A model generated the notes under the pieces. The model ran no database searches. It saw nothing but the letters and a program-made list of their open reading frames with translations, and was not told the origin of the DNA. Of a stretch of 64,000 nucleotides of DNA, positions 1 to 64,000 are shown piece by piece. How positions within the stretch are numbered: the stretch's first letter is position 1; the number at the start of each line of letters is the position of its first letter. The position numbers and the translations under genes were made by a program. The stretch is taken from contig OZ024741.1 of the NCBI GenBank assembly GCA_964016885.1, positions 5,146,001 to 5,210,000 of the forward strand. The letters run 5' to 3'. This DNA is from Eledone cirrhosa. Taxonomy: Eukaryota.

Positions 1-654
1 ATGTTAATGGCTGCGCAGGAGCAGGCCCTCAAAACGAAGTGGTTGAAACACCATATTTACAAGGAGGAGACTAGCCCACTGTGCAGGATCTGTGGAGAGA
101 GAGAGGAGACTGTGGCTCACATTGTATCCGAGTGTAAACACCTAGCCCAGACTCACTATAAGGGCTGGAGACATGATGTGATGGGCAGGGTGATCCACTG
201 GCACCTATGCAAAGTAAACAATTTACCACATTCTGAGAAGTGGTATGAGCATAAGCCAGAGTCGGTGATAGAAAACGATCAGGCGAAGGTGCTGTGGGAT
301 TTTAGGATACAGACGGACAAGAAACTGGAACACAATAGACCTGACCTGGTGGTTGTGGACAAAGAAAAAAGATCGTGTCTGATTGTGGATGTGGCCTGCC
401 CATTCGACACGAGAGTGCAAGAGAAGGAGAGGGAGAAATTTAACCGATACCAGGACTTAAAGTGGGAGGTAAAAAGGATTTGGAACTGCCATGAAGTCAA
501 AGTGGTCCCGATTGTCATAGGCGCACTAGGTACTATCTCAAAAAGCTTCCAGGGATGGTCAAAGAAAATTGGCCCCTTCACGCTTTTTGGAACGCTTCAA
601 AAGGCATGCTTGTTGGGAACAGCAAGAACCCTCCGATACGTCCTGAATATCTGA
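1..654 (+). CDS. C-terminal part of a non-LTR retrotransposon ORF, R4/Dong (RLE) type: CCHC zinc knuckle plus restriction-like endonuclease; 5' end lies outside the window
   Basis: Translation has CRICGEREETVAHIVSEC (CCHC knuckle), RHD, the PD-(D/E)xK-type NRPDLVVVDKEKRSCLIVDVACP, KFNRYQDL and VVPIVIGALG. These motifs, in this order, are typical of RLE-type elements. The frame is open to TGA at 652-654. Confidence 0.9.
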   Translation: MLMAAQEQALKTKWLKHHIYKEETSPLCRICGEREETVAHIVSECKHLAQTHYKGWRHDVMGRVIHWHLCKVNNLPHSEKWYEHKPESVIENDQAKVLWDFRIQTDKKLEHNRPDLVVVDKEKRSCLIVDVACPFDTRVQEKEREKFNRYQDLKWEVKRIWNCHEVKVVPIVIGALGTISKSFQGWSKKIGPFTLFGTLQKACLLGTARTLRYVLNI

Positions 655-725
655 GGCTGCAGGTAGTGGCTTGATATTCATTTCAACAAACTTTCCAGTT
701 AACTAACATCAATGACAGACTCAAA

Positions 726-726
<1 letters not shown>

Positions 727-756
<30 letters not shown>
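727..756. repeat. (AAT)10 microsatellite, left flank of the Tx1-like element
   Basis: Read directly from the sequence. Confidence 0.97.
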
Positions 757-758
<2 letters not shown>

Positions 759-762
759 TTTC

Positions 763-768
763 TTTATT
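763..768 (-). promoter_or_regulatory. AATAAA polyadenylation signal at the 3' end of the Tx1-like element
   Basis: Minus strand reads GGTT-AATAAA-GAAATC-(ATT)n. Confidence 0.6.
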
Positions 769-1006
769 AACCACAAGGGTTTACATAAAGTAGACATTAA
801 GGACAGTGCAGGACAATACAGGACGAGGCAAATGGGCATTTATGCGTGTAAAAAACAAAAACAGAGGATGTAACAAAAAATAACAATGAAAAATTCCCCA
901 ATAGGGGGGAGACTTCGGAGGGACATTTGTGGAGAAAGCCCAGTAAAAGGCCACAATGACCCTGACCACCAAGGCAAGTGCCCTCTCCCAGTTTTCCACC
1001 TTTAAT

Positions 1007-4000
1007 TTACAGATATATACTCAGAGTAGGCCCATTCACTCGGGCCATTCTTGCTTCTCTCACCCATCTTTCAACAAAATGCTGGGAAGAGAGCACTTCC
1101 CTCTCTACTCTGATTTTCCTTTTCAAATGAAATTTGAAAAAATCAATCAGAGCATCACCGAAGAGGTAAGTGCTCGTCTTCAGCCCTTTCAAACGTGTCC
1201 ACCATACTATCTCTTTCGCCATGGCCACCAGACAGATAAAAACTGCCTGCCCTTCCCGGCTAAAGGAGGAGGGCGGGGCAATCCTCACGATGGACTCAGA
1301 TGATAGCCGGATCCGTCCTAAACGCGACAGCAGGTGTTCGACATAAACCCACAAGTCAGCAATTTTCGGACACTGGACGAATGCGTGCAGGACGGTTTCG
1401 TCGCCCTGCGCGCATCTCGGACAAGCCCGGCTGACGGCACCTCCATGCCTGTAGAGTTTATCCCGAACTGACAAGGCTCCTCGGTAGCACTGCCAGGCCA
1501 GAGATTTCTGGAAGTTGTCCATAGGCCCTGGCCCGAAAGTTCTTCCGAAGAGATTGGCTAGTTGATTTTCGTCGACGCCTAGAGTTTCCCCAAGTACGTC
1601 GTCGCTCTTCCCCTCCACTAATCCTCTATAGAACGCCGAGGTGGAGTTTCCACCGATCACATTGCCCGATTGGTCGAGGGCTGTGAGCGCCTGAAGACAT
1701 TCCAGTCTCCAGGCGCTCCCTCTCGGTCTTCGCTTGACCCAGGACTGCAGCTCCGTCAAGGAAACGAGCTGGGGAAATACGTGTCTAGCAAACGGCGACC
1801 ACACCTGATCACCGTCGAGGAAGAGGTGGAGATGTCGTAGCCTGAGCGCGTGCCTGCGCATCATCAGCCACGGCATGCCCAGCCCTCCACGTAGCGGGTG
1901 TTGACAACAGATGGACCGCCTGACCATCGGAGCGCGTCCCTTCCACAAAAAGCGAAAGAGCAAACGCTCCAGCGCAGTCAGGCGAGGCTTAGGACAAGGT
2001 ACGACGGTCAGGCGGTAGCAGATGACAGACGCGATGTACGTGTTAGCCACCTCCGCTCGACCTTTCAGGGATAGCTTCCTCTCCGCCCATTTCTGGGTGA
2101 GAGAAGCCACCCTGCTCGTCACCTCGTCCCAGTTTTTGTCCGTCTGGAGGTCCGGACCGAACCAGACCCCTAGCAATTTAACCGGTCCGTCCGTCCAGCG
2201 TCCGACGACGCTGTTGGACGGCATGGACCTGCCTCTCCAGGTGCCGAGCTGCAGGCCCACTGACTTTTCCTGGTTGATCATTGCTCCTGTCACCGCTTCG
2301 TATTCTCTTAGTGTAGTGCCGATCGCCTCGATGTGTTTGGCGTTCGACACCACTACGGTGACATCGTCCGCATATGCTGACACGGATCTTCCGCATCCTA
2401 GTTCGCGCGGGACGCCCCTCAACGTCTCCAGTTTGTGCAGTAATGGCTCGAGAGTCAATACGTACAAGAGGGACGAGAGGGGACATCCTTGGCGGACCGA
2501 GCGCATGATGTTGAACGGTTCCGACAGGTGACCATTCACTCTCACCACAGAGCAAATGTCGCTGTGCATGGCAGCGATCCAGCCTCTGAAAACCCGCCCA
2601 AAGCCAGCCGCCCTCAGGACTGCCGCTAGGTAACGATGGTCGACCCTATCGAAAGCTTTCGACTGATCTAAATTGATCAAGGACTCACCCGTGCCAGGTT
2701 CCCTAGCTACCCTCTCTACAATGTATCGCATGAGGTGGAGGTTGTCGTGGATGGATCTGTCGGGAATGGCGCATGTCTGCGCCTCTCCCACCAGACCACC
2801 AACGACAAGCGCCAACCTCTTTGCTAGCACCTTGGGCAAAATCTTGAACTCTGTGTTTAGCAGAGTTATGGGCCGGAAATTATTTATGTTATCCCACTTG
2901 TTCGGATCCTTTCTCAGCAGTGCCACCGCTCCTCGGCTCACAGAACTGGGAATTCTCCCGTTCTGTTGCCAGTTGCAGTAGACGTCCGCTAAGAGGCCTC
3001 CGAACAAGTCTGGCATCTGTACGTAAAGTTCATAGGGCAGACCATCCAAACCAGGCGATTTACCCCTTGTGCAGCCAGTCATTGCCTCCCTTACTTCAGC
3101 GGCTGTTATCGTCTTTTCGCAACACTTCGCCTCAGTGGCCGAGAGCCGCGGCAGTCCGTCGAGGTAGACACTAAAGTCCATCCTTCGACCCGGCCCACCG
3201 CTGCCCCCGAACAGCTGAGCGAAGTGTCGCTGAAAACCTTCACACATTTGCTCGGGATCGAGTAGTATGCGCCCGTCGTGGTCCACCAAAGACCGGTTCG
3301 TGGCTTTGTTGCCATGACGCGCCTCCGCCACTCGGGCCCATTGAACGGCTTTCGTCCCCTCGTGTCTGAGAGCACGCACCATTGTTCTGACAACGCAACC
3401 TTCGTGCTTTGCTTTGAAGAATTGGTCAAGGGCCAATTTCGCCGCAAGCACGTCGGTCGCAATGCCTCGTCTAATTTTCTAACTAGTTCTCCCTCTGCTC
3501 TATTTTTCTCTATTGCTAAAGCCTTACTAAACCTAATGGATTCTATTCTAATCGCTCTTTTCAGAGCAAACCACCACTTGTTGTTGACGATGGCCCCCGT
3601 CAACGCCCGCTTAACTAGTTCGCTAATCCGGTCTCTGTAGGCCTTGCGCGCTGGTAAGGACGCGTTTAGCTTCCAGTAGCCGGGTCCTCGTCTATGAAGC
3701 CTATCTAAGTCAAGCACACAGATCACGAATTTGTGGTCCGTGTAGCTGACTATCTTGAATTGTGGACAGCCTATGCTAGACCTATCTATTTCCCTACAAA
3801 ATACTCTATCTAGATATGATCTGGATGAGCCTATGCGATTTGTCCAAAGCCACATTGGCACATTCGGGAAATCCAATCGGTACCTGTCAGAAAGTTCAAA
3901 ACGCCTGAGCAGGTTGGTGAGGCTCTTGCACCCTCCACCCCCATCCGCTAATCCCACACAGTCCCAGCGTGCATCTAAGATCCCGTTCCAGTCGCCCACT

Positions 4001-4413
4001 AACACTAAAGAGCGGGACGTTCCAAGAAAGGTCTCCAGACGCCGGAAGAAATCAGGCCACCCTGCTCCTGTCGGGGCATAGACGGCCACTAGCCTGAAAG
4101 CTTGCCCGTCTCCGCTGGTCACGTCCAGCACCACCAGCTTACCCTCTGGGTCCAGGAAGATGGCCCGTATGGCGAGATCCAAACCTCTCCGAAAAAGCAC
4201 AGCAACTCCTCCCCCCGATCCAGGACGGCTGGGAGATGCGTACACATCGTAGCCGCCGAAGATCGGTGCGAAGGCCCGTGCTTCGGAGATTCTGGTCTCG
4301 CTGATGGCCACTACATCTATGTTTAGTGACCTGAGGTCGTTGAGCAGGTGACCCTGCTTCCATGACGACTCCAAGCCACGCGCATTTATGCTGCCTATTC
4401 TGAGTGAAGTCAT
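1007..4413 (-). pseudogene. ORF2 (APE endonuclease, reverse transcriptase, C-terminal CCHC), frameshifted near 3455-3460
   Basis: ORF 3106..4413 has APE motifs NARGL, ISET, VYAP, GDWN, YLDR, TDH and the GPGYWKLN linker. ORF 1007..3451 has KSPGLDG, FRPITLLN, LDQSKAFDRV, VRQGCPLS, YADD and CPRCAQGDETVLHAFVQC. The frames switch at KLDEALR / DVLAAKLAL. Confidence 0.9.
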
Positions 4414-4448
4414 GTTTAAAATAGAGTGGAAAAGATGGGAAAGACCAC

Positions 4449-6553
4449 TTACCGTACTTTTCGTAGAGGAGGGATGGTTTTTACATCCCTTTTCACTTGA
4501 TCGTCTGTTGAAGGGACCGTTGAATCGTCCCTTCGGCTGGTCGTCGGCTCTTCTATGAGTATGTCTGAATATACTCTTCGATTGATAGTTCCTCCTAGGT
4601 CCCTGAAATCACCAACTGCGTTGGGGAATTTCGTTTTAATGTTTGTGTATTGTTTCTGTGCTATTTTTAGCAGTCTTATGTTAGTTGGCGTTTTGATTGG
4701 TGCTGGTATTATGTAGTCGTGTTGTGAAATGTCTGTGTGTTCAATTATGTAAGTCATTAGTTTCTTGTTGTGTGTATTTATTGCCGTGCATTTGTTTTTC
4801 TGGGGGTGGGGTGTGGTTCTGCTATTTTCTTGTCGTTGTTGCTGGGTGTGTGTGTTTTGTTGTTGTGTTTGCGACGTTGGTGCTTGTGGTGGTGGTGTTT
4901 GAGGTGTTGTTGGCGGTGGGGTTTTCGCCGGTGGTGATGGTGGTGCTAGTGTGGGTGGTGATGGTGTTGGTGGTGTTGCAGCTGTGAGTCTCTTTGCAGT
5001 AGACTTTACCCTTTTCTCATTTCTTTCCTCCCTTTTCAAAGGCGACGATGCGCTGCTTCTGCGTTTGTGCCTTCTTACGACCTTTTGCCATCCCTCTCCC
5101 ACCTCACACTCCATGTTTGATTCTGTGAGGTCGGGGAGGGGTACCAGCTCCACTCTTTCACTTGTTGTTGTTGGTGATGTTTGCACTGGAGTCTCTGTTG
5201 CAGCTGCATTTGGTATTGCTGTTGTTGTTGTTGTTAATATTTCCACTGCTGCTGCTGTTTTTGATTTCCGTGGCGTGGGTATGGGTGCCACGGACCTATC
5301 GTTCCTGGTTGGCTCTTGTCCTGTTGCTGGTAGCCGTGGAGCAGGTTTCGGAAGGAGGGTGGTTTTCTCCTTTCTCAGGGTCTTCTCGTTGCAGAAGGCC
5401 CTGAGGTGAGTCTTCGATCCACAGCGAAAGCATTTCGGGCGTTTGCCCTCAACACTTATGGGCAGTTGAGTGCCGTTATCGAAGTCTATCACATCCGGGA
5501 TAGCTTCGATGCACTCCTGGTTGGTTTGGATTAACATCTCAATGGAGGTGCCGACCCAATCTTCTCTTACTTTTTTCTGTACTTGCAGTACAGTTGTTTT
5601 GTCCTCGATTCCGACGAGGACAGACGCGGCCAGCCAAGAAGGGGCCATCCCGGGGGGGACGTGGGTCAGTTTGACCCTCACAATTTTTTGCCCGCAGTAG
5701 GAGGGCACCAACACCATTTCCTCGCTCCTTAGGGTCACTACGGATTGAGCCTTTGCCTCCTGGGTGTGGCAAAAAGTACGTCTACGGTGGCATATTTTTT
5801 GCCTCGGGTGATGTGCGTTTTCCGCTGCCACACAGACCCCAAGGCTTTTTGTATTTGAGCCTCTGTGGCTCTTTCAACCCTACGGGATTTTGTACTTACT
5901 GTACGGTACGTGACCGTACAGTGCTGTTGGGTTTCGAAAAATGTTTCCGCTGCCTTGCAGATTGCTCGGTGTCCAGTCTTTGTCACCATCTTCTTCGCTT
6001 CCTCTAATTCCTCATTTGTTATGAGGATTGTTTCCAGGTTCTTCGCAATACCTGCAAACGAGATTGGTTTTTCTTTGCTGCTGTTGTTGTTGTTGTCGTC
6101 AGAGCTGCTGTTACTTTTGTTGTTGCTGCAGGTACTACGACTACTGCCTCCGCCGCTGTTGCTGTGGTTGTTGTTGGTGTTGCTGCTGCTAATGCTGTTG
6201 TTGTTTATGCTGCTGGTGATGCTGTTGCGGCTACTACTGTTGTTTTCATTGTCACTGTTGCTGTTGTTGTTACGGCTGCTACTGCTATTATTCCTGAAGT
6301 CAGACGAATGAAATGGGTTTTCGTATTTCCCGCACACCTGTTTCGTCGTTGTCGTCGTCGTCGTGGAGAAATCTTGCACGCTTTGCACGAGACTTTTCTT
6401 TTCTGTCGTCGCTTGCGAAAGAGAAGGGAGGGAGAGAGACACATTTAAAGAAGGGATGGAGAGAGACAATCTTCTCTCTGCTGTAGTGATGATTGAGGAA
6501 GAAGAAGACGGAATGAGTGGGAGTGACCTATGAAAATTCTTTTTCGTAGCCAT
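4449..6553 (-). pseudogene. ORF1 (gag-like nucleic-acid-binding protein with CX2CX4HX4C knuckle), frameshifted near 5761
   Basis: ATG at 6553 (MATKKNF). The two ORF-track pieces join as VDVLFATP / EAKAQSV, consistent with a 1-nt deletion. CFRCGSKTHLRAFC knuckle, Asn/Ser- and Thr/Pro/Gln-rich tracts. Ends 35 bp before ORF2. Confidence 0.8.
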
Positions 6554-6771
6554 GTTGTTTTTTTTTTGTTTAAAATAAATATTGGGCACAAAACCCCAAT
6601 AAGCAGTTATTTAACCCCGAAGGGTCAATTAACGGGCAGAAAGACCCCTCTGACGGGGAGGAGGGTGTCTTTGTCTACAAGTTCGTTAAAGTTTTAAACA
6701 ATTTACAATTGTTATAGCGTTCAAAATTTACAATACCTTACAGAGCCGAGCCTCCGTCAACCATAGCATTC

Positions 6772-6792
6772 AATAATAATAATAATAATAAT
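6772..6792. repeat. (AAT)7 microsatellite, right flank of the Tx1-like element and outer end of foldback 1
   Basis: Read directly from the sequence. Confidence 0.97.
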
Positions 6793-6796
6793 GTCC

Positions 6797-6915
6797 GTTT
6801 ACAATTGTTTCGCTACTCCATATAATATTTCTGGATCAAATGACTATATATCATTATTGATCTGGTTCAGTTGAAAATAATTAACATATTTAAAGACAGA
6901 GCGGCTCATCGGAAC
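6797..6915 (-). ncRNA. Second, inverted copy of the same hammerhead motif
   Basis: Minus strand reads GTT-CCGATGA-GCCGCTCT...GGAGTAGC-GAAA-CAATTG-TA-AAC. This copy keeps the G-C pair closing helix II. Confidence 0.6.
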
Positions 6916-7139
6916 TTCAAAGGAATATAAATTAAAATAAGGAAAGAATGTTACATAATGCAGTGTTCCATATATTGGTATTTCACTATGGTGTCCTGGG
7001 TGTATCAATTGTCTGCCATAATCAAGCAGTATTCATCTGTCGAGGCTGCATTGTGTGAAATCTGTCTATTGAAATACCAATATATCGAATATTACATTAT
7101 GTAACATTCTTTCCTTATTTTAATTTATATTCCTTTGAA

Positions 7140-7258
7140 GTTCCGATGAACCGCTCTGTCTTTAAATATGTTAATTATTTTCAACTGAACCAGATCAATA
7201 ATGATATATAGTCATTTGATCCAGAAATATTATATGGAGTAGCGAAACAATTGTAAAC
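7140..7258 (+). ncRNA. Minimal type-I hammerhead ribozyme motif, variant core CCGAUGA, enlarged helix II
   Basis: GTT-CCGATGA(7143-7149)-ACCGCTCT...GGAGTAGC-GAAA(7244-7247)-CAATTG-TA-AAC. Helix III is palindromic, the cleavage triplet is GUA, and helix I is only 3 bp. Confidence 0.55.
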
Positions 7259-7386
7259 GGACATTATTATTATTAATATTATTATTATTATTCTCTACAT
7301 TCCTTACATCAAACTAAAATATGTTGACAATCTTTTAATAATGTCTTCCTTGTGAAATTTGTGGTCTTGTTTTGCTTAACTAATGA

Positions 7387-7440
7387 ATATATATATCTAT
7401 ATCTATATCTATATCTATATGTGTGTCTGTGTGTGTGTAT
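7387..7440. repeat. Compound (TA)/(ATATCT)/(GT) microsatellite
   Basis: Read directly from the sequence. Confidence 0.85.
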
Positions 7441-7860
7441 TTCAAGTTGTATATAGCTATGGTATGACCACACTTAGAATTTGCATCACCGATCTGCTCA
7501 GAATATTGAACTCCTGGAAACTGTTCAGAAACATGTAACCAAGCGAATACCTTCCATCAGGCATCTAACATACTCTGAATGGCTTGCTTCTCTGGGCATG
7601 GATACATTGAAGCTCCGACGTCTGGCAACTGACTTGGTAGACAACCACAACATTATTAATCATCTTGCCAACAACAACCCAGATCACCTTTTTGAATTCC
7701 ATGTGTCTAACACACGTGGGCATACCCACAATGTCAGAAAACAGCGCAGCTCCCATGACATTTAGAAACATTTTTTCACACTCAGAGTTTCTGAAGCATG
7801 GAACAAACTCCCTGCATCAATTGTTAGCTATCGAGACACTGCATCCTTTAAAACCTCCAT
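7441..7860 (+). mobile_element. Decayed, 5'-truncated CR1-group LINE ORF2 C-terminal fragment
   Basis: Translates across frameshifts as FKLYIAMV*PHLEFASP...LLETVQKHVTKRIPSIRHLTYSEWLASLGMDTLKLRRLATDL...NTRGH...KHFFTLRVSEAWNKLPASIVS..DTASFKTSM. This matches the CR1/L2-group C-terminal pattern (LY..LVRPHLEY, LE.VQ, RR...DL, TRGH, FF..RV...WN.LP). Confidence 0.85.
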
Positions 7861-10800
7861 GGAACAAACTACATGCATCAGTTGTTAGCTGTCGAGACAC
7901 TGCATCATTTAAAACCTCCATGGAACAAACTCCCTGCATCAGTTGTTAGCTATCGAGACACTGCATCCTTTAAAACTGCCATGGAACAAACTATCTGCAT
8001 CAGTTGTTAGCTGTCGAGACACTGCATCCTTTAAAACCTCCATGGAACAAACTACATGCATCAGTTGTTAGCTGTTCAGACACTGCATCCTTTAAAACCT
8101 CCATGGAACAAACTACCTGCATCAGTTATTAGCTGTCGAGACACTGCATCCTTTAAAACCTCCATGGAACAAATTACCTGCATCAGTTGTTAGCTGTCGA
8201 GACGCTGCATCATTTAAAACCTCCATGGAACAAACTACCTGCATCAGTTGTTAGCTGTCGAGACACTGCATCCTTTAAAACCTCCATGGAACAAATTACC
8301 TGCATCAGTTGTTAGCTGTCGAGACACTGCATCCTTTAAAACCTCCATGGAACAAACTACCTTCATCAGTTGTTAGCTGCCGAGACACTGCATCCTTTAA
8401 AACCTCAATGGAACAAACTACCTTCTTCAGTTGTTAGCTGTCGAGACACTGCATCCTTTAAAACCTCCATGGAACAAACTACCTGCATCAGTTGTTAGCT
8501 GTCGAGACACTGCATCCTTTAAAACCTCCATGGAACAAATTACCAGCACCAGTTGTTAGCTGTCGAGACACTGGATCCTTTAAAACCTCCATAGAACAAA
8601 CTACCTTCATCAGTTGTAAGCTGTCGAGACACTGCATCCTTTAAAACCTCCATGGAACAAACTATCTGCATCAGTTGTTAGCTGTCGAGACACTGCATCC
8701 TTTAAAACCTCCATGGAACAAACTACCTTCATCAGTTGTTAGCTGTCGAGACACTGCATCCTTTAAAACCTCCATGGAACAAACTACCTTCATCAGTGGT
8801 TAGCTGTCGAGACACTGCATCCTTTAAAACCTCAATGGAACAAACTACATTCTTCAGTTGTTAGCTGTCGAGACACTGCATCCTTTAAAACCTCCATGGA
8901 ACAAACTACCTGCATCAGTTGTTAGCTGTCGAGACACTGCATCCTTTAAAACCTCCATGGAACAAACTACCAGCACCAGTTGTTAGCTGTCGAGACACTG
9001 GATCCTTTAAAACCTCCATGGAACAAACTACCTTCATCAGTTGTAAGCTGTCGAGACACTGCATCCTTTAAAACCTCCATGGAACAAACTATCTGCATCA
9101 GTTGTTAGCTGTCGAGACACTGCATCCTTTAAAACCTCCATGGAACAAACTACCTTCATCAGTTGTAAGCTGTCGGGACACTGCATCCTTTAAAACCTCC
9201 ATGGAACAAACTATCTGCATCAGTTGTTAGCTGTCGAGACACTGCATCCTTTAAAACCTCCATGGAACAAACTACCTTCATCAGTTGTTAGCTGTCGAGA
9301 CACTGCATCCTTTAAAACCTCCATGGAACAAACTACCTTCATCAGTTGTTAGCTGTCGAGACACTGGATCCTTTAAAACCTCCATGGAACAAACTACCTT
9401 CTTCAGTTGTTAGCTGTCGAGACACTGCATCCTTTAAAACCTCCATGGAACAAACTACCTGCATCAGTTGTTAGCTGTCGAGACACTGCATCCTTTAAAA
9501 CCTCCATGGAACAAACTACCTTCATCAGTTGTTAGCTGTCGAGACACTGCATCCTTTAAAACCTCCATGGAACAAACTACCTGCATCAGTTGTTAGCTGT
9601 CGAGACACTGCATCCTTAAAAACCTCCATGGAACAAACTACCTGTATCAGGTGTTAGCTGTCGAGACACTGCATCCTTTAAAACCTCCATGGAACAAACT
9701 ACCTTCTTCAGTTGTTAGCTGTCGAGACACTGCATCCTTTAAAACCTCCATGGAACAAACTACCTTCATCAGTTGTTAGCTGTCGAGACACTGGATCCTT
9801 TAAAACCTCCATGGAACAAACTACCTTCTTCAGTTGTTAGCTGTCGAGACACTGCATCCTTTAAAACCTCCATGGAACAAACTACCTGCATCAGTTGTTA
9901 GCTGTCGAGACACTGCATCCTTTAAAACCTCCATGGAACAAACTACCTGCATCAGTTGTTAGCTGTCGAGACACTGCATCCTTTAAAACCTCCATGGAAC
10001 AAACTACCTGCATCAGTTGTTAGCTGTCGAGACACTGCATCCTTAAAAACCTCCATGGAACAAACTACCTGCATCAGTTGTTAGCTGTCGAGACACTGCA
10101 TCCTTTAAAACCTCCATGGAACAAACTACCTTCATCAGTTGTTAGCTGTCGAGACACTGCATCCTTTAAAACCTCCATGGAACAAACTACCTTCATCAGT
10201 TGTTAGCTGTCGAGACACTGCATCCTTTAAAACCTCCATGGAACAAACTACCTGCATCAGTTGTTAGCTGTCGAGACACTGCATCCTTAAAAACCTCCAT
10301 GGAACAAACTACCTGTATCAGGTGTTAGCTGTCGAGACACTGCATCCTTTAAAACCTCCATGGAACAAACTACCTTCTTCAGTTGTTAGCTGTCGAGACA
10401 CTGCATCCTTTAAAACCTCCATGGAACAAACTACCTTCATCAGTTGTTAGCTGTCGAGACACTGGATCCTTTAAAACCTCCATGGAACAAACTACCTTCT
10501 TCAGTTGTTAGCTGTCGAGACACTGCATCCTTTAAAACCTCCATGGAACAAACTACCTGCATCAGTTGTTAGCTGTCGAGACACTGCATCCTTTAAAACC
10601 TCCATGGAACAAACTACCTGCATCAGTTGTTAGCTGTCGAGACACTGCATCCTTTAAAACCTCCATGGAACAAACTACCTGCATCAGTTGTTAGCTGTCG
10701 AGACACTGCATCCTTAAAAACCTCCATGGAACAAACTACCTGCATCAGTTGTTAGCTGTCGAGACACTGCATCCTTTAAAACCTCCATGGAACAAACTAC

Positions 10801-11154
10801 CTTCATCAGTTGTTAGCTGTCGAGACACTGCATCCTTTAAAACCTCCATGGAACAAACTACCTGCATCAGTTGTTAGCTGTCGAGACACTGCATCCTTAA
10901 AAACCTCCATGGAACAAACTACCTGTATCAGGTGTTAGCTGTCGAGACACTGCATCCTTTAAAACCTCCATGGAACAAACTACCTTCTTCAGTTGTTAGC
11001 TGTCGAGACACTGCATCCTTTAAAACCTCCATGGAACAAACTACCTTCATCAGTTGTTAGCTGTCGAGACACTGGATCCTTTAAAACCTCCATGGAACAA
11101 ACTACCCTCATCAGTTGTTAGCTGTCGGGACACTGCATCTTTAAAACCTCCATG
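7797..11154 (+). repeat. 61-bp tandem satellite, ~55 copies
   Basis: Consensus CATGGAACAAACTACCTGCATCAGTTGTTAGCTGTCGAGACACTGCATCCTTTAAAACCTC. The array begins and ends with CATG. Confidence 0.97.
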
Positions 11155-11160
11155 TTTCCT

Positions 11161-11225
11161 GTCAAGTACCAGTCAAGTACCAGTCAGGTACCAGTCAAGT
11201 ACTGGTCGAGTACAAGTCAAGTACC
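11161..11225 (+). repeat. 11-bp minisatellite (GTCAAGTACCA), ~6 copies, linking the two large arrays
   Basis: GTCAAGTACCA GTCAAGTACCA GTCAGGTACCA GTCAAGTACTG GTCGAGTACAA GTCAAGTACC. Confidence 0.9.
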
Positions 11226-14200
11226 CCATTCCAACAGTCCTCCATTCCACTACTTTCTAGGTCTACCTCTTCCAACAGTCCTCCATTACTCCTTTCTAGG
11301 TATACCTCTTCCCACAGTCCTCCATTCCACTCCTTTCTAGGTCTACTTCTTCCCACAGTCCTCCATTCCACTCCTTTCTAGGTCTACCCCTTCCAACAGT
11401 CCTCCATTACTCCTTTCTAGGTATACCTCTTCCGACAGACCTCCATTCCACCCTTTCTAGGTCTACCTCTTCCAACAGTCCCCCATTCCACTCCTATCTA
11501 GGTCTACCTCTTCCAACAGTCCTCCATTCCACACCTTTCTAGGACTAACTCTTCCAACAGTCCCCGATTCCACTCCTTTCTAGGTTTACCTCTTCCAACA
11601 GTCCCCCATTACTCCTTTCTAGGTCTACCTCTTCCAAAAGTCCTCCATTCCACTCCTTTCTAGGTCTACCTCTTCCAACAGTCCTCCATTACTCCTTTCT
11701 AGGTATACCTCTTCCCACAGACCCCCATTCCACTCCTTTCTAGGTATACCTCTTCCCACAGTCCTCCATTACACTCCTTTCTAGATCTACCTCTTCCAAC
11801 CGTCCTCCATTCCACTCCTTTCTAGGTCTACCTCTTCCAACTGTCCTCCATTAATCCTTTCTAGGTCTACCTCTTCCAACAGTCCTCCATTCCATTCCTT
11901 TCGAGGTCTACCTCTTCCAACAGTCCTCCCTTCCACACCTTTCTAGGTCTACCTCTTCCAACAGTCCCCCATTACACTCCTTTCTAGGTCTACCTCTTCC
12001 AACAGTCCTCCATTCCACTCATTTCTAGGTCTACCTCTTCCAACAGTCCTCCATTCCACTCCTTTCTAGGTCTACCTCTTCCAACAGTCCCCCATTACAC
12101 TCCTTTCTAGGTCTACCTCTTCCAACAGTCCCCCATTACACTCCTTTCTAGGTCTACCTCTTCCAACAGTCCTCCATTCCACTCCTTTCTAGGTCTACCT
12201 CTTCCAACAGTCCCCCATTACACTCCTTTCTAGGTCTACCTCTTCCAACAGTCCTCCATTCCACTCCTTTCTAGGTCTACCTCTTCCCACAGTCCCCCAT
12301 TCCACTCCTTTCTAGGTCTACCTCTTCCCACAGTCCTCCATTCCACTCCTTTCTAGGTCTACCTCTTCCAACAGTCCTCCATTCCACTCCTTTCTAGGTC
12401 TACCTCTTCCAACAGTCCTCCATTCCACTCCTTTCTAGGTCTACCTCTTCCAAAAGTCCTCCATTCCACTGCTTTCTAGGTCTACCTCTTCCAACAGTCC
12501 TCCATTCCACTCCTTTCTAGGTCTACCTCTTCCAACAGTCCTCCATTCCACTCCTTTCTAGGTCTACCTCTTCCAACAGTCCTCCATTCCACTCCTTTCT
12601 AGGTCTACCTCTTCCCACAGTCCTCCATTCCACACCTTTCTAGGACTACCTCTTCCAACAGTCCCCCATTCCACTCCTTTCTAGGTCTACCTCTTCCCAC
12701 AGTCCTCCACCCCACACCTTTCTAGGTCTACCTCTTCCAACAGTCCTCCATTCCACTCCTTTCTAGGTCCAACTCTTCCAACAGTCCTCCATTCCACTTC
12801 TTTCTAGGTCTACCTCTTCCAACAGTCCCCCATTCCACTCCTTTCTAGGTCTACCTCTTCCCACAGTCCTCCACCCCACACCTTTCTAGGTCTACCTCTT
12901 CCAACAGTCCTCCATTCCACTCCTTTCTAGGTCTACCTCTTCCCACAGTCCTCCATTCCACTCCTTTCTAGGTCTACCTCTTCCCACAGTCCTCCATTCC
13001 ACACCTTTCTAGGTCTACCTCTTCCAACAGTCCTCCATTCCACTCCTTTCTAGGTCTACCGCTTCCCACAGTCCTCCATTCCACACCTTTCTAGGTCTAC
13101 CTCTTCCAACAGTCCGCCATTCCACTCCTTTCTAGGTCTACCTCTTCCAACAGTCCTCCATTCCACACCTTTCTAGGTCTACCTCTTCCCACAGTCCTCC
13201 ATTAATCCTTTCTAGGTCTACCTCTTCCCACAGTCCTCCATTCCACTCCTTTCTAGGTCTACCTCTTCCAACAGTCCCCCATTCCACACCTTTCTAGGAC
13301 TACCTCTTCCCACAGTCCTCCATTAATCCTTTCTAGGTCTACCTCTTCCCACAGTCCTCCATTCCACTCCTTTCTAGGTCTACCTCTTCCAACAGTCCTC
13401 CATTCCACACCTTTCTAGGTCTACCTCTTCCCACAGTCCTCCATTAATCCTTTCTAGGTCTACCTCTCCCAACAGTCCTCCATTCCACTCCTTTCTAGGT
13501 CTACCTCTTCCAACAGTCCTCCATTCCACACCTTTCTAGGTCTACCTCTTCCCACAGTCCTCCATTAATCCTTTCTAGGTCTACCTCTCCCAACAGACCT
13601 CCATTCCACTCCTTTCTAGGTCTACCTCTTCCAACAGTCCTCCATTCCACTCCTTTCTAGGACTACCTCTTCCCACAGTCCTCCATTCCACACCTTTCTA
13701 GGTCTACCTCTCCCAACAGTCCTACATTCCACTCCTTTCTAGGTTTACCTCTTCCAACAGTCCGCCATTCCACACCTTTCTAGGTCTACCTCTTCCCACA
13801 GTCTTCCATTCCACTCCTTTCTAGGTCTACCTCTTCCCACAGTCCTCCATTCCACTCCTTTCTAGGACTACCCCTCCCAACAGTCCCCCATTCCACTCCT
13901 TTCTAGGTCTACCTCTTCCAACAGTCCTCTATTCCACTCCTTTCTAGGTCTACCTCTTCCAACAGTCCTCCATTCCACTCCTTTCTAGGTCTACCTCTTC
14001 CAACAGTCCTCCATTCCACTCCTTTCTAGGTCTACCTCTTCCAACAGTCCTCCATTCCACTCCTTTCTAGGTCTACCTCTTCCAACAGTCCTCCATTCCA
14101 CTCCTTTCTAGGTCTACCTCTTCCAACAGTCCTCCATTCCACTCCTTTCTAGGTCTACCTCTTCCAACAGTCCCCCATTCCACTCCTTTCTAGGTCTACC

Positions 14201-17200
14201 TCTTCCAACAGTCCTCCATTCCACTCCTTTCTAGGTCTACCTCTTCCAACAGTCCTCCATTCCACTCCTTTCTAGGTCTACCTCTTCCAACAGTCCCCCA
14301 TTCCACTCCTTTCTAGGTCTACCTCTTCCCACCGTCCTCCATTCCACACCTTTCTAGGTCTACCTCTCCCAACAGTCCTCCATTCCACACCTTTCTAGGT
14401 CTACCTCTTCCAACAGTCCTCCATTCCACACCTTTCTAGGTCTACCTCTTCCCACAGTCATCCATTCCACTCCTTTCTAGGTCTACCTCTTCCCACAGTC
14501 CTCCATACCACTCCTTTCTAGGACTACCTCTTCCCACAGTCCTCCATTCCACTCCTTTCAAGGACTACCTCTTCCCACAGTCCTCTATTCCACTCCTTTC
14601 TAGGACTACCTCTCCCAACAGTCCTCCATTCCACTCCTTTCTAGGTCTACCTCTTCCCACAGTCCTCCATTCCACTCCTTTCTAGGACTACCTCTTCCCA
14701 CAGTCCTCTATTCCACTCCTTTCTAGGACTACCACTCCCAACAGTCCTCCATTCCACTCCTTTCTAGGTCTACCTCTTCCCACAGTCCTCCATTAATCCT
14801 TTCTAGGTCTACCTCTTCCCACAGTCCTCCATTCCACTCCTTTCTAGGTCTACCTCTTCCCACAGTCCTCCATTCCACTCCTTTCTAGGTCTACCTCTTC
14901 CAACAGTCCTCCATTAATCCTTTCTAGGTCTACCTCTTCCATCAGTCCTCCATTCCACACCTTTCTAGGTCTACCTCTTCCCACAGTCCTCCATTAATCC
15001 TTTCTAGGTTTACCTCTTCCCACAGTCCTCCATTCCACTCCTTTCTAGGTCTACCTCTTCCCACAGTCCTCCATTAATCCGTTCTAGGTCTACCTCTTCC
15101 CACAGTCCTCCATTAATCCTTTCTAGGTCTACCTCTTCCCACGGTCCTCCAATCCACTCCTTTCTAGGTCTACCTCTTCCCACAGTCCTCCATTAATCCT
15201 TTCTAGGACTACCTCTTCCAACAGTCCTCCATTCCACTCCTTTCTAGGTCTACCTCGTCCCACAGTCCTCCAATCCACTCCTTTCTAGGTCTACCTCTTC
15301 ACACAGTCCTCCATTCCACTCCTTTCTAGGTCTACCTCTTCCCACAGTCCTCCATTCCACTCCTTTCTAGGTCTACCTCTTCCAACAGTCCTCCATTAAT
15401 CCTTTCTAGGTCTACCTCTTCCAACAGTCCTCCATTCCACACCTTTCTAGGTCTACCTCTTCCCACAGTCCTCCATTAATCCTTTCTAGGTTTACCTCTT
15501 CCCACAGTCCTCCATTCCACTCCTTTCTAGGTCTACCTCTTCCCACAGTCCTCCATTCCACTCCTTTCTAGGTCTACCTCTTCCAACAGTCCTCCATTCC
15601 ACACCTTTCTAGGTCTATCTCTTCCCACAGTCCTCCATTAATCCTTTCTAGGTTTACCTCTTCCCACAGTCCTCCATTCCACTCCTTTCTAGGTCTACCT
15701 CTTCCCACAGTCCTCCATTCCACTCCTTTCTAGGTCTACCTCTTCCAACAGTCCTCCATTCCACACCTTTCTAGGTCTACCTCTTCCCACAGTCCTCCAT
15801 TAATCCTTTCTAGGTCTACCTCTTCCCACAGTCCTCCAATCCACTCCTTTCTAGGTCTACCTCTTCCCACAGTCCTCCAATCCACTCCTTTCTAGGTCTA
15901 CCTCTTCCCACAGTCCTCCATTCCACTCCTTTCTAGGTCTACCTCTTCCCACAGTCCTCCATTCCACTCCTTTCTAGGTCTACCTCTTCCCACAGTCCTC
16001 CATTCCACACCTTTCTAGGTCTACCTCTTCCAACAGTCCTCCATTCCACTCCTTTCTAGGTCTACCTCTTCCAACAGTCCTCCATTCCACTCCTTTCTAG
16101 GTCTACCTCTCCCACAGTCCTCCATTCCACTCCTTTCTAGGTCTACCTCTCCCAACAGTCCTCCATTCCACTCCTTTCTAGGTCTACCTCTCCCAACAGT
16201 CCTCCATTCCACTCCTTTCTAGGTCTACCTCTTCCAACAGTCCTCCATTCCACTCCTTTCTAGGTCTACTTCTCCCAACAGTCCTCCATTCCACACCTTT
16301 CTAGGACTACCTCTTCCAACAGTCCCCCATTCCACTCCTTTCTAGGTCTACCTCTTCCAACAGTCCTCCATTCCACTCCTTTCTAGGACTACCTCTCCCA
16401 ACAGTCCTCCATTCCACACCTTTCTAGGTCTACCTCTCCCAACAGTCCTCCATTCCACTACTTTCTAGGTCTACCTCTTCCAACAGTCCTCCATTCCACA
16501 CCTTTCTAGGACTACCTCTCCCAACAGTCCTCCATTCCACTCCTTTCTAGGTCTACCTCTTCCAACAGTCCTCCATTCCACACCTTTCTAGGACTACCTC
16601 TTCCAACAGTCCCCCATTCCACTCCTTTCTAGGTCTACCTCTCCCAACAGTCCTCCATTCCACTCCTTTCTAGGTCTACCTCTTCCCACAGTCCTCCATT
16701 CCACACCTTTCTAGGTCTACCTCTTCCAACAGTCCCCCATTCCACTCCTTTCTAGGTCTACCTCTCCCAACAGTCCTCCATTCCACTCCTTTCTAGGACT
16801 ACCTCTTCCAACAGTCCCCCATTCCACTCCTTTCTAGGTCTACCTCTCCCAACAGTCCTCCATTCCACTCCTTTCTAGGTCTACCTCTCCCAACAGTCCT
16901 CCATTCCACTCCTTTCTAGGTTTACCTCTTCCAACAGTCCCCCATTCCACTCCTTTCTAGGTCTACCTCTTCCAACAGTCCTCCATTCCACACCTTTCTA
17001 GGTCTACCTCTTCCAACAGTCCTCCATTCCACTCCTTTCTAGGACTACCTCTTCCAACAGTCCCCTATTCCACTCCTTTCTAGGTCTACCCCTCCCAACA
17101 GTCCTCCATTCCACTCCTTTCTAGGACTACCTCTCCCAACAGTCCCTGATTCCACTCCTTTCTAGGTCTACCTCTCCCAACAGTCCTCCATTCCACACCT

Positions 17201-20200
17201 TTCTAGGACTACCTCTTCCCACAGTCCTCCATTCCACTCCTTTCTAGGTCTACCTCTTCCAACAGTCCTCCATTCCACTCCTTTCTAGGTCTACCTCTTC
17301 CCACAGTCCTCCATTCCACACCTTTCTAGGTCTACCTCTTCCAACAGTCCTCCATTCCACTCCTTTCTAGGTCTACCTCTTCCCACAGTCCTCCATTCCA
17401 CACCTTTCTAGGTCTACCTCTTCCAACAGTCCTCCATTCCACTCCTTTCTAGGTCTACCTCTTCCAACAGTCCTCCATTCCACACCTTTCTAGGTCTACC
17501 TCTCCCAACAGTCCTCCATTCCACTCCTTTCTAGGTCTACCTCTTCCAACAGTCCTCCATTCCACACCTTTCTAGGTCTACCTCTTCCAACAGTCCTCCT
17601 TTCCACTCCTTTCTAGGTCTACCTTTCCCAACAGTCCTCCATTCCACTCCTTTCTAGGTCTACCTCTTCCAACAGTCCCCCATTCCACTCCTTTCTAGGT
17701 CTACCTCTTCCAACAGTCCTCCATTCCACACCTTTCTAGGTCTACCTCTTCCAACAGTCCCCCATTCCACTCCTTTCTAGGTCTACCTCTTCCAACAGTC
17801 CTCCATTCCACACCTTTCTAGGTCTACCTCTTCCAACAGTCCCCCATTCCACTCCTTTCTAGGTCTACCTCTTCCAACAGTCCTCAATTCCACTCCTTTC
17901 TAGGTCTACCTCTTCCAACAGTCCTCCATTCCACTCCTTTCTAGGTCTACCTCTTCCAACAGTCCTCCATTCCACACCTTTCTAGGTCTACCTCTTCCAA
18001 CAGTCCTCCTTTCCACTCCTTTCTAGGTCTACCTTTCCCAACAGTCCTCCATTCCACTCCTTTCTAGGTCTACCTCTTCCAACAGTCCCCCATTCCACTC
18101 CTTTCTAGGTCTACCTCTTCCAACAGTCCTCCATTCCACTCCTTTCTAGGTCTACCTCTTCCAACAGTCCTCCATTCCACACCTTTCTAGGTCTACCTCT
18201 ACCAACAGTCCTCCTTTCCACTCCTTTCTAGGTCTACCTTTCCCAACAGTCCTCCATTCCACTCCTTTCTAGGTCTACCTCTTCCAACAGTCCCCCATTC
18301 CACTCCTTTCTAGGTCTACCTCTTCCAACAGTCCCCCATTCCACACCTTTCTAGGTCTACCTCTTCCAACAGTCCTCCATTCCACTCCTTTCTAGGTCTA
18401 CCTCTTCCAACAGTCCTCCATTCCACACCTTTCTAGGTCTACCTCTTCCAACAGTCCCCCATTCCACTCCTTTCTAGGTCTACCTCTTCCAACAGTCCTC
18501 CATTCCACACCTTTCTAGGTCTACCTCTTCCAACAGTCCCCCATTCCACTCCTTTCTAGGTCTACCTCTTCCAACAGTCCTCCATTCCACACCTTTCTAG
18601 GTCTACCTCTTCCAACAGTCCCCCATTCCACTCCTTTCTAGGTCTACCTCTTCCAACAGTCCTCCATTCCACTCCTTTCTAGGTCTACCTCTTCCAACAG
18701 TCCTCCATTTCACACCTTTCTAGGTCTACCTCTTCCAACAGTCCTCCTTTCCACTCCTTTCTAGGTCTACCTCTCCCAACAGTCCTCCATTCCACTCCTT
18801 TCTAGGTCTACCTCTTCCAACAGTCCTCCATTCCACACCTTTCTAGGTCTACCTCTTCCAACAGTCCCCCATTCCACTCCTTTCTAGGTCTACCTCTTCC
18901 AACAGTCCTCCATTCCACTCCTTTCTAGGTCTACCTCTCCCAACAGTCCCCCATTCCACTGCTTTCTAGGTCTACCTCTTCCAACAGTCCTCCATTCCAC
19001 TCCTTTCTAGGTCTACCTCTTCCCACAGTCCTCCATTCCACTCCTTTCTAGGTCTACCTCTTCCCACAGTCCTCCATTCCACTCCTTTCTAGGTCTACCT
19101 CTCCCAACAGTCCTCCATTCCACTCCTTTCTAGGTCTACCTCTTCCAACAGTCCTCCATTCCACTCCTTTCTAGGTCTACCTCTTCCAACAGTCCTCCAT
19201 TAATCCTTTCTAGGTCTACCTCTTCCCACAGTCCTCCATTCCACTCCTTTCTAGGTCTACCTCTTCCAACAGTCCTCTATTCCACTCCTTTCTAGGTCTA
19301 CCTCTTCCCACAGTCCCCCATTCCACTCCTTTCTAGGTCTACCTCTTCCAACAGTCCTCCATTCCACTCCTTTCTAGGTCTACCTCTTCCCACAGTCCTC
19401 CATTCCACACCTTTCTAGGTCTACCTCTTCCAACAGTCCTCCATTCCAATCCTTTCTAGGTCTACCTCTTCCCACAGTCCTCCATTCCACTCCTTTCTAG
19501 GTCTACCTCTTCCCACAGTCCTCCATTCCACTCCTTTCTAGGACTACCTCTTCCAACAGTCCCCCATTCCACTCCTTTCTAGGTCTACCTCTCCCAACAG
19601 TCCTCCATTCCAATTCTTTCTAGGTCTACCTCTTCCAACAGTCCCCCATTCCACTCCTTTCTAGGTCTACCTCTTCCAACAGTCCTCCATTCCACTCCTT
19701 TCTAGGTCTACCTCTCCCAACAGTCCCCCATTCCACTGCTTTCTAGGTCTACCTCTTCCAACAGTCCTCCATTCCACTCCTTTCTAGGTCTACCTCTTCC
19801 CACAGTCCTCCATTCCACTCCTTTCTAGGTCTACCTCTTCCCACAGTCCTCCATTCCACTCCTTTCTAGGTCTACCTCTTCCAACAGTCCTCCATTCCAC
19901 TCCTTTCTAGGTCTACCTCTTCCAACAGTCCTCCATTAATCCTTTCTAGGTCTACCTCTTCCCACAGTCCTCCATTCCACTCCTTTCTAGGTCTACCTCT
20001 TCCAACAGTCCTCTATTCCACTCCTTTCTAGGTCTACCTCTTCCCACAGTCCCCCATTCCACTCCTTTCTAGGTCTACCTCTTCCAACAGTCCTCCATTC
20101 CACTCCTTTCTAGGTCTACCTCTTCCCACAGTCCTCCATTCCACACCTTTCTAGGTCTACCTCTTCCCACAGTCCTCCATTCCACTCCTTTCTAGGTCTA

Positions 20201-23200
20201 CCTCTTCCAACAGTCCTCCATTCCACTCCTTTCTAGGTCTACCTCTTCCAACAGTCCTCCATTAATCCTTTCTAGGTCTACCTCTTCCCACAGTCCCCCA
20301 TTCCACTCCTTTCTAGGTCTACCTCTTCCAACAGTCCTCCATTCCACTCCTTTCTAGGTCTACCTCTTCCCACAGTCCTCCATTCCACTCCTTTCTAGGA
20401 CTACCTCTTCCAACAGTCCCCCATTCCACTCCTTTCTAGGTCTACCTCTCCCAACAGTCCTCCATTCCAATTCTTTCTAGGTCTACCTCTTCCCACAGTC
20501 CTCCATTCCACTCCTTTCTAGGACTACCTCTTCCAACAGTCCGCCATTCCACTCCTTTCTAGGTCTACCTCTTCCCACAGTGCCCCATTCCACTCCTTTC
20601 TAGGTCTACCTCTTCCAACAGTCCTCCATTCCACTCCTTTCTAGGTCTACCTCTTCCCACAGTCCCCCATTCCACTCCTTTCTAGGTCTACCTCTTCCAA
20701 CAGTCCTCCATTCCACTCCTTTCTAGGTCTACCTCTTCCCACAGTCCTCCATTCCACTCCTTTCTAGGACTACCTCTTCCAACAGTCCCCCATTCCACTC
20801 CTTTCTAGGTCTACCTCTCCCAACAGTCCTCCATTCCAATCCTTTCTAGGTCTACCTCTTCCCACAGTCCTCCATTCCACTCCTTTCTAGGACTACCTCT
20901 TCCAACAGTCCCCCATTCCACTCCTTTCTAGGTCTACCTCTCACAACAGTCCTCCATTCCACTCCTTACTAGGTCTACCTCTCCTAACAGTCCTCCATTC
21001 CACTCCTTTCTAGGTCTACCTCTTCCAACAGTCCTCCATTCCACTCCTTTCTAGGTCTACCTCTTCCCACAGTCATCCATTCCACTCCTTTCTAGGTCTA
21101 CCTCTTCCAACAGTCCTCCATTCCACTCCTTTCTAGGTCTACCTCTTCCCACAGTCATCCATTCCACTCCTTTCTAGGACTACCTCTTCCAACAGTCCTC
21201 CAATCCAATCCTTTCTAGGACTACCTCTTCCCACAGTCCTCCATTCCACTCCTTTCTAGGACTACCTCTTCCCACAGTCCTCCATTACTACTTTCTAGGT
21301 CTACCTCTTCCAACAGTCCCCCATTCCACTCCTTTCTAGGTCTACCTCTTCCAACAGTCCTCAATTCCACTCCTTTCTAGGTCTACCTCTTCCCACAGTC
21401 CTCCATTCCACTCCTTTCTAGGTCTACCTCTTCAACAGTCCTCCATTCCACACCTTTCTAGGACTACCTCTTTCAACAGTCCCCCATTCCACTCCTTTCT
21501 AGGACTACCTCTTCCAACAGTCCCCCATTCCACTACTTTCTAGGTCTACCTATTCCAACAGTCCTCCATTCCACTCCTTTCTAGGTCTACCTCTTCCCAC
21601 AGTCCTCCATTCCACACCTTTCTAGGACTACCTCTTCCAACAGTCCCCCATTCCACTCCTTTCTAGGTCTACCTCTCCCAACAGTCCTCCATTCCACTCC
21701 TTTCTAGGTCTACCTCTTCCAACAGTCCTCCATTCCACTCCTTTCTAGGTCTACCTCTTCCAACAGTCCCCCATTCCACTCCTTTCTAGGACTACCTCTT
21801 CCAACAGTCCCCCATTCCACACCTTTCTAGGACTACCACTCCCAACAGTCCTCCATTCCACTCCTTTCTAGGTCTACCTCTTCCAACAGTCCTCCATTCC
21901 ACTCCTTTCTAGGTCTACCTCTTCCAACAGTCCCCCATTCCACTCCTTTCTAGGACTACCTCTTCCAACAGTCCCCCATTCCACACCTTTCTAGGACTAC
22001 CTCTTTCAACAGTCCCCCATTCCACTCCTTTCTAGGACTACCTCTTCCAACAGTCCCCCATTCCACTACTTTCTAGGTCTACCTATTCCAACAGTCCTCC
22101 ATTCCACTCCTTTCTAGGTCTACCTCTTCCCACAGTCCTCCATTCCACACCTTTCTAGGACTACCTCTTCCAACAGTCCCCCATTCCACTCCTTTCTAGG
22201 TCTACCTCTCCCAACAGTCCTCCATTCCACTCCTTTCTAGGTCTACCTCTTCCAACAGTCCCCCATTCCACTCCTTTCTAGGACTACCTCTCCCAACAGT
22301 CCTCCATTCCACTCCTTTCTAGGTCTACCTCTTCCAACAGTCCTCCATTCCACTCCTTTCTAGGTCTACCTCTTCCCACAGTCCTCCATTCCACACCTTT
22401 CTAGGACTACCTCTTCCAACAGTCCCCCATTCCACTCCTTTCTAGGTCTACCTCTCCCAACAGTCCTCCATTCCACTCCTTTCTAGGTTTACCTCTTCCA
22501 ACAGTCCCCCATTCCACTCCTTTCTAGGTCTACCTCTCCCAACAGTCCTCCATTCCACTCCTTTCTAGGTTTACCTCTTCCAACAGTCCCCCATTCCACT
22601 CCTTTCTAGGTCTACCTCTTCCCACAGTCCTCCATTCCACACCTTTCTAGGACTACCTCTTCCAACAGTCCCCCATTCCACTCCTTTCTAGGTCTACCTC
22701 TCCCAACAGTCCTCCATTCCACTCCTTTCTAGGTCTACCTCTTCCAACAGTCCTCCATTCCACTCCTTTCTAGGTCTACCTCTTCCCACAGTCCTCCATT
22801 CCACACCTTTCTAGGACTACCTCTTCCAACAGTCCCCCATTCCACTCCTTTCTAGGTCTACCTCTCCCAACAGTCCTCCATTCCACTCCTTTCTAGGTTT
22901 ACCTCTTCCAACAGTCCCCCATTCCACTCCTTTCTAGGTCTACCTCTCCCAACAGTCCTCCATTCCACTCCTTTCTAGGTTTACCTCTTCCAACAGTCCC
23001 CCATTCCACTCCTTTCTAGGTCTACCTCTTCCCACAGTCCTCCATTCCACACCTTTCTAGGACTACCTCTTCCAACAGTCCCCCATTTTACTCCTTTCTA
23101 GGTCTACCTCTCCCAACAGTCCTCCATTCCACTCCTTTCTAGGTTTACCTCTTCCAACAGTCCCCCATTCCACTCCTTTCTAGGTCTACCTCTTCCCACA

Positions 23201-26200
23201 GTCCTCCATTCCACACCTTTCTAGGACTACCTCTTCCAACAGTCCCCCATTCCACTCCTTTCTAGGTCTACCTCTCCCAACAGTCCTCCATTCCACTCCT
23301 TTCTAGGACTACCTCTTCCAACAGTCCCCTATTCCACTCCTTTCTAGGTCTACCTCTCCCAACAGTCCTCCATTCCACTCCTTTCTAGGTCTACCTCTTC
23401 CAACAGTCCTCCATTCCACACCTTTCTAGGTCTACCTCTCCCAACAGTCCTCCATTCCACTCCTTTCTAGGACTACCTCTTCCAACAGTCCCCTATTCCA
23501 CTCCTTTCTAGGTCTACCTCTCCCAACAGTCCTCCTTTCCACTCCTTTCTAGGTCTACCTCTTCCCACAGTCCTCCATTCCACACCTTTCTAGGTCTACC
23601 TCTTCCAACAGTCCTCCATTCCACTCCTTTCTAGGTCTACCTCTCCCAACAGTCCTCCATTCCACTCCTTTCTAGGTCTACCTCTCCCAACAGTCCTCCA
23701 TTCCACACCTTTCTAGGACTACCTCTTCCAACAGTCCTCCATTCCACACCTTTCTAGGACTACCTCTTCCAACAGTCCCCCATTCCACTCCTTTCTAGGT
23801 CTACCTCTCCCAACAGTCCTCCATTCCACTCCTTTCTAGGTCTACCTCTCCCAACAGTCCTCCATTCCACTCCTTTCTAGGTCTACCTCTTCCAACAGTC
23901 CTCCATTCCACACCTTTCTAGGTCTACCTCTTCCAACAGTCCTCCATTCCACTCCTTTCTAGGTCTACCTCTCCCAACAGTCTTCCATTCCACACCTTTC
24001 TAGGACTACCTCTTCCAACAGTCCTCCATTCCACACCTTTCTAGGACTACCTCTTCCAACAGTCCTCCATTCCACTCCTTTCTAGGTCTACCTCTCCCAA
24101 CAGTCCTCCATTCCACACCTTTCTAGGACTACCTCTTCCAACAGTCCTCCATTCCACACCTTTCTAGGACTACCTCTTCCAACAGTCCTCCATTCCACAC
24201 CTTTCTAGGTCTACCTCTTCCCACAGTCCTCCATTCCACACCTTTCTAGGTCTACCTCTCCCAACAGTCCTCCATTCCACTCCTTTCTAGGTCTACCTCT
24301 TCCAACAGTCCTCCATTCCACACCTTTCTAGGTCTACCTCTTCCAACAGTCCTCCATTCCACTCCTTTCTAGGTCTACCTCTCCCAACAGTCTTCCATTC
24401 CACACCTTTCTAGGACTACCTCTTCCCACAGTCCTCCATTCCACTCCTTTCTAGGTCTACCTCTCCCAACAGTCCTCCATTCCACTCCTTTCTAGGTCTA
24501 CCTCTCCCAACAGTCCTCCATTCCACACCTTTCTAGGACTACCTCTTCCAACAGTCCCCCATTCCACTCCTTTCTAGGCCTACCTCTCCCAACAGTCCTC
24601 CATTCCACTCCTTTCTAGGTCTACCTCTCCCAACAGTCCTCCATTCCACACCTTTCTAGGACTACCTCTTCCCACAGTCCTCCATTCCACTCCTTTCTAG
24701 GTCTACCTCTTCCAACAGTCCTCCATTCCACTCCTTTCTAGGTCTACCTCTCCCAACAGTCCTCCATTCCACTCCTTTCTAGGTCTACCTCTCCCAACAG
24801 TCCTCCATTCCACTCCTTTCTAGGTCTACCTCTCCCAACAGTCCTCCATTCCACTCCTTTCTAGGTCTACCTCTTCCAACAGTCCTCCATTCCACTCCTT
24901 TCTAGGTCTACCTCTCCCAACAGTCCTCCATTCCACACCTTTCTAGGACTACCTCTTCCAACAGTCCCCCATTCCACTCCTTTCTAGGTCTACCTCTCCC
25001 AACAGTCCTCCATTCCACTACTTTCTAGGTCTACCTCTTCCAACAGTCCTCCATTCCACACCTTTCTAGGACTACCTCTCCCAACAGTCCTCCATTCCAC
25101 TCCTTTCTAGGTCTACCTCTTCCAACAGTCCTCCATTCCACACCTTTCTAGGACTACCTCTTCCAACAGTCCCCCATTCCACTCCTTTCTAGGTCTACCT
25201 CTCCCAACAGTCCTCCATTCCACTCCTTTCTAGGTCTACCTCTTCCCACAGTCCTCCATTCCACACCTTTCTAGGTCTACCTCTTCCAACAGTCCCCTAT
25301 TCCACTCCTTTCTAGGTCTACCTCTTCCAACAGTCCTCCATTCCACACCTTTCTAGGTCTACATCTTCCAACAGTCCTCCATTCCACACCTTTCTAGGAC
25401 TACCTCTTCCAACAGTCCCCCATTCCACTCCTTTCTAGGTCTACCTCTCCCAACAGTCCTCCATTCCACTCCTTTCTAGGTCTACCTCTTCCAACAGTCC
25501 TCCATTCCACTCCTTTCTAGGTCTACCTCTCCCAACAGTCCTCCATTCCACTCCTTTCTAGGTTTACCTCTTCCAACAGTCCCCCATTCCACTCCTTTCT
25601 AGGTCTACCTCTTCCAACAGTCCCCCATTCCACTCCTTTCTAGGTCTACCTCTTCCAACAGTCCTCCATTCCACACCTTTCTAGGTCTACCTCTTCCAAC
25701 AGTCCCCTATTCCACTCCTTTCTAGGTCTACCTCTCCCAACAGTCCTCCATTCCACTCCTTTCTAGGTCTACCTCTTCCAACAGTCCTCCATTCCACTCC
25801 TTTCTAGGTCTACCTCTCCCAACAGTCCTCCATTCCACTCCTTTCTAGGTTTACCTCTTCCAACAGTCCCCCATTCCACTCCTTTCTAGGTCTACCTCTT
25901 CCAACAGTCCCCCATTCCACTCCTTTCTAGGTCTACCTCTTCCAACAGTCCTCCATTCCACACCTTTCTAGGTCTACCTCTTCCAACAGTCCCCTATTCC
26001 ACTCCTTTCTAGGTCTACCTCTCCCAACAGTCCTCCATTCCACTCCTTTCTAGGTCTACCTCTTCCAACAGTCCTCCATTCCACTCCTTTCTAGGTCTAC
26101 CTCTCCCAACAGTCCTCCATTCCACTCCTTTCTAGGTCTACCTCTTCCAACAGTCCCCCATTCCACTCCTTTCTAGGTCTACCTCTTCCAACAGTCCTCC

Positions 26201-29200
26201 ATTCCACACCTTTCTAGGTCTACCTCTTCCAACAGTCCTCCATTCCACTCCTTTCTAGGTCTACCTCTTCCAACAGTCCTCCATTCCACTCCTTTCTAGG
26301 TCTACCTCTCCCAACAGTCCTCCATTCCACTCCTTTCTAGGTTTACCTCTTCCAACAGTCCTCCATTCCACTCCTTTCTAGGTCTACCTCTTCCAACAGT
26401 CCTCCATTCCACACCTTTCTAGGTCTACCTCTTCCAACAGTCCTCCATTCCACACCTTTCTAGGTCTACCTCTTCCAACAGTCCTCCATTCCACACCTTT
26501 CTAGGTCTACCTCTTCCAACAGTCCTCCATTCCACTCCTTTCTAGGTCTACCTCTTCCAACAGTCCTCCATTCCACACCTTTCTAGGTCTACCTCTTCCA
26601 ACAGTCCCCTATTCCACTCCTTTCTAGGTCTACCTCTTCCAACAGTCCTCCATTCCACTCCTTTCTAGGTCTACCTCTTCCAACAGTCCTCCATTCCACA
26701 CCTTTCTAGGTCTACCTCTTCCAACAGTCCCCTATTCCACTCCTTTCTAGGTCTACCTCTTCCAACAGTCCTCCATTCCACACCTTTCTAGGTCTACCTC
26801 TTCCAACAGTCCTCCATTCCACACCTTTCTAGGTCTACCTCTTCCAACAGTCCTCCATTCCACTCCTTTCTAGGTCTACCTCTTCCAACAGTCCTCCATT
26901 CCACACCTTTCTAGGTCTACCTCTTCCAACAGTCCTCCATTCCACTCCTTTCTAGGTCTACCTCTTCCAACAGTCCTCCATTCCACACCTTTCTAGGTCT
27001 ACCTCTTCCAACAGTCCTCCATTCCACTCCTTTCTAGGTCTACCTCTTCCAACAGTCCTCCATTCCACTCCTTTCTAGGTCTACCTCTTCCAACAGTCCT
27101 CCATTCCACTCCTTTCTAGGTCTACCTCTTCCAACAGTCCTCCATTCCACACCTTTCTAGGTCTACCTCTTCCAACAGTCCCCCATTACACTCCTTTCTA
27201 GGTCTACCTCTTCCAACAGTCCTCCATTCCACTCCTTTCTAGGTCTACCTCTTCCAACAGTCCTCCATTCCACTCCTTTCTAGGTCTACCTCTTCCAACA
27301 GTCCTCCATTCCACACCTTTCTAGGTCTACCTCTTCCAACAGTCCCCTATTCCACTCCTTTCTAGGTCTACCTCTCCCAACAGTCCTCCATTCCACTCCT
27401 TTCTAGGACTACCTCTTCCAACAGTCCCCTATTCCACTCCTTTCTAGGACTACCTCTTCCAACAGTCCTCCATTCCACTCCTTTCTAGGTCTACCTCTTC
27501 CAACAGTCCTCCATTCCACACCTTTCTAGGTCTACCTCTTCCAACAGTCCTCCATTCCACACCTTTCTAGGTCTACCTCTTCCAACAGTCCTCCATTCCA
27601 CTCCTTTCTAGGTCTACCTCTCCCAACAGTCCTCCATTCCACTCCTTTCTAGGACTACCTCTTCCAACAGTCCTCCATTCCACTCCTTTCTAGGTCTACC
27701 TCTTCCAACAGTCCTCCATTCCACTCCTTTCTAGGTCTACCTCTTCCAACAGTCCTCCATTCCACACCTTTCTAGGTCTACCTCTTCCAACAGTCCCCTA
27801 TTCCACTCCTTTCTAGGTCTACCTCTCCCAACAGTCCTCCATTCCACTCCTTTCTAGGACTACCTCTTCCAACAGTCCCCTATTCCACTCCTTTCTAGGA
27901 CTACCTCTTCCAACAGTCCTCCATTCCACTCCTTTCTAGGTCTACCTCTTCCAACAGTCCTCCATTCCACACCTTTCTAGGTCTACCTCTTCCAACAGTC
28001 CTCCATTCCACACCTTTCTAGGTCTACCTCTTCCAACAGTCCTCCATTCCACTCCTTTCTAGGTCTACCTCTTCCAACAGTCCTCCATTCCACTCCTTTC
28101 TAGGTCTACCTCTTCCAACAGTCCCCTATTCCACTCCTTTCTAGGACTACCTCTTCCAACAGTCCCCTATTCCACTCCTTTCTAGGACTACCTCTTCCAA
28201 CAGTCCCCTATTCCACTCCTTTCTAGGACTACCTCTTCCAACAGTCCTCCATTCCACTCCTTTCTAGGTCTACCTCTTCCAACAGTCCTCCATTCCACAC
28301 CTTTCTAGGTCTACCTCTTCCAACAGTCCTCCATTCCACACCTTTCTAGGTCTACCTCTTCCAACAGTCCTCCATTCCACACCTTTCTAGGTCTACCTCT
28401 TCCAACAGTCCTCCATTCCACTCCTTTCTAGGTCTACCTCTTCCAACAGTCCTCCATTCCACTCCTTTCTAGGTCTACCTCTTCCAACAGTCCCCTATTC
28501 CACTCCTTTCTAGGACTACCTCTTCCAACAGTCCCCTATTCCACTCCTTTCTAGGACTACCTCTTCCAACAGTCCCCTATTCCACTCCTTTCTAGGACTA
28601 CCTCTTCCAACAGTCCTCCATTCCACTCCTTTCTAGGTCTACCTCTTCCAACAGTCCTCCATTCCACACCTTTCTAGGTCTACCTCTTCCAACAGTCCTC
28701 CATTCCACACCTTTCTAGGTCTACCTCTTCCAACAGTCCCCCATTCCATACCTTTCTAGGTCTACCTCTTCCAACAGTCCTCCATTCCACTCCTTTCTAG
28801 GTCTACCTCTTCCAACAGTCCTCCATTAATCCTTTCTAGGTCTACCTCTTCCAACAGTCCTCCATTCCACTCCTTTCTAGGTCTACCTCTTCCAACAGTC
28901 CTCCATTCCACACCTTTCTAGGTCTACCTCTTCCAACAGTCCTCCATTCCACTCCTTTCTAGGACTACCTCTCCCAACAGTCCCCTATTCCACTCCTTTC
29001 TAGGTCTACCTCTCCCAACAGTCCTCCATTCCACTCCTTTCTAGGACTACCTCTTCCAACAGTCCCCTATTCCACTCCTTTCTAGGACTACCTCTTCCAA
29101 CAGTCCTCCATTCCACTCCTTTCTAGGACTACCTCTTCCAACAGTCCCCTATTCCACTCCTTTCTAGGTCTACCTCTCCCAACAGTCCTCCATTCCACTC

Positions 29201-29876
29201 CTTTCTAGGACTACCTCTTCCAACAGTCCCCTATTCCACTCCTTTCTAGGACTACCTCTTCCAACAGTCCTCCATTCCACTCCTTTCTAGGTCTACCTCT
29301 TCCAACAGTCCTCCATTCCACTCCTTTCTAGGTCTACCTCTTCCAACAGTCCCCCATTCCATACCTTTCTAGGTCTACCTCTTCCAACAGTCCTCCATTC
29401 CACACCTTTCTAGGTCTACCTCTTCCAACAGTCCTCCATTAATCCTTTCTAGGTCTACCTCTTCCAAGAGTCCTCCATTCCACTCCTTTCTAGGTCTACC
29501 TCTTCCAACAGTCCTCCATTAATCCTTTCTAGGTCTACCTCTTCCAACAGTCCTCCATTCCACACCTTTCTAGGTCTACCTCTTCCAACAGTCCTCCATT
29601 CCACTCCTTTCTAGGTCTACCTCTTCCAACAGTCCTCCATTCCACACCTTTCTAGGTCTACCTCTTCCAACAGTCCTCCATTAATCCTTTCTAGGTCTAC
29701 CTCTTCCAACAGTCCTCCATTCCACTCCTTTCTAGGTCTACCTCTTCCAACAGTCCTCCATTCCACTCCTTTCTAGGTCTACCTCTTCCAACAGTCCCCC
29801 ATTCCACACCTTTCTAGGTCTACCTCTTCCAACAGTCCCCCATTCCACTCCTTTCTAGGTCTACCTCTCCCAACAG
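11226..29876 (+). repeat. 41-bp tandem satellite, roughly 455 copies, with interspersed 39-bp variants
   Basis: Consensus CCATTCCACTCCTTTCTAGGTCTACCTCTTCCAACAGTCCT. The + strand is strongly C/T-rich. Confidence 0.97.
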
Positions 29877-29918
29877 CAACTCTGAGCGTGAAAAAATGTT
29901 CCCTAAAGCTCCCATAAC
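29874..29918 (-). mobile_element. Short CR1-group fragment abutting the 41-bp array
   Basis: Minus strand TTTAGGGAACATTTTTTCACGCTCAGAGTTGCTG (FREHFFTLRVA) aligns to 7761-7793 TTTAGAAACATTTTTTCACACTCAGAGTTTCTG. Confidence 0.75.
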
Positions 29919-29926
29919 TAATTAAA

Positions 29927-30002
29927 TATATAGATATACACACATACGTATATATATATACACACACACATACATATATATATATACACACACACATACA
30001 TA

Positions 30003-30040
<38 letters not shown>

Positions 30041-30165
30041 CATACACATATATACATACACATGCCCACATAATCACATACATATATATAATGAGAGAGT
30101 GATGCAGACACATACACACATACATGTATGCATACGCATACACATGCTTATATATATATATATAT
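29927..30165. repeat. Compound (TA)n/(CA)n microsatellite region
   Basis: Read directly from the sequence. Confidence 0.9.
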
Positions 30166-30531
30166 CTTTAGGTATGTTGGTTCACCACTGGATAGAACTA
30201 GTCATTCCGTATGGTCAATCTTGGTGTAATATTATGGAGAGTACTCAACGTAGTGCAGTTCACCCGTCTTCGTTTGTGTAGTCGGTGGTGCGAATACGGA
30301 TTTAATTACAAACGGAGTTAATTATAAACTAAACCCTTTTTCTTTGACGGAGAGGTGGTAGTGCATTATAAGCCTTCGCCCCCTCACCAGATGGTCATTA
30401 GTAGATTCAGTTGCCATCACTTTGAGGGCGACTGGCCGAGGTGAAGGCAGCTAGCTGGTCAGTCGTCCTCTTTGTCTCTGTCTCTGATTTTTCGGACCCA
30501 TGGTTTTTTACATATTCCTTGTTATATTCCA

Positions 30532-30589
30532 ATACCTGATGATATCACCGGATTCATATGGAACCCGGTCATTGAAATGATCATAGTAT
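30532..30589 (+). ncRNA. Minimal type-I hammerhead ribozyme motif with canonical core, followed by AATAAA
   Basis: ATAC-CTGATGA(30536-30542)-TATCACCGGATTC atatg GAACCCGGTCATT-GAAA(30574-30577)-TGATCA-TA-GTAT, then AATAAA at 30590-30595. Helix I is ATAC/GTAT, helix III is palindromic, the triplet is AUA. Confidence 0.7.
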
Positions 30590-30653
30590 AATAAACCTTT
30601 CAAGGATTTACACCAGTCCAGCCTCCTGTTATTTTATTTATATATATATATAT

Positions 30654-30980
30654 AATATAAAACGAAAAATCAGTGATGCATCTGGACTCAATTTATTGTG
30701 TTACAATTGTTTCGCCGGCAGACAGCTTGAGACACGATCATTGTATGGATCTGTCTGATTCTGGAACTGCAGGTTCGTCGGACACTGGCAATAATTCCGG
30801 ATCAAATTTTCTCACTGGGGGTGTTAGTGTCAACAAATATCTTCCTCGCTTGTCCTGCTATTGGCTGTTGTTTTGTGAGAAAATCATACAATGATCGTGT
30901 CTCGAGCTGTCGGCCGGCGAAACAATTGTAACACACAATAAATTGAGTCCAGATGCATCACTGATTTTTCGTTTTATATT
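30654..30980. mobile_element. Foldback 2: ~95-bp inverted repeats; probable Penelope-like terminal-repeat remnant
   Basis: 30654-30747 is the reverse complement of 30885-30980. The arms contain GCGAAACAATTGTAAC followed by AATAAA. Confidence 0.75.
30698..30785 (-). ncRNA. Minimal type-I hammerhead motif, variant core CCGACGA, enlarged helix II
   Basis: Minus strand reads GTGT-CCGACGA-ACCTGCAG...CTGCCGGC-GAAA-CAATTG-TA-ACAC-AATAAA. Helix I is GTGT/ACAC, the triplet is GUA. Confidence 0.62.
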
Positions 30981-31056
30981 CTATCACACTCTGCTCTGTA
31001 AGAACAGAGTGCTCAACCGGCATACCGCCTATGGAAGCATCATAGCTACCATCAGA

Positions 31057-31057
31057 T

Positions 31058-31126
<69 letters not shown>
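31057..31126. repeat. (CA)n(TA)n microsatellite
   Basis: Read directly from the sequence. Confidence 0.95.
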
Positions 31127-31129
<3 letters not shown>

Positions 31130-31649
31130 ATGATATTAATAAATGGAAGCTGTATTTATAAAACCATATTTATTTTATTATATATATTTAAAGACTTTCG
31201 TCAAATCGGACCGAGGGAACAATGTTTCCGTTGGTCTTTCCATTTGCTAACACATCTATCGGTCGCAACTCCAGGTAGAAGGAGCAACGTGAAATAAAGT
31301 GTCTTGCTCAAGGACATAGCCACACGCCTTCCTGGACCAGGCGATGCGTTATGTCCTTGAGCAAGACACTTTATTTCACGTTGCTCCTTCTACCTGGAGT
31401 TGCGACCGATAGAGAGTATTAGCAATTGGAAAGACCAACGGAAACATTGTTCCCTCGGTCCGATTTGACGAAAGTCGATCGTTCCTTTATATTTAAAGAG
31501 TACCAAAATTTTGGTACGGTCTCATCAGATAAAATACAAAATTTGTTTTATAAATGTTGACATACACAAGAAACCAGACCTTGAAATATATATAATAAAA
31601 TAAATATGGTTTTATAAATGTAGTTTCTATTTATTAATATCATTGATAT
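31124..31649. repeat. Foldback 3: nested inverted repeats (outer 31124-31193/31580-31649; inner 31194-31318/31350-31475)
   Basis: Both arm pairs were checked by reverse complement. The inner arms contain the SINE-type motif GTCCTTGAGCAAGACACTTTA. Confidence 0.85.
31475..31528 (-). ncRNA. Truncated hammerhead remnant (5' core and helix II only)
   Basis: Minus strand reads CTGATGA-GACCGT-[two sub-hairpins]-ACGATC-GA, cut within GAAA by the inner inverted repeat. Confidence 0.45.
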
Positions 31650-31728
31650 TATACTCCAAATCTGTAGAGTGCTTTGAATCTCTTATAAATACATTTGTTG
31701 AATAACCAACAAATTAAATATCTCTTTG

Positions 31729-31729
<1 letters not shown>

Positions 31730-31768
<39 letters not shown>

Positions 31769-31806
31769 CATACATATACATACATACGCACACATATACA
31801 CACTCG

Positions 31807-31852
<46 letters not shown>

Positions 31853-32034
31853 ATACATGCGTACACACATATATATACACCCGCACGTACACAATAAAAG
31901 TGATGATGATGATGATATATAAATGCGTTCACACAAAATTTTACGCACATACACATACACGAAGTAAGTGAGAGGACATAACACATGTACATACACACAC
32001 ACAAAAAAACATATATATACATATATATATATAT
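31730..32034. repeat. Compound (TA)n/(CA)n/(GAT)n microsatellite region
   Basis: Read directly from the sequence. Confidence 0.9.
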
Positions 32035-32295
32035 CGAGATCTTTGGCGCTATGTAGTAATAGAGAAGACCCGCCTTGCCTATGTACAAAGCGAAACCTAC
32101 AGTCAGTAGGCACCTCTTAACCAAATATACACCCCAATTCACTACCCCTACCCTATACTCCCACTCCCACCAACACCACCCTCTCTCTGTAAAGTTGGTA
32201 CCACAACATCCAGTCCAAACTAATGAGATTAATGAAATCGAGATCGTGTAGGTGTCACGACAAAAAAACACACGCTGTAATGTGGCCATGTAGGT

Positions 32296-32495
32296 AACAC
32301 GGTAAAAAGTTCCCAGTTCCACACTGTAAATGTGGTTGGTGTTAGGAAGGGCATCCAGCCGTAGAAAACCTGCCAGATAGTCCTATATGAGCGAGACACG
32401 TCACCCGATCAATCTTGCCTCAAGTGGGACAACTCCCGTCTAACCCATGCTGGCATGGAAGATAGACATTAAACGGTGATGATGATGATGATGAT
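32296..32495 (+). mobile_element. SINE/LINE 3' end with (GAT)n tail, copy 1 (RTE-type tail suspected)
   Basis: CCACACTGTAAATGTGGTTGG..TTAGGAAGGGCATCCAGC.GTAGAAA...CTAACCCATGC..GC.TGGAA...TTAAA..GTGATGATGAT is shared with the copy at 32683-32889. Confidence 0.7.
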
Positions 32496-32682
32496 TAGAA
32501 AGAGTCGTGTCCCAAGGGTTGAGCTCTTGTACTGTCAACAGTTGTTGAAATGGCAAGAGCTCAGCTGTCGGGCCACAGCTCTTTCTAATATAGTTATACT
32601 CTACTATCCCAAGTATCAAGTACTCTGTTGAATAATGGTCTAATTAGTTTAATATTGGCTCTCTCCTGATATATATGTGTGT

Positions 32683-32889
32683 TGCGATAAAGAGCGCCCA
32701 GTCCACACTGTAAATGTGGTTGGCATTAGGAAGGGCATCCAGCTGTAGAAACCAAGCCATAATCAGTTCTGTGTGAGCAAGACATGGTCACCTGACCTAG
32801 CATTTCTCACAACAGGACAACTCATCTAACCCATGCTATGCGTGGAAAAATGGGCGTTAAAAGGTGATGATGATGATAATGATGATGAT
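32683..32889 (+). mobile_element. SINE/LINE 3' end with (GAT)n tail, copy 2
   Basis: Diverged direct repeat of 32296-32495, ending in a degenerate (GAT)n. Confidence 0.7.
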
Positions 32890-33576
32890 ATATATATATA
32901 TATATTAGATTTCTCAAATTATTTTCTTCCTCAGACACTGTCATATCTTCTCTTGTTCCTAACTAATCGTCCCATTATATGTAATAAAAGAACAGCTGTC
33001 AATTATTTATGGGTTGTCTATATCTGTTACTCTATATAACATCCATTAACCACATCTACATTTGTTAATGTAGAAATATAAGAAGTTTAATCAACATTTG
33101 TTGTACATCTTAGTCTGGACATTCCAGAAGGAAGTTGAGAATATATCTACATTGCATGTTTCCTGCACATGTAAATGGAGTTTAGTGATAGCCAAGACTC
33201 TACTGTCACACATTTCTCACCTCCACAACCTTGGTACCACAGCCTGCAATGCTGAGGACAGGAAGACAAGCAAATATGAAGGCTTGTCCGGTTGTTTCCT
33301 CTTTGCACTGGTCGCCGTTAAAACCTCAGACATCCTCGAACCCTGAACAGTTGACCTCCCTCAGAGCCCCGCAAGGTGGTGCGGCTGTTGCAGTGGGTCT
33401 TGCTGGCCATTGCCCATGGCAATGCCTTTGCCATTTTGTCTTCAGGGTGCAGCCGAAACACCACTCTGACCTAGGTTTAGAATCTGTCACCCTTCCCCAC
33501 TTTCTTCTTTTCTCCAGTAGTCTTTGCTCTTCCCTTCTTTTTCCTAAATAAAGTCAATACGTAAAAACAAAAGAGT

Positions 33577-33695
33577 GAATATTGTTGTGAGATTTATAGG
33601 AAAACGTTTCCCACAGAACAGGAAGTCTTAATGCACAGAAAAATATGTTATAGAGAAAATCTTACTTCTGTGAAATATGTGGAAAATCTTTTGTC
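33577..33695 (+). pseudogene. Decayed C2H2 zinc-finger fragment (about 1.5 fingers)
   Basis: EYCCEIYRKTFPTEQEVLMHRKICYRE, then a +1 frameshift in an A run, then KSYFCEICGKSFV. Truncated by the repeat at 33698. Confidence 0.6.
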
Positions 33696-33697
33696 TA

Positions 33698-33832
33698 TAT
33701 TGTTATATTTGGGGAGGGTCATGTTGTTATAATATTAGGGAGGGTCATATTGTTATATTTGGGGAGGGTCATGTTGTTATAATATTAGGGAGGGTCATAT
33801 TGTTATATTTGGGGAGGGTCATGTTATAATAT
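33698..33832 (+). repeat. 50-bp period minisatellite built from 24/26-bp subunits, ~2.7 copies
   Basis: TATTGTTATATTTGGGGAGGGTCATGTTGTTATAATATTAGGGAGGGTCA starts at 33698, 33748 and 33798. Confidence 0.9.
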
Positions 33833-34245
33833 TGCCAGAAAAATATAGAAAAACACACTTACTGTTTAGTTTAGTTTTCACTTCAGTATATTTTATATCC
33901 CTATAGTTAATTCAACTGGCAATCAATGTTTAACATTGATTGACAAATAGTTAAAAATATAGATATAAATATAGTCTCTCAGGGTTCTTTTGTCACACGT
34001 CTGTGACATCATCAATTGATGTAATTATGTTTCCTTCCGTTGTATTGCTGTAATATTTTCTTATTCTATTTTATTTATATATTTTTCAATTTATTGTTGT
34101 CTCTGCGCATATGTATTTGTGCCGTGTTTTCTGTTTTGTCTATAACAGTTTTTTTTAATACATATAAGTATCGATGCTTTTATTATTCACACTGGTATAA
34201 ATAACATTACAAATAGCTTATAATTTTACAGAATAGAAATATAAA

Positions 34246-37200
34246 CACAACTATATATACATATAAAAAATACAACTAACAACTGCTAGGAGCTTCACAA
34301 TAATATATACATATGATAAATACAACTAACAACTGCTAGGAACCTCACAACTATATATACATATAATAAATACAACTAACAACAGCTAGGAACATCACAA
34401 CTATATATACATATAATAAATACAACTAACAACTGCTAGGAACCTCACAACTATAAATACATATAATAAATACAACTAACAATGGTTAGGAACCTCCCAA
34501 CTATATATATACATATAATAAATACAACTAACAACTGCTACGACCTCACAAGTATATATACATGTAATAAATACAACTAACAACTGCTAGGAACCTCACA
34601 ACTATATATACATATAATAAATACAACTAACAACTTCTAGGAACCTCCCAACTATAAATACATATAATAAATACAACTAACAACTGCTAGGAATCTCACA
34701 ACTATAAATACATATAATAAATACAACTAACAACTGCTAGGAACCTCCCAACTATATATATACATATAATAAATACAACTAACAACTGCTACGAACCTCA
34801 CAAGTATATATACATGTAATAAATACAACTAACAACTGCTAGGAACCTCACAACTATATATACATATACTAAATACAACTAACAACTGCTAGGAACCTCA
34901 GAACTATATATACATATAATAAATACAACTAACAACTGCTAGGAACCTCAGAACTATAAATACATATAATAAATACAACTAACAACAGCTAGGACCAACA
35001 CAACTATATATACATATTATAAATACAACTAACAACTGCTAGGAACCTCAACTATAAATAAAGATAATAAATACAACTAACAACTGCTAGGAACCTCACA
35101 ACTATATATACATATAATAAATACAACTAACAGCTGCTAGGAGACTCACAACTATATATACATATAATAAATACAACTAACAACTGCTAGGAACCTCACA
35201 ACTATATATACATATAATAAATACAACTAACAACTGCTAGGAACCTCACAACTATATATACATATAATAAATACAACTAACAACTGCTAGGAACCTCCCA
35301 ACTATAAATACAGATAATAAATACAACTAACAACTGCTAGGAACCTCACAACTATAAATACATATAATAAAAACAACTAACAACTGCTAGGAACATCAGA
35401 ACTATATAGACATATAATAAATACAACTAACAACTGCTAGGAACCTCACAACTATATATACATATAATAGATACAACTAACAACTGCTAGGAACCTCACA
35501 ACTATATATACATATAATAAATACAACAAACAACTGCTAGGAACCTCACAACTATAAATACAGATAATAAATACAACTAACAACTGCTAGGAACATCACA
35601 ACTATAAATACATATAATAAATACAACTAACAACTGCTAGGAACCTCACAACTATATATACAGATAATAAATACAACTAACAACTGCTAGGAACCTCAGA
35701 ACTATATATATATATATAATAAATACAACTAACAACTGCTAGGAACCTCACAACTATAAATACATATAATAAAAACAACTAACAACTGCTAGGAGCCTCA
35801 CAACTATATATACATATAATAAATACAACTAACAACTGCTAGGAACCTCACAACTATATATACAGATAATAAATACAACTAACAACTGCTAGGAACATCA
35901 CAGCTATAAATACATATAATAAATACAACTAACAACTGCTTAGAACCTCAGAACTATATATATATATATATAATAAGTACAACTAACAACTGCTAGGAAC
36001 TTCACAACTATATATACATATAATAAATACAACTAACAACTGCTAGGAACCTCCCAACTATAAATACAGATAATAAATACAACTAACAACTGCAAGGAAC
36101 CTCACAACTATAAATACATATAATAAATACAACTAACAACTGCTAGGAACCTCAGAACTATATATACATATAATAAATACAACTAACAACTGCTAGGAAC
36201 CTCCCAACTATAAATACAGATAATAAATACAACTAACAACTGCAAGGAACCTCACAACTATAAATACATATAATAAATACAACAAACAACTGCTAGGAAC
36301 CTCACAACTATATATAAATATAATAAATACAACTAACAACTGCTAGGAACCTCACAACTATATATACGTATAATAAATACAACTAACAACTGCTAGGAGC
36401 CTCACAACTATATATACATATAATAAATACAACTAACAACTGCTAGGACCCTCACAACTAGATATACATATAATAAATAAAACTAATAACTGCTAGGAGC
36501 CTCACAACTATAAATATATATAATAAATACAACTAACAACTGCTAGGAACCACAGAACTATATATACATATAATAAATACAACTAACAACTGCTAGGAAC
36601 CTCCCAACTATAAATACAGATAATAAATACAACTAACAACTGCAAGGAACCTCACAACTATAAATACATATAATAAATACAACAAACAACTGCTAGGAAC
36701 CTCACAACTATATATACATATAATAAATACAACTAACAACTGCTAGGAACCTCACAACGATATATACATATAATAAATACAACTAACAACTTCTAGGAGC
36801 CTCACAACTATATATACATATAATAAATACAACTAACAACTGCTAGGACCCTCACAACTAGATATACATATAATAAATAAAACTAACAACTGCTAGGAGC
36901 CTCACAACTATATATACATATAATAAATACTACTAACAACTGCTAGGAACCTCACAACTATATATACATATAATAAATACAACTAACAACAGCTAGGAAC
37001 CTCACAACTATATATACATATAATAAATACAACTAACAACTGCTACGAACCTCACAAGTATATATACATATAATAAATACAACTAACAACTGCTAGGAAC
37101 CTCAGAACTATATATACATATAATAAATACAACTAACAACTGCTAGGAACCTCACAACTATATATACATATAATAAATACAACTAACAACTGCTAGGAAC

Positions 37201-40200
37201 CTCACAACTATATATACATATAATAAATACAACAAACAACTGCTAGGAACCTCACAACTATAAATACATATAATAAATACAACTAACAACTGCTAGGAAC
37301 CTCAGAACTATATATATATATATAATAAATACAACTAACAACTGCTAGGAACCTCACAACTATATATACATATAATAAATACAACTAACAACTGCTAGGA
37401 ACCTCAAAACTATAAATAAAGATAATAAATACAACTAACAATTGCTAGGATCCTCACAACTATATATACATATAATAAATACAACTAACAACTGCTAGGA
37501 GCCTCACAACTATATATACATATAATAAATACAACTAACAACTGCTAGGAACCTCACAACTATATATACATATAATAAATACAACTAACAACTGCTGGGA
37601 ACCTCACAACTATATATACATATAATAAATACGACTAACAACTGCTAGGAACCTCCCAACTATAAATACAGATAATAAATACAACTAACAACTGCTAGGA
37701 ACCTCAGAACTATAAATACATATAATAAATACAACTAACAACTGCTAGGAACCTGAGAACTATATATACATATAATAAATACAACTAACAACTGCTAGGA
37801 ACCTCACAACTATATATACATATAATAAATACAACTAACAACTGCTAGGAACCTCACAACTATATATAAATATAATAAATACAACTAACAACTGCTAGGA
37901 GCCTCACAACTATATATACATATAATAAATACAACTAACAACTGCTAGGACCCTCACAACTAGATATACATATAATAAATAAAACTAACAACTGCTAGGA
38001 GCCTCACAACTATAAATACATATAATAAATACAACTAACAACTGCTAGGAACCTCAGAACTATATATACATATAATAAATACAACTAACACCTGCTAGGA
38101 GCCTCACAACTATAAATACATATAATAAATACAACTAACAACTGCTAGGAGCTTCACAACTATAAATACATATAATAAATACAACTAACAACTGCTACGA
38201 ACCTCACAAGTATATATACATATAATAAATACAACTAACAACTGCTAGGAGCCTCACAACTATAAATACATATAATAAATACAACTAACAACTGCTAGGA
38301 ACCTCAGAACTATATATACATATAATACATAAAACTAACAACTGCTAGTAGCCTCACAACTATAAATACATATAATAAATACAACTAGCAACTGCTAGGA
38401 GCCTCACAACTATAAATACATATAATAAATACGACTAACAACTGCTAGGAACCTCAGAACTATATATACATATAATAAATACAACTAACAACTGCTAGGA
38501 ACCTCCCAACTATAAATACAGATAATAAATACAACTAACAACTGCTAGGAACCTCCCAACTATAAATACAGATAATAAATACAACTAACAACTGCTAGGA
38601 ACCTCCCAACTATGAATACATATAATAAATAAAACTAACAACTGCTAGGAACCTCCCAACTATAAATACAGATAATAAATACAACTAACAACTGCTAGGA
38701 ACCTCACAACTATATATACATATAATAAATACAACTAACAACTGCTAGGAACCTCACAACTATATATACATATAATAAATACAACTAACAACTGCTACGA
38801 ACCTCACAAGTATATATACATATAATAAATACAACTAACAACTGCTAGGAACCTCACAACTATATATACATATAATAAATACAACTAACAACTGCTACGA
38901 ACCTCACAAGTATAAATACATATAATAAATACAACAAACAACTGCTAGGAACCTCAGAACTATATATATATATATAATAAATACAACTAACAACTGCTAG
39001 GAACCTCACAACTATAAATACATGTAATAAAAACAACTAACAACTGCTAGGAACCTCACAACTATATATACATATAATAAATACAACTAACAACTGCTAG
39101 GAACCTCACAACTATATATACGTATAATAAATACAACTAACAACTGCTAGGAGCCTCACAACTATATATACATATAATAAATACAACTAACAACTGCTAG
39201 GACCCTCACAACTAGATATAAATATAATAAATAAAACTAATAACTGCTAGGAGCCTCACAACTATAAATACATATAATAAATACAACTAACAACTGCTAG
39301 GAACCACAGAACTATATATACATATAATAAATACAACTAACAACTGCTAGGAACCTCCCAACTATAAATACAGATAATAAATACAACTAACAACTGCAAG
39401 GAACCTCACAACTATAAATACATATAATAAATACAACAAACAACTGCTAGGAACCTCACAACTATATATACATATAATAAATACAACTAACAACTGCTAG
39501 GAACCTCACAACGATATTTACATATAATAAATACAACTAACAACTTCTAGGAGCCTCACAACTATATATACATATAATAAATACAACTAACAACTGCTAG
39601 GAACCTCACAACTAGATATACATATAATAAATAAAACTAACAACTGCTAGGAGGCTCACAACTATATATACATATAATAAATACTACTAACAACTGCTAG
39701 GAACCTCACAACTATATATACATATAATAAATACAACTAACAACAGCTAGGAACCTCACAACTATATATACATATAATAAATACAACTAACAACTGCTAC
39801 GAACCTCACAAGTATATATACATATAATAAATACAACTAACAACTGCTAGGAACCTCAGAACTATATATACATATAATAAATACAACTAACAACTGCTAG
39901 GAACCTCACAACTATATATACATATAATAAATACAACTAACAACTGCTAGGAACCTCACAACTATATATACATATAATAAATACAACAAACAACTGCTAG
40001 GAACCTCACAACTATAAATACATATAATAAATACAACTAACAACTGCTAGAAACCTCAGGACTATATATATATATATAATAAATACAACTAACAACTGCT
40101 AGGAACCTCACAACTATAAATACATGTAATAAAAACAACTAACAACTGCTAGGAACCTCAGAACTATATATACATATAATAAATGCAACTAACAACTGTT

Positions 40201-43200
40201 AGGAACCTCACAACTATATATACATATAATAAATACAACTAACAACTGCTAGGAACCTCACAACTATATATACATATAATAAATACAACAAACAACTGCT
40301 AGGAACCTCACAACTATAAATACATATAATAAATACAACTAACAACTGCTAGGAACCTCAGAACTATATATACATATAATACATAAAACTAACAACTGCT
40401 AGTAGCCTCACAACTATAAATACATATAATAAATACAACTAGCAACTGCTAGGAGCCTCACAACTATAAATACATATAATAAATACGACTAACAACTGCT
40501 AGGAACCTCAGAACTATATATACATATAATAAATACAACTAACAACTGCTAGGAACCTCCCAACTATAAATACAGATAATAAATACAACTAACAACTGCT
40601 AGGAACCTCCCAACTATAAATACAGATAATAAATACAACTAACAACTGCTAGGAACCTCCCAACTATAAATACATATAATAAATACAACTAACAACTGCT
40701 AGGAACCTCCCAACTATAAATACAGATAATAAATACAACTAACAACTGCTAGGAACCTCACAACTATATATACATATAATAAATACAACTAACAACTGCT
40801 AGGAACCTCACAACTATATATACATATAATAAATACAACTAACAACTGCTACGAACCTCACAAGTATATATACATATAATAAATACAACTAACAACTGCT
40901 AGGAACCTCACAACTATATATACATATAATAAATACAACTGCTAGGAACCTCACAACTATATATACATATAATAAATACAACTAACAACTGCTACGAACC
41001 TCACAAGTATAAATACATATAATAAATACAACAAACAACTGCTAGGAACCTCAGAACTATATATATATATATAATAAATACAACTAACAACTGCTAGGAA
41101 CCTCACAACTATAAATACATGTAATAAAAACAACTAACAACTGCTAGGAACCTCACAACTATATATACATATAATAAATACAAATAACAACTGCTAGGAA
41201 CCTCACAACTATATATACGTATAATAAATACAACTAACAACTGCTAGGAGCCTCACAACTATATATACATATAATAAATACAACTAACAACTGCTAGGAC
41301 CCTCACAACTAGATATACATATAATAAATAAAACTAATAACTGCTAGGAGCCTCACAACTATAAATACATATAATAAATACAACTAACAACTGCTAGGAA
41401 CCACAGAACTATATATACATATAATAAATACAACTAACAACTGCTAGGAACCTCCCAACTATAAATACAGATAATAAATACAACTAACAACTGCAAGGAA
41501 CCTCACAACTATAAATACATATAATAAATACAACAAACAACTGCTAGGAACCTCACAACTATATATACATATAATAAATACAACTAACAACTGCTAGGAA
41601 CCTCACAACGATATATACATATAATAAATACAACTAACAACTTCTAGGAGCCTCACAACTATATATACATATAATAAATACAACTAACAACTGCTAGGAA
41701 CCTCACAACTAGATATACATATAATAAATAAAACTAACAACTGCTAGGAGCCTCACAACTATATATACATATAATAAATACTACTAACAAATGCTAGGAA
41801 CCTCACAACTATATATACATATAATAAATACAACTAACAACAGCTAGGAACCTCACAACTATATATACATATAATAAATACAACTAACAACTGCTACGAA
41901 CCTCACAAGTATATATACATATAATAAATACAACTAACAACTGCTAGGAACCTCAGAACTATAATATACATATAATAAATACAACTAACAACTGCTAGGA
42001 ACCTCACAACTATATATACATATAATAAATACAACTAACAACTGCTAGGAACCTCACAACTATATATACATATAATAAATACAACTAACAACTGCTAGGA
42101 ACCTCAGAACTATATATACATATAATAAATACAACTAACAACTGCTAGGAACCTCACAACTATAAATACATATAATAAATACAACTAACAACTGCTAGAA
42201 ACCTCAGGACTATATATATATATATAATAAATACAACTAACAACTGCTAGGAACCTCACAACTATAAATACATGTAATAAAAACAACTAACAACTGCTAG
42301 GAACCTCAGAACTATATATACATATAATAAATGCAACTAACAACTGCTAGGAACCTCACAACTATATATACATATAATAAATACAACTAACAACTGCTAG
42401 GAACCTCACAACTATATATACATATAATAAATACAACAAACAACTGCTAGGAACCTCACAACTATAAATACAGATAATAAATACAACTAACAACTGCTAG
42501 GAACCTCAGAACTATATATATATATATATATAAGAAATACAACTAACAACTGCTAGGAACTTCACAACTATATATACATATAATAAATACAACTAACAAC
42601 TGCTAGGAACCTCACAACTATAAATAAAGATAATAAATACAACTAACAATTGCTAGGATCCTCACAACTATATATACATATAATAAATACAACTAACAAC
42701 TGCTAGGAGCCTCACAACTATATATACATATAATAAATACAACTAACAACTGCTAGGAACCTCACAACTTTATATACATATAATAAATACAACTAACAAC
42801 TTCTGGGAACCTCACAACTATATATACATATAATAAATACAACTAACAACTGCTAGGAACCTCCCAACTATAAATACAGATAATAAATACAACTAACAAC
42901 TGCAAGGAACCTCACAACTATAAATACATATAATAAATACAACTAACAACTGCTAGGAACCTGAGAACTATATATACATATAATAAATACAACTAACAAC
43001 TGCTAGGAACCTCCCAACTATAAATACAGATAATAAATACAACTAACAACTGCAAGGAACCTCACAACTATAAATACATATAATAAATACAACTAACAAC
43101 TGCTAGGAACCTCAGAACTATATATACATATAATAAATACAACTAACAACTGGTAGGAACCTCCCAACTATAAATACAGATAATAAATACAACTAACAAC

Positions 43201-46200
43201 TGCAAGGAACCTCACAACTATAAATACATATAATAAATACAACTAACAACTGCTAGGAACCTCAGAACTATATATACATATAATAAATACAACTAACAAC
43301 TGCTAGGAACCTCACAACTATATATACATATAATAAATACAACTAACAACTGCTAGGAACCTCACAACTATATATACATATAATAAATACAACTAACAAC
43401 TGCTAGGAGCCTCACAACTATATATACATATAATAAATACAACTAACAACTGCTAGGACCCTCACAACTAGATATACATATAATAAATAAAACTAACAAC
43501 TGCTAGGAGCCTCACAACTATAAATACATATAATAAATACAACTAACAACTGCTAGGAGCCTCACAACTATAAATACATATAATAAATACAACTAACAAC
43601 TGCTAGGAGCCTCACAACTATAAATACATATAATAAATACAACTAACAACTGCTACGAACCTCACAAGTATATATACATATAATCAATACAACTAACAAC
43701 TGCTAGGAGCCTCACAACAATAAATACATATAATAAATACAACTAACAACTGCTAGGAACCTCAGAACTATATATACATATAATACATAAAACTAACAAC
43801 TGCTAGGAGCCTCACAACTATAAATACATATAATAAATACAACTAGCAACTGCTAGGAGCCTCACAACTATAAATACATATAATAAATACAACTAACAAC
43901 TGATAGGAACCTCAGAACTATATATACATATAATAAATACAACTAACAACTGCTAGGAACCTCCCAACTATAAATACATATAATAAATACAACTAACAAC
44001 TGCTAGGAACCTCCCAACTATAAATACAGATAATAAATACAACTAACAACTGCTAGGAACCTCACAACTATATATACATATAATAAATACAACTAACAAC
44101 TGCTAGGAACCTCACAACTATATATACAGATAATAAATACAACTAACAACTGCTACGAACCTCACAAGTATATATACATATAATAAATACAACTAACAAC
44201 TGCTAGGAACCTCAGAACTATATATATATATATAATAAATACAACTAACAACTGCTAGGAACCTCACAACTATAAATACATGTAATAAAAACAACTAACA
44301 ACTGCTAGGAACCTCAGAACTATATATACATATAATAAATGCAACTAACAACTGCTAGGAACCTCACAACTATATATACATATAATAAATACAACTAACA
44401 ACTGCTAGGAACCTCACAACTATATATACATATAATAAATACTACTAACAACTGCTAGGAACCTCACAACTATATATACATATAATAAATACAACTAACA
44501 ACAGCTAGGAACCTCACAACTATATATACATATAATAAATACAACTAAGAACTGCTAGGAACCTCACAACTATATATACATATAATAATTACAACTAACA
44601 AATGCTAGGAACCTCACAACTATATATACATATAATAAATACAACTAACAACTTCTAGGAACCTCCCAACTATAAATAAAGATAATAAATACAACTAACA
44701 ACTGCTAGGAAACTCACAACAATATATACATATAATAAATACAACTAACAACTGCTAGGAACCTCACAACTATATATACATATAATAAATACAACTAACA
44801 ACTGCTAGGAACCTCACAACTATATATACATATAATAAATACAACTAATAACTGCTAGGACCCTCACAACTAGATATACATATAATAAATAAAACTAACA
44901 ACTGCTAGGAGCCTCACAACTATATATAAATATAATAAATACTACTAACAACTGCTAGGAATCTCACAACTATATATACATATAATAGATACAACTAACA
45001 ACTGCTAGGAATCTCACAACTATATATACATATAATAAATACAACTAACAACTGCTAGGAACCTCACAACTATATATACATATAATAAATACAACTAACA
45101 ACAGCTAGAACCTCACAACTATATATATACATATAATAAATACAACTAACAACTGCTAGGAACCTCACACCTATATATACATATAATAAATACAACTAAC
45201 AACTGCTAGGAACCTCACAACTATATATACATATAATAAATACAACAAACAACTGCTAGGAACCTCACAACTATATATACATATAATAAATACAACTAAC
45301 AACTGCTAGGAACCTCACAACTATATATACATATAATAAATACAACTAACAACTGCTAGGAGCCTCACAGCTATATATACATATAATAAATACAACTAAC
45401 AACTGCTAGGACCCTCACAACTAGATATACATATAATAAATAAAAGTAACAACTGCTAGGAGCCTCACAACTATATATACATATAATAAATACTACTAAC
45501 AACTGCTAGGAACCTCACAACTATATATACATATAATAAATACAACTAACAACAGCTAGGAACCTCACAACTATATATACATATAATAAATACAACTAAC
45601 AACTGCTAGGAACCTCACACCTATATATACATATAATAAATACAACTAACAACTGCTAGGAACCTCACAACTATAAATACATATAATAAATACAACTAAC
45701 AACGGCTAGGAAACTCCCAACTATATATATACATATAATAAATACAACTAACAACTGCTACGAACCTCACAAGTATATATACATATAATAAATACAACTA
45801 ACAAATGCTAGGAACCTCACAACTATATATACATATAATAAATACAACTGACAACTTCTAGGAACCTCCCAACTATAAATACAGATAATAAATACAACTA
45901 ACAACTGTTAGGAACCTCACAGCTATAAATACATATAATAAAAACCACTAACAACTGCTAGGAACCTCACAACTATAAATACATATAATAAATATAAATA
46001 ACAACTGCTAGGAACATCAGAACTATATATATATATATAATAAATACAACTAACAACTGCTAGGAACCTCAGAACTATATATACATATAATAAATACAAC
46101 TAACAACTGCTAGGAACCTCACAACTATAAATACATATAATAAAAACAACTAACAACTGCTAGGAACCTCAGAACTATATATATATATATAATAAATACA

Positions 46201-49200
46201 ACAACAACTGCTAGGAACCTCAGAACTATATATACATATAATAAATACAACAAACAACTGCTAGGAACTTCACAACTATATATACATATAATAAATACAA
46301 CTAACAACTGCTAGGTACCTCACAACTATAAATAAAGATAATAAATACAACTAACAATTGCTAGGATCCTCACAACTATATATACATATAATAAATACAA
46401 CTAACAACTGCTAGGAACCTCACAACTATAAATACATATAATAAATACAACTAACAACGGCTAGGAAACTCCCAACTATATATATACATATAATAAATAC
46501 AACCAACAACTGCTAGGAACCTCACAACTATAAATAAAGATAATAAATACAACTAACAATTGCTAGGATCCTCCCAACTATAAATACAGATAATAAATAC
46601 AACTAACAACTGCAAGGAACCTCACAACTATAAATACATATAATAAATACAACAAACAACTGCTAGGAACCTCACGACTATATATACATATAATAAATAC
46701 AACTAACAACTGCTAGGAGCCTCACAACTATATATACATATAATATATACAACTAACAACTGCTAGGACCCTCACAACTAGATATACATATAATAAAAAA
46801 AACTAACAACTGCTACGAGCCTCACAACTATATATACATATAATAAATACAACTAACAACTGCTAGGAACCTCAGAACTATATATACATATAATAAATAC
46901 AATTACAACTGCTAGGAACCTCACAACTATATATACATATAATAAATACAACTAACAACTGCTAGGAACCTCACAACTATATATACATATAATAAATACA
47001 ACAAACAACTGCTAGGAACCTCACAACTATAAATACAGATACTAAATACAACTAACAACTGCTAGGAACCTCACAACTATAAATACATATAATAAATACA
47101 ACTAACAACTGCTAGGAACCTCAGAACTATATATATATATATAATAAATACAACTAACAACTGCTAGGAACCTCACAACTATAAATACATGTAATAAAAA
47201 CAACTAACAACTGCTAGGAACCTCAGAACTATATATACATATAATAAATACAACTAACAACTGCTAGGAACCTCACAACTATATATACATATAATAAATA
47301 CAACTAACAACTGCTAGGAACCTCACAACTATATATACATATAATAAATACAACAAACAACAGCTAGGAACCTCACAACTATAAATACAGATAATAAATA
47401 CAACTAACAACTGCTAGGAACCTCAGAACTATATATATATATATATAATAAATACAACTAACAACTGCTAGGAACTTCACAACTATATATACATATAATA
47501 AATACAACTAACAACTGCTAGGAACCTCACAACTATAAATAAAGATAATAAATACAACTAACAATTGCTAGGATCCTCACAACTATATATACATATAATA
47601 AATACAACTAACAACTGCTAGGAGCCTCACAACTATATATACATATAATAAATACAACTAACAACTGCTAGGAATCTCACAACTATATATACATATAATA
47701 AATACAACTAACAACTGCTGGGAATCTCACAACTATATATACATATAATAAATACAACTAACAACTGCTAGGAACCTCCCAACTATAAATACAGATAATA
47801 AATACAACTAACAACTGCAAGGAACCTCACAACTATAAATACATATAATACATACAACTAACAACTGCTAGGAACCTCAGAACTATATATACATATAATA
47901 AATACAACTAACAACTGCTAGGAACCTCCCAACTATAAATACAGATAATAAATACAACTAACAACTGCAAGGAACCTCACAACTATAAATACATATAATA
48001 AATACAACAAACAACTGCTAGGAACCTCACAACTATATATACATATTATAAATACAACTAACAACTGCTAGGAACCTCACAACTATATATAAATATAATA
48101 AATACAACTAACAACTGCTAGGAGCCTCACAACTATATATACATATAATAAATACAACTAACAACTGCTAGGACCCTCACAACTAGATATACATATAATA
48201 AATAAAACTAACAACTGCTAGGAACCTCACACCTATATATACATATAATAAATACAACTAACAACTGCTAGGAACCTCACAACTATATATACATATAATA
48301 AATACAACAAACAACTGCTAGGAACCTCACAACTATATATACATATAATAAATACAACTAACAACTGCTAGGAACCTCACAACTATATATACATATAATA
48401 AATACAACTAACAACTGCTAGGAGCCTCACAGCTATATATACATATAATAAATACAACTAACAACTGCTAGGACCCTCACAACTAGATATACATATAATA
48501 AATAAAAGTAACAACTGCTAGGAGCCTCACAACTATATATACATATAATAAATACTACTAACAACTGCTAGGAACCTCACAACTATATATACATATAATA
48601 AATACAACTAACAACAGCTAGGAACCTCACAACTATATATACATATAATAAATACAACTAACAACTGCTAGGAACCTCACACCTATATATACATATAATA
48701 AATACAACTAACAACTGCTAGGAACCTCACAACTATAAATACATATAATAAATACAACTAACAACGGCTAGGAAACTCCCAACTATATATATACATATAC
48801 TAAATACAACTAACAACTGCTACGAACCTCACAAGTATATATACATATAATAAATACAACTAACAAATGCTAGGAACCTCACAACTATATATACATATAA
48901 TAAATACAACTGACAACTTCTAGGAACCTCCCAACTATAAATACAGATAATAAATACAACTAACAACTGCTAGGAACCTCACAGCTATAAATACATATAA
49001 TAAAAACCACTAACAACTGCTAGGAACCTCACAACTATAAATACATATAATAAATATAAATAACAACTGCTAGGAACCTCAGAACTATATATATATATAT
49101 AATAAATACAACTAACAACTGCTAGGAACCTCAGAACTATATATACATATAATAAATACAACTAACAACTGCTAGGAACCTCACAACTATAAATACATAT

Positions 49201-52200
49201 AATAAAAACAACTAACAACTGCTAGGAACCTCAGAACTATATATATATATATAATAAATACAACAACAACTGCTAGGAACCTCAGAACTATATATACATA
49301 TAATAAATACAACTAACAACTGCTAGGAACTTCACAACTATATATACATATAATAAATACAACTAACAACTGCTAGGAACCTCACAACTATAAATAAAGA
49401 TAATAAATACAACTAACAATTGCTAGGATCCTCACAACTATATATACATATAATAAATACAACTAACAACTGCTAGGAACCTCACAACTATAAATACATA
49501 TAATAAATACAACTAACAACGGCTAGGAAACTCCCAACTATATATATACATATAATAAATACAACTAACAACTGCTAGGAACCTCACAACTATAAATAAA
49601 GATAATAAATACAACTAACAATTGCTAGGATCCTCACAACTATATATACATATAATAAATACAACTAACAACTGCTAGGAACCTCACAACTATAAATAAA
49701 GATAATAAATACAACTAACAACTGCTAGGAATCTCCCAACTATAAATACAGATAATAAATACAACTAACAACTGCAAGGAACCTCACAACTATAAATACA
49801 TATAATAAATACAACAAACAACTGCTAGGAACCTCACGACTATATATACATATAATAAATACAACTAACAACTGCTAGGAGCCTCACAACTATATATACA
49901 TATAATAAATACAACTAACAACTGCTAGGACCCTCACAACTAGATATACATATAATAAAAAAAACTAACAACTGCTACGAGCCTCACAACTATATATACA
50001 TATAATAAATACAACTAACAACTGCTAGGAACCTCAGAACTATATATACATATAATAAATACAATTACAACTGGTAGGAACCTCACAACTATATATACAT
50101 ATAATAAATACAACTAACAACTGCTAGGAACCTCACAACTATATATACATATAATAAATACAACAAACAACTGCTAGGAACCTCACAACTATAAATACAG
50201 ATAATAAATACAACTAACAACTGCTAGGAATCTCACAACTATAAATACATATAATAAATACAACTAACAACTGCTAGGAACCTCAGAACTATATATATAT
50301 ATATAATAAATACAACTAACAACTGCTAGGAACCTCACAACTATAAATACATGTAATAAAAACAACTAACAACTGCTAGGAACCTCAGAACTATATATAC
50401 ATATAATAAATACAACTAACAACTGCTAGGAACCTCACAACTATATATACATATAATAAATACAACTAACAACTGCTAGGAACCTCACAACTATATATAC
50501 ATATAATAAATACAACAAACAACAGCTAGGAACCTCACAACTATAAATACAGATAATAAATACAACTAACAACTACTAGGAACCTCAGAACTATATATAT
50601 ATATATATAATAAATACAACTAACAACTGCTAGGAACTTCACAACTATATATACATATAATAAATACAACTAACAACTGCTAGGAACCTCAAAACTATAA
50701 ATAAAGATAATAAATACAACTAACAATTGCTAGGATCCTCACAACTATATATACATATAATAAATACAACTAACAACTGCTATGAGCCTCACAACTATAT
50801 ATACATATAATAAATACAACTAACAACTGCTAGGAATCTCACAACTATATATACATATAATAAATACAACTAACAACTGCTGGGAATCTCACAACTATAT
50901 ATACATATAATAAATACAACTAACAACTGCTAGGAACCTCCCAACTATAAATACAGATAATAAATACAACTAACAACTGCAAGGAATCTCACAACTATAA
51001 ATACATATAATAAATACAACTAACAACTGCTAGGGACCTCAGAACTATATATACATATAATAAATACAACTAACAACTGCTAGGAACCTCCCAACTATAA
51101 ATACAGATAATAAATACAACTAACAACTGCAAGGAACCTCACAACTATAAATACATATAATAAATACAACAAACAACTGCTAGGAACCTCACAACTATAT
51201 ATACATATTATAAATACAACTAACAACTGCTAGGAACCTCACAACTATATATACATATAATAAATACAACTAACAACTGCTAGGAGCCTCACAACTATAT
51301 ATACATATAATAAATACAACTAACAACTGCTAGGACCCTCACAACTAGATATACATATAATAAATAAAACTAACAACTGCTAGGAGCCTCACAACTATAA
51401 ATACATATAATAAATACAACTAACAACTGCTAGGAACCTAAGAACTATATATACATATAATAAATACAACTAACAACTGCTACGAACCTCACAACTATAT
51501 ATACATATAATAAATACGACTAACAACTGCTAGGAACCTCAGAACTATATATACATATAATAAATACAACAAACAACTGCTAAGAACCTCACAACTATAA
51601 ATACAGATAATAAATACAACTAACAACTGCTAGGAACCTCACAACTATAAATACATATAATAAATACAACTAACAACTCCTAGGAACCTCAGAACTATAT
51701 ATATATATATAATAAATACAACTAACAACTGCTAGGAACCTCACAACTATAAATACATGTAATAAAAACAACTAACAACTGCTAGGAACCTCAGAACTAT
51801 ATATACATATAATAAATACAACTAACAACTGCTAGGAACCTCACAACTATATATACATATAATAAATACAACTAACAACTGATAGGAACCTCACAACTAT
51901 ATAGACATATAATAAATACAACAAACAACTGCTAGGAACCTCACAACTATAAATACATATAATAAATACAACTAACAACTGCTAGGAACCTCACAACTAT
52001 AAATACATATAATAAATACAACTAACAACTGCTAGGAACCTCAGAACTATATATATATATATATAATAAATACAACTAACAACTGCTATGAACTTCACAA
52101 CTATATATACATATAATAAATACAACTAACAACTGCTAGGAACCTCACAACTATAAATAAAGATAATAAATACAACTAACAATTGCTAGGATCCTCACAA

Positions 52201-55200
52201 CTATATATACATATAATAAATACAACTAACAACTGCTGGGAACCTCACAACTATATATACATATAATACAACTAACAACTGCTAGGAACCTACCAAATAT
52301 AAATACAGATAATAAATACAACTAACAACTGCAAGGAACGTCACAACTATAAATACATATAATAAATACAACTAACAACTGCTAGGAACCTCAGAACTAT
52401 ATATACATATAATAAATACAACTAACAACTGCTAGGAACCTCCCAACTATAAATACATGTAATAAATACAACTAACAACTGCTAGGACCCTCACAACTAG
52501 ATATACATATAATAAATAAAACTAACAAGTGCTAGGAGCCTCACAACTATAAATACATATAATAAATACAACTAACAACTGCTAGGAACCTCAGAACTAT
52601 ATATACATATAATAAATACAACTAACAACTGCTAGGAACATCCCAACTATAAATACAGATAATAAATACAACTAACAACTGCAAGGAACCTCACAACTAT
52701 AAATACATATAATAAATACAACAAACAACTGCTAGGAACCTCACAACTATATATACATATAATAAATACAACTAACAACTGCTAGGAACCTCACAACTAT
52801 ATATACATATAATAAATACAAATAACAACTGCTAGGAGCCTCACAACTATATATACATATAATAAATACAACTAACAACTGCTAGGACCCTCACAACTAG
52901 ATATACATATAATAAATAAAACTAACAACTGCTAGGAGCCTCACAACTATATATACATATAATAAATACTACTAACAACTGCTAGGAACCTCACAACTAT
53001 ATATACATATAATAAATACGACTAACAACAGCTAGGAACCTCACAACTATATATACATATAATAAATACAACTAACAACTGCTACGAACCTCACAAGTAT
53101 ATATACATATAATAAATACAACTAACAACTGCTAGGAACCTCAGAACTATATATACATATAATAAATACAACTAACAACTGCTAGGAACCTCACAACTAT
53201 ATATACATATAATAAATACAACTAACAACTGCTACGAACCTCACAAGTATATATAGATATAATAAATACAACTAACAACTGCTAGGAACCTCACAACTAT
53301 ATATACATATAATAAATACAACAAACAACTGCTAAGAACCTCACAACTATATATACATATAATAAATACAACTAACAACTGCTACGAACCTCACAACTAT
53401 ATATACATATAATAAATACAACTAACAACTGCTAGGAACCTCACAACTATATATACATATAATAAATACAACTAACAACTGCTAGGAACCTCACAACTAT
53501 ATATACATATAATAAATACAACAAACAACTGCTAGGAACCTCACAACTATAAATACAGATAATAAATACAACTAACAACTGCTAGGACCCTCACAACTAT
53601 AAATACATATAATAAATACAACTAACAACTCCTAGGAACCTCAGAACTATATATATATATATATAATAAATACAACTAACAACTGCTAGGAACCTCACAA
53701 CTATAAATTCATGTAATAAAAACAACTAACAACTGCTAGGAACCTCAGAACTATATATACATATAATAAATACAACTAACAACTGCTAGGAACCTCACAA
53801 CTATATATGCATATAATAAATACAACTAACAACTACTAGGAACCTCACAACTATATATACATATAATAAATACAACAAACAACTGCTAGGAACCTCACAA
53901 CTATAAATACAGATAATAAATACAACTAACAACTGCTAGGAACCTCACAACTATAAATACATATAATAACTACAAATAACAACTGCTAGGAATCTCAGAA
54001 CTATATATACATATAATAAATACAACTAACAACTGCTAGGAACTTCACAACTATATATACATATAATAACTACAAATAACAACTGCTAGGAATCTCAGAA
54101 CTATATATACATATAATAAATACAACTAACAACTACTAGGAACCTCACAACTATAAATACATATAATAACTACAAATAACAACTGCTAGGAATCTCAGAA
54201 CTATATATACATATAATAAATACAACTAACAACTGCTAGGAACCTCACAACTATAAATACATATAATAACTACAAATAACAACTGCTAGGAATCTCAGAA
54301 CTATATATATATATAATAAATACAACTAACAACTGCTAGGAACTTCACAACTATATATACATATAATAAATACAACTAACAACTGCTAGGAACCTCACAA
54401 CTATAAATAAAGATAATAAATACAACTAACAATTGCTAGGATCCTCACAACTATATATACATATAATAAATACAACTAACAACTGCTAGGAGCCTCACAA
54501 CTATATATACATATAATAAATACAACTAACAACTGCTAGGGACCTCACAACTATATATACATATAATAAATACAACTAACAACTGCTGGGAACCTCACAA
54601 CTATATATACATATAATAAATACAACTAACAACTGCTAGGAACCTCCCAACTATAAATACAGATAATAAATACAACTAACAACTGCAAGGAACCTCACAA
54701 CTATATATACATATAATAAATACAACAAACAACTGCTAGTAACCTCACAACTATATATACATATAATAAATACAACTAACAACTGCTAGGAACCTCACAA
54801 CAATATATACATATAATAAATACATCTAACAACTGCTAGGAGCCTCACAACTATATATACATATAATAAATACAACTAACAACTGCTACGACCCTCAAAA
54901 CTAGATATACTTATAATAAATAAAACTAACAACTGGTAGGAGCCTCACAACTATAAATACATATAATAAATACAACTAACAACGGCTAGGAAACTCCCAA
55001 CTATATATATACATATAATAAATACAACTAACAACTGCTACGAACCTCATAAGTATATATACATATAGTAATTACAACTAACAAATGCTAGGAACCTCAC
55101 AACTATATATACATATAATAAATACAACTAACAACTTCTAGGAACCTCCCAACTATAAATAAAGATAATAAATACAACTAACAACTGCTAGGAACCTCAC

Positions 55201-58200
55201 AACAATATATACATATAATAAATTCAACTAACAACTGCTAGGAACCTCACAACTATATATACATATAATAAATACAATTAACAACTGCTAGGAACCTCAC
55301 AACTATATATACATATAATAAATACAACTAATAACTGCTAGGACCCTCACAACTAGATATACATATAATAAATAAAACTAACAACTGCTAGGAGCCTCAC
55401 AACTATATATAAATATAATAAATACTACTAACAACTGCTAGGAACCTCACAACTATATATACATATAATAAATACAACTAACAACTGCTGGGAACCTCAC
55501 AACTATATATACATATAATACAACTAACAACTGCTAGGAACCTACCAAATATAAATACAGATAATAAATACAACTAACAACTGCAAGGAACGTCACAACT
55601 ATAAATACATATAATAAATACAACTAACAACTGCTAGGAACCTCAGAACTATATATACATATAATAAATACAACTAACAACTGCTAGGAACCTCCCAACT
55701 ATAAATACATGTAATAAATACAACTAACAACTGCTAGGACCCTCACAACTAGATATACATATAATAAATAAAACTAACAAGTGCTAGGAGCCTCACAACT
55801 ATAAATACATATAATAAATACAACTAACAACTGCTAGGAACCTCAGAACTATATATACATATAATAAATACAACTAACAACTGCTAGGAACATCCCAACT
55901 ATAAATACAGATAATAAATACAACTAACAACTGCAAGGAACCTCACAACTATAAATACATATAATAAATACAACAAACAACTGCTAGGAACCTCACAACT
56001 ATATATACATATAATAAATACAACTAACAACTGCTAGGAACCTCACAACTATATATACATATAATAAATACAAATAACAACTGCTAGGAGCCTCACAACT
56101 ATATATACATATAATAAATACAACTAACAACTGCTAGGACCCTCACAACTAGATATACATATAATAAATAAAACTAACAACTGCTAGGAGCCTCACAACT
56201 ATATATACATATAATAAATACTACTAACAACTGCTAGGAACCTCACAACTATATATACATATAATAAATACGACTAACAACAGCTAGGAACCTCACAACT
56301 ATATATACATATAATAAATACAACTAACAACTGCTACGAACCTCACAAGTATATATACATATAATAAATACAACTAACAACTGCTAGGAACCTCAGAACT
56401 ATATATACATATAATAAATACAACTAACAACTGCTAGGAACCTCACAACTATATATACATATAATAAATACAACTAACAACTGCTACGAACCTCACAAGT
56501 ATATATAGATATAATAAATACAACTAACAACTGCTAGGAACCTCACAACTATATATACATATAATAAATACAACAAACAACTGCTAAGAACCTCACAACT
56601 ATATATACATATAATAAATACAACTAACAACTGCTACGAACCTCACAACTATATATACATATAATAAATACAACTAACAACTGCTAGGAACCTCACAACT
56701 ATATATACATATAATAAATACAACTAACAACTGCTAGGAACCTCACAACTATATATACATATAATAAATACAACAAACAACTGCTAGGAACCTCACAACT
56801 ATAAATACAGATAATAAATACAACTAACAACTGCTAGGACCCTCACAACTATAAATACATATAATAAATACAACTAACAACTCCTAGGAACCTCAGAACT
56901 ATATATATATATATATAATAAATACAACTAACAACTGCTAGGAACCTCACAACTATAAATTCATGTAATAAAAACAACTAACAACTGCTAGGAACCTCAG
57001 AACTATATATACATATAATAAATACAACTAACAACTGCTAGGAACCTCACAACTATATATGCATATAATAAATACAACTAACAACTACTAGGAACCTCAC
57101 AACTATATATACATATAATAAATACAACAAACAACTGCTAGGAACCTCACAACTATAAATACAGATAATAAATACAACTAACAACTGCTAGGAACCTCAC
57201 AACTATAAATACATATAATAACTACAAATAACAACTGCTAGGAATCTCAGAACTATATATACATATAATAAATACAACTAACAACTGCTAGGAACTTCAC
57301 AACTATATATACATATAATAACTACAAATAACAACTGCTAGGAATCTCAGAACTATATATACATATAATAAATACAACTAACAACTACTAGGAACCTCAC
57401 AACTATAAATACATATAATAACTACAAATAACAACTGCTAGGAATCTCAGAACTATATATACATATAATAAATACAACTAACAACTGCTAGGAACCTCAC
57501 AACTATAAATACATATAATAACTACAAATAACAACTGCTAGGAATCTCAGAACTATATATATATATAATAAATACAACTAACAACTGCTAGGAACTTCAC
57601 AACTATATATACATATAATAAATACAACTAACAACTGCTAGGAACCTCACAACTATAAATAAAGATAATAAATACAACTAACAATTGCTAGGATCCTCAC
57701 AACTATATATACATATAATAAATACAACTAACAACTGCTAGGAGCCTCACAACTATATATACATATAATAAATACAACTAACAACTGCTAGGGACCTCAC
57801 AACTATATATACATATAATAAATACAACTAACAACTGCTGGGAACCTCACAACTATATATACATATAATAAATACAACTAACAACTGCTAGGAACCTCCC
57901 AACTATAAATACAGATAATAAATACAACTAACAACTGCAAGGAACCTCACAACTATATATACATATAATAAATACAACAAACAACTGCTAGTAACCTCAC
58001 AACTATATATACATATAATAAATACAACTAACAACTGCTAGGAACCTCACAACAATATATACATATAATAAATACATCTAACAACTGCTAGGAGCCTCAC
58101 AACTATATATACATATAATAAATACAACTAACAACTGCTACGACCCTCAAAACTAGATATACTTATAATAAATAAAACTAACAACTGGTAGGAGCCTCAC

Positions 58201-61200
58201 AACTATAAATACATATAATAAATACAACTAACAACGGCTAGGAAACTCCCAACTATATATATACATATAATAAATACAACTAACAACTGCTACGAACCTC
58301 ATAAGTATATATACATATAGTAATTACAACTAACAAATGCTAGGAACCTCACAACTATATATACATATAATAAATACAACTAACAACTTCTAGGAACCTC
58401 CCAACTATAAATAAAGATAATAAATACAACTAACAACTGCTAGGAACCTCACAACAATATATACATATAATAAATTCAACTAACAACTGCTAGGAACCTC
58501 ACAACTATATATACATATAATAAATACAATTAACAACTGCTAGGAACCTCACAACTATATATACATATAATAAATACAACTAATAACTGCTAGGACCCTC
58601 ACAACTAGATATACATATAATAAATAAAACTAACAACTGCTAGGAGCCTCACAACTATATATAAATATAATAAATACTACTAACAACTGCTAGGACCCTC
58701 ACAACTATATATACATATAATAAATACAACTAACAACTGCTGGGAACCTCACAACTATATATACATATAATACAACTAACAACTGCTAGGAACCTACCAA
58801 ATATAAATACAGATAATAAATACAACTAACAACTGCAAGGAACCTCACAACTATAAATACATATAATAAATACAACTAACAACTGCTAGGAACCTCAGAA
58901 CTATATATACATATAATAAATACAACTAACAACTGCTAGGAACCTCCCAACTATAAATACATGTAATAAATACAACTAACAACTGCTAGGACCCTCACAA
59001 CTAGATATACATATAATAAATAAAACTAACAACTGCTAGGAGCCTCACAACTATAAATACATATAATAAATACAACAAACAACTGCTAGGAACCTAACAA
59101 CTATATATACATATAATAAATACAACTAACAACTGCTAGGAACCTCACAACTATATATACATATAATAAATACAAATAACAACTGCTAGGAGCCTCACAA
59201 CTATATATATACATATAATAAATACAACTAACAACTGCTAGGACCCTCACAACTAGATATACATATAATAAATAAAACTAACAACTGCTAGGAGCCTCAC
59301 AACTATATATACATATAATAAATACGACTAACAACAGCTAGGAACCTCACAACTATATATACATATAATAAATACAACTAACAACTGCTACGAACCTCAC
59401 AAGTATATATACATATAATAAATACAACTAACAACTGCTAGGAACCTCAGAACTATATATACATATAATAAATACAACTAACAACTGCTAGGAACCTCAC
59501 AACTATATATACATATAATAAATACAACTAACAACTGCTACGAACCTCACAAGTATATATAGATATAATAAATACAACTAACAACTGCTAGGAACCTCAC
59601 AACTATATATACATATAATAAATACAACAAACAACTGCTAGGAACCTCACAACTATATATACATATAAGAAATACAACTAACAACTGCTACGAACCTCAC
59701 AACTATATATACATATAATAAATACAACTAACAACTGCTAGGAACCTCACAACTATATATACATATAATAAATACAACTAACAACTGCTAGGAACCTCAC
59801 AACTATATATACATATAATAAATACAACAAACAACTGCTAGGAACCTCACAACTATATATACATATAATAAATACAACAAACAACTGCTAGGAACCTCAC
59901 AACTATAAATACATATAATAAATACAACAAACAACTGCTAGGAACCTCACAACTATATATACATATAATAAATACAACTAACAACTGCTAGGAACCTCAC
60001 AACTATATATACATATAATAAATACAAATAACAACTGCTAGGAGCCTCACAACTATATATACATATAATAAATACAACTAACAACTGCTAGGACCCTCAC
60101 AATTAGATATACATATAATAAATAAAACTAACAACTGCTAGGAGCCTCACAACTATATATACATATAATAAATACTACTAACAACTGCTAGGAACCTCAC
60201 AACTATATATACATATAATAAATACGACTAACAACAGCTAGGAACCTCACAACTATATATACATATAATAAATACAACTAACAACTGCTACGAACCTCAC
60301 AAGTATATATACATATAATAAATACAACTAACAACTGCTAGGAACCTCAGAACTATATATACATATAATAAATACAACTAACAACTGCTAGGAACCTCAC
60401 AACTATATATACATATAATAAATACAACTAACAACTGCTACGAACCTCACAAGTATATATAGATATAATAAATACAACTAACAACTGCTAGGAACCTCAC
60501 AACTATATATACATATAATAAATACAACAAACAACTGCTAGGAACCTCACAACTATATATACATATAATAAATACAACTAACAACTGCTACGAACCTCAC
60601 AACTATATATACATATAATAAATACAACTAACAACTGCTAGGAACCTCACAACTATATATACATATAATAAATACAACTAACAACTGCTAGGAACCTCAC
60701 AACTATATATACATATAATAAATACAACAAACAACTGCTAGGAACCTCACAACTATAAATACAGATAATAAATACAACTAACAACTGCTAGGACCCTCAC
60801 AACTATAAATACATATAATAAATACAACTAACAACTCCTAGGAACCTCAGAACGATATATATATATATATATATAATAAATACAACTAACAACTGCTATG
60901 AACTTCACAACTATATATACATATAATAAATACAACTAACAACTGCTAGGAACCTCACAACTATAAATAAAGATAATAAATACAACTAACAATTGCTAGG
61001 ATCCTCACAACTATATATACATATAATAAATACAACTAACAACTGCTGGGAACCTCACAACTATATATACATATAATACAACTAACAACTGCTAGGAACC
61101 TACCAAATATAAATACAGATAATAAATACAACTAACAACTGCAAGGAACGTCACAACTATAAATACATATAATAAATACAACTAACAACTGCTAGGAACC

Positions 61201-64000
61201 TCAGAACTATATATACATATAATAAATACAACTAACAACTGCTAGGAACCTCCCAACTATAAATACATGTAATAAATACAACTAACAACTGCTAGGACCC
61301 TCACAACTAGATATACATATAATAAATAAAACTAACAAGTGCTAGGAGCCTCACAACTATAAATACATATAATAAATACAACTAACAACTGCTAGGAACC
61401 TCAGAACTATATATACATATAATAAATACAACTAACAACTGCTAGGAACATCCCAACTATAAATACAGATAATAAATACAACTAACAACTGCAAGGAACC
61501 TCACAACTATAAATACATATAATAAATACAACAAACAACTGCTAGGAACCTCACAACTATATATACATATAATAAATACAACTAACAACTGCTAGGAACC
61601 TCACAACTATATATACATATAATAAATACAAATAACAACTGCTAGGAGCCTCACAACTATATATACATATAATAAATACAACTAACAACTGCTAGGACCC
61701 TCACAACTAGATATACATATAATAAATAAAACTAACAACTGCTAGGAGCCTCACAACTATATATACATATAATAAATACTACTAACAACTGCTAGGAACC
61801 TCACAACTATATATACATATAATAAATACGACTAACAACAGCTAGGAACCTCACAACTATATATACATATAATAAATACAACTAACAACTGCTACGAACC
61901 TCACAAGTATATATACATATAATAAATACAACTAACAACTGCTAGGAACCTCAGAACTATATATACATATAATAAATACAACTAACAACTGCTAGGAACC
62001 TCACAACTATATATACATATAATAAATACAACTAACAACTGCTACGAACCTCACAAGTATATATAGATATAATAAATACAACTAACAACTGCTAGGAACC
62101 TCACAACTATATATACATATAATAAATACAACAAACAACTGCTAAGAACCTCACAACTATATATACATATAATAAATACAACTAACAACTGCTACGAACC
62201 TCACAACTATATATACATATAATAAATACAACTAACAACTGCTAGGAACCTCACAACTATATATACATATAATAAATACAACTAACAACTGCTAGGAACC
62301 TCACAACTATATATACATATAATAAATACAACAAACAACTGCTAGGAACCTCACAACTATAAATACAGATAATAAATACAACTAACAACTGCTAGGACCC
62401 TCACAACTATAAATACATATAATAAATACAACTAACAACTCCTAGGAACCTCAGAACTATATATATATATATATAATAAATACAACTAACAACTGCTAGG
62501 AACCTCACAACTATAAATTCATGTAATAAAAACAACTAACAACTGCTAGGAACCTCAGAACTATATATACATATAATAAATACAACTAACAACTGCTAGG
62601 AACCTCACAACTATATATGCATATAATAAATACAACTAACAACTACTAGGAACCTCACAACTATATATACATATAATAAATACAACAAACAACTGCTAGG
62701 AACCTCACAACTATAAATACAGATAATAAATACAACTAACAACTGCTAGGAACCTCACAACTATAAATACATATAATAACTACAAATAACAACTGCTAGG
62801 AATCTCAGAACTATATATACATATAATAAATACAACTAACAACTGCTAGGAACTTCACAACTATATATACATATAATAACTACAAATAACAACTGCTAGG
62901 AATCTCAGAACTATATATACATATAATAAATACAACTAACAACTACTAGGAACCTCACAACTATAAATACATATAATAACTACAAATAACAACTGCTAGG
63001 AATCTCAGAACTATATATACATATAATAAATACAACTAACAACTGCTAGGAACCTCACAACTATAAATACATATAATAACTACAAATAACAACTGCTAGG
63101 AATCTCAGAACTATATATATATATAATAAATACAACTAACAACTGCTAGGAACTTCACAACTATATATACATATAATAAATACAACTAACAACTGCTAGG
63201 AACCTCACAACTATAAATAAAGATAATAAATACAACTAACAATTGCTAGGATCCTCACAACTATATATACATATAATAAATACAACTAACAACTGCTAGG
63301 AGCCTCACAACTATATATACATATAATAAATACAACTAACAACTGCTAGGGACCTCACAACTATATATACATATAATAAATACAACTAACAACTGCTGGG
63401 AACCTCACAACTATATATACATATAATAAATACAACTAACAACTGCTAGGAACCTCCCAACTATAAATACAGATAATAAATACAACTAACAACTGCAAGG
63501 AACCTCACAACTATATATACATATAATAAATACAACAAACAACTGCTAGTAACCTCACAACTATATATACATATAATAAATACAACTAACAACTGCTAGG
63601 AACCTCACAACAATATATACATATAATAAATACATCTAACAACTGCTAGGAGCCTCACAACTATATATACATATAATAAATACAACTAACAACTGCTACG
63701 ACCCTCAAAACTAGATATACTTATAATAAATAAAACTAACAACTGGTAGGAGCCTCACAACTATAAATACATATAATAAATACAACTAACAACGGCTAGG
63801 AAACTCCCAACTATATATATACATATAATAAATACAACTAACAACTGCTACGAACCTCATAAGTATATATACATATAGTAATTACAACTAACAAATGCTA
63901 GGAACCTCACAACTATATATACATATAATAAATACAACTAACAACTTCTAGGAACCTCCCAACTATAAATAAAGATAATAAATACAAGTAACAACTGCTA
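34246..64000 (+). repeat. 50-bp AT-rich tandem satellite, roughly 590 copies, with kb-scale higher-order repeats; runs past the window end
   Basis: Consensus AAATACAACTAACAACTGCTAGGAACCTCACAACTATATATACATATAAT, with a variable internal (TA)n. Confidence 0.98.

Follow-up and report, generated by a model that had tools for sequence, protein, structure and literature searches.

Hammerhead ribozyme-like motifs occur at several places in this locus, which raises the question of what kind of element carries them and whether they could still cleave. The window, that is the whole 64,000-nucleotide stretch of Eledone cirrhosa DNA analysed here, was scanned with a strict descriptor consisting of helix I, CYGANGA, GAAA, a 6-nt palindrome and UA. 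It matches exactly the two copies of motif M1 and the motifs M2 and M3 (Table 1) and thereby recovers the positions given in an earlier note for three complete motif types. All four matches possess a helix I of 3-4 Watson-Crick pairs. A further motif, M4 (31532..31169, minus strand), is split. When the 12,260 non-satellite bases were dinucleotide-shuffled locally 300 times, no strict match arose, which agrees with the earlier claim that the motifs are not due to chance, for a descriptor drawn up from the finding itself and with two of the four matches representing one inverted duplicate. When the palindrome rule is dropped, 14 of 300 shuffles contain at least one match and none contains four. 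CYGANGA alone is frequent (20 sites in non-satellite DNA), while 3' motif halves number six in the window against a shuffle mean of 0.45, a count that none of 500 shuffles reaches.

Table 1. Positions of the hammerhead motifs and associated element ends in the window. Cut sites are predicted.
Feature	Positions	Strand	Description
Foldback 1	6772..7283		Two head-to-head M1 element ends, 217-nt arms, 78-nt spacer (inverted repeat I1)
M1, left copy	6797..6915	-	Helix I 3 bp, CCGAUGA, 94-nt domain II, G10.1-C11.1 closure, GAAA, CAAUUG palindrome; cut after GUA (after 6800)
M1, right copy	7140..7258	+	As left copy, with A at 10.1 (A.C, like M3); cut after 7255
M2 3' extension	30160..30308	-	High-copy piece, presumed inverted copy ending at (TA)n
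M2 element end	30340..30640	+	Motif preceded by about 190 nt and followed by a 53-nt tail and (TA)n
M2 motif	30532..30589	+	4-bp helix I, core CUGAUGA, domain II of 31 nt (unbranched, basal U.U), GAAA, palindrome UGAUCA; AAUAAA 30590-30595; cut after AUA (30585)
M3 element, longer copy	30650..30874	-	Upstream sequence, motif, 47-nt tail, (TA)n
M3 motif	30698..30785	-	Helix I 4 bp, CCGACGA, 61-nt unbranched domain II, A.C at 10.1/11.1, GAAA, CAAUUG; cut after GUA (after 30702); AAUAAA 30697-30692
M3 inverted copy	30885..31055	+	5'-truncated, begins inside domain II; 3' motif half at 30919 (I6, I10)
M4 element, longer copy	31124..31579	-	Split by insert; 51-nt tail to (TA)n
M4 motif, 5' half	31532-31500	-	Helix I, CUGAUGA, domain II
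M4 motif, 3' half	31194-31169	-	U for G12, UAUAUA palindrome, UA, helix I', AAUAAA
Foldback insert in M4	31195..31487		293 bp, 12-bp direct repeat 31183-31194/31488-31499 (I2, I4)
M4 inverted copy	31580..31649	+	5'-truncated; intact GAAA-palindrome-UA-helix I'-AAUAAA half, GAAA at 31583 (I3)

The motifs share a type I layout and fall into two types. M1-M4 all follow the order helix I, core, helix II, GAAA, palindrome, UH and helix I', M4 only once its insert is removed. Helix I has four different sequences, each perfectly paired, and all four motifs carry a palindrome, of which there are three different ones, each with AT at its center. AATAAA follows helix I' in M4 as well as in M2 and M3, where it had already been recorded. 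M1 and M3 share not only the CCGANGA core, as had been pointed out, but also an exact 15-nt 3' block and 10 of 11 nucleotides around the core, and M2 and M4 combine a CUGA core with short arms; the view of four unrelated motifs therefore does not hold. M2 and M4 possess the CUGANGA (or UUGANAA) core, and M1 and M3 with C4 are filed as a variant. Standard searches do miss these motifs, as predicted: none of the 26 Rfam matches with an E value of 5 or below is a hammerhead, and a re-implementation of the published minimal hammerhead (min-HHR) descriptor found no match in the window or in M4 without its insert. That descriptor specifies a 3-7-bp stem, a 3-10-nt loop and G10.1-C11.1, whereas domain II measures 26 nt in M4, 31 nt in M2, 61 nt in M3 and 94 nt in M1, and the G10.1-C11.1 pair is found in only one of five copies, the minus-strand M1. 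Separately, Rfam matches to MIR6027 and mir-297 stem from a hairpin and microsatellites and lie under the gathering score.

The motifs lie near the ends of truncated repeat copies that are arranged in inverted pairs. Each arm of foldback 1 runs outward into (ATT)n (right tract 7263-7292), and the arms differ at seven positions, five of them within the inner 30 nt. A DNA-level duplication of the flank was rejected for this foldback, the right flank matching neither left flank (scores 18 and 15). M2 and M3 lie tail-to-tail and have their (TA)n tract in common. The longer M3 copy is colinear with five paralogous contigs from 30666-30743 to 30859-30874 with 13-28 differences. Because these contigs run on one strand to 30874, a reading of the plus-strand M3 arm as an internally deleted copy was dropped. 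This arm carries an extension of about 70 nt (30985-31055) that is absent from the other end, with a depth of 88k-111k over 30970-31050. The piece at 30160-30308 (depth 49k-206k) directly continues the M2 tail in other copies, and loose ends behind 30308 match the reverse complement of that tail in 13 (X1) and 15 (X3) contigs; by depth and loose ends it appears to be an optional one-sided 3' extension of the M2 family, comparable to that of M3.

M4 is interrupted rather than truncated. The motif had been described as truncated, but its 3' half is found past a 293-bp insert flanked by a 12-bp direct repeat, judging from sequence a target-site duplication, whose length none of 2000 shuffles attains. 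With the duplication and the matching 3' half found, a reading of M4 as a chance CUGANGA was dropped. By its motifs alone the insert may be SINE-like; ARAGORN reported no tRNA genes. The idea that the insert hides a hammerhead on its sense strand was discarded after inspection by eye found no helix I and the fold was checked.

M2 and M3 are high-copy families that are dispersed in two organisms. Contigs and reads from four of eight listed runs, X1 and X3 (one sample), X5 (a second organism) and X6, were aligned over 30160-31050, covering M2 and M3. This 891-nt stretch is matched by 5,283 contigs in X1, 5,634 in X3 and 33 in the second organism. In both families depth declines from the tail to the 5' end, for M2 from 721k-760k at 30580-30609 to about 600 in the bin 30310-30339, which divergence of subfamilies below 80% identity may explain in part. 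These data bear on whether the arrangement could represent MITE-like DNA foldbacks, or foldbacks made in assembly, in which hammerhead-like letters are incidental. Three long inverted repeats in the window and the frequency of bare CYGANGA would fit such an origin, but complete motifs and 3' halves exceed every shuffle, the families are dispersed in two organisms, and each pair of arms consists of unequal copies of a single strand, truncated at their 5' ends, rather than of terminal repeats. The arms also differ at several positions, and an assembly artefact would not yield an insert with its own duplication in one arm. We regard this explanation as largely refuted.

We consider it probable that the repeats are the 5'-truncated 3' ends of four families of Penelope-like elements (PLEs), each with a minimal type I hammerhead near its end. 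The Penelope-like half of the family assignment in the earlier note is supported by anatomy, insertion pattern and read depth. M1, M3 and M4 form head-to-head pairs with 3' ends pointing outward into microsatellites, an arrangement that probably applies to M2 as well, and the published PLE insertion pattern consists of just such pairs, which supports the PLE reading of M1, M3 and M4. Insertion sites are (TA)n or other AT-rich microsatellites and hold 5'-truncated copies, dispersal being read for M2 and M3. The retrozyme-like half of the assignment fared poorly. Non-LTR retrozymes would be non-autonomous short tandem units, processed by their hammerheads into circular RNAs and re-inserted; they share a type I motif with weak helix III and the absence of an ORF, and are reported to derive from the pLTRs of PLEs (bioRxiv 10.64898/2026.07.22.740005). 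They are built, however, as head-to-tail tandems with one hammerhead per unit, and the copies here form inverted pairs, none of the 18 tandem-repeat rows of the window spans the motifs, and depth declines toward the 5' end instead of staying flat across a unit. We judge a retrozyme origin very improbable. ORF inspection, with Pfam searches of 8 chosen frames, found no PLE reverse transcriptase (RT) or GIY-YIG ORF in the window, as had been noted. At about 300 nt or less, each element remnant would fit a non-autonomous element and the truncated end of an autonomous one alike.

The PLE reading suggests a course for the formation of these loci. An RT/GIY-YIG protein encoded elsewhere would cut both strands of AT-rich DNA, as published PLE biochemistry suggests, and reverse transcription would begin inside the RNA at either of two start points, which lie 3' of the hammerhead by about 50 nt in M2-M4 and by a few nt in M1. 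The expected product is what the sequence displays: long and short 5'-truncated copies head to head, outward (TA)n or (ATT)n and a one-sided extension. The 8-nt palindrome (A15.1 to U16.1) is predicted to form no helix III within one motif and to pair between the motifs of a tandem transcript; cleavage after GUA or AUA would consequently need a dimer and probably an element protein too. The copies in the window face apart and would be fossils.

Predicted folds and core chemistry separate the two motif types further. Three enlarged, branched helix II domains had been proposed, but M2, M3 and M4 are predicted to fold into unbranched rods (z of -2.76 for M3), and the branched minimum free energy (MFE) folds of the two M1 copies are no better than those of shuffles (z of -0.33 and +0.14). 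The centroid of the M1 domain II retains a basal stem and one hairpin, and a multi-branch helix II in M1 is unproven. The M3 homodimer MFE is a full dimeric hammerhead fold and that of M1 pairs via the palindrome; those of M2 and M4 differ from the hammerhead fold and leave the palindrome unused. The M2 and M3 monomers are predicted to misfold by pairing of the core with the palindrome. C3/G8, G5, A9, G12-A15.1 and U16.1-A17, which are requirements of hammerhead catalysis, are present in all three window copies of M1 and M3, and M4 deviates at G12. M2 and M4 are near-standard motifs with a CUGA core and a 26-31-nt rod. M1 and M3 would represent a related variant lineage with fixed C4, a weakened helix II base and an enlarged domain II. 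Because two otherwise diverged families share it, C4 looks like an inherited family trait. Slow cleavage is expected of this lineage, and M1 and M3 may cut slowly or not at all.

Variation within the M3 family adds to this doubt. At position 6, U takes the place of A in 48% of X1 depth and 55% of X3 depth, in the single X5 contig spanning the site, and among X6 reads in 65 of 132 and 293 of 426. This replacement of A6 in about half of M3-family sequence weakens the case for an active ribozyme, and catalysis may be weak or lost. A further core nucleotide is implied by one loose-end consensus (270 reads, agreement 0.65). The palindrome position 30925 is variant in 133 of 164 and 23 of 53 X6 reads and in about 0.2% of X1 depth. 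Among the variants listed (40 of 171 rows, unphased), two of five in domain II fall on predicted pairs (30723, 30912). The pair next to helix I is A.A in the window, one aligned set has C at the 5' and G at the 3' position, and a second has U at the 5' position, an unphased hint of covariation.

These deviations could also mean that the M1/M3 hammerhead serves the PLEs as a scaffold that is non-catalytic or strictly protein-dependent. Helix I, the palindrome and GAAA/UA would be retained to dimerise the RNA or to load the RT, a protein-binding site would sit in the enlarged domain II, and positions 4, 6 and 10.1 would be relaxed. This idea is consistent with C4 being present in both families, with the A.C at 10.1/11.1 of M3 and of one M1 copy, and with the loss of A6, which extends to the second organism. 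Activity drops considerably with U4C and is low with A6C or with an insertion following A6 (PMC3088659); moreover, a PLE protein inserted in vitro without hammerhead catalysis, and the ribozyme cut only with protein (PMC11167929). Against it stand the intact catalytic positions of the three window copies, a natural U4C viroid variant that is active enough in vivo (PMC3088659), and the unphased state of the variants listed, where decayed copies or a single dead subfamily could be the source of U6. We consider a scaffold rather unlikely. In its fullest form, with C4 fixed, positions 6 and 10.1/11.1 relaxed, domain II at 60-95 nt and helix I, palindrome and GAAA/UA still under selection, the derivative would act as a dimerisation or RT-docking module, catalytic only with protein or never, which we hold to be similarly doubtful. 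If true, such a module could explain part of the PLEs reported without a hammerhead, for example the Naiad families flagged 'HHR_half_core', and would show, as a natural test, whether PLEs depend on hammerhead chemistry or just on its shape.

Relatives of the C4 type were also sought outside the window. CCG-type pattern scans gave 3 loci in viral contigs and 64 in metagenome contigs. Helix I consists of the pattern-fixed pair alone in 40 of these, of two pairs in 25 and of three in 2; BLASTN of the window motif regions against the 67 loci gave no match, and the best-looking four lie within long bacterial-type coding frames. On these grounds the loci were treated as chance. In the Naiad, Chlamys and Hydra consensi of the PMC8557442 supplement, no hammerhead was seen to carry any of the diagnostic motifs of the window, though line breaks could mask a match.

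One whole PLE clade seems to lack the hammerhead, and in one in vitro study the ribozyme was assisted by protein and insertion could do without it (PMC11167929). A lineage that keeps pairing and palindrome while altering positions 4, 6 and 10.1 and enlarging domain II would be a natural experiment on the role of the hammerhead in PLEs, and short-stem CUGANGA descriptors would undercount such motifs. M2 and M4 by themselves are ordinary.

Minimal hammerheads at PLE ends and inverted pairs at microsatellites are well described. Min-HHRs in the pLTRs of metazoan PLEs form opposite-strand pairs 100-700 bp apart with a palindromic loop 3 (Cervera & De la Pena, 2014; PMC4209133) and resemble the present motifs in type I topology, a 3-4-bp helix I, the palindromic 15.2-16.2 segment and the predicted need for a dimer. 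U-rich 5' and AU-rich 3' flanks are shared as well, with AAUAAA in several published rows, and the D. willistoni row has the 6-nt-palindrome layout of M2; in contrast, C4 occurs in none of the 44 alignment rows in part 2 of 3 of supplement file 2. A 5'-truncated inverted copy, a one-sided tail and a (TA)n bias have been reported for PLEs (Craig et al., 2021; PMC8557442), and the Hydra-clade hammerheads in File S2 of that study look similar to those here in their 4-bp helix I, U.U at the helix II base, position near the 3' end, (TA)n targets and stem III (3-4 pairs, loop of 0-3 nt). A large domain II has a precedent in two deviant PLE-X1 motifs, whose loop 2 measures about 30-35 nt, but every File S2 row has a CUGA core. 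In AT-rich DNA, PAc, a Poseidon PLE of Anolis, cuts both strands at 5'-ATT-3', uses two internal RT starts that produce an optional tail, and has a protein-assisted hammerhead (Frangione et al., 2024; PMC11167929). Two-strand cutting and two RT starts of this type would account for the outward-facing pairs and one-sided extensions here. In PAc, the ORF begins inside stem II and the tail is 30-40 nt, whereas the present copies show no ORF start and have extensions of about 70 and 140 nt. Non-LTR retrozymes (PMC7229834; bioRxiv 10.64898/2026.07.22.740005) are likewise non-coding animal repeats, which form circular RNAs, and differ in their head-to-tail tandem units. Finally, U4C is a rare change in a viroid variant with much lowered in vitro activity, and U10.1.U11.1 is a natural form (Perreault et al., 2011; PMC3088659). 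Here, unlike in that case, U4C is common to two repeat families that have diverged, of which M3 is shown to be high-copy, and is accompanied by a variable position 6 and a long domain II; the combination of a C4 core with a domain II of 61-94 nt appears to be new.

The hammerhead-type motifs M1-M4 are real and are mostly explained as the ends of Penelope-like elements (PLEs) with minimal hammerheads. Scanning with a descriptor recovered precisely the four complete instances proposed in the earlier note (M1 on both strands, M2 and M3), while 0/300 local dinucleotide shuffles contained any strict match, with a descriptor composed after the finding and M1 entering the count twice. With the palindrome rule off, at least one match is found in 14/300 shuffles and four matches in none. 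A less tailored test, the count of GAAA followed by a 6-nt palindrome and UH, agrees with the scan, giving 6 occurrences against a shuffle mean of 0.45 and reaching 6 in 0/500 shuffles. All six sites belong to M1-M4 elements, and the same string followed by four more bases and AATAAA occurs 3 times compared to 0 in 500 shuffles. The core heptamer alone, with 20 sites, is uninformative, and hammerheads are absent among 26 Rfam matches at E up to 5. Helix I of M1-M4 consists entirely of perfect Watson-Crick pairs in four different sequences, and the palindromes comprise three different sequences with a central AT in all.

Coordinates of motifs, elements and satellites in the window
Feature	Position	Strand	Remarks
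M1, motif pair	6797-6915 and 7140-7258	minus and plus	
Foldback 1	6772-7283		head-to-head pair of M1 element ends
M2	30532-30589	plus	
M3	30698-30785	minus	
M4, core	31522-31528	minus	
Inner foldback insert, 293 bp	31195-31487		12-bp direct repeat at 31183-31194 and 31488-31499
L1/Tx1-type element	~1007-5873	minus	AP-endonuclease and RT frames
61-nt satellite	7478-11154 (with the open stretch in which it begins)		55 copies
41-nt satellite	11229-29876		456 copies, strong strand skew
50-nt satellite	34246-64000		594 copies, strong strand skew
Short repeat, ~200 nt, two related copies	32299-32497 and 32684-32890		(GAT)n at end; from alignment

The motifs, previously described as unrelated, fall into two types. 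M1 and M3 match exactly over 15 nt spanning GAAA-palindrome-UA and at 10/11 nt around the core; the sequences of their helix I strands are different, with pairing kept in both. M2 and M4 share a layout of CUGAUGA, four weakly paired bases, a 5-bp stem, UU before GAAA, a 4-bp helix I and AAUAAA. The branched helix II seen in the earlier reading is not supported by folding domain II, the segment between core and GAAA. The 61-nt domain II of M3 forms an unbranched rod (z -2.76; 2/200 shuffles as good) and the 31-nt domain of M2 a single hairpin (z -1.41; 18/200). The minimum free energy (MFE) fold of the 94-nt M1 domain is branched and does not surpass shuffled sequence (64 and 102 of 200 shuffles as good); in the centroid, only the basal stem and one hairpin persist.

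M4, which had been taken for a truncated motif, is complete once the 293-bp inner foldback is left out. Without this insert, the minus strand reads 4-bp helix I, CUGAUGA, a 26-nt domain II, U in place of G12, a UAUAUA palindrome, UA, helix I', AAUAAA and a 51-nt tail to (TA)n. The M4 domain folds as a hairpin (z -3.67; 1/200 shuffles as good). The second hairpin, responsible for the branched look, is the duplicated target pairing with the insert end. A direct repeat of 12 nt is reached in 0/2000 shuffles of the flanks. A second, inverted M4 copy on the plus strand from 31580 keeps GAAA. The insert itself has a head-to-head foldback structure, and its 12-bp duplication lies in an AT-rich part of the hammerhead of another element. 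The centre of the insert contains what we take to be a B-box-like stretch and the central-domain motif of SINEs; no tRNA was detected by ARAGORN. The insert may represent a SINE-like RNA inserted by PLE machinery.

Judged from sequence, M1-M4 have the layout of the PLE insertion unit as published. The window yielded no PLE ORF, so the proposed PLE membership is based on anatomy. According to Craig et al. (PMC8557442), PLE copies are 5'-truncated and carry at their 5' end a second copy, inverted and likewise truncated; a tail is often found at only one end, and there is a (TA)n bias. Minimal hammerheads with palindromic loop 3 and opposite-strand pairs 100-700 bp apart are described by Cervera and De la Pena (PMC4209133). 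In Frangione et al. (PMC11167929), a PLE protein cuts 5'-ATT-3' on both strands and reverse transcription starts at two internal sites. We infer that both-strand priming at the same RNA site would generate outward-facing pairs. The distance from motif to (TA)n is 53 nt for M2, 47 nt for M3 and 51 nt for M4; in M1, (ATT)n begins 4 nt past helix I' on both outward strands. The tracts of foldback 1 (6772-6793 and 7263-7292) are each (ATT)n on their own sense strand and hence mutually inverted. As this is unlike a plain target microsatellite, it suggests that the tract may be carried or added by the M1 element.

The window is eukaryotic repeat DNA with ~12 kb of non-satellite sequence, most of the window being occupied by three satellites with units of 61, 41 and 50 nt as determined by tandem-repeat analysis. 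The open stretch where the 61-nt satellite starts resembles the C-terminal end of a CR1/L2-type LINE ORF2, with no Pfam family assigned to it, and the array seems to be an amplification of part of the 3' coding end of that LINE. The region of the L1/Tx1-type element (757-6771) is bracketed by (AAT)n tracts at 727-756 and from 6772, as though this element and foldback 1 had inserted into one microsatellite. At positions 1-756, a C-terminal frame carries a zinc-finger-like motif (weak zf-RVT match, E 0.0018) and a PD-(D/E)xK-like stretch and ends in (AAT)10; it resembles the end of an R4/Dong-type RLE retroelement.

M2 and M3 are present in high copy number. At an identity of 80% or more, the stretch 30160-31050 aligned with 5,283 (X1), 5,634 (X3), 33 (X5) and 7,462 (X6) records, where X1 and X3 represent one sample, X5 organism B and X6 RAD-seq raw reads. 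Summed contig depth, which does not equal copy number and shows a large contrast, peaks at 721k-760k over the 3' half of M2, falls to 370k-407k at 30544, just past the core, to 8k-10k at 30400-30429 and to about 600 in bin 30310-30339. For M3, the maximum is 343k-380k on the tail, the core value 10k-14k and the upstream value about 2k. Such gradients are expected of 5'-truncated retroposed copies, with subfamily divergence adding to them as indicated by loose ends at 30527, 30762 and 30785. Colinearity of five paralogous contigs from the motif region to 30859-30874 indicates that the long M3 copy is the minus-strand one and that a short inverted copy, starting inside domain II, occupies 30885 onward. 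This short copy passes into an extension of high depth (30985-31055). In 13 and 15 contigs, the segment 30160-30308 leads into the reverse complement of the M2 tail, from which we infer that the segment is the M2-family extension, present to the left as an inverted copy. The M2 and M3 tails meet in one short (TA)n tract (30640-30655).

Family variation in M3 points in two directions. Among the 40 of 171 variants listed, from which some loose-end consensus differences are missing so that absence proves nothing, three fall in M2 domain II, all at MFE-unpaired positions, and five in M3 domain II, three unpaired and two (30723, 30912) at predicted pairs. Core position 6 of M3 is U in 48% (X1) and 55% (X3) of depth, in 65/132 and 293/426 X6 reads and in a motif-spanning X5 contig whose 7 differences over 30686-30785 are too few for a register shift. 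The consensus of one set of loose ends, from 270 reads at an agreement of 0.65, points to an additional core base, and a palindrome position differs in 133/164 and 23/53 X6 reads but in ~0.2% of X1 depth. These changes count against an ordinary ribozyme. At the position adjoining helix I, A.A in the window, 5' C and 3' G are both common in aligned sequence, organism B included, and another set has 5' U opposite A; in these unphased data, such changes are in favour of selected pairing.

The predicted MFE homodimer of M3 is a dimeric hammerhead with an intermolecular helix III formed via an 8-nt palindrome. M1 is also predicted to dimerise through its palindrome, and M2 and M4 to favour other homodimers. 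In full-element tandem transcripts, the motifs would pair two by two and cut after GUA/AUA, probably aided by the element's protein, and the transcript end may be set by the AAUAAA directly 3' of helix I'. Because the window copies point away from one another, they cannot form such a tandem and are fossils. PMC4209133 reports that monomers do not cleave and dimers do so at a low level, and PMC11167929 that the hammerhead needs protein in order to cut and that insertion in vitro proceeds without it. According to PMC3088659, U4C considerably lowers activity but is compatible with viroid infectivity, and activity is low with A6C or when an insertion follows A6. For M1/M3, slow cleavage or a structural role would both be possible.

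The kind of element is already known, and what appears new is the C4-core (CCG-type, U4C) lineage of M1/M3 with its long domain II and relaxed core. No C4-core PLE hammerhead family was reported in the literature searched, with Lunse et al. 2017, reportedly devoted to small PLE hammerhead variants, outside its scope, and the variant may already have been published. Searching viral and metagenome contigs for CCG-type patterns gave 67 chance-like matches and no homologue. In contrast to M1/M3, C4 occurs in 0/44 rows examined of the Cervera alignment (PMC4209133 supplement), and every row of Craig File S2 (PMC8557442) has a CUGA core. The published descriptor demands cuganga and a short stem and loop, and our re-implementation found no match here. 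The large domain II does have precedent in two rows of Craig File S2 with loops of ~30-35 nt. Eight Naiad families with core halves 35-50 nt apart are also flagged in PMC8557442.

What the first reader, a model, noticed from the sequence alone, without database searches (positions are those of the whole stretch)
7749..29918. The 22-kb composite satellite block is bracketed by inward-facing CR1 fragments that break at almost the same position
Seen: on the left (+), CATTTTTTCACACTCAGAGTTTCTG-AAG leads into the 61-mer array. On the right (-), CATTTTTTCACGCTCAGAGTTGCTG leads into the 41-mer array, with CAG (29874-29876) shared at the junction. Just beyond it, GCTCCCATAAC (29908-29918, +) matches GCTCCCATGAC (7749-7759, +), a micro-inversion. 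No unique DNA separates the 61-, 11- and 41-bp arrays. Inference: the block may stem from one complex template-switching event (reiterative copying of several retroelement 3' ends, or patchwork break repair), later expanded. That would be a mechanism that turns LINE ends into satellites.
Basis: partly seen in the sequence, partly recalled or inferred. Interest (0 to 1): 0.72.

Follow-up and report, generated by a model that had tools for sequence, protein, structure and literature searches.

The report
Satellites grown from a broken LINE
Three back-to-back blocks of repeated DNA sit at the cut end of one old jumping-gene copy, the first block being 55 copies of a piece of that gene itself, and they likely grew step by step from a patched-up chromosome break, which makes this a clear new example of a known way that repeats arise.

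Summary
The coordinates and strings are right; the title is not. The left LINE copy (about 7438-11161, CR1-type, likely octopus) does not break at the array start. The 61-mer is its own ORF2 tail, duplicated between two CATG sites, and the element resumes for 7 bases after the last unit. Its real cut lies 75 bases downstream of the right fragment's cut. The right fragment (35 bases, plus a 7-11 base in-place inversion) is real and has lost its 3' part. With one unit per array, it lies about 120 bases from the left cut. Best reading (0.5): an old break in the LINE tail was patched with short templated pieces, and two seeds later expanded in many steps (higher-order repeats, older left ends). 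Rivals: two tail-to-tail insertions with the centre deleted (0.2), chance or an imported satellite (0.13), one aberrant retrotransposition (0.12), misassembly (0.05). No tool identified the source of the 41- or 11-mer. No contig bridged the right junction; the middle one was not tested. LINE-derived satellites are in print, and this scan noted several elsewhere in this genome.

The parts
7377..7394 (+). Left copy of a short imperfect direct repeat shared with the right flank (possible degraded target-site or end duplication; weak)
   Evidence: 8 of 8 exact, then a TA tract; best of 35 other TA-tract flanks; found post hoc
7387..7437 (.). TA / TCTATA / TG microsatellite abutting the 5'-truncated LINE copy
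7438..7796 (+). Decayed C-terminal part of an endonuclease-RT LINE ORF2 (CR1-type), 5'-truncated; at least 24 of 348 bases differ from the family majority
7749..7793 (+). Segment homologous to the right-hand fragment and its inversion
7797..11154 (+). 61-bp array, 55 units, CATG at both ends; monomer is the ORF2 tail of the same copy; 10-11-unit higher-order repeats on the right
11155..11161 (+). Seven more bases of the LINE after the last unit, then the true 3' cut (23 coding bases and the 3' UTR are missing)
   Evidence: family continuation in loose ends; tblastn FKTSMFP against FKTSMLP
11161..11228 (.). Six imperfect 11-bp units with a small hairpin; source not identified
   Evidence: fold z -3.2; no match over 9 bases elsewhere in the window
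11229..29876 (-). 41-bp array, 456 units, with a 9-base terminal overlap; minus strand reads GRGRPRKEW; source not identified
   Evidence: present in runs X18 and X19, no cover in X1 and X21
29874..29908 (-). 35-base LINE fragment cut at both ends, 2 differences from the family majority; CAG shared with the 41-mer
29908..29918 (+). In-place inversion of the next LINE bases (11 with one mismatch, or 7-8 exact if the flank starts at 29915)
29915..29934 (+). Right copy of the short direct repeat, running into a TA/CA microsatellite

Best explanation
The block is one 5'- and 3'-truncated LINE copy whose ORF2 tail is tandemly repeated 55 times between two CATG sites, followed by an 11-bp stutter, a 41-bp array and a short inverted LINE fragment, and it likely began as a roughly 120-base patch of templated pieces laid down when a break in the young LINE's tail was repaired, with the arrays likely expanding later by ordinary slippage and unequal exchange. 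Shown: the anatomy, the identity of the 61-mer, the loss of both 3' tails, the junction overlaps and the multi-step structure of the arrays. Inferred: (1) a break removed the LINE's 3' end; (2) a repair polymerase switched template several times, giving the 11-mer stutter, the 41-mer seed, a fold-back copy of 35 bases from 75-110 bases upstream of the cut (or from another family copy) and a second switch that inverted the next 7-11 bases; (3) the 61-base duplication arose by slippage between the CATG sites in the same early period, not necessarily in the same event; (4) each array then grew on its own. No function is implied.
For: Monomer = ORF2 tail, and the element resumes after the array. 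The fragment and its inversion are beyond chance. The fragment lacks a 3' tail and no other piece of the tail was found in the unmasked window, so it is not an intact retrotransposed copy. Overlaps at the joints: CATG/CATG, G at 11161, TTCCA at 11229, CAG at 29874-29876, G at 29908. Size and layout match templated insertions at yeast breaks: most 5-34 bp, and complex ones often hold two pieces of one locus in inverted orientation (PMC11724301: abstract, Introduction and one Results section read). Early date: the left copy differs from the family at 24 of 348 bases (6.9%, lower bound), the fragment at 2 of 35, and they share no derived letter; in unit 2 the only majority differences listed for the species-I runs are its two private changes. 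Chance of a second family piece within 120 bases is about 0.006-0.2% per copy (rough). Multi-step growth: 24 unit types in 55 and 100 in 456, exact internal repeats up to 688 bases; unit types seen once in 13 of 18 left against 1 of 18 right, and 42 of 152 against 4 of 152.
Against: One locus only; no pre-expansion allele was found. The fragment carries family letters at the places where the left copy is changed (7760, 7764, 7780, 7790), so local copying holds only if it was early. The donors of the 11- and 41-mer are not in the window and were not found by any search. No listed contig bridges the right junction, and depth is 0 at 29913-29930 in all 4 runs, although the tool drops human-like records and a TA/CA tract follows. 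In the yeast paper, inversion junctions had a median 6 bp of microhomology, against 1 here, and the events were in repair mutants. The 61-mer tandem junction in run X1, which has no 41-mer cover, shows that this seed does not need the patch. A weak direct repeat brackets the block, which this model does not predict. At the upper copy-number bound about 75 chance pairs are expected genome-wide.
Confidence: 0.5

Rival explanations
1. Two independent LINE insertions landed tail to tail. The right one was 5'-truncated with a tiny 5' inversion. The resulting inverted repeat was unstable and lost its centre (both 3' tails), with filler DNA at the repair site; the arrays grew later.
For: The inversion abuts the flank, has a zero-gap inversion point and a 4-base near match between flank and element, which is the layout of a twin-primed 5' end. 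The fragment shares no derived letter with the left copy. Loss of inverted pairs by deletion is reported for Alu (PMC3215922, abstract only).
Against: A CR1/L2-group element (ZfL2-1) made no 5' inversions in cell assays (PMC4245944, passages). It needs a second insertion within a few hundred bases (0.006-0.2% per copy for 120 bases), followed by a deletion.
Confidence: 0.2
2. Chance layering: scraps of several mobile elements piled up in a repeat-rich region, or the 41-mer came in as an existing satellite through microhomology, and each array grew independently.
For: The region is packed with elements and holds a fourth, unrelated 30-kb array. The family has very roughly 1,300-42,000 copies, giving up to about 75 chance pairs. 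Microhomology-guided insertion of one satellite beside another, with complex junctions, is reported in Drosophila (PMC7403614, passages).
Against: The fragment overlaps exactly the 45 bases before the array start, is cut at both ends and carries an in-place inversion. No unique DNA lies between the pieces. Summed depth of the 41-mer (383-11,876 copies, rough) does not require further loci.
Confidence: 0.13
3. The whole collapsed block (about 650 bases) was one aberrant retrotransposition event with template jumps by the reverse transcriptase, flanked by a target-site duplication at 7377-7394 and 29915-29934.
For: The direct repeat is the best match among 35 other TA-tract flanks, and 2 of 473 control pieces score as high. 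The array consensus equals the family majority at the listed sites. Complex multi-template L1 insertions occur (PMC11702581, passages).
Against: The repeat was found post hoc, occurs a third time at 32960, and is separated from the element by about 43 bases of microsatellite. CR1-clade target duplications peak at 3-5 bp (PMC4245944). Neither arm has a 3' tail, and priming from both flanks gives back-to-back, not facing, arms (inference from the twin-priming model).
Confidence: 0.12
4. One or more junctions are assembly artefacts.
For: No listed contig bridges the right junction; the middle junction was not tested.
Against: Runs X18 and X19 hold 0.56 and 0.53 of the words of the left stretch, against at most 0.16 for other species labels, and hold the 41-mer; they may be the assembly's own sample. 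The element resumes in register after 55 units, edge units carry private changes, and 157 raw reads of another sample show the 61-mer tandem junction.
Confidence: 0.05

Closest known systems
LINE-derived satellites: chicken HinfI repeat (CR1 3' UTR plus part of ORF2), cetacean common satellite (L1 3' part), PROsat (L1 ORF2), as listed in the review PMC9659126 (passages)
   Same: The monomer comes from the 3' region of a LINE ORF2.
   Different: Here the array still sits inside its parent copy, in register on both sides, with the 4-base repeat that bounds the unit intact. It is a single 3.4-kb array, not shown to be a dispersed family.
SINE-derived satellites of squamates (PMC10702118, abstract and passages)
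   Same: A portion of a high-copy retroelement is tandemly amplified in place, and arrays homogenise as they grow.
   Different: The donor here is LINE coding sequence, and the block is a composite of three arrays at a cut end.
Templated and inverted insertions at double-strand breaks (PMC11724301; abstract, Introduction, one Results section)
   Same: Short (5-35 bp) inverted copies, several pieces, two pieces of one locus inverted, few-base microhomologies.
   Different: Seen de novo in yeast, largely in mutants, with longer microhomology at the inversion; the sections read do not report later growth into satellites.
Rsp-like/1.688 mixed satellite clusters in Drosophila (PMC7403614, passages)
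   Same: Different satellites abut at microhomology junctions, with complex variable junctions ascribed to template-switching repair.
   Different: There an existing satellite spreads to many loci; here at least one array was born in place from a LINE.
Twin-primed 5' inversions of L1 (PMC2912911, PMC11702581, PMC4245944; passages)
   Same: An inverted piece next to the flank with an almost gap-free inversion point.
   Different: The inversion is only 7-11 bases, the 3' tail is absent, and the tested CR1/L2-group element made no such inversions.

Membership tests
LINE-derived satellite | Monomer homologous to a dispersed LINE (61-mer) | tested here: met
LINE-derived satellite | Head-to-tail array with homogenisation or higher-order structure | tested here: met
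LINE-derived satellite | Monomer homologous to a dispersed retroelement (41-mer as RTE, 11-mer as SINE; both labels recalled) | tested here: inconclusive
   No 80% match to the 41-mer in X1 contigs or X21 reads; protein, atlas and Pfam searches blank; 15 of 15 metagenome hits of the 11-mer motif showed no match to the window; no octopus repeat library on hand
APE-type LINE ORF2 | Full-length relatives carry endonuclease plus RT, with this segment at the C-terminus | tested here: met
   7 of the 8 listed hits over 800 aa were scanned; 6 of 7 have Exo_endo_phos_2 and RVT_1
CR1 clade | RT phylogeny with named CR1 references | not tested
Templated insertion at a break | Short inserted pieces copied from identifiable donors | tested here: inconclusive
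   Met for the 35-base fragment and its inversion; donors of the 11- and 41-mer not found
Templated insertion at a break | Microhomology at junctions | tested here: met
   1-5 bases at each joint; overlaps this short are weak evidence alone
Templated insertion at a break | Pre-event allele showing the deletion and insertion | not testable with these tools
   No genome held; no orthologous contig seen in X1 or X2
Canonical target-primed LINE insertion | Intact 3' tail | tested here: not met
   Both pieces stop inside ORF2
Canonical target-primed LINE insertion | Target-site duplication of clade-typical length directly flanking the insert | tested here: inconclusive
   A weak repeat of about 18 bases, not adjacent on the left; CR1 peak is 3-5 bp
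Twin-primed 5' inversion | Inverted piece at the flank with inversion point next to the primer site | tested here: met
Twin-primed 5' inversion | Sense segment runs to the element's 3' end | tested here: not met
   It ends after about 34 bases

The most novel reading that the evidence does not exclude
Patchwork repair junctions are satellite nurseries: one template-switching repair of a broken young LINE laid down several short direct repeats at once, and these seeded neighbouring kilobase arrays, so composite satellite blocks in this genome should routinely collapse to templated-insertion junctions of 100-200 bases.
Probability: 0.2. Interest if true: 0.65.

Novelty: new member of a known kind. 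Interest (0 to 1): 0.36.

Why it matters
How the first tandem duplication of a satellite arises is rarely visible, because growth erases the junctions. Here the 61-mer's birth site survives: parent element on both sides, in register, with the 4-base repeat that bounds the unit. If the centre is a repair patch, it links templated-insertion repair to the origin of composite satellite blocks, which a genome-wide collapse of arrays could test directly. As one locus with two unidentified donors it is a good illustration, not a new mechanism.

Tried and rejected
No whole genome is held, so no genome-wide density or enrichment test was possible. Donor of the 41-mer: protein search found no candidate, the atlas gave unnamed clusters with a low recognition value, Pfam gave 0 families, the Petrosino supplements had 0 hits for 5 motifs in the 4 of 8 listed files searched (files 5-8 and two oversize files were not seen and may hold an RTE sequence), and a paper search for the motif gave 3 unrelated listings. 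Donor of the 11-mer: 0 viral hits; 15 metagenome hits, none with a blastn match to the window at E 1e-3; the MetaSINE supplement had no match to the longer motifs and 1 of its 2 files was not searched. The LINE 25-mer had 0 metagenome hits. The first protein search for longer relatives found none at E 0.001. A 13-of-14 match between the 50-mer and the 61-mer was rejected: 17 of 3000 shuffles reach it under one scoring but 198 of 3000 under another, and control pieces of the Tx1-type element score as high (maximum 24 against 23, 120 pieces). An inverted copy of the left microsatellite at the right flank was rejected: 3 of 5 other tracts score as high or higher. G-quadruplex drive of the 41-mer was rejected: mean score -0.68, 6% of windows reach 1.2. 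Rfam on 29800-34300 gave 45 matches, none at a gathering score. P0009 looked like a tandem LINE-derived protein but is an unrelated repeat protein. The 17 small-share runs are no evidence of orthology; 2 of them were laid. Look-ups of earlier findings near this place, by sequence (twice) and by words returned nothing.
Full report
Observation. Tandem Repeats Finder gives a 61-mer at 7797-11154 (55.1 copies), an 11-mer at 11161-11225 (5.9) and a 41-mer at 11229-29876 (456), plus a separate 50-mer from 34246 to the window end. The right-hand fragment aligns to the left copy with score 46, reached by 0 of 2000 shuffles, and the inverted 11-mer has a chance of 6e-6 at one given place.

What the left element is. 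Bases 7438-7857 are the decayed C-terminal end of a LINE ORF2. The read-through protein has 5 relatives at 67-76% identity among 12 candidates, one from Octopus vulgaris. A full scan gave 1,556 proteins at E 0.001 or better. Of the 8 listed hits over 800 aa I scanned 7, and 6 carry an AP endonuclease and an RT domain with the match near their C-terminus. One relative is named 'RNA-directed DNA polymerase from mobile element jockey-like [Octopus vulgaris]'. The host is likely an octopus; in O. vulgaris LINEs make up 12.9% of the genome and CR1 is among the recently active groups (PMC13282606, first third of the text read).

The title claim fails. The 61-mer is the element's own sequence: it translates WNKLPASVVSCRDTASFKTS, and CATG stands at both ends of the array (7797 and 11151). 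After the last unit come 7 more bases of the element. Family reads continue at this point with the same bases but for one (loose ends of 3,636 and 6,070 reads in X21), and tblastn reads FKTSMFP against FKTSMLP. The left copy is therefore cut at 11161, position 7868 in single-copy terms, 23 bases before the stop. The right fragment is cut at 7793 in the same terms, 75 bases earlier. What lies close together is the array start and the right fragment's cut (4 bases), which I cannot separate from chance with one case.

The right fragment. Family reads match 29874-29908 and leave it on both sides (8,291 and 8,592 loose ends among 8,907 reads of X21). It differs from the family at 2 of 35 places. 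The family continues with the reverse complement of what the window has at 29908-29918, so this is an inversion in place, with a shared G at 29908. If the flank begins at 29915, the inversion is 7-8 exact bases. The fragment has no 3' tail, and tblastn found no other piece of the tail in the unmasked window. With one unit per array, the fragment lies about 120 bases from the left cut, and its counterpart lies 75-110 bases upstream of that cut.

Timing. In 7449-7796, table 3 shows 33 rows. I kept the 24 where the majority in both X18 and X21 differs from the window and dropped 9 mixed or minority rows; 85 further rows of the table were not shown, so 24 of 348 (6.9%) is a lower bound. The fragment has the family letter where the left copy is changed, and the two share no derived letter. 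In unit 2 the only majority differences listed for X18 and X21 are its two private changes, so the array consensus matches the family at the listed sites; at 6.9% an unchanged 61-mer has p = 0.013. Both the duplication and the fragment thus likely date from early in the copy's life. This fits one episode but does not prove it, and it cannot tell a local donor from a distant one.

Growth of the arrays. The 61-mer has 24 unit types in 55 units (2.6% from the commonest) and the 41-mer 100 in 456 (3.7%), with exact internal repeats up to 688 bases and 10-11-unit blocks. Unit types seen once crowd the left ends: 13 of 18 against 1 of 18, and 42 of 152 against 4 of 152 (units are not independent, so the p-values overstate). 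The arrays were built in many rounds, not copied out in one event.

Read evidence. Two runs of one sample hold 0.56 and 0.53 of the words of 7290-7870, against at most 0.16 for other species labels, and they hold the 41-mer; they may be the assembly's own sample. The 61-mer tandem junction appears in 157 raw reads (11 starts, up to 72 bases on the shorter side) of another sample with the same species label, and in one contig of X1, a run with another species label. X1 has no cover of the 41-mer at all, so the CATG-to-CATG duplication exists without the 41-mer, either as a recurrent slip in this family or as an older stage of this locus. Against my reading, no listed contig bridges the right junction and depth is 0 at 29913-29930 in all four runs; the tool drops human-like records, a microsatellite follows, and 608 pieces were not shown.

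The 11- and 41-mers. Neither matches anything else in the window beyond 9 bases. The minus strand of the 41-mer reads GRGRPRKEW, which recalls the C-terminal motif of RTE-type ORFs, and the 11-mer recalls an octopus SINE; both labels are from memory and no call supports them.

Mechanism. The best fit is a break in the young element's tail, repaired by synthesis with several template switches. Yeast breaks acquire templated inverted copies of mostly 5-34 bp, and complex insertions often hold two pieces of one locus in inverted orientation (PMC11724301), which is the layout of the fragment and its inversion. The fit is imperfect: those inversion junctions had a median 6 bp of microhomology and came largely from mutants. 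The main rival is two facing insertions whose centre was deleted (Alu precedent, PMC3215922, abstract). The right end does look like a twin-primed 5' end, but a CR1/L2-group element made no 5' inversions in cell assays (PMC4245944). A single aberrant insertion is suggested by a short direct repeat at 7377 and 29915, the best of 35 other TA-tract flanks and matched by 2 of 473 control pieces; but it was found post hoc, recurs at 32960, is not adjacent on the left, and is longer than the 3-5 bp typical of CR1. Chance adjacency is unlikely per copy (0.006-0.2%) but not excluded genome-wide (0.08-75 expected pairs), from rough copy-number bounds of 1,345-41,704 that assume a single-copy depth of 7.5 and a 2.8-Gb genome, the size being my assumption.

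What is known. LINE-derived satellites are in print, including one with CR1 ORF2 sequence in chicken (review PMC9659126), as are SINE-derived satellites (PMC10702118) and satellites joined at microhomology junctions (PMC7403614). My searches listed no paper by title or abstract start on arrays seeded by a templated-insertion junction; that library lacks most subscription journals. Earlier notes of this scan report LINE-derived arrays at several other places in this genome; I did not check them.

Verdict. Real, and a well-preserved birth site for the 61-mer, but a new member of a known kind. The symmetric break in the title is a misreading; the patchwork idea is the most likely origin of the centre and right end at about even odds. 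Interest 0.36.

Noticed in passing
window 34246-64000: A fourth array, 50-bp unit, at least 594 copies, with a recent higher-order repeat of about 2.6 kb near the window end; source unknown; a 13-of-14 match to the 61-mer did not survive controls.
   Followed up: partly
window 7797-64000: All three long arrays have more one-off unit types at their left ends and more exact duplications to the right; the right end of the 50-mer lies outside the window.
   Followed up: partly
window 1007-6600 (-): A near-complete LINE with a long upstream ORF and an endonuclease plus RT plus zf-RVT ORF2 broken by a frameshift near 3480; Tx1-like by recall.
   Followed up: partly
window 1-654 (+): 3' end of another non-LTR element (zinc finger, then what looks like a restriction-type nuclease domain by recall), followed by an AAT tract.
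   Followed up: no
window 6772-7283, 30650-30984, 31119-31653: Three imperfect inverted repeats (88-95% identity), with hammerhead-like core words nearby; they resemble two-armed Penelope-type insertions noted elsewhere in this genome. Rfam found no ribozyme at threshold in 29800-34300.
   Followed up: partly
window 32300-32495 and 32685-32883: Two direct copies (78% identical) of a short element ending in GAT tracts, likely a SINE.
   Followed up: no
window 33697-33833: A small 50-bp (24+26) tandem of 2.6 perfect copies, unrelated to the large 50-mer; a possible array seed.
   Followed up: no
run X1 on window 7863-7906: Contigs with 41- and 44-base tandem duplications within the same ORF2 tail segment, suggesting that this segment duplicates repeatedly in the family.
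   Followed up: no
window 29842-29907 (-): The LINE fragment and the last 41-mer unit read in one frame (FREHFFTLRVAVGRGRPRKEWN); a one-in-three coincidence.
   Followed up: no
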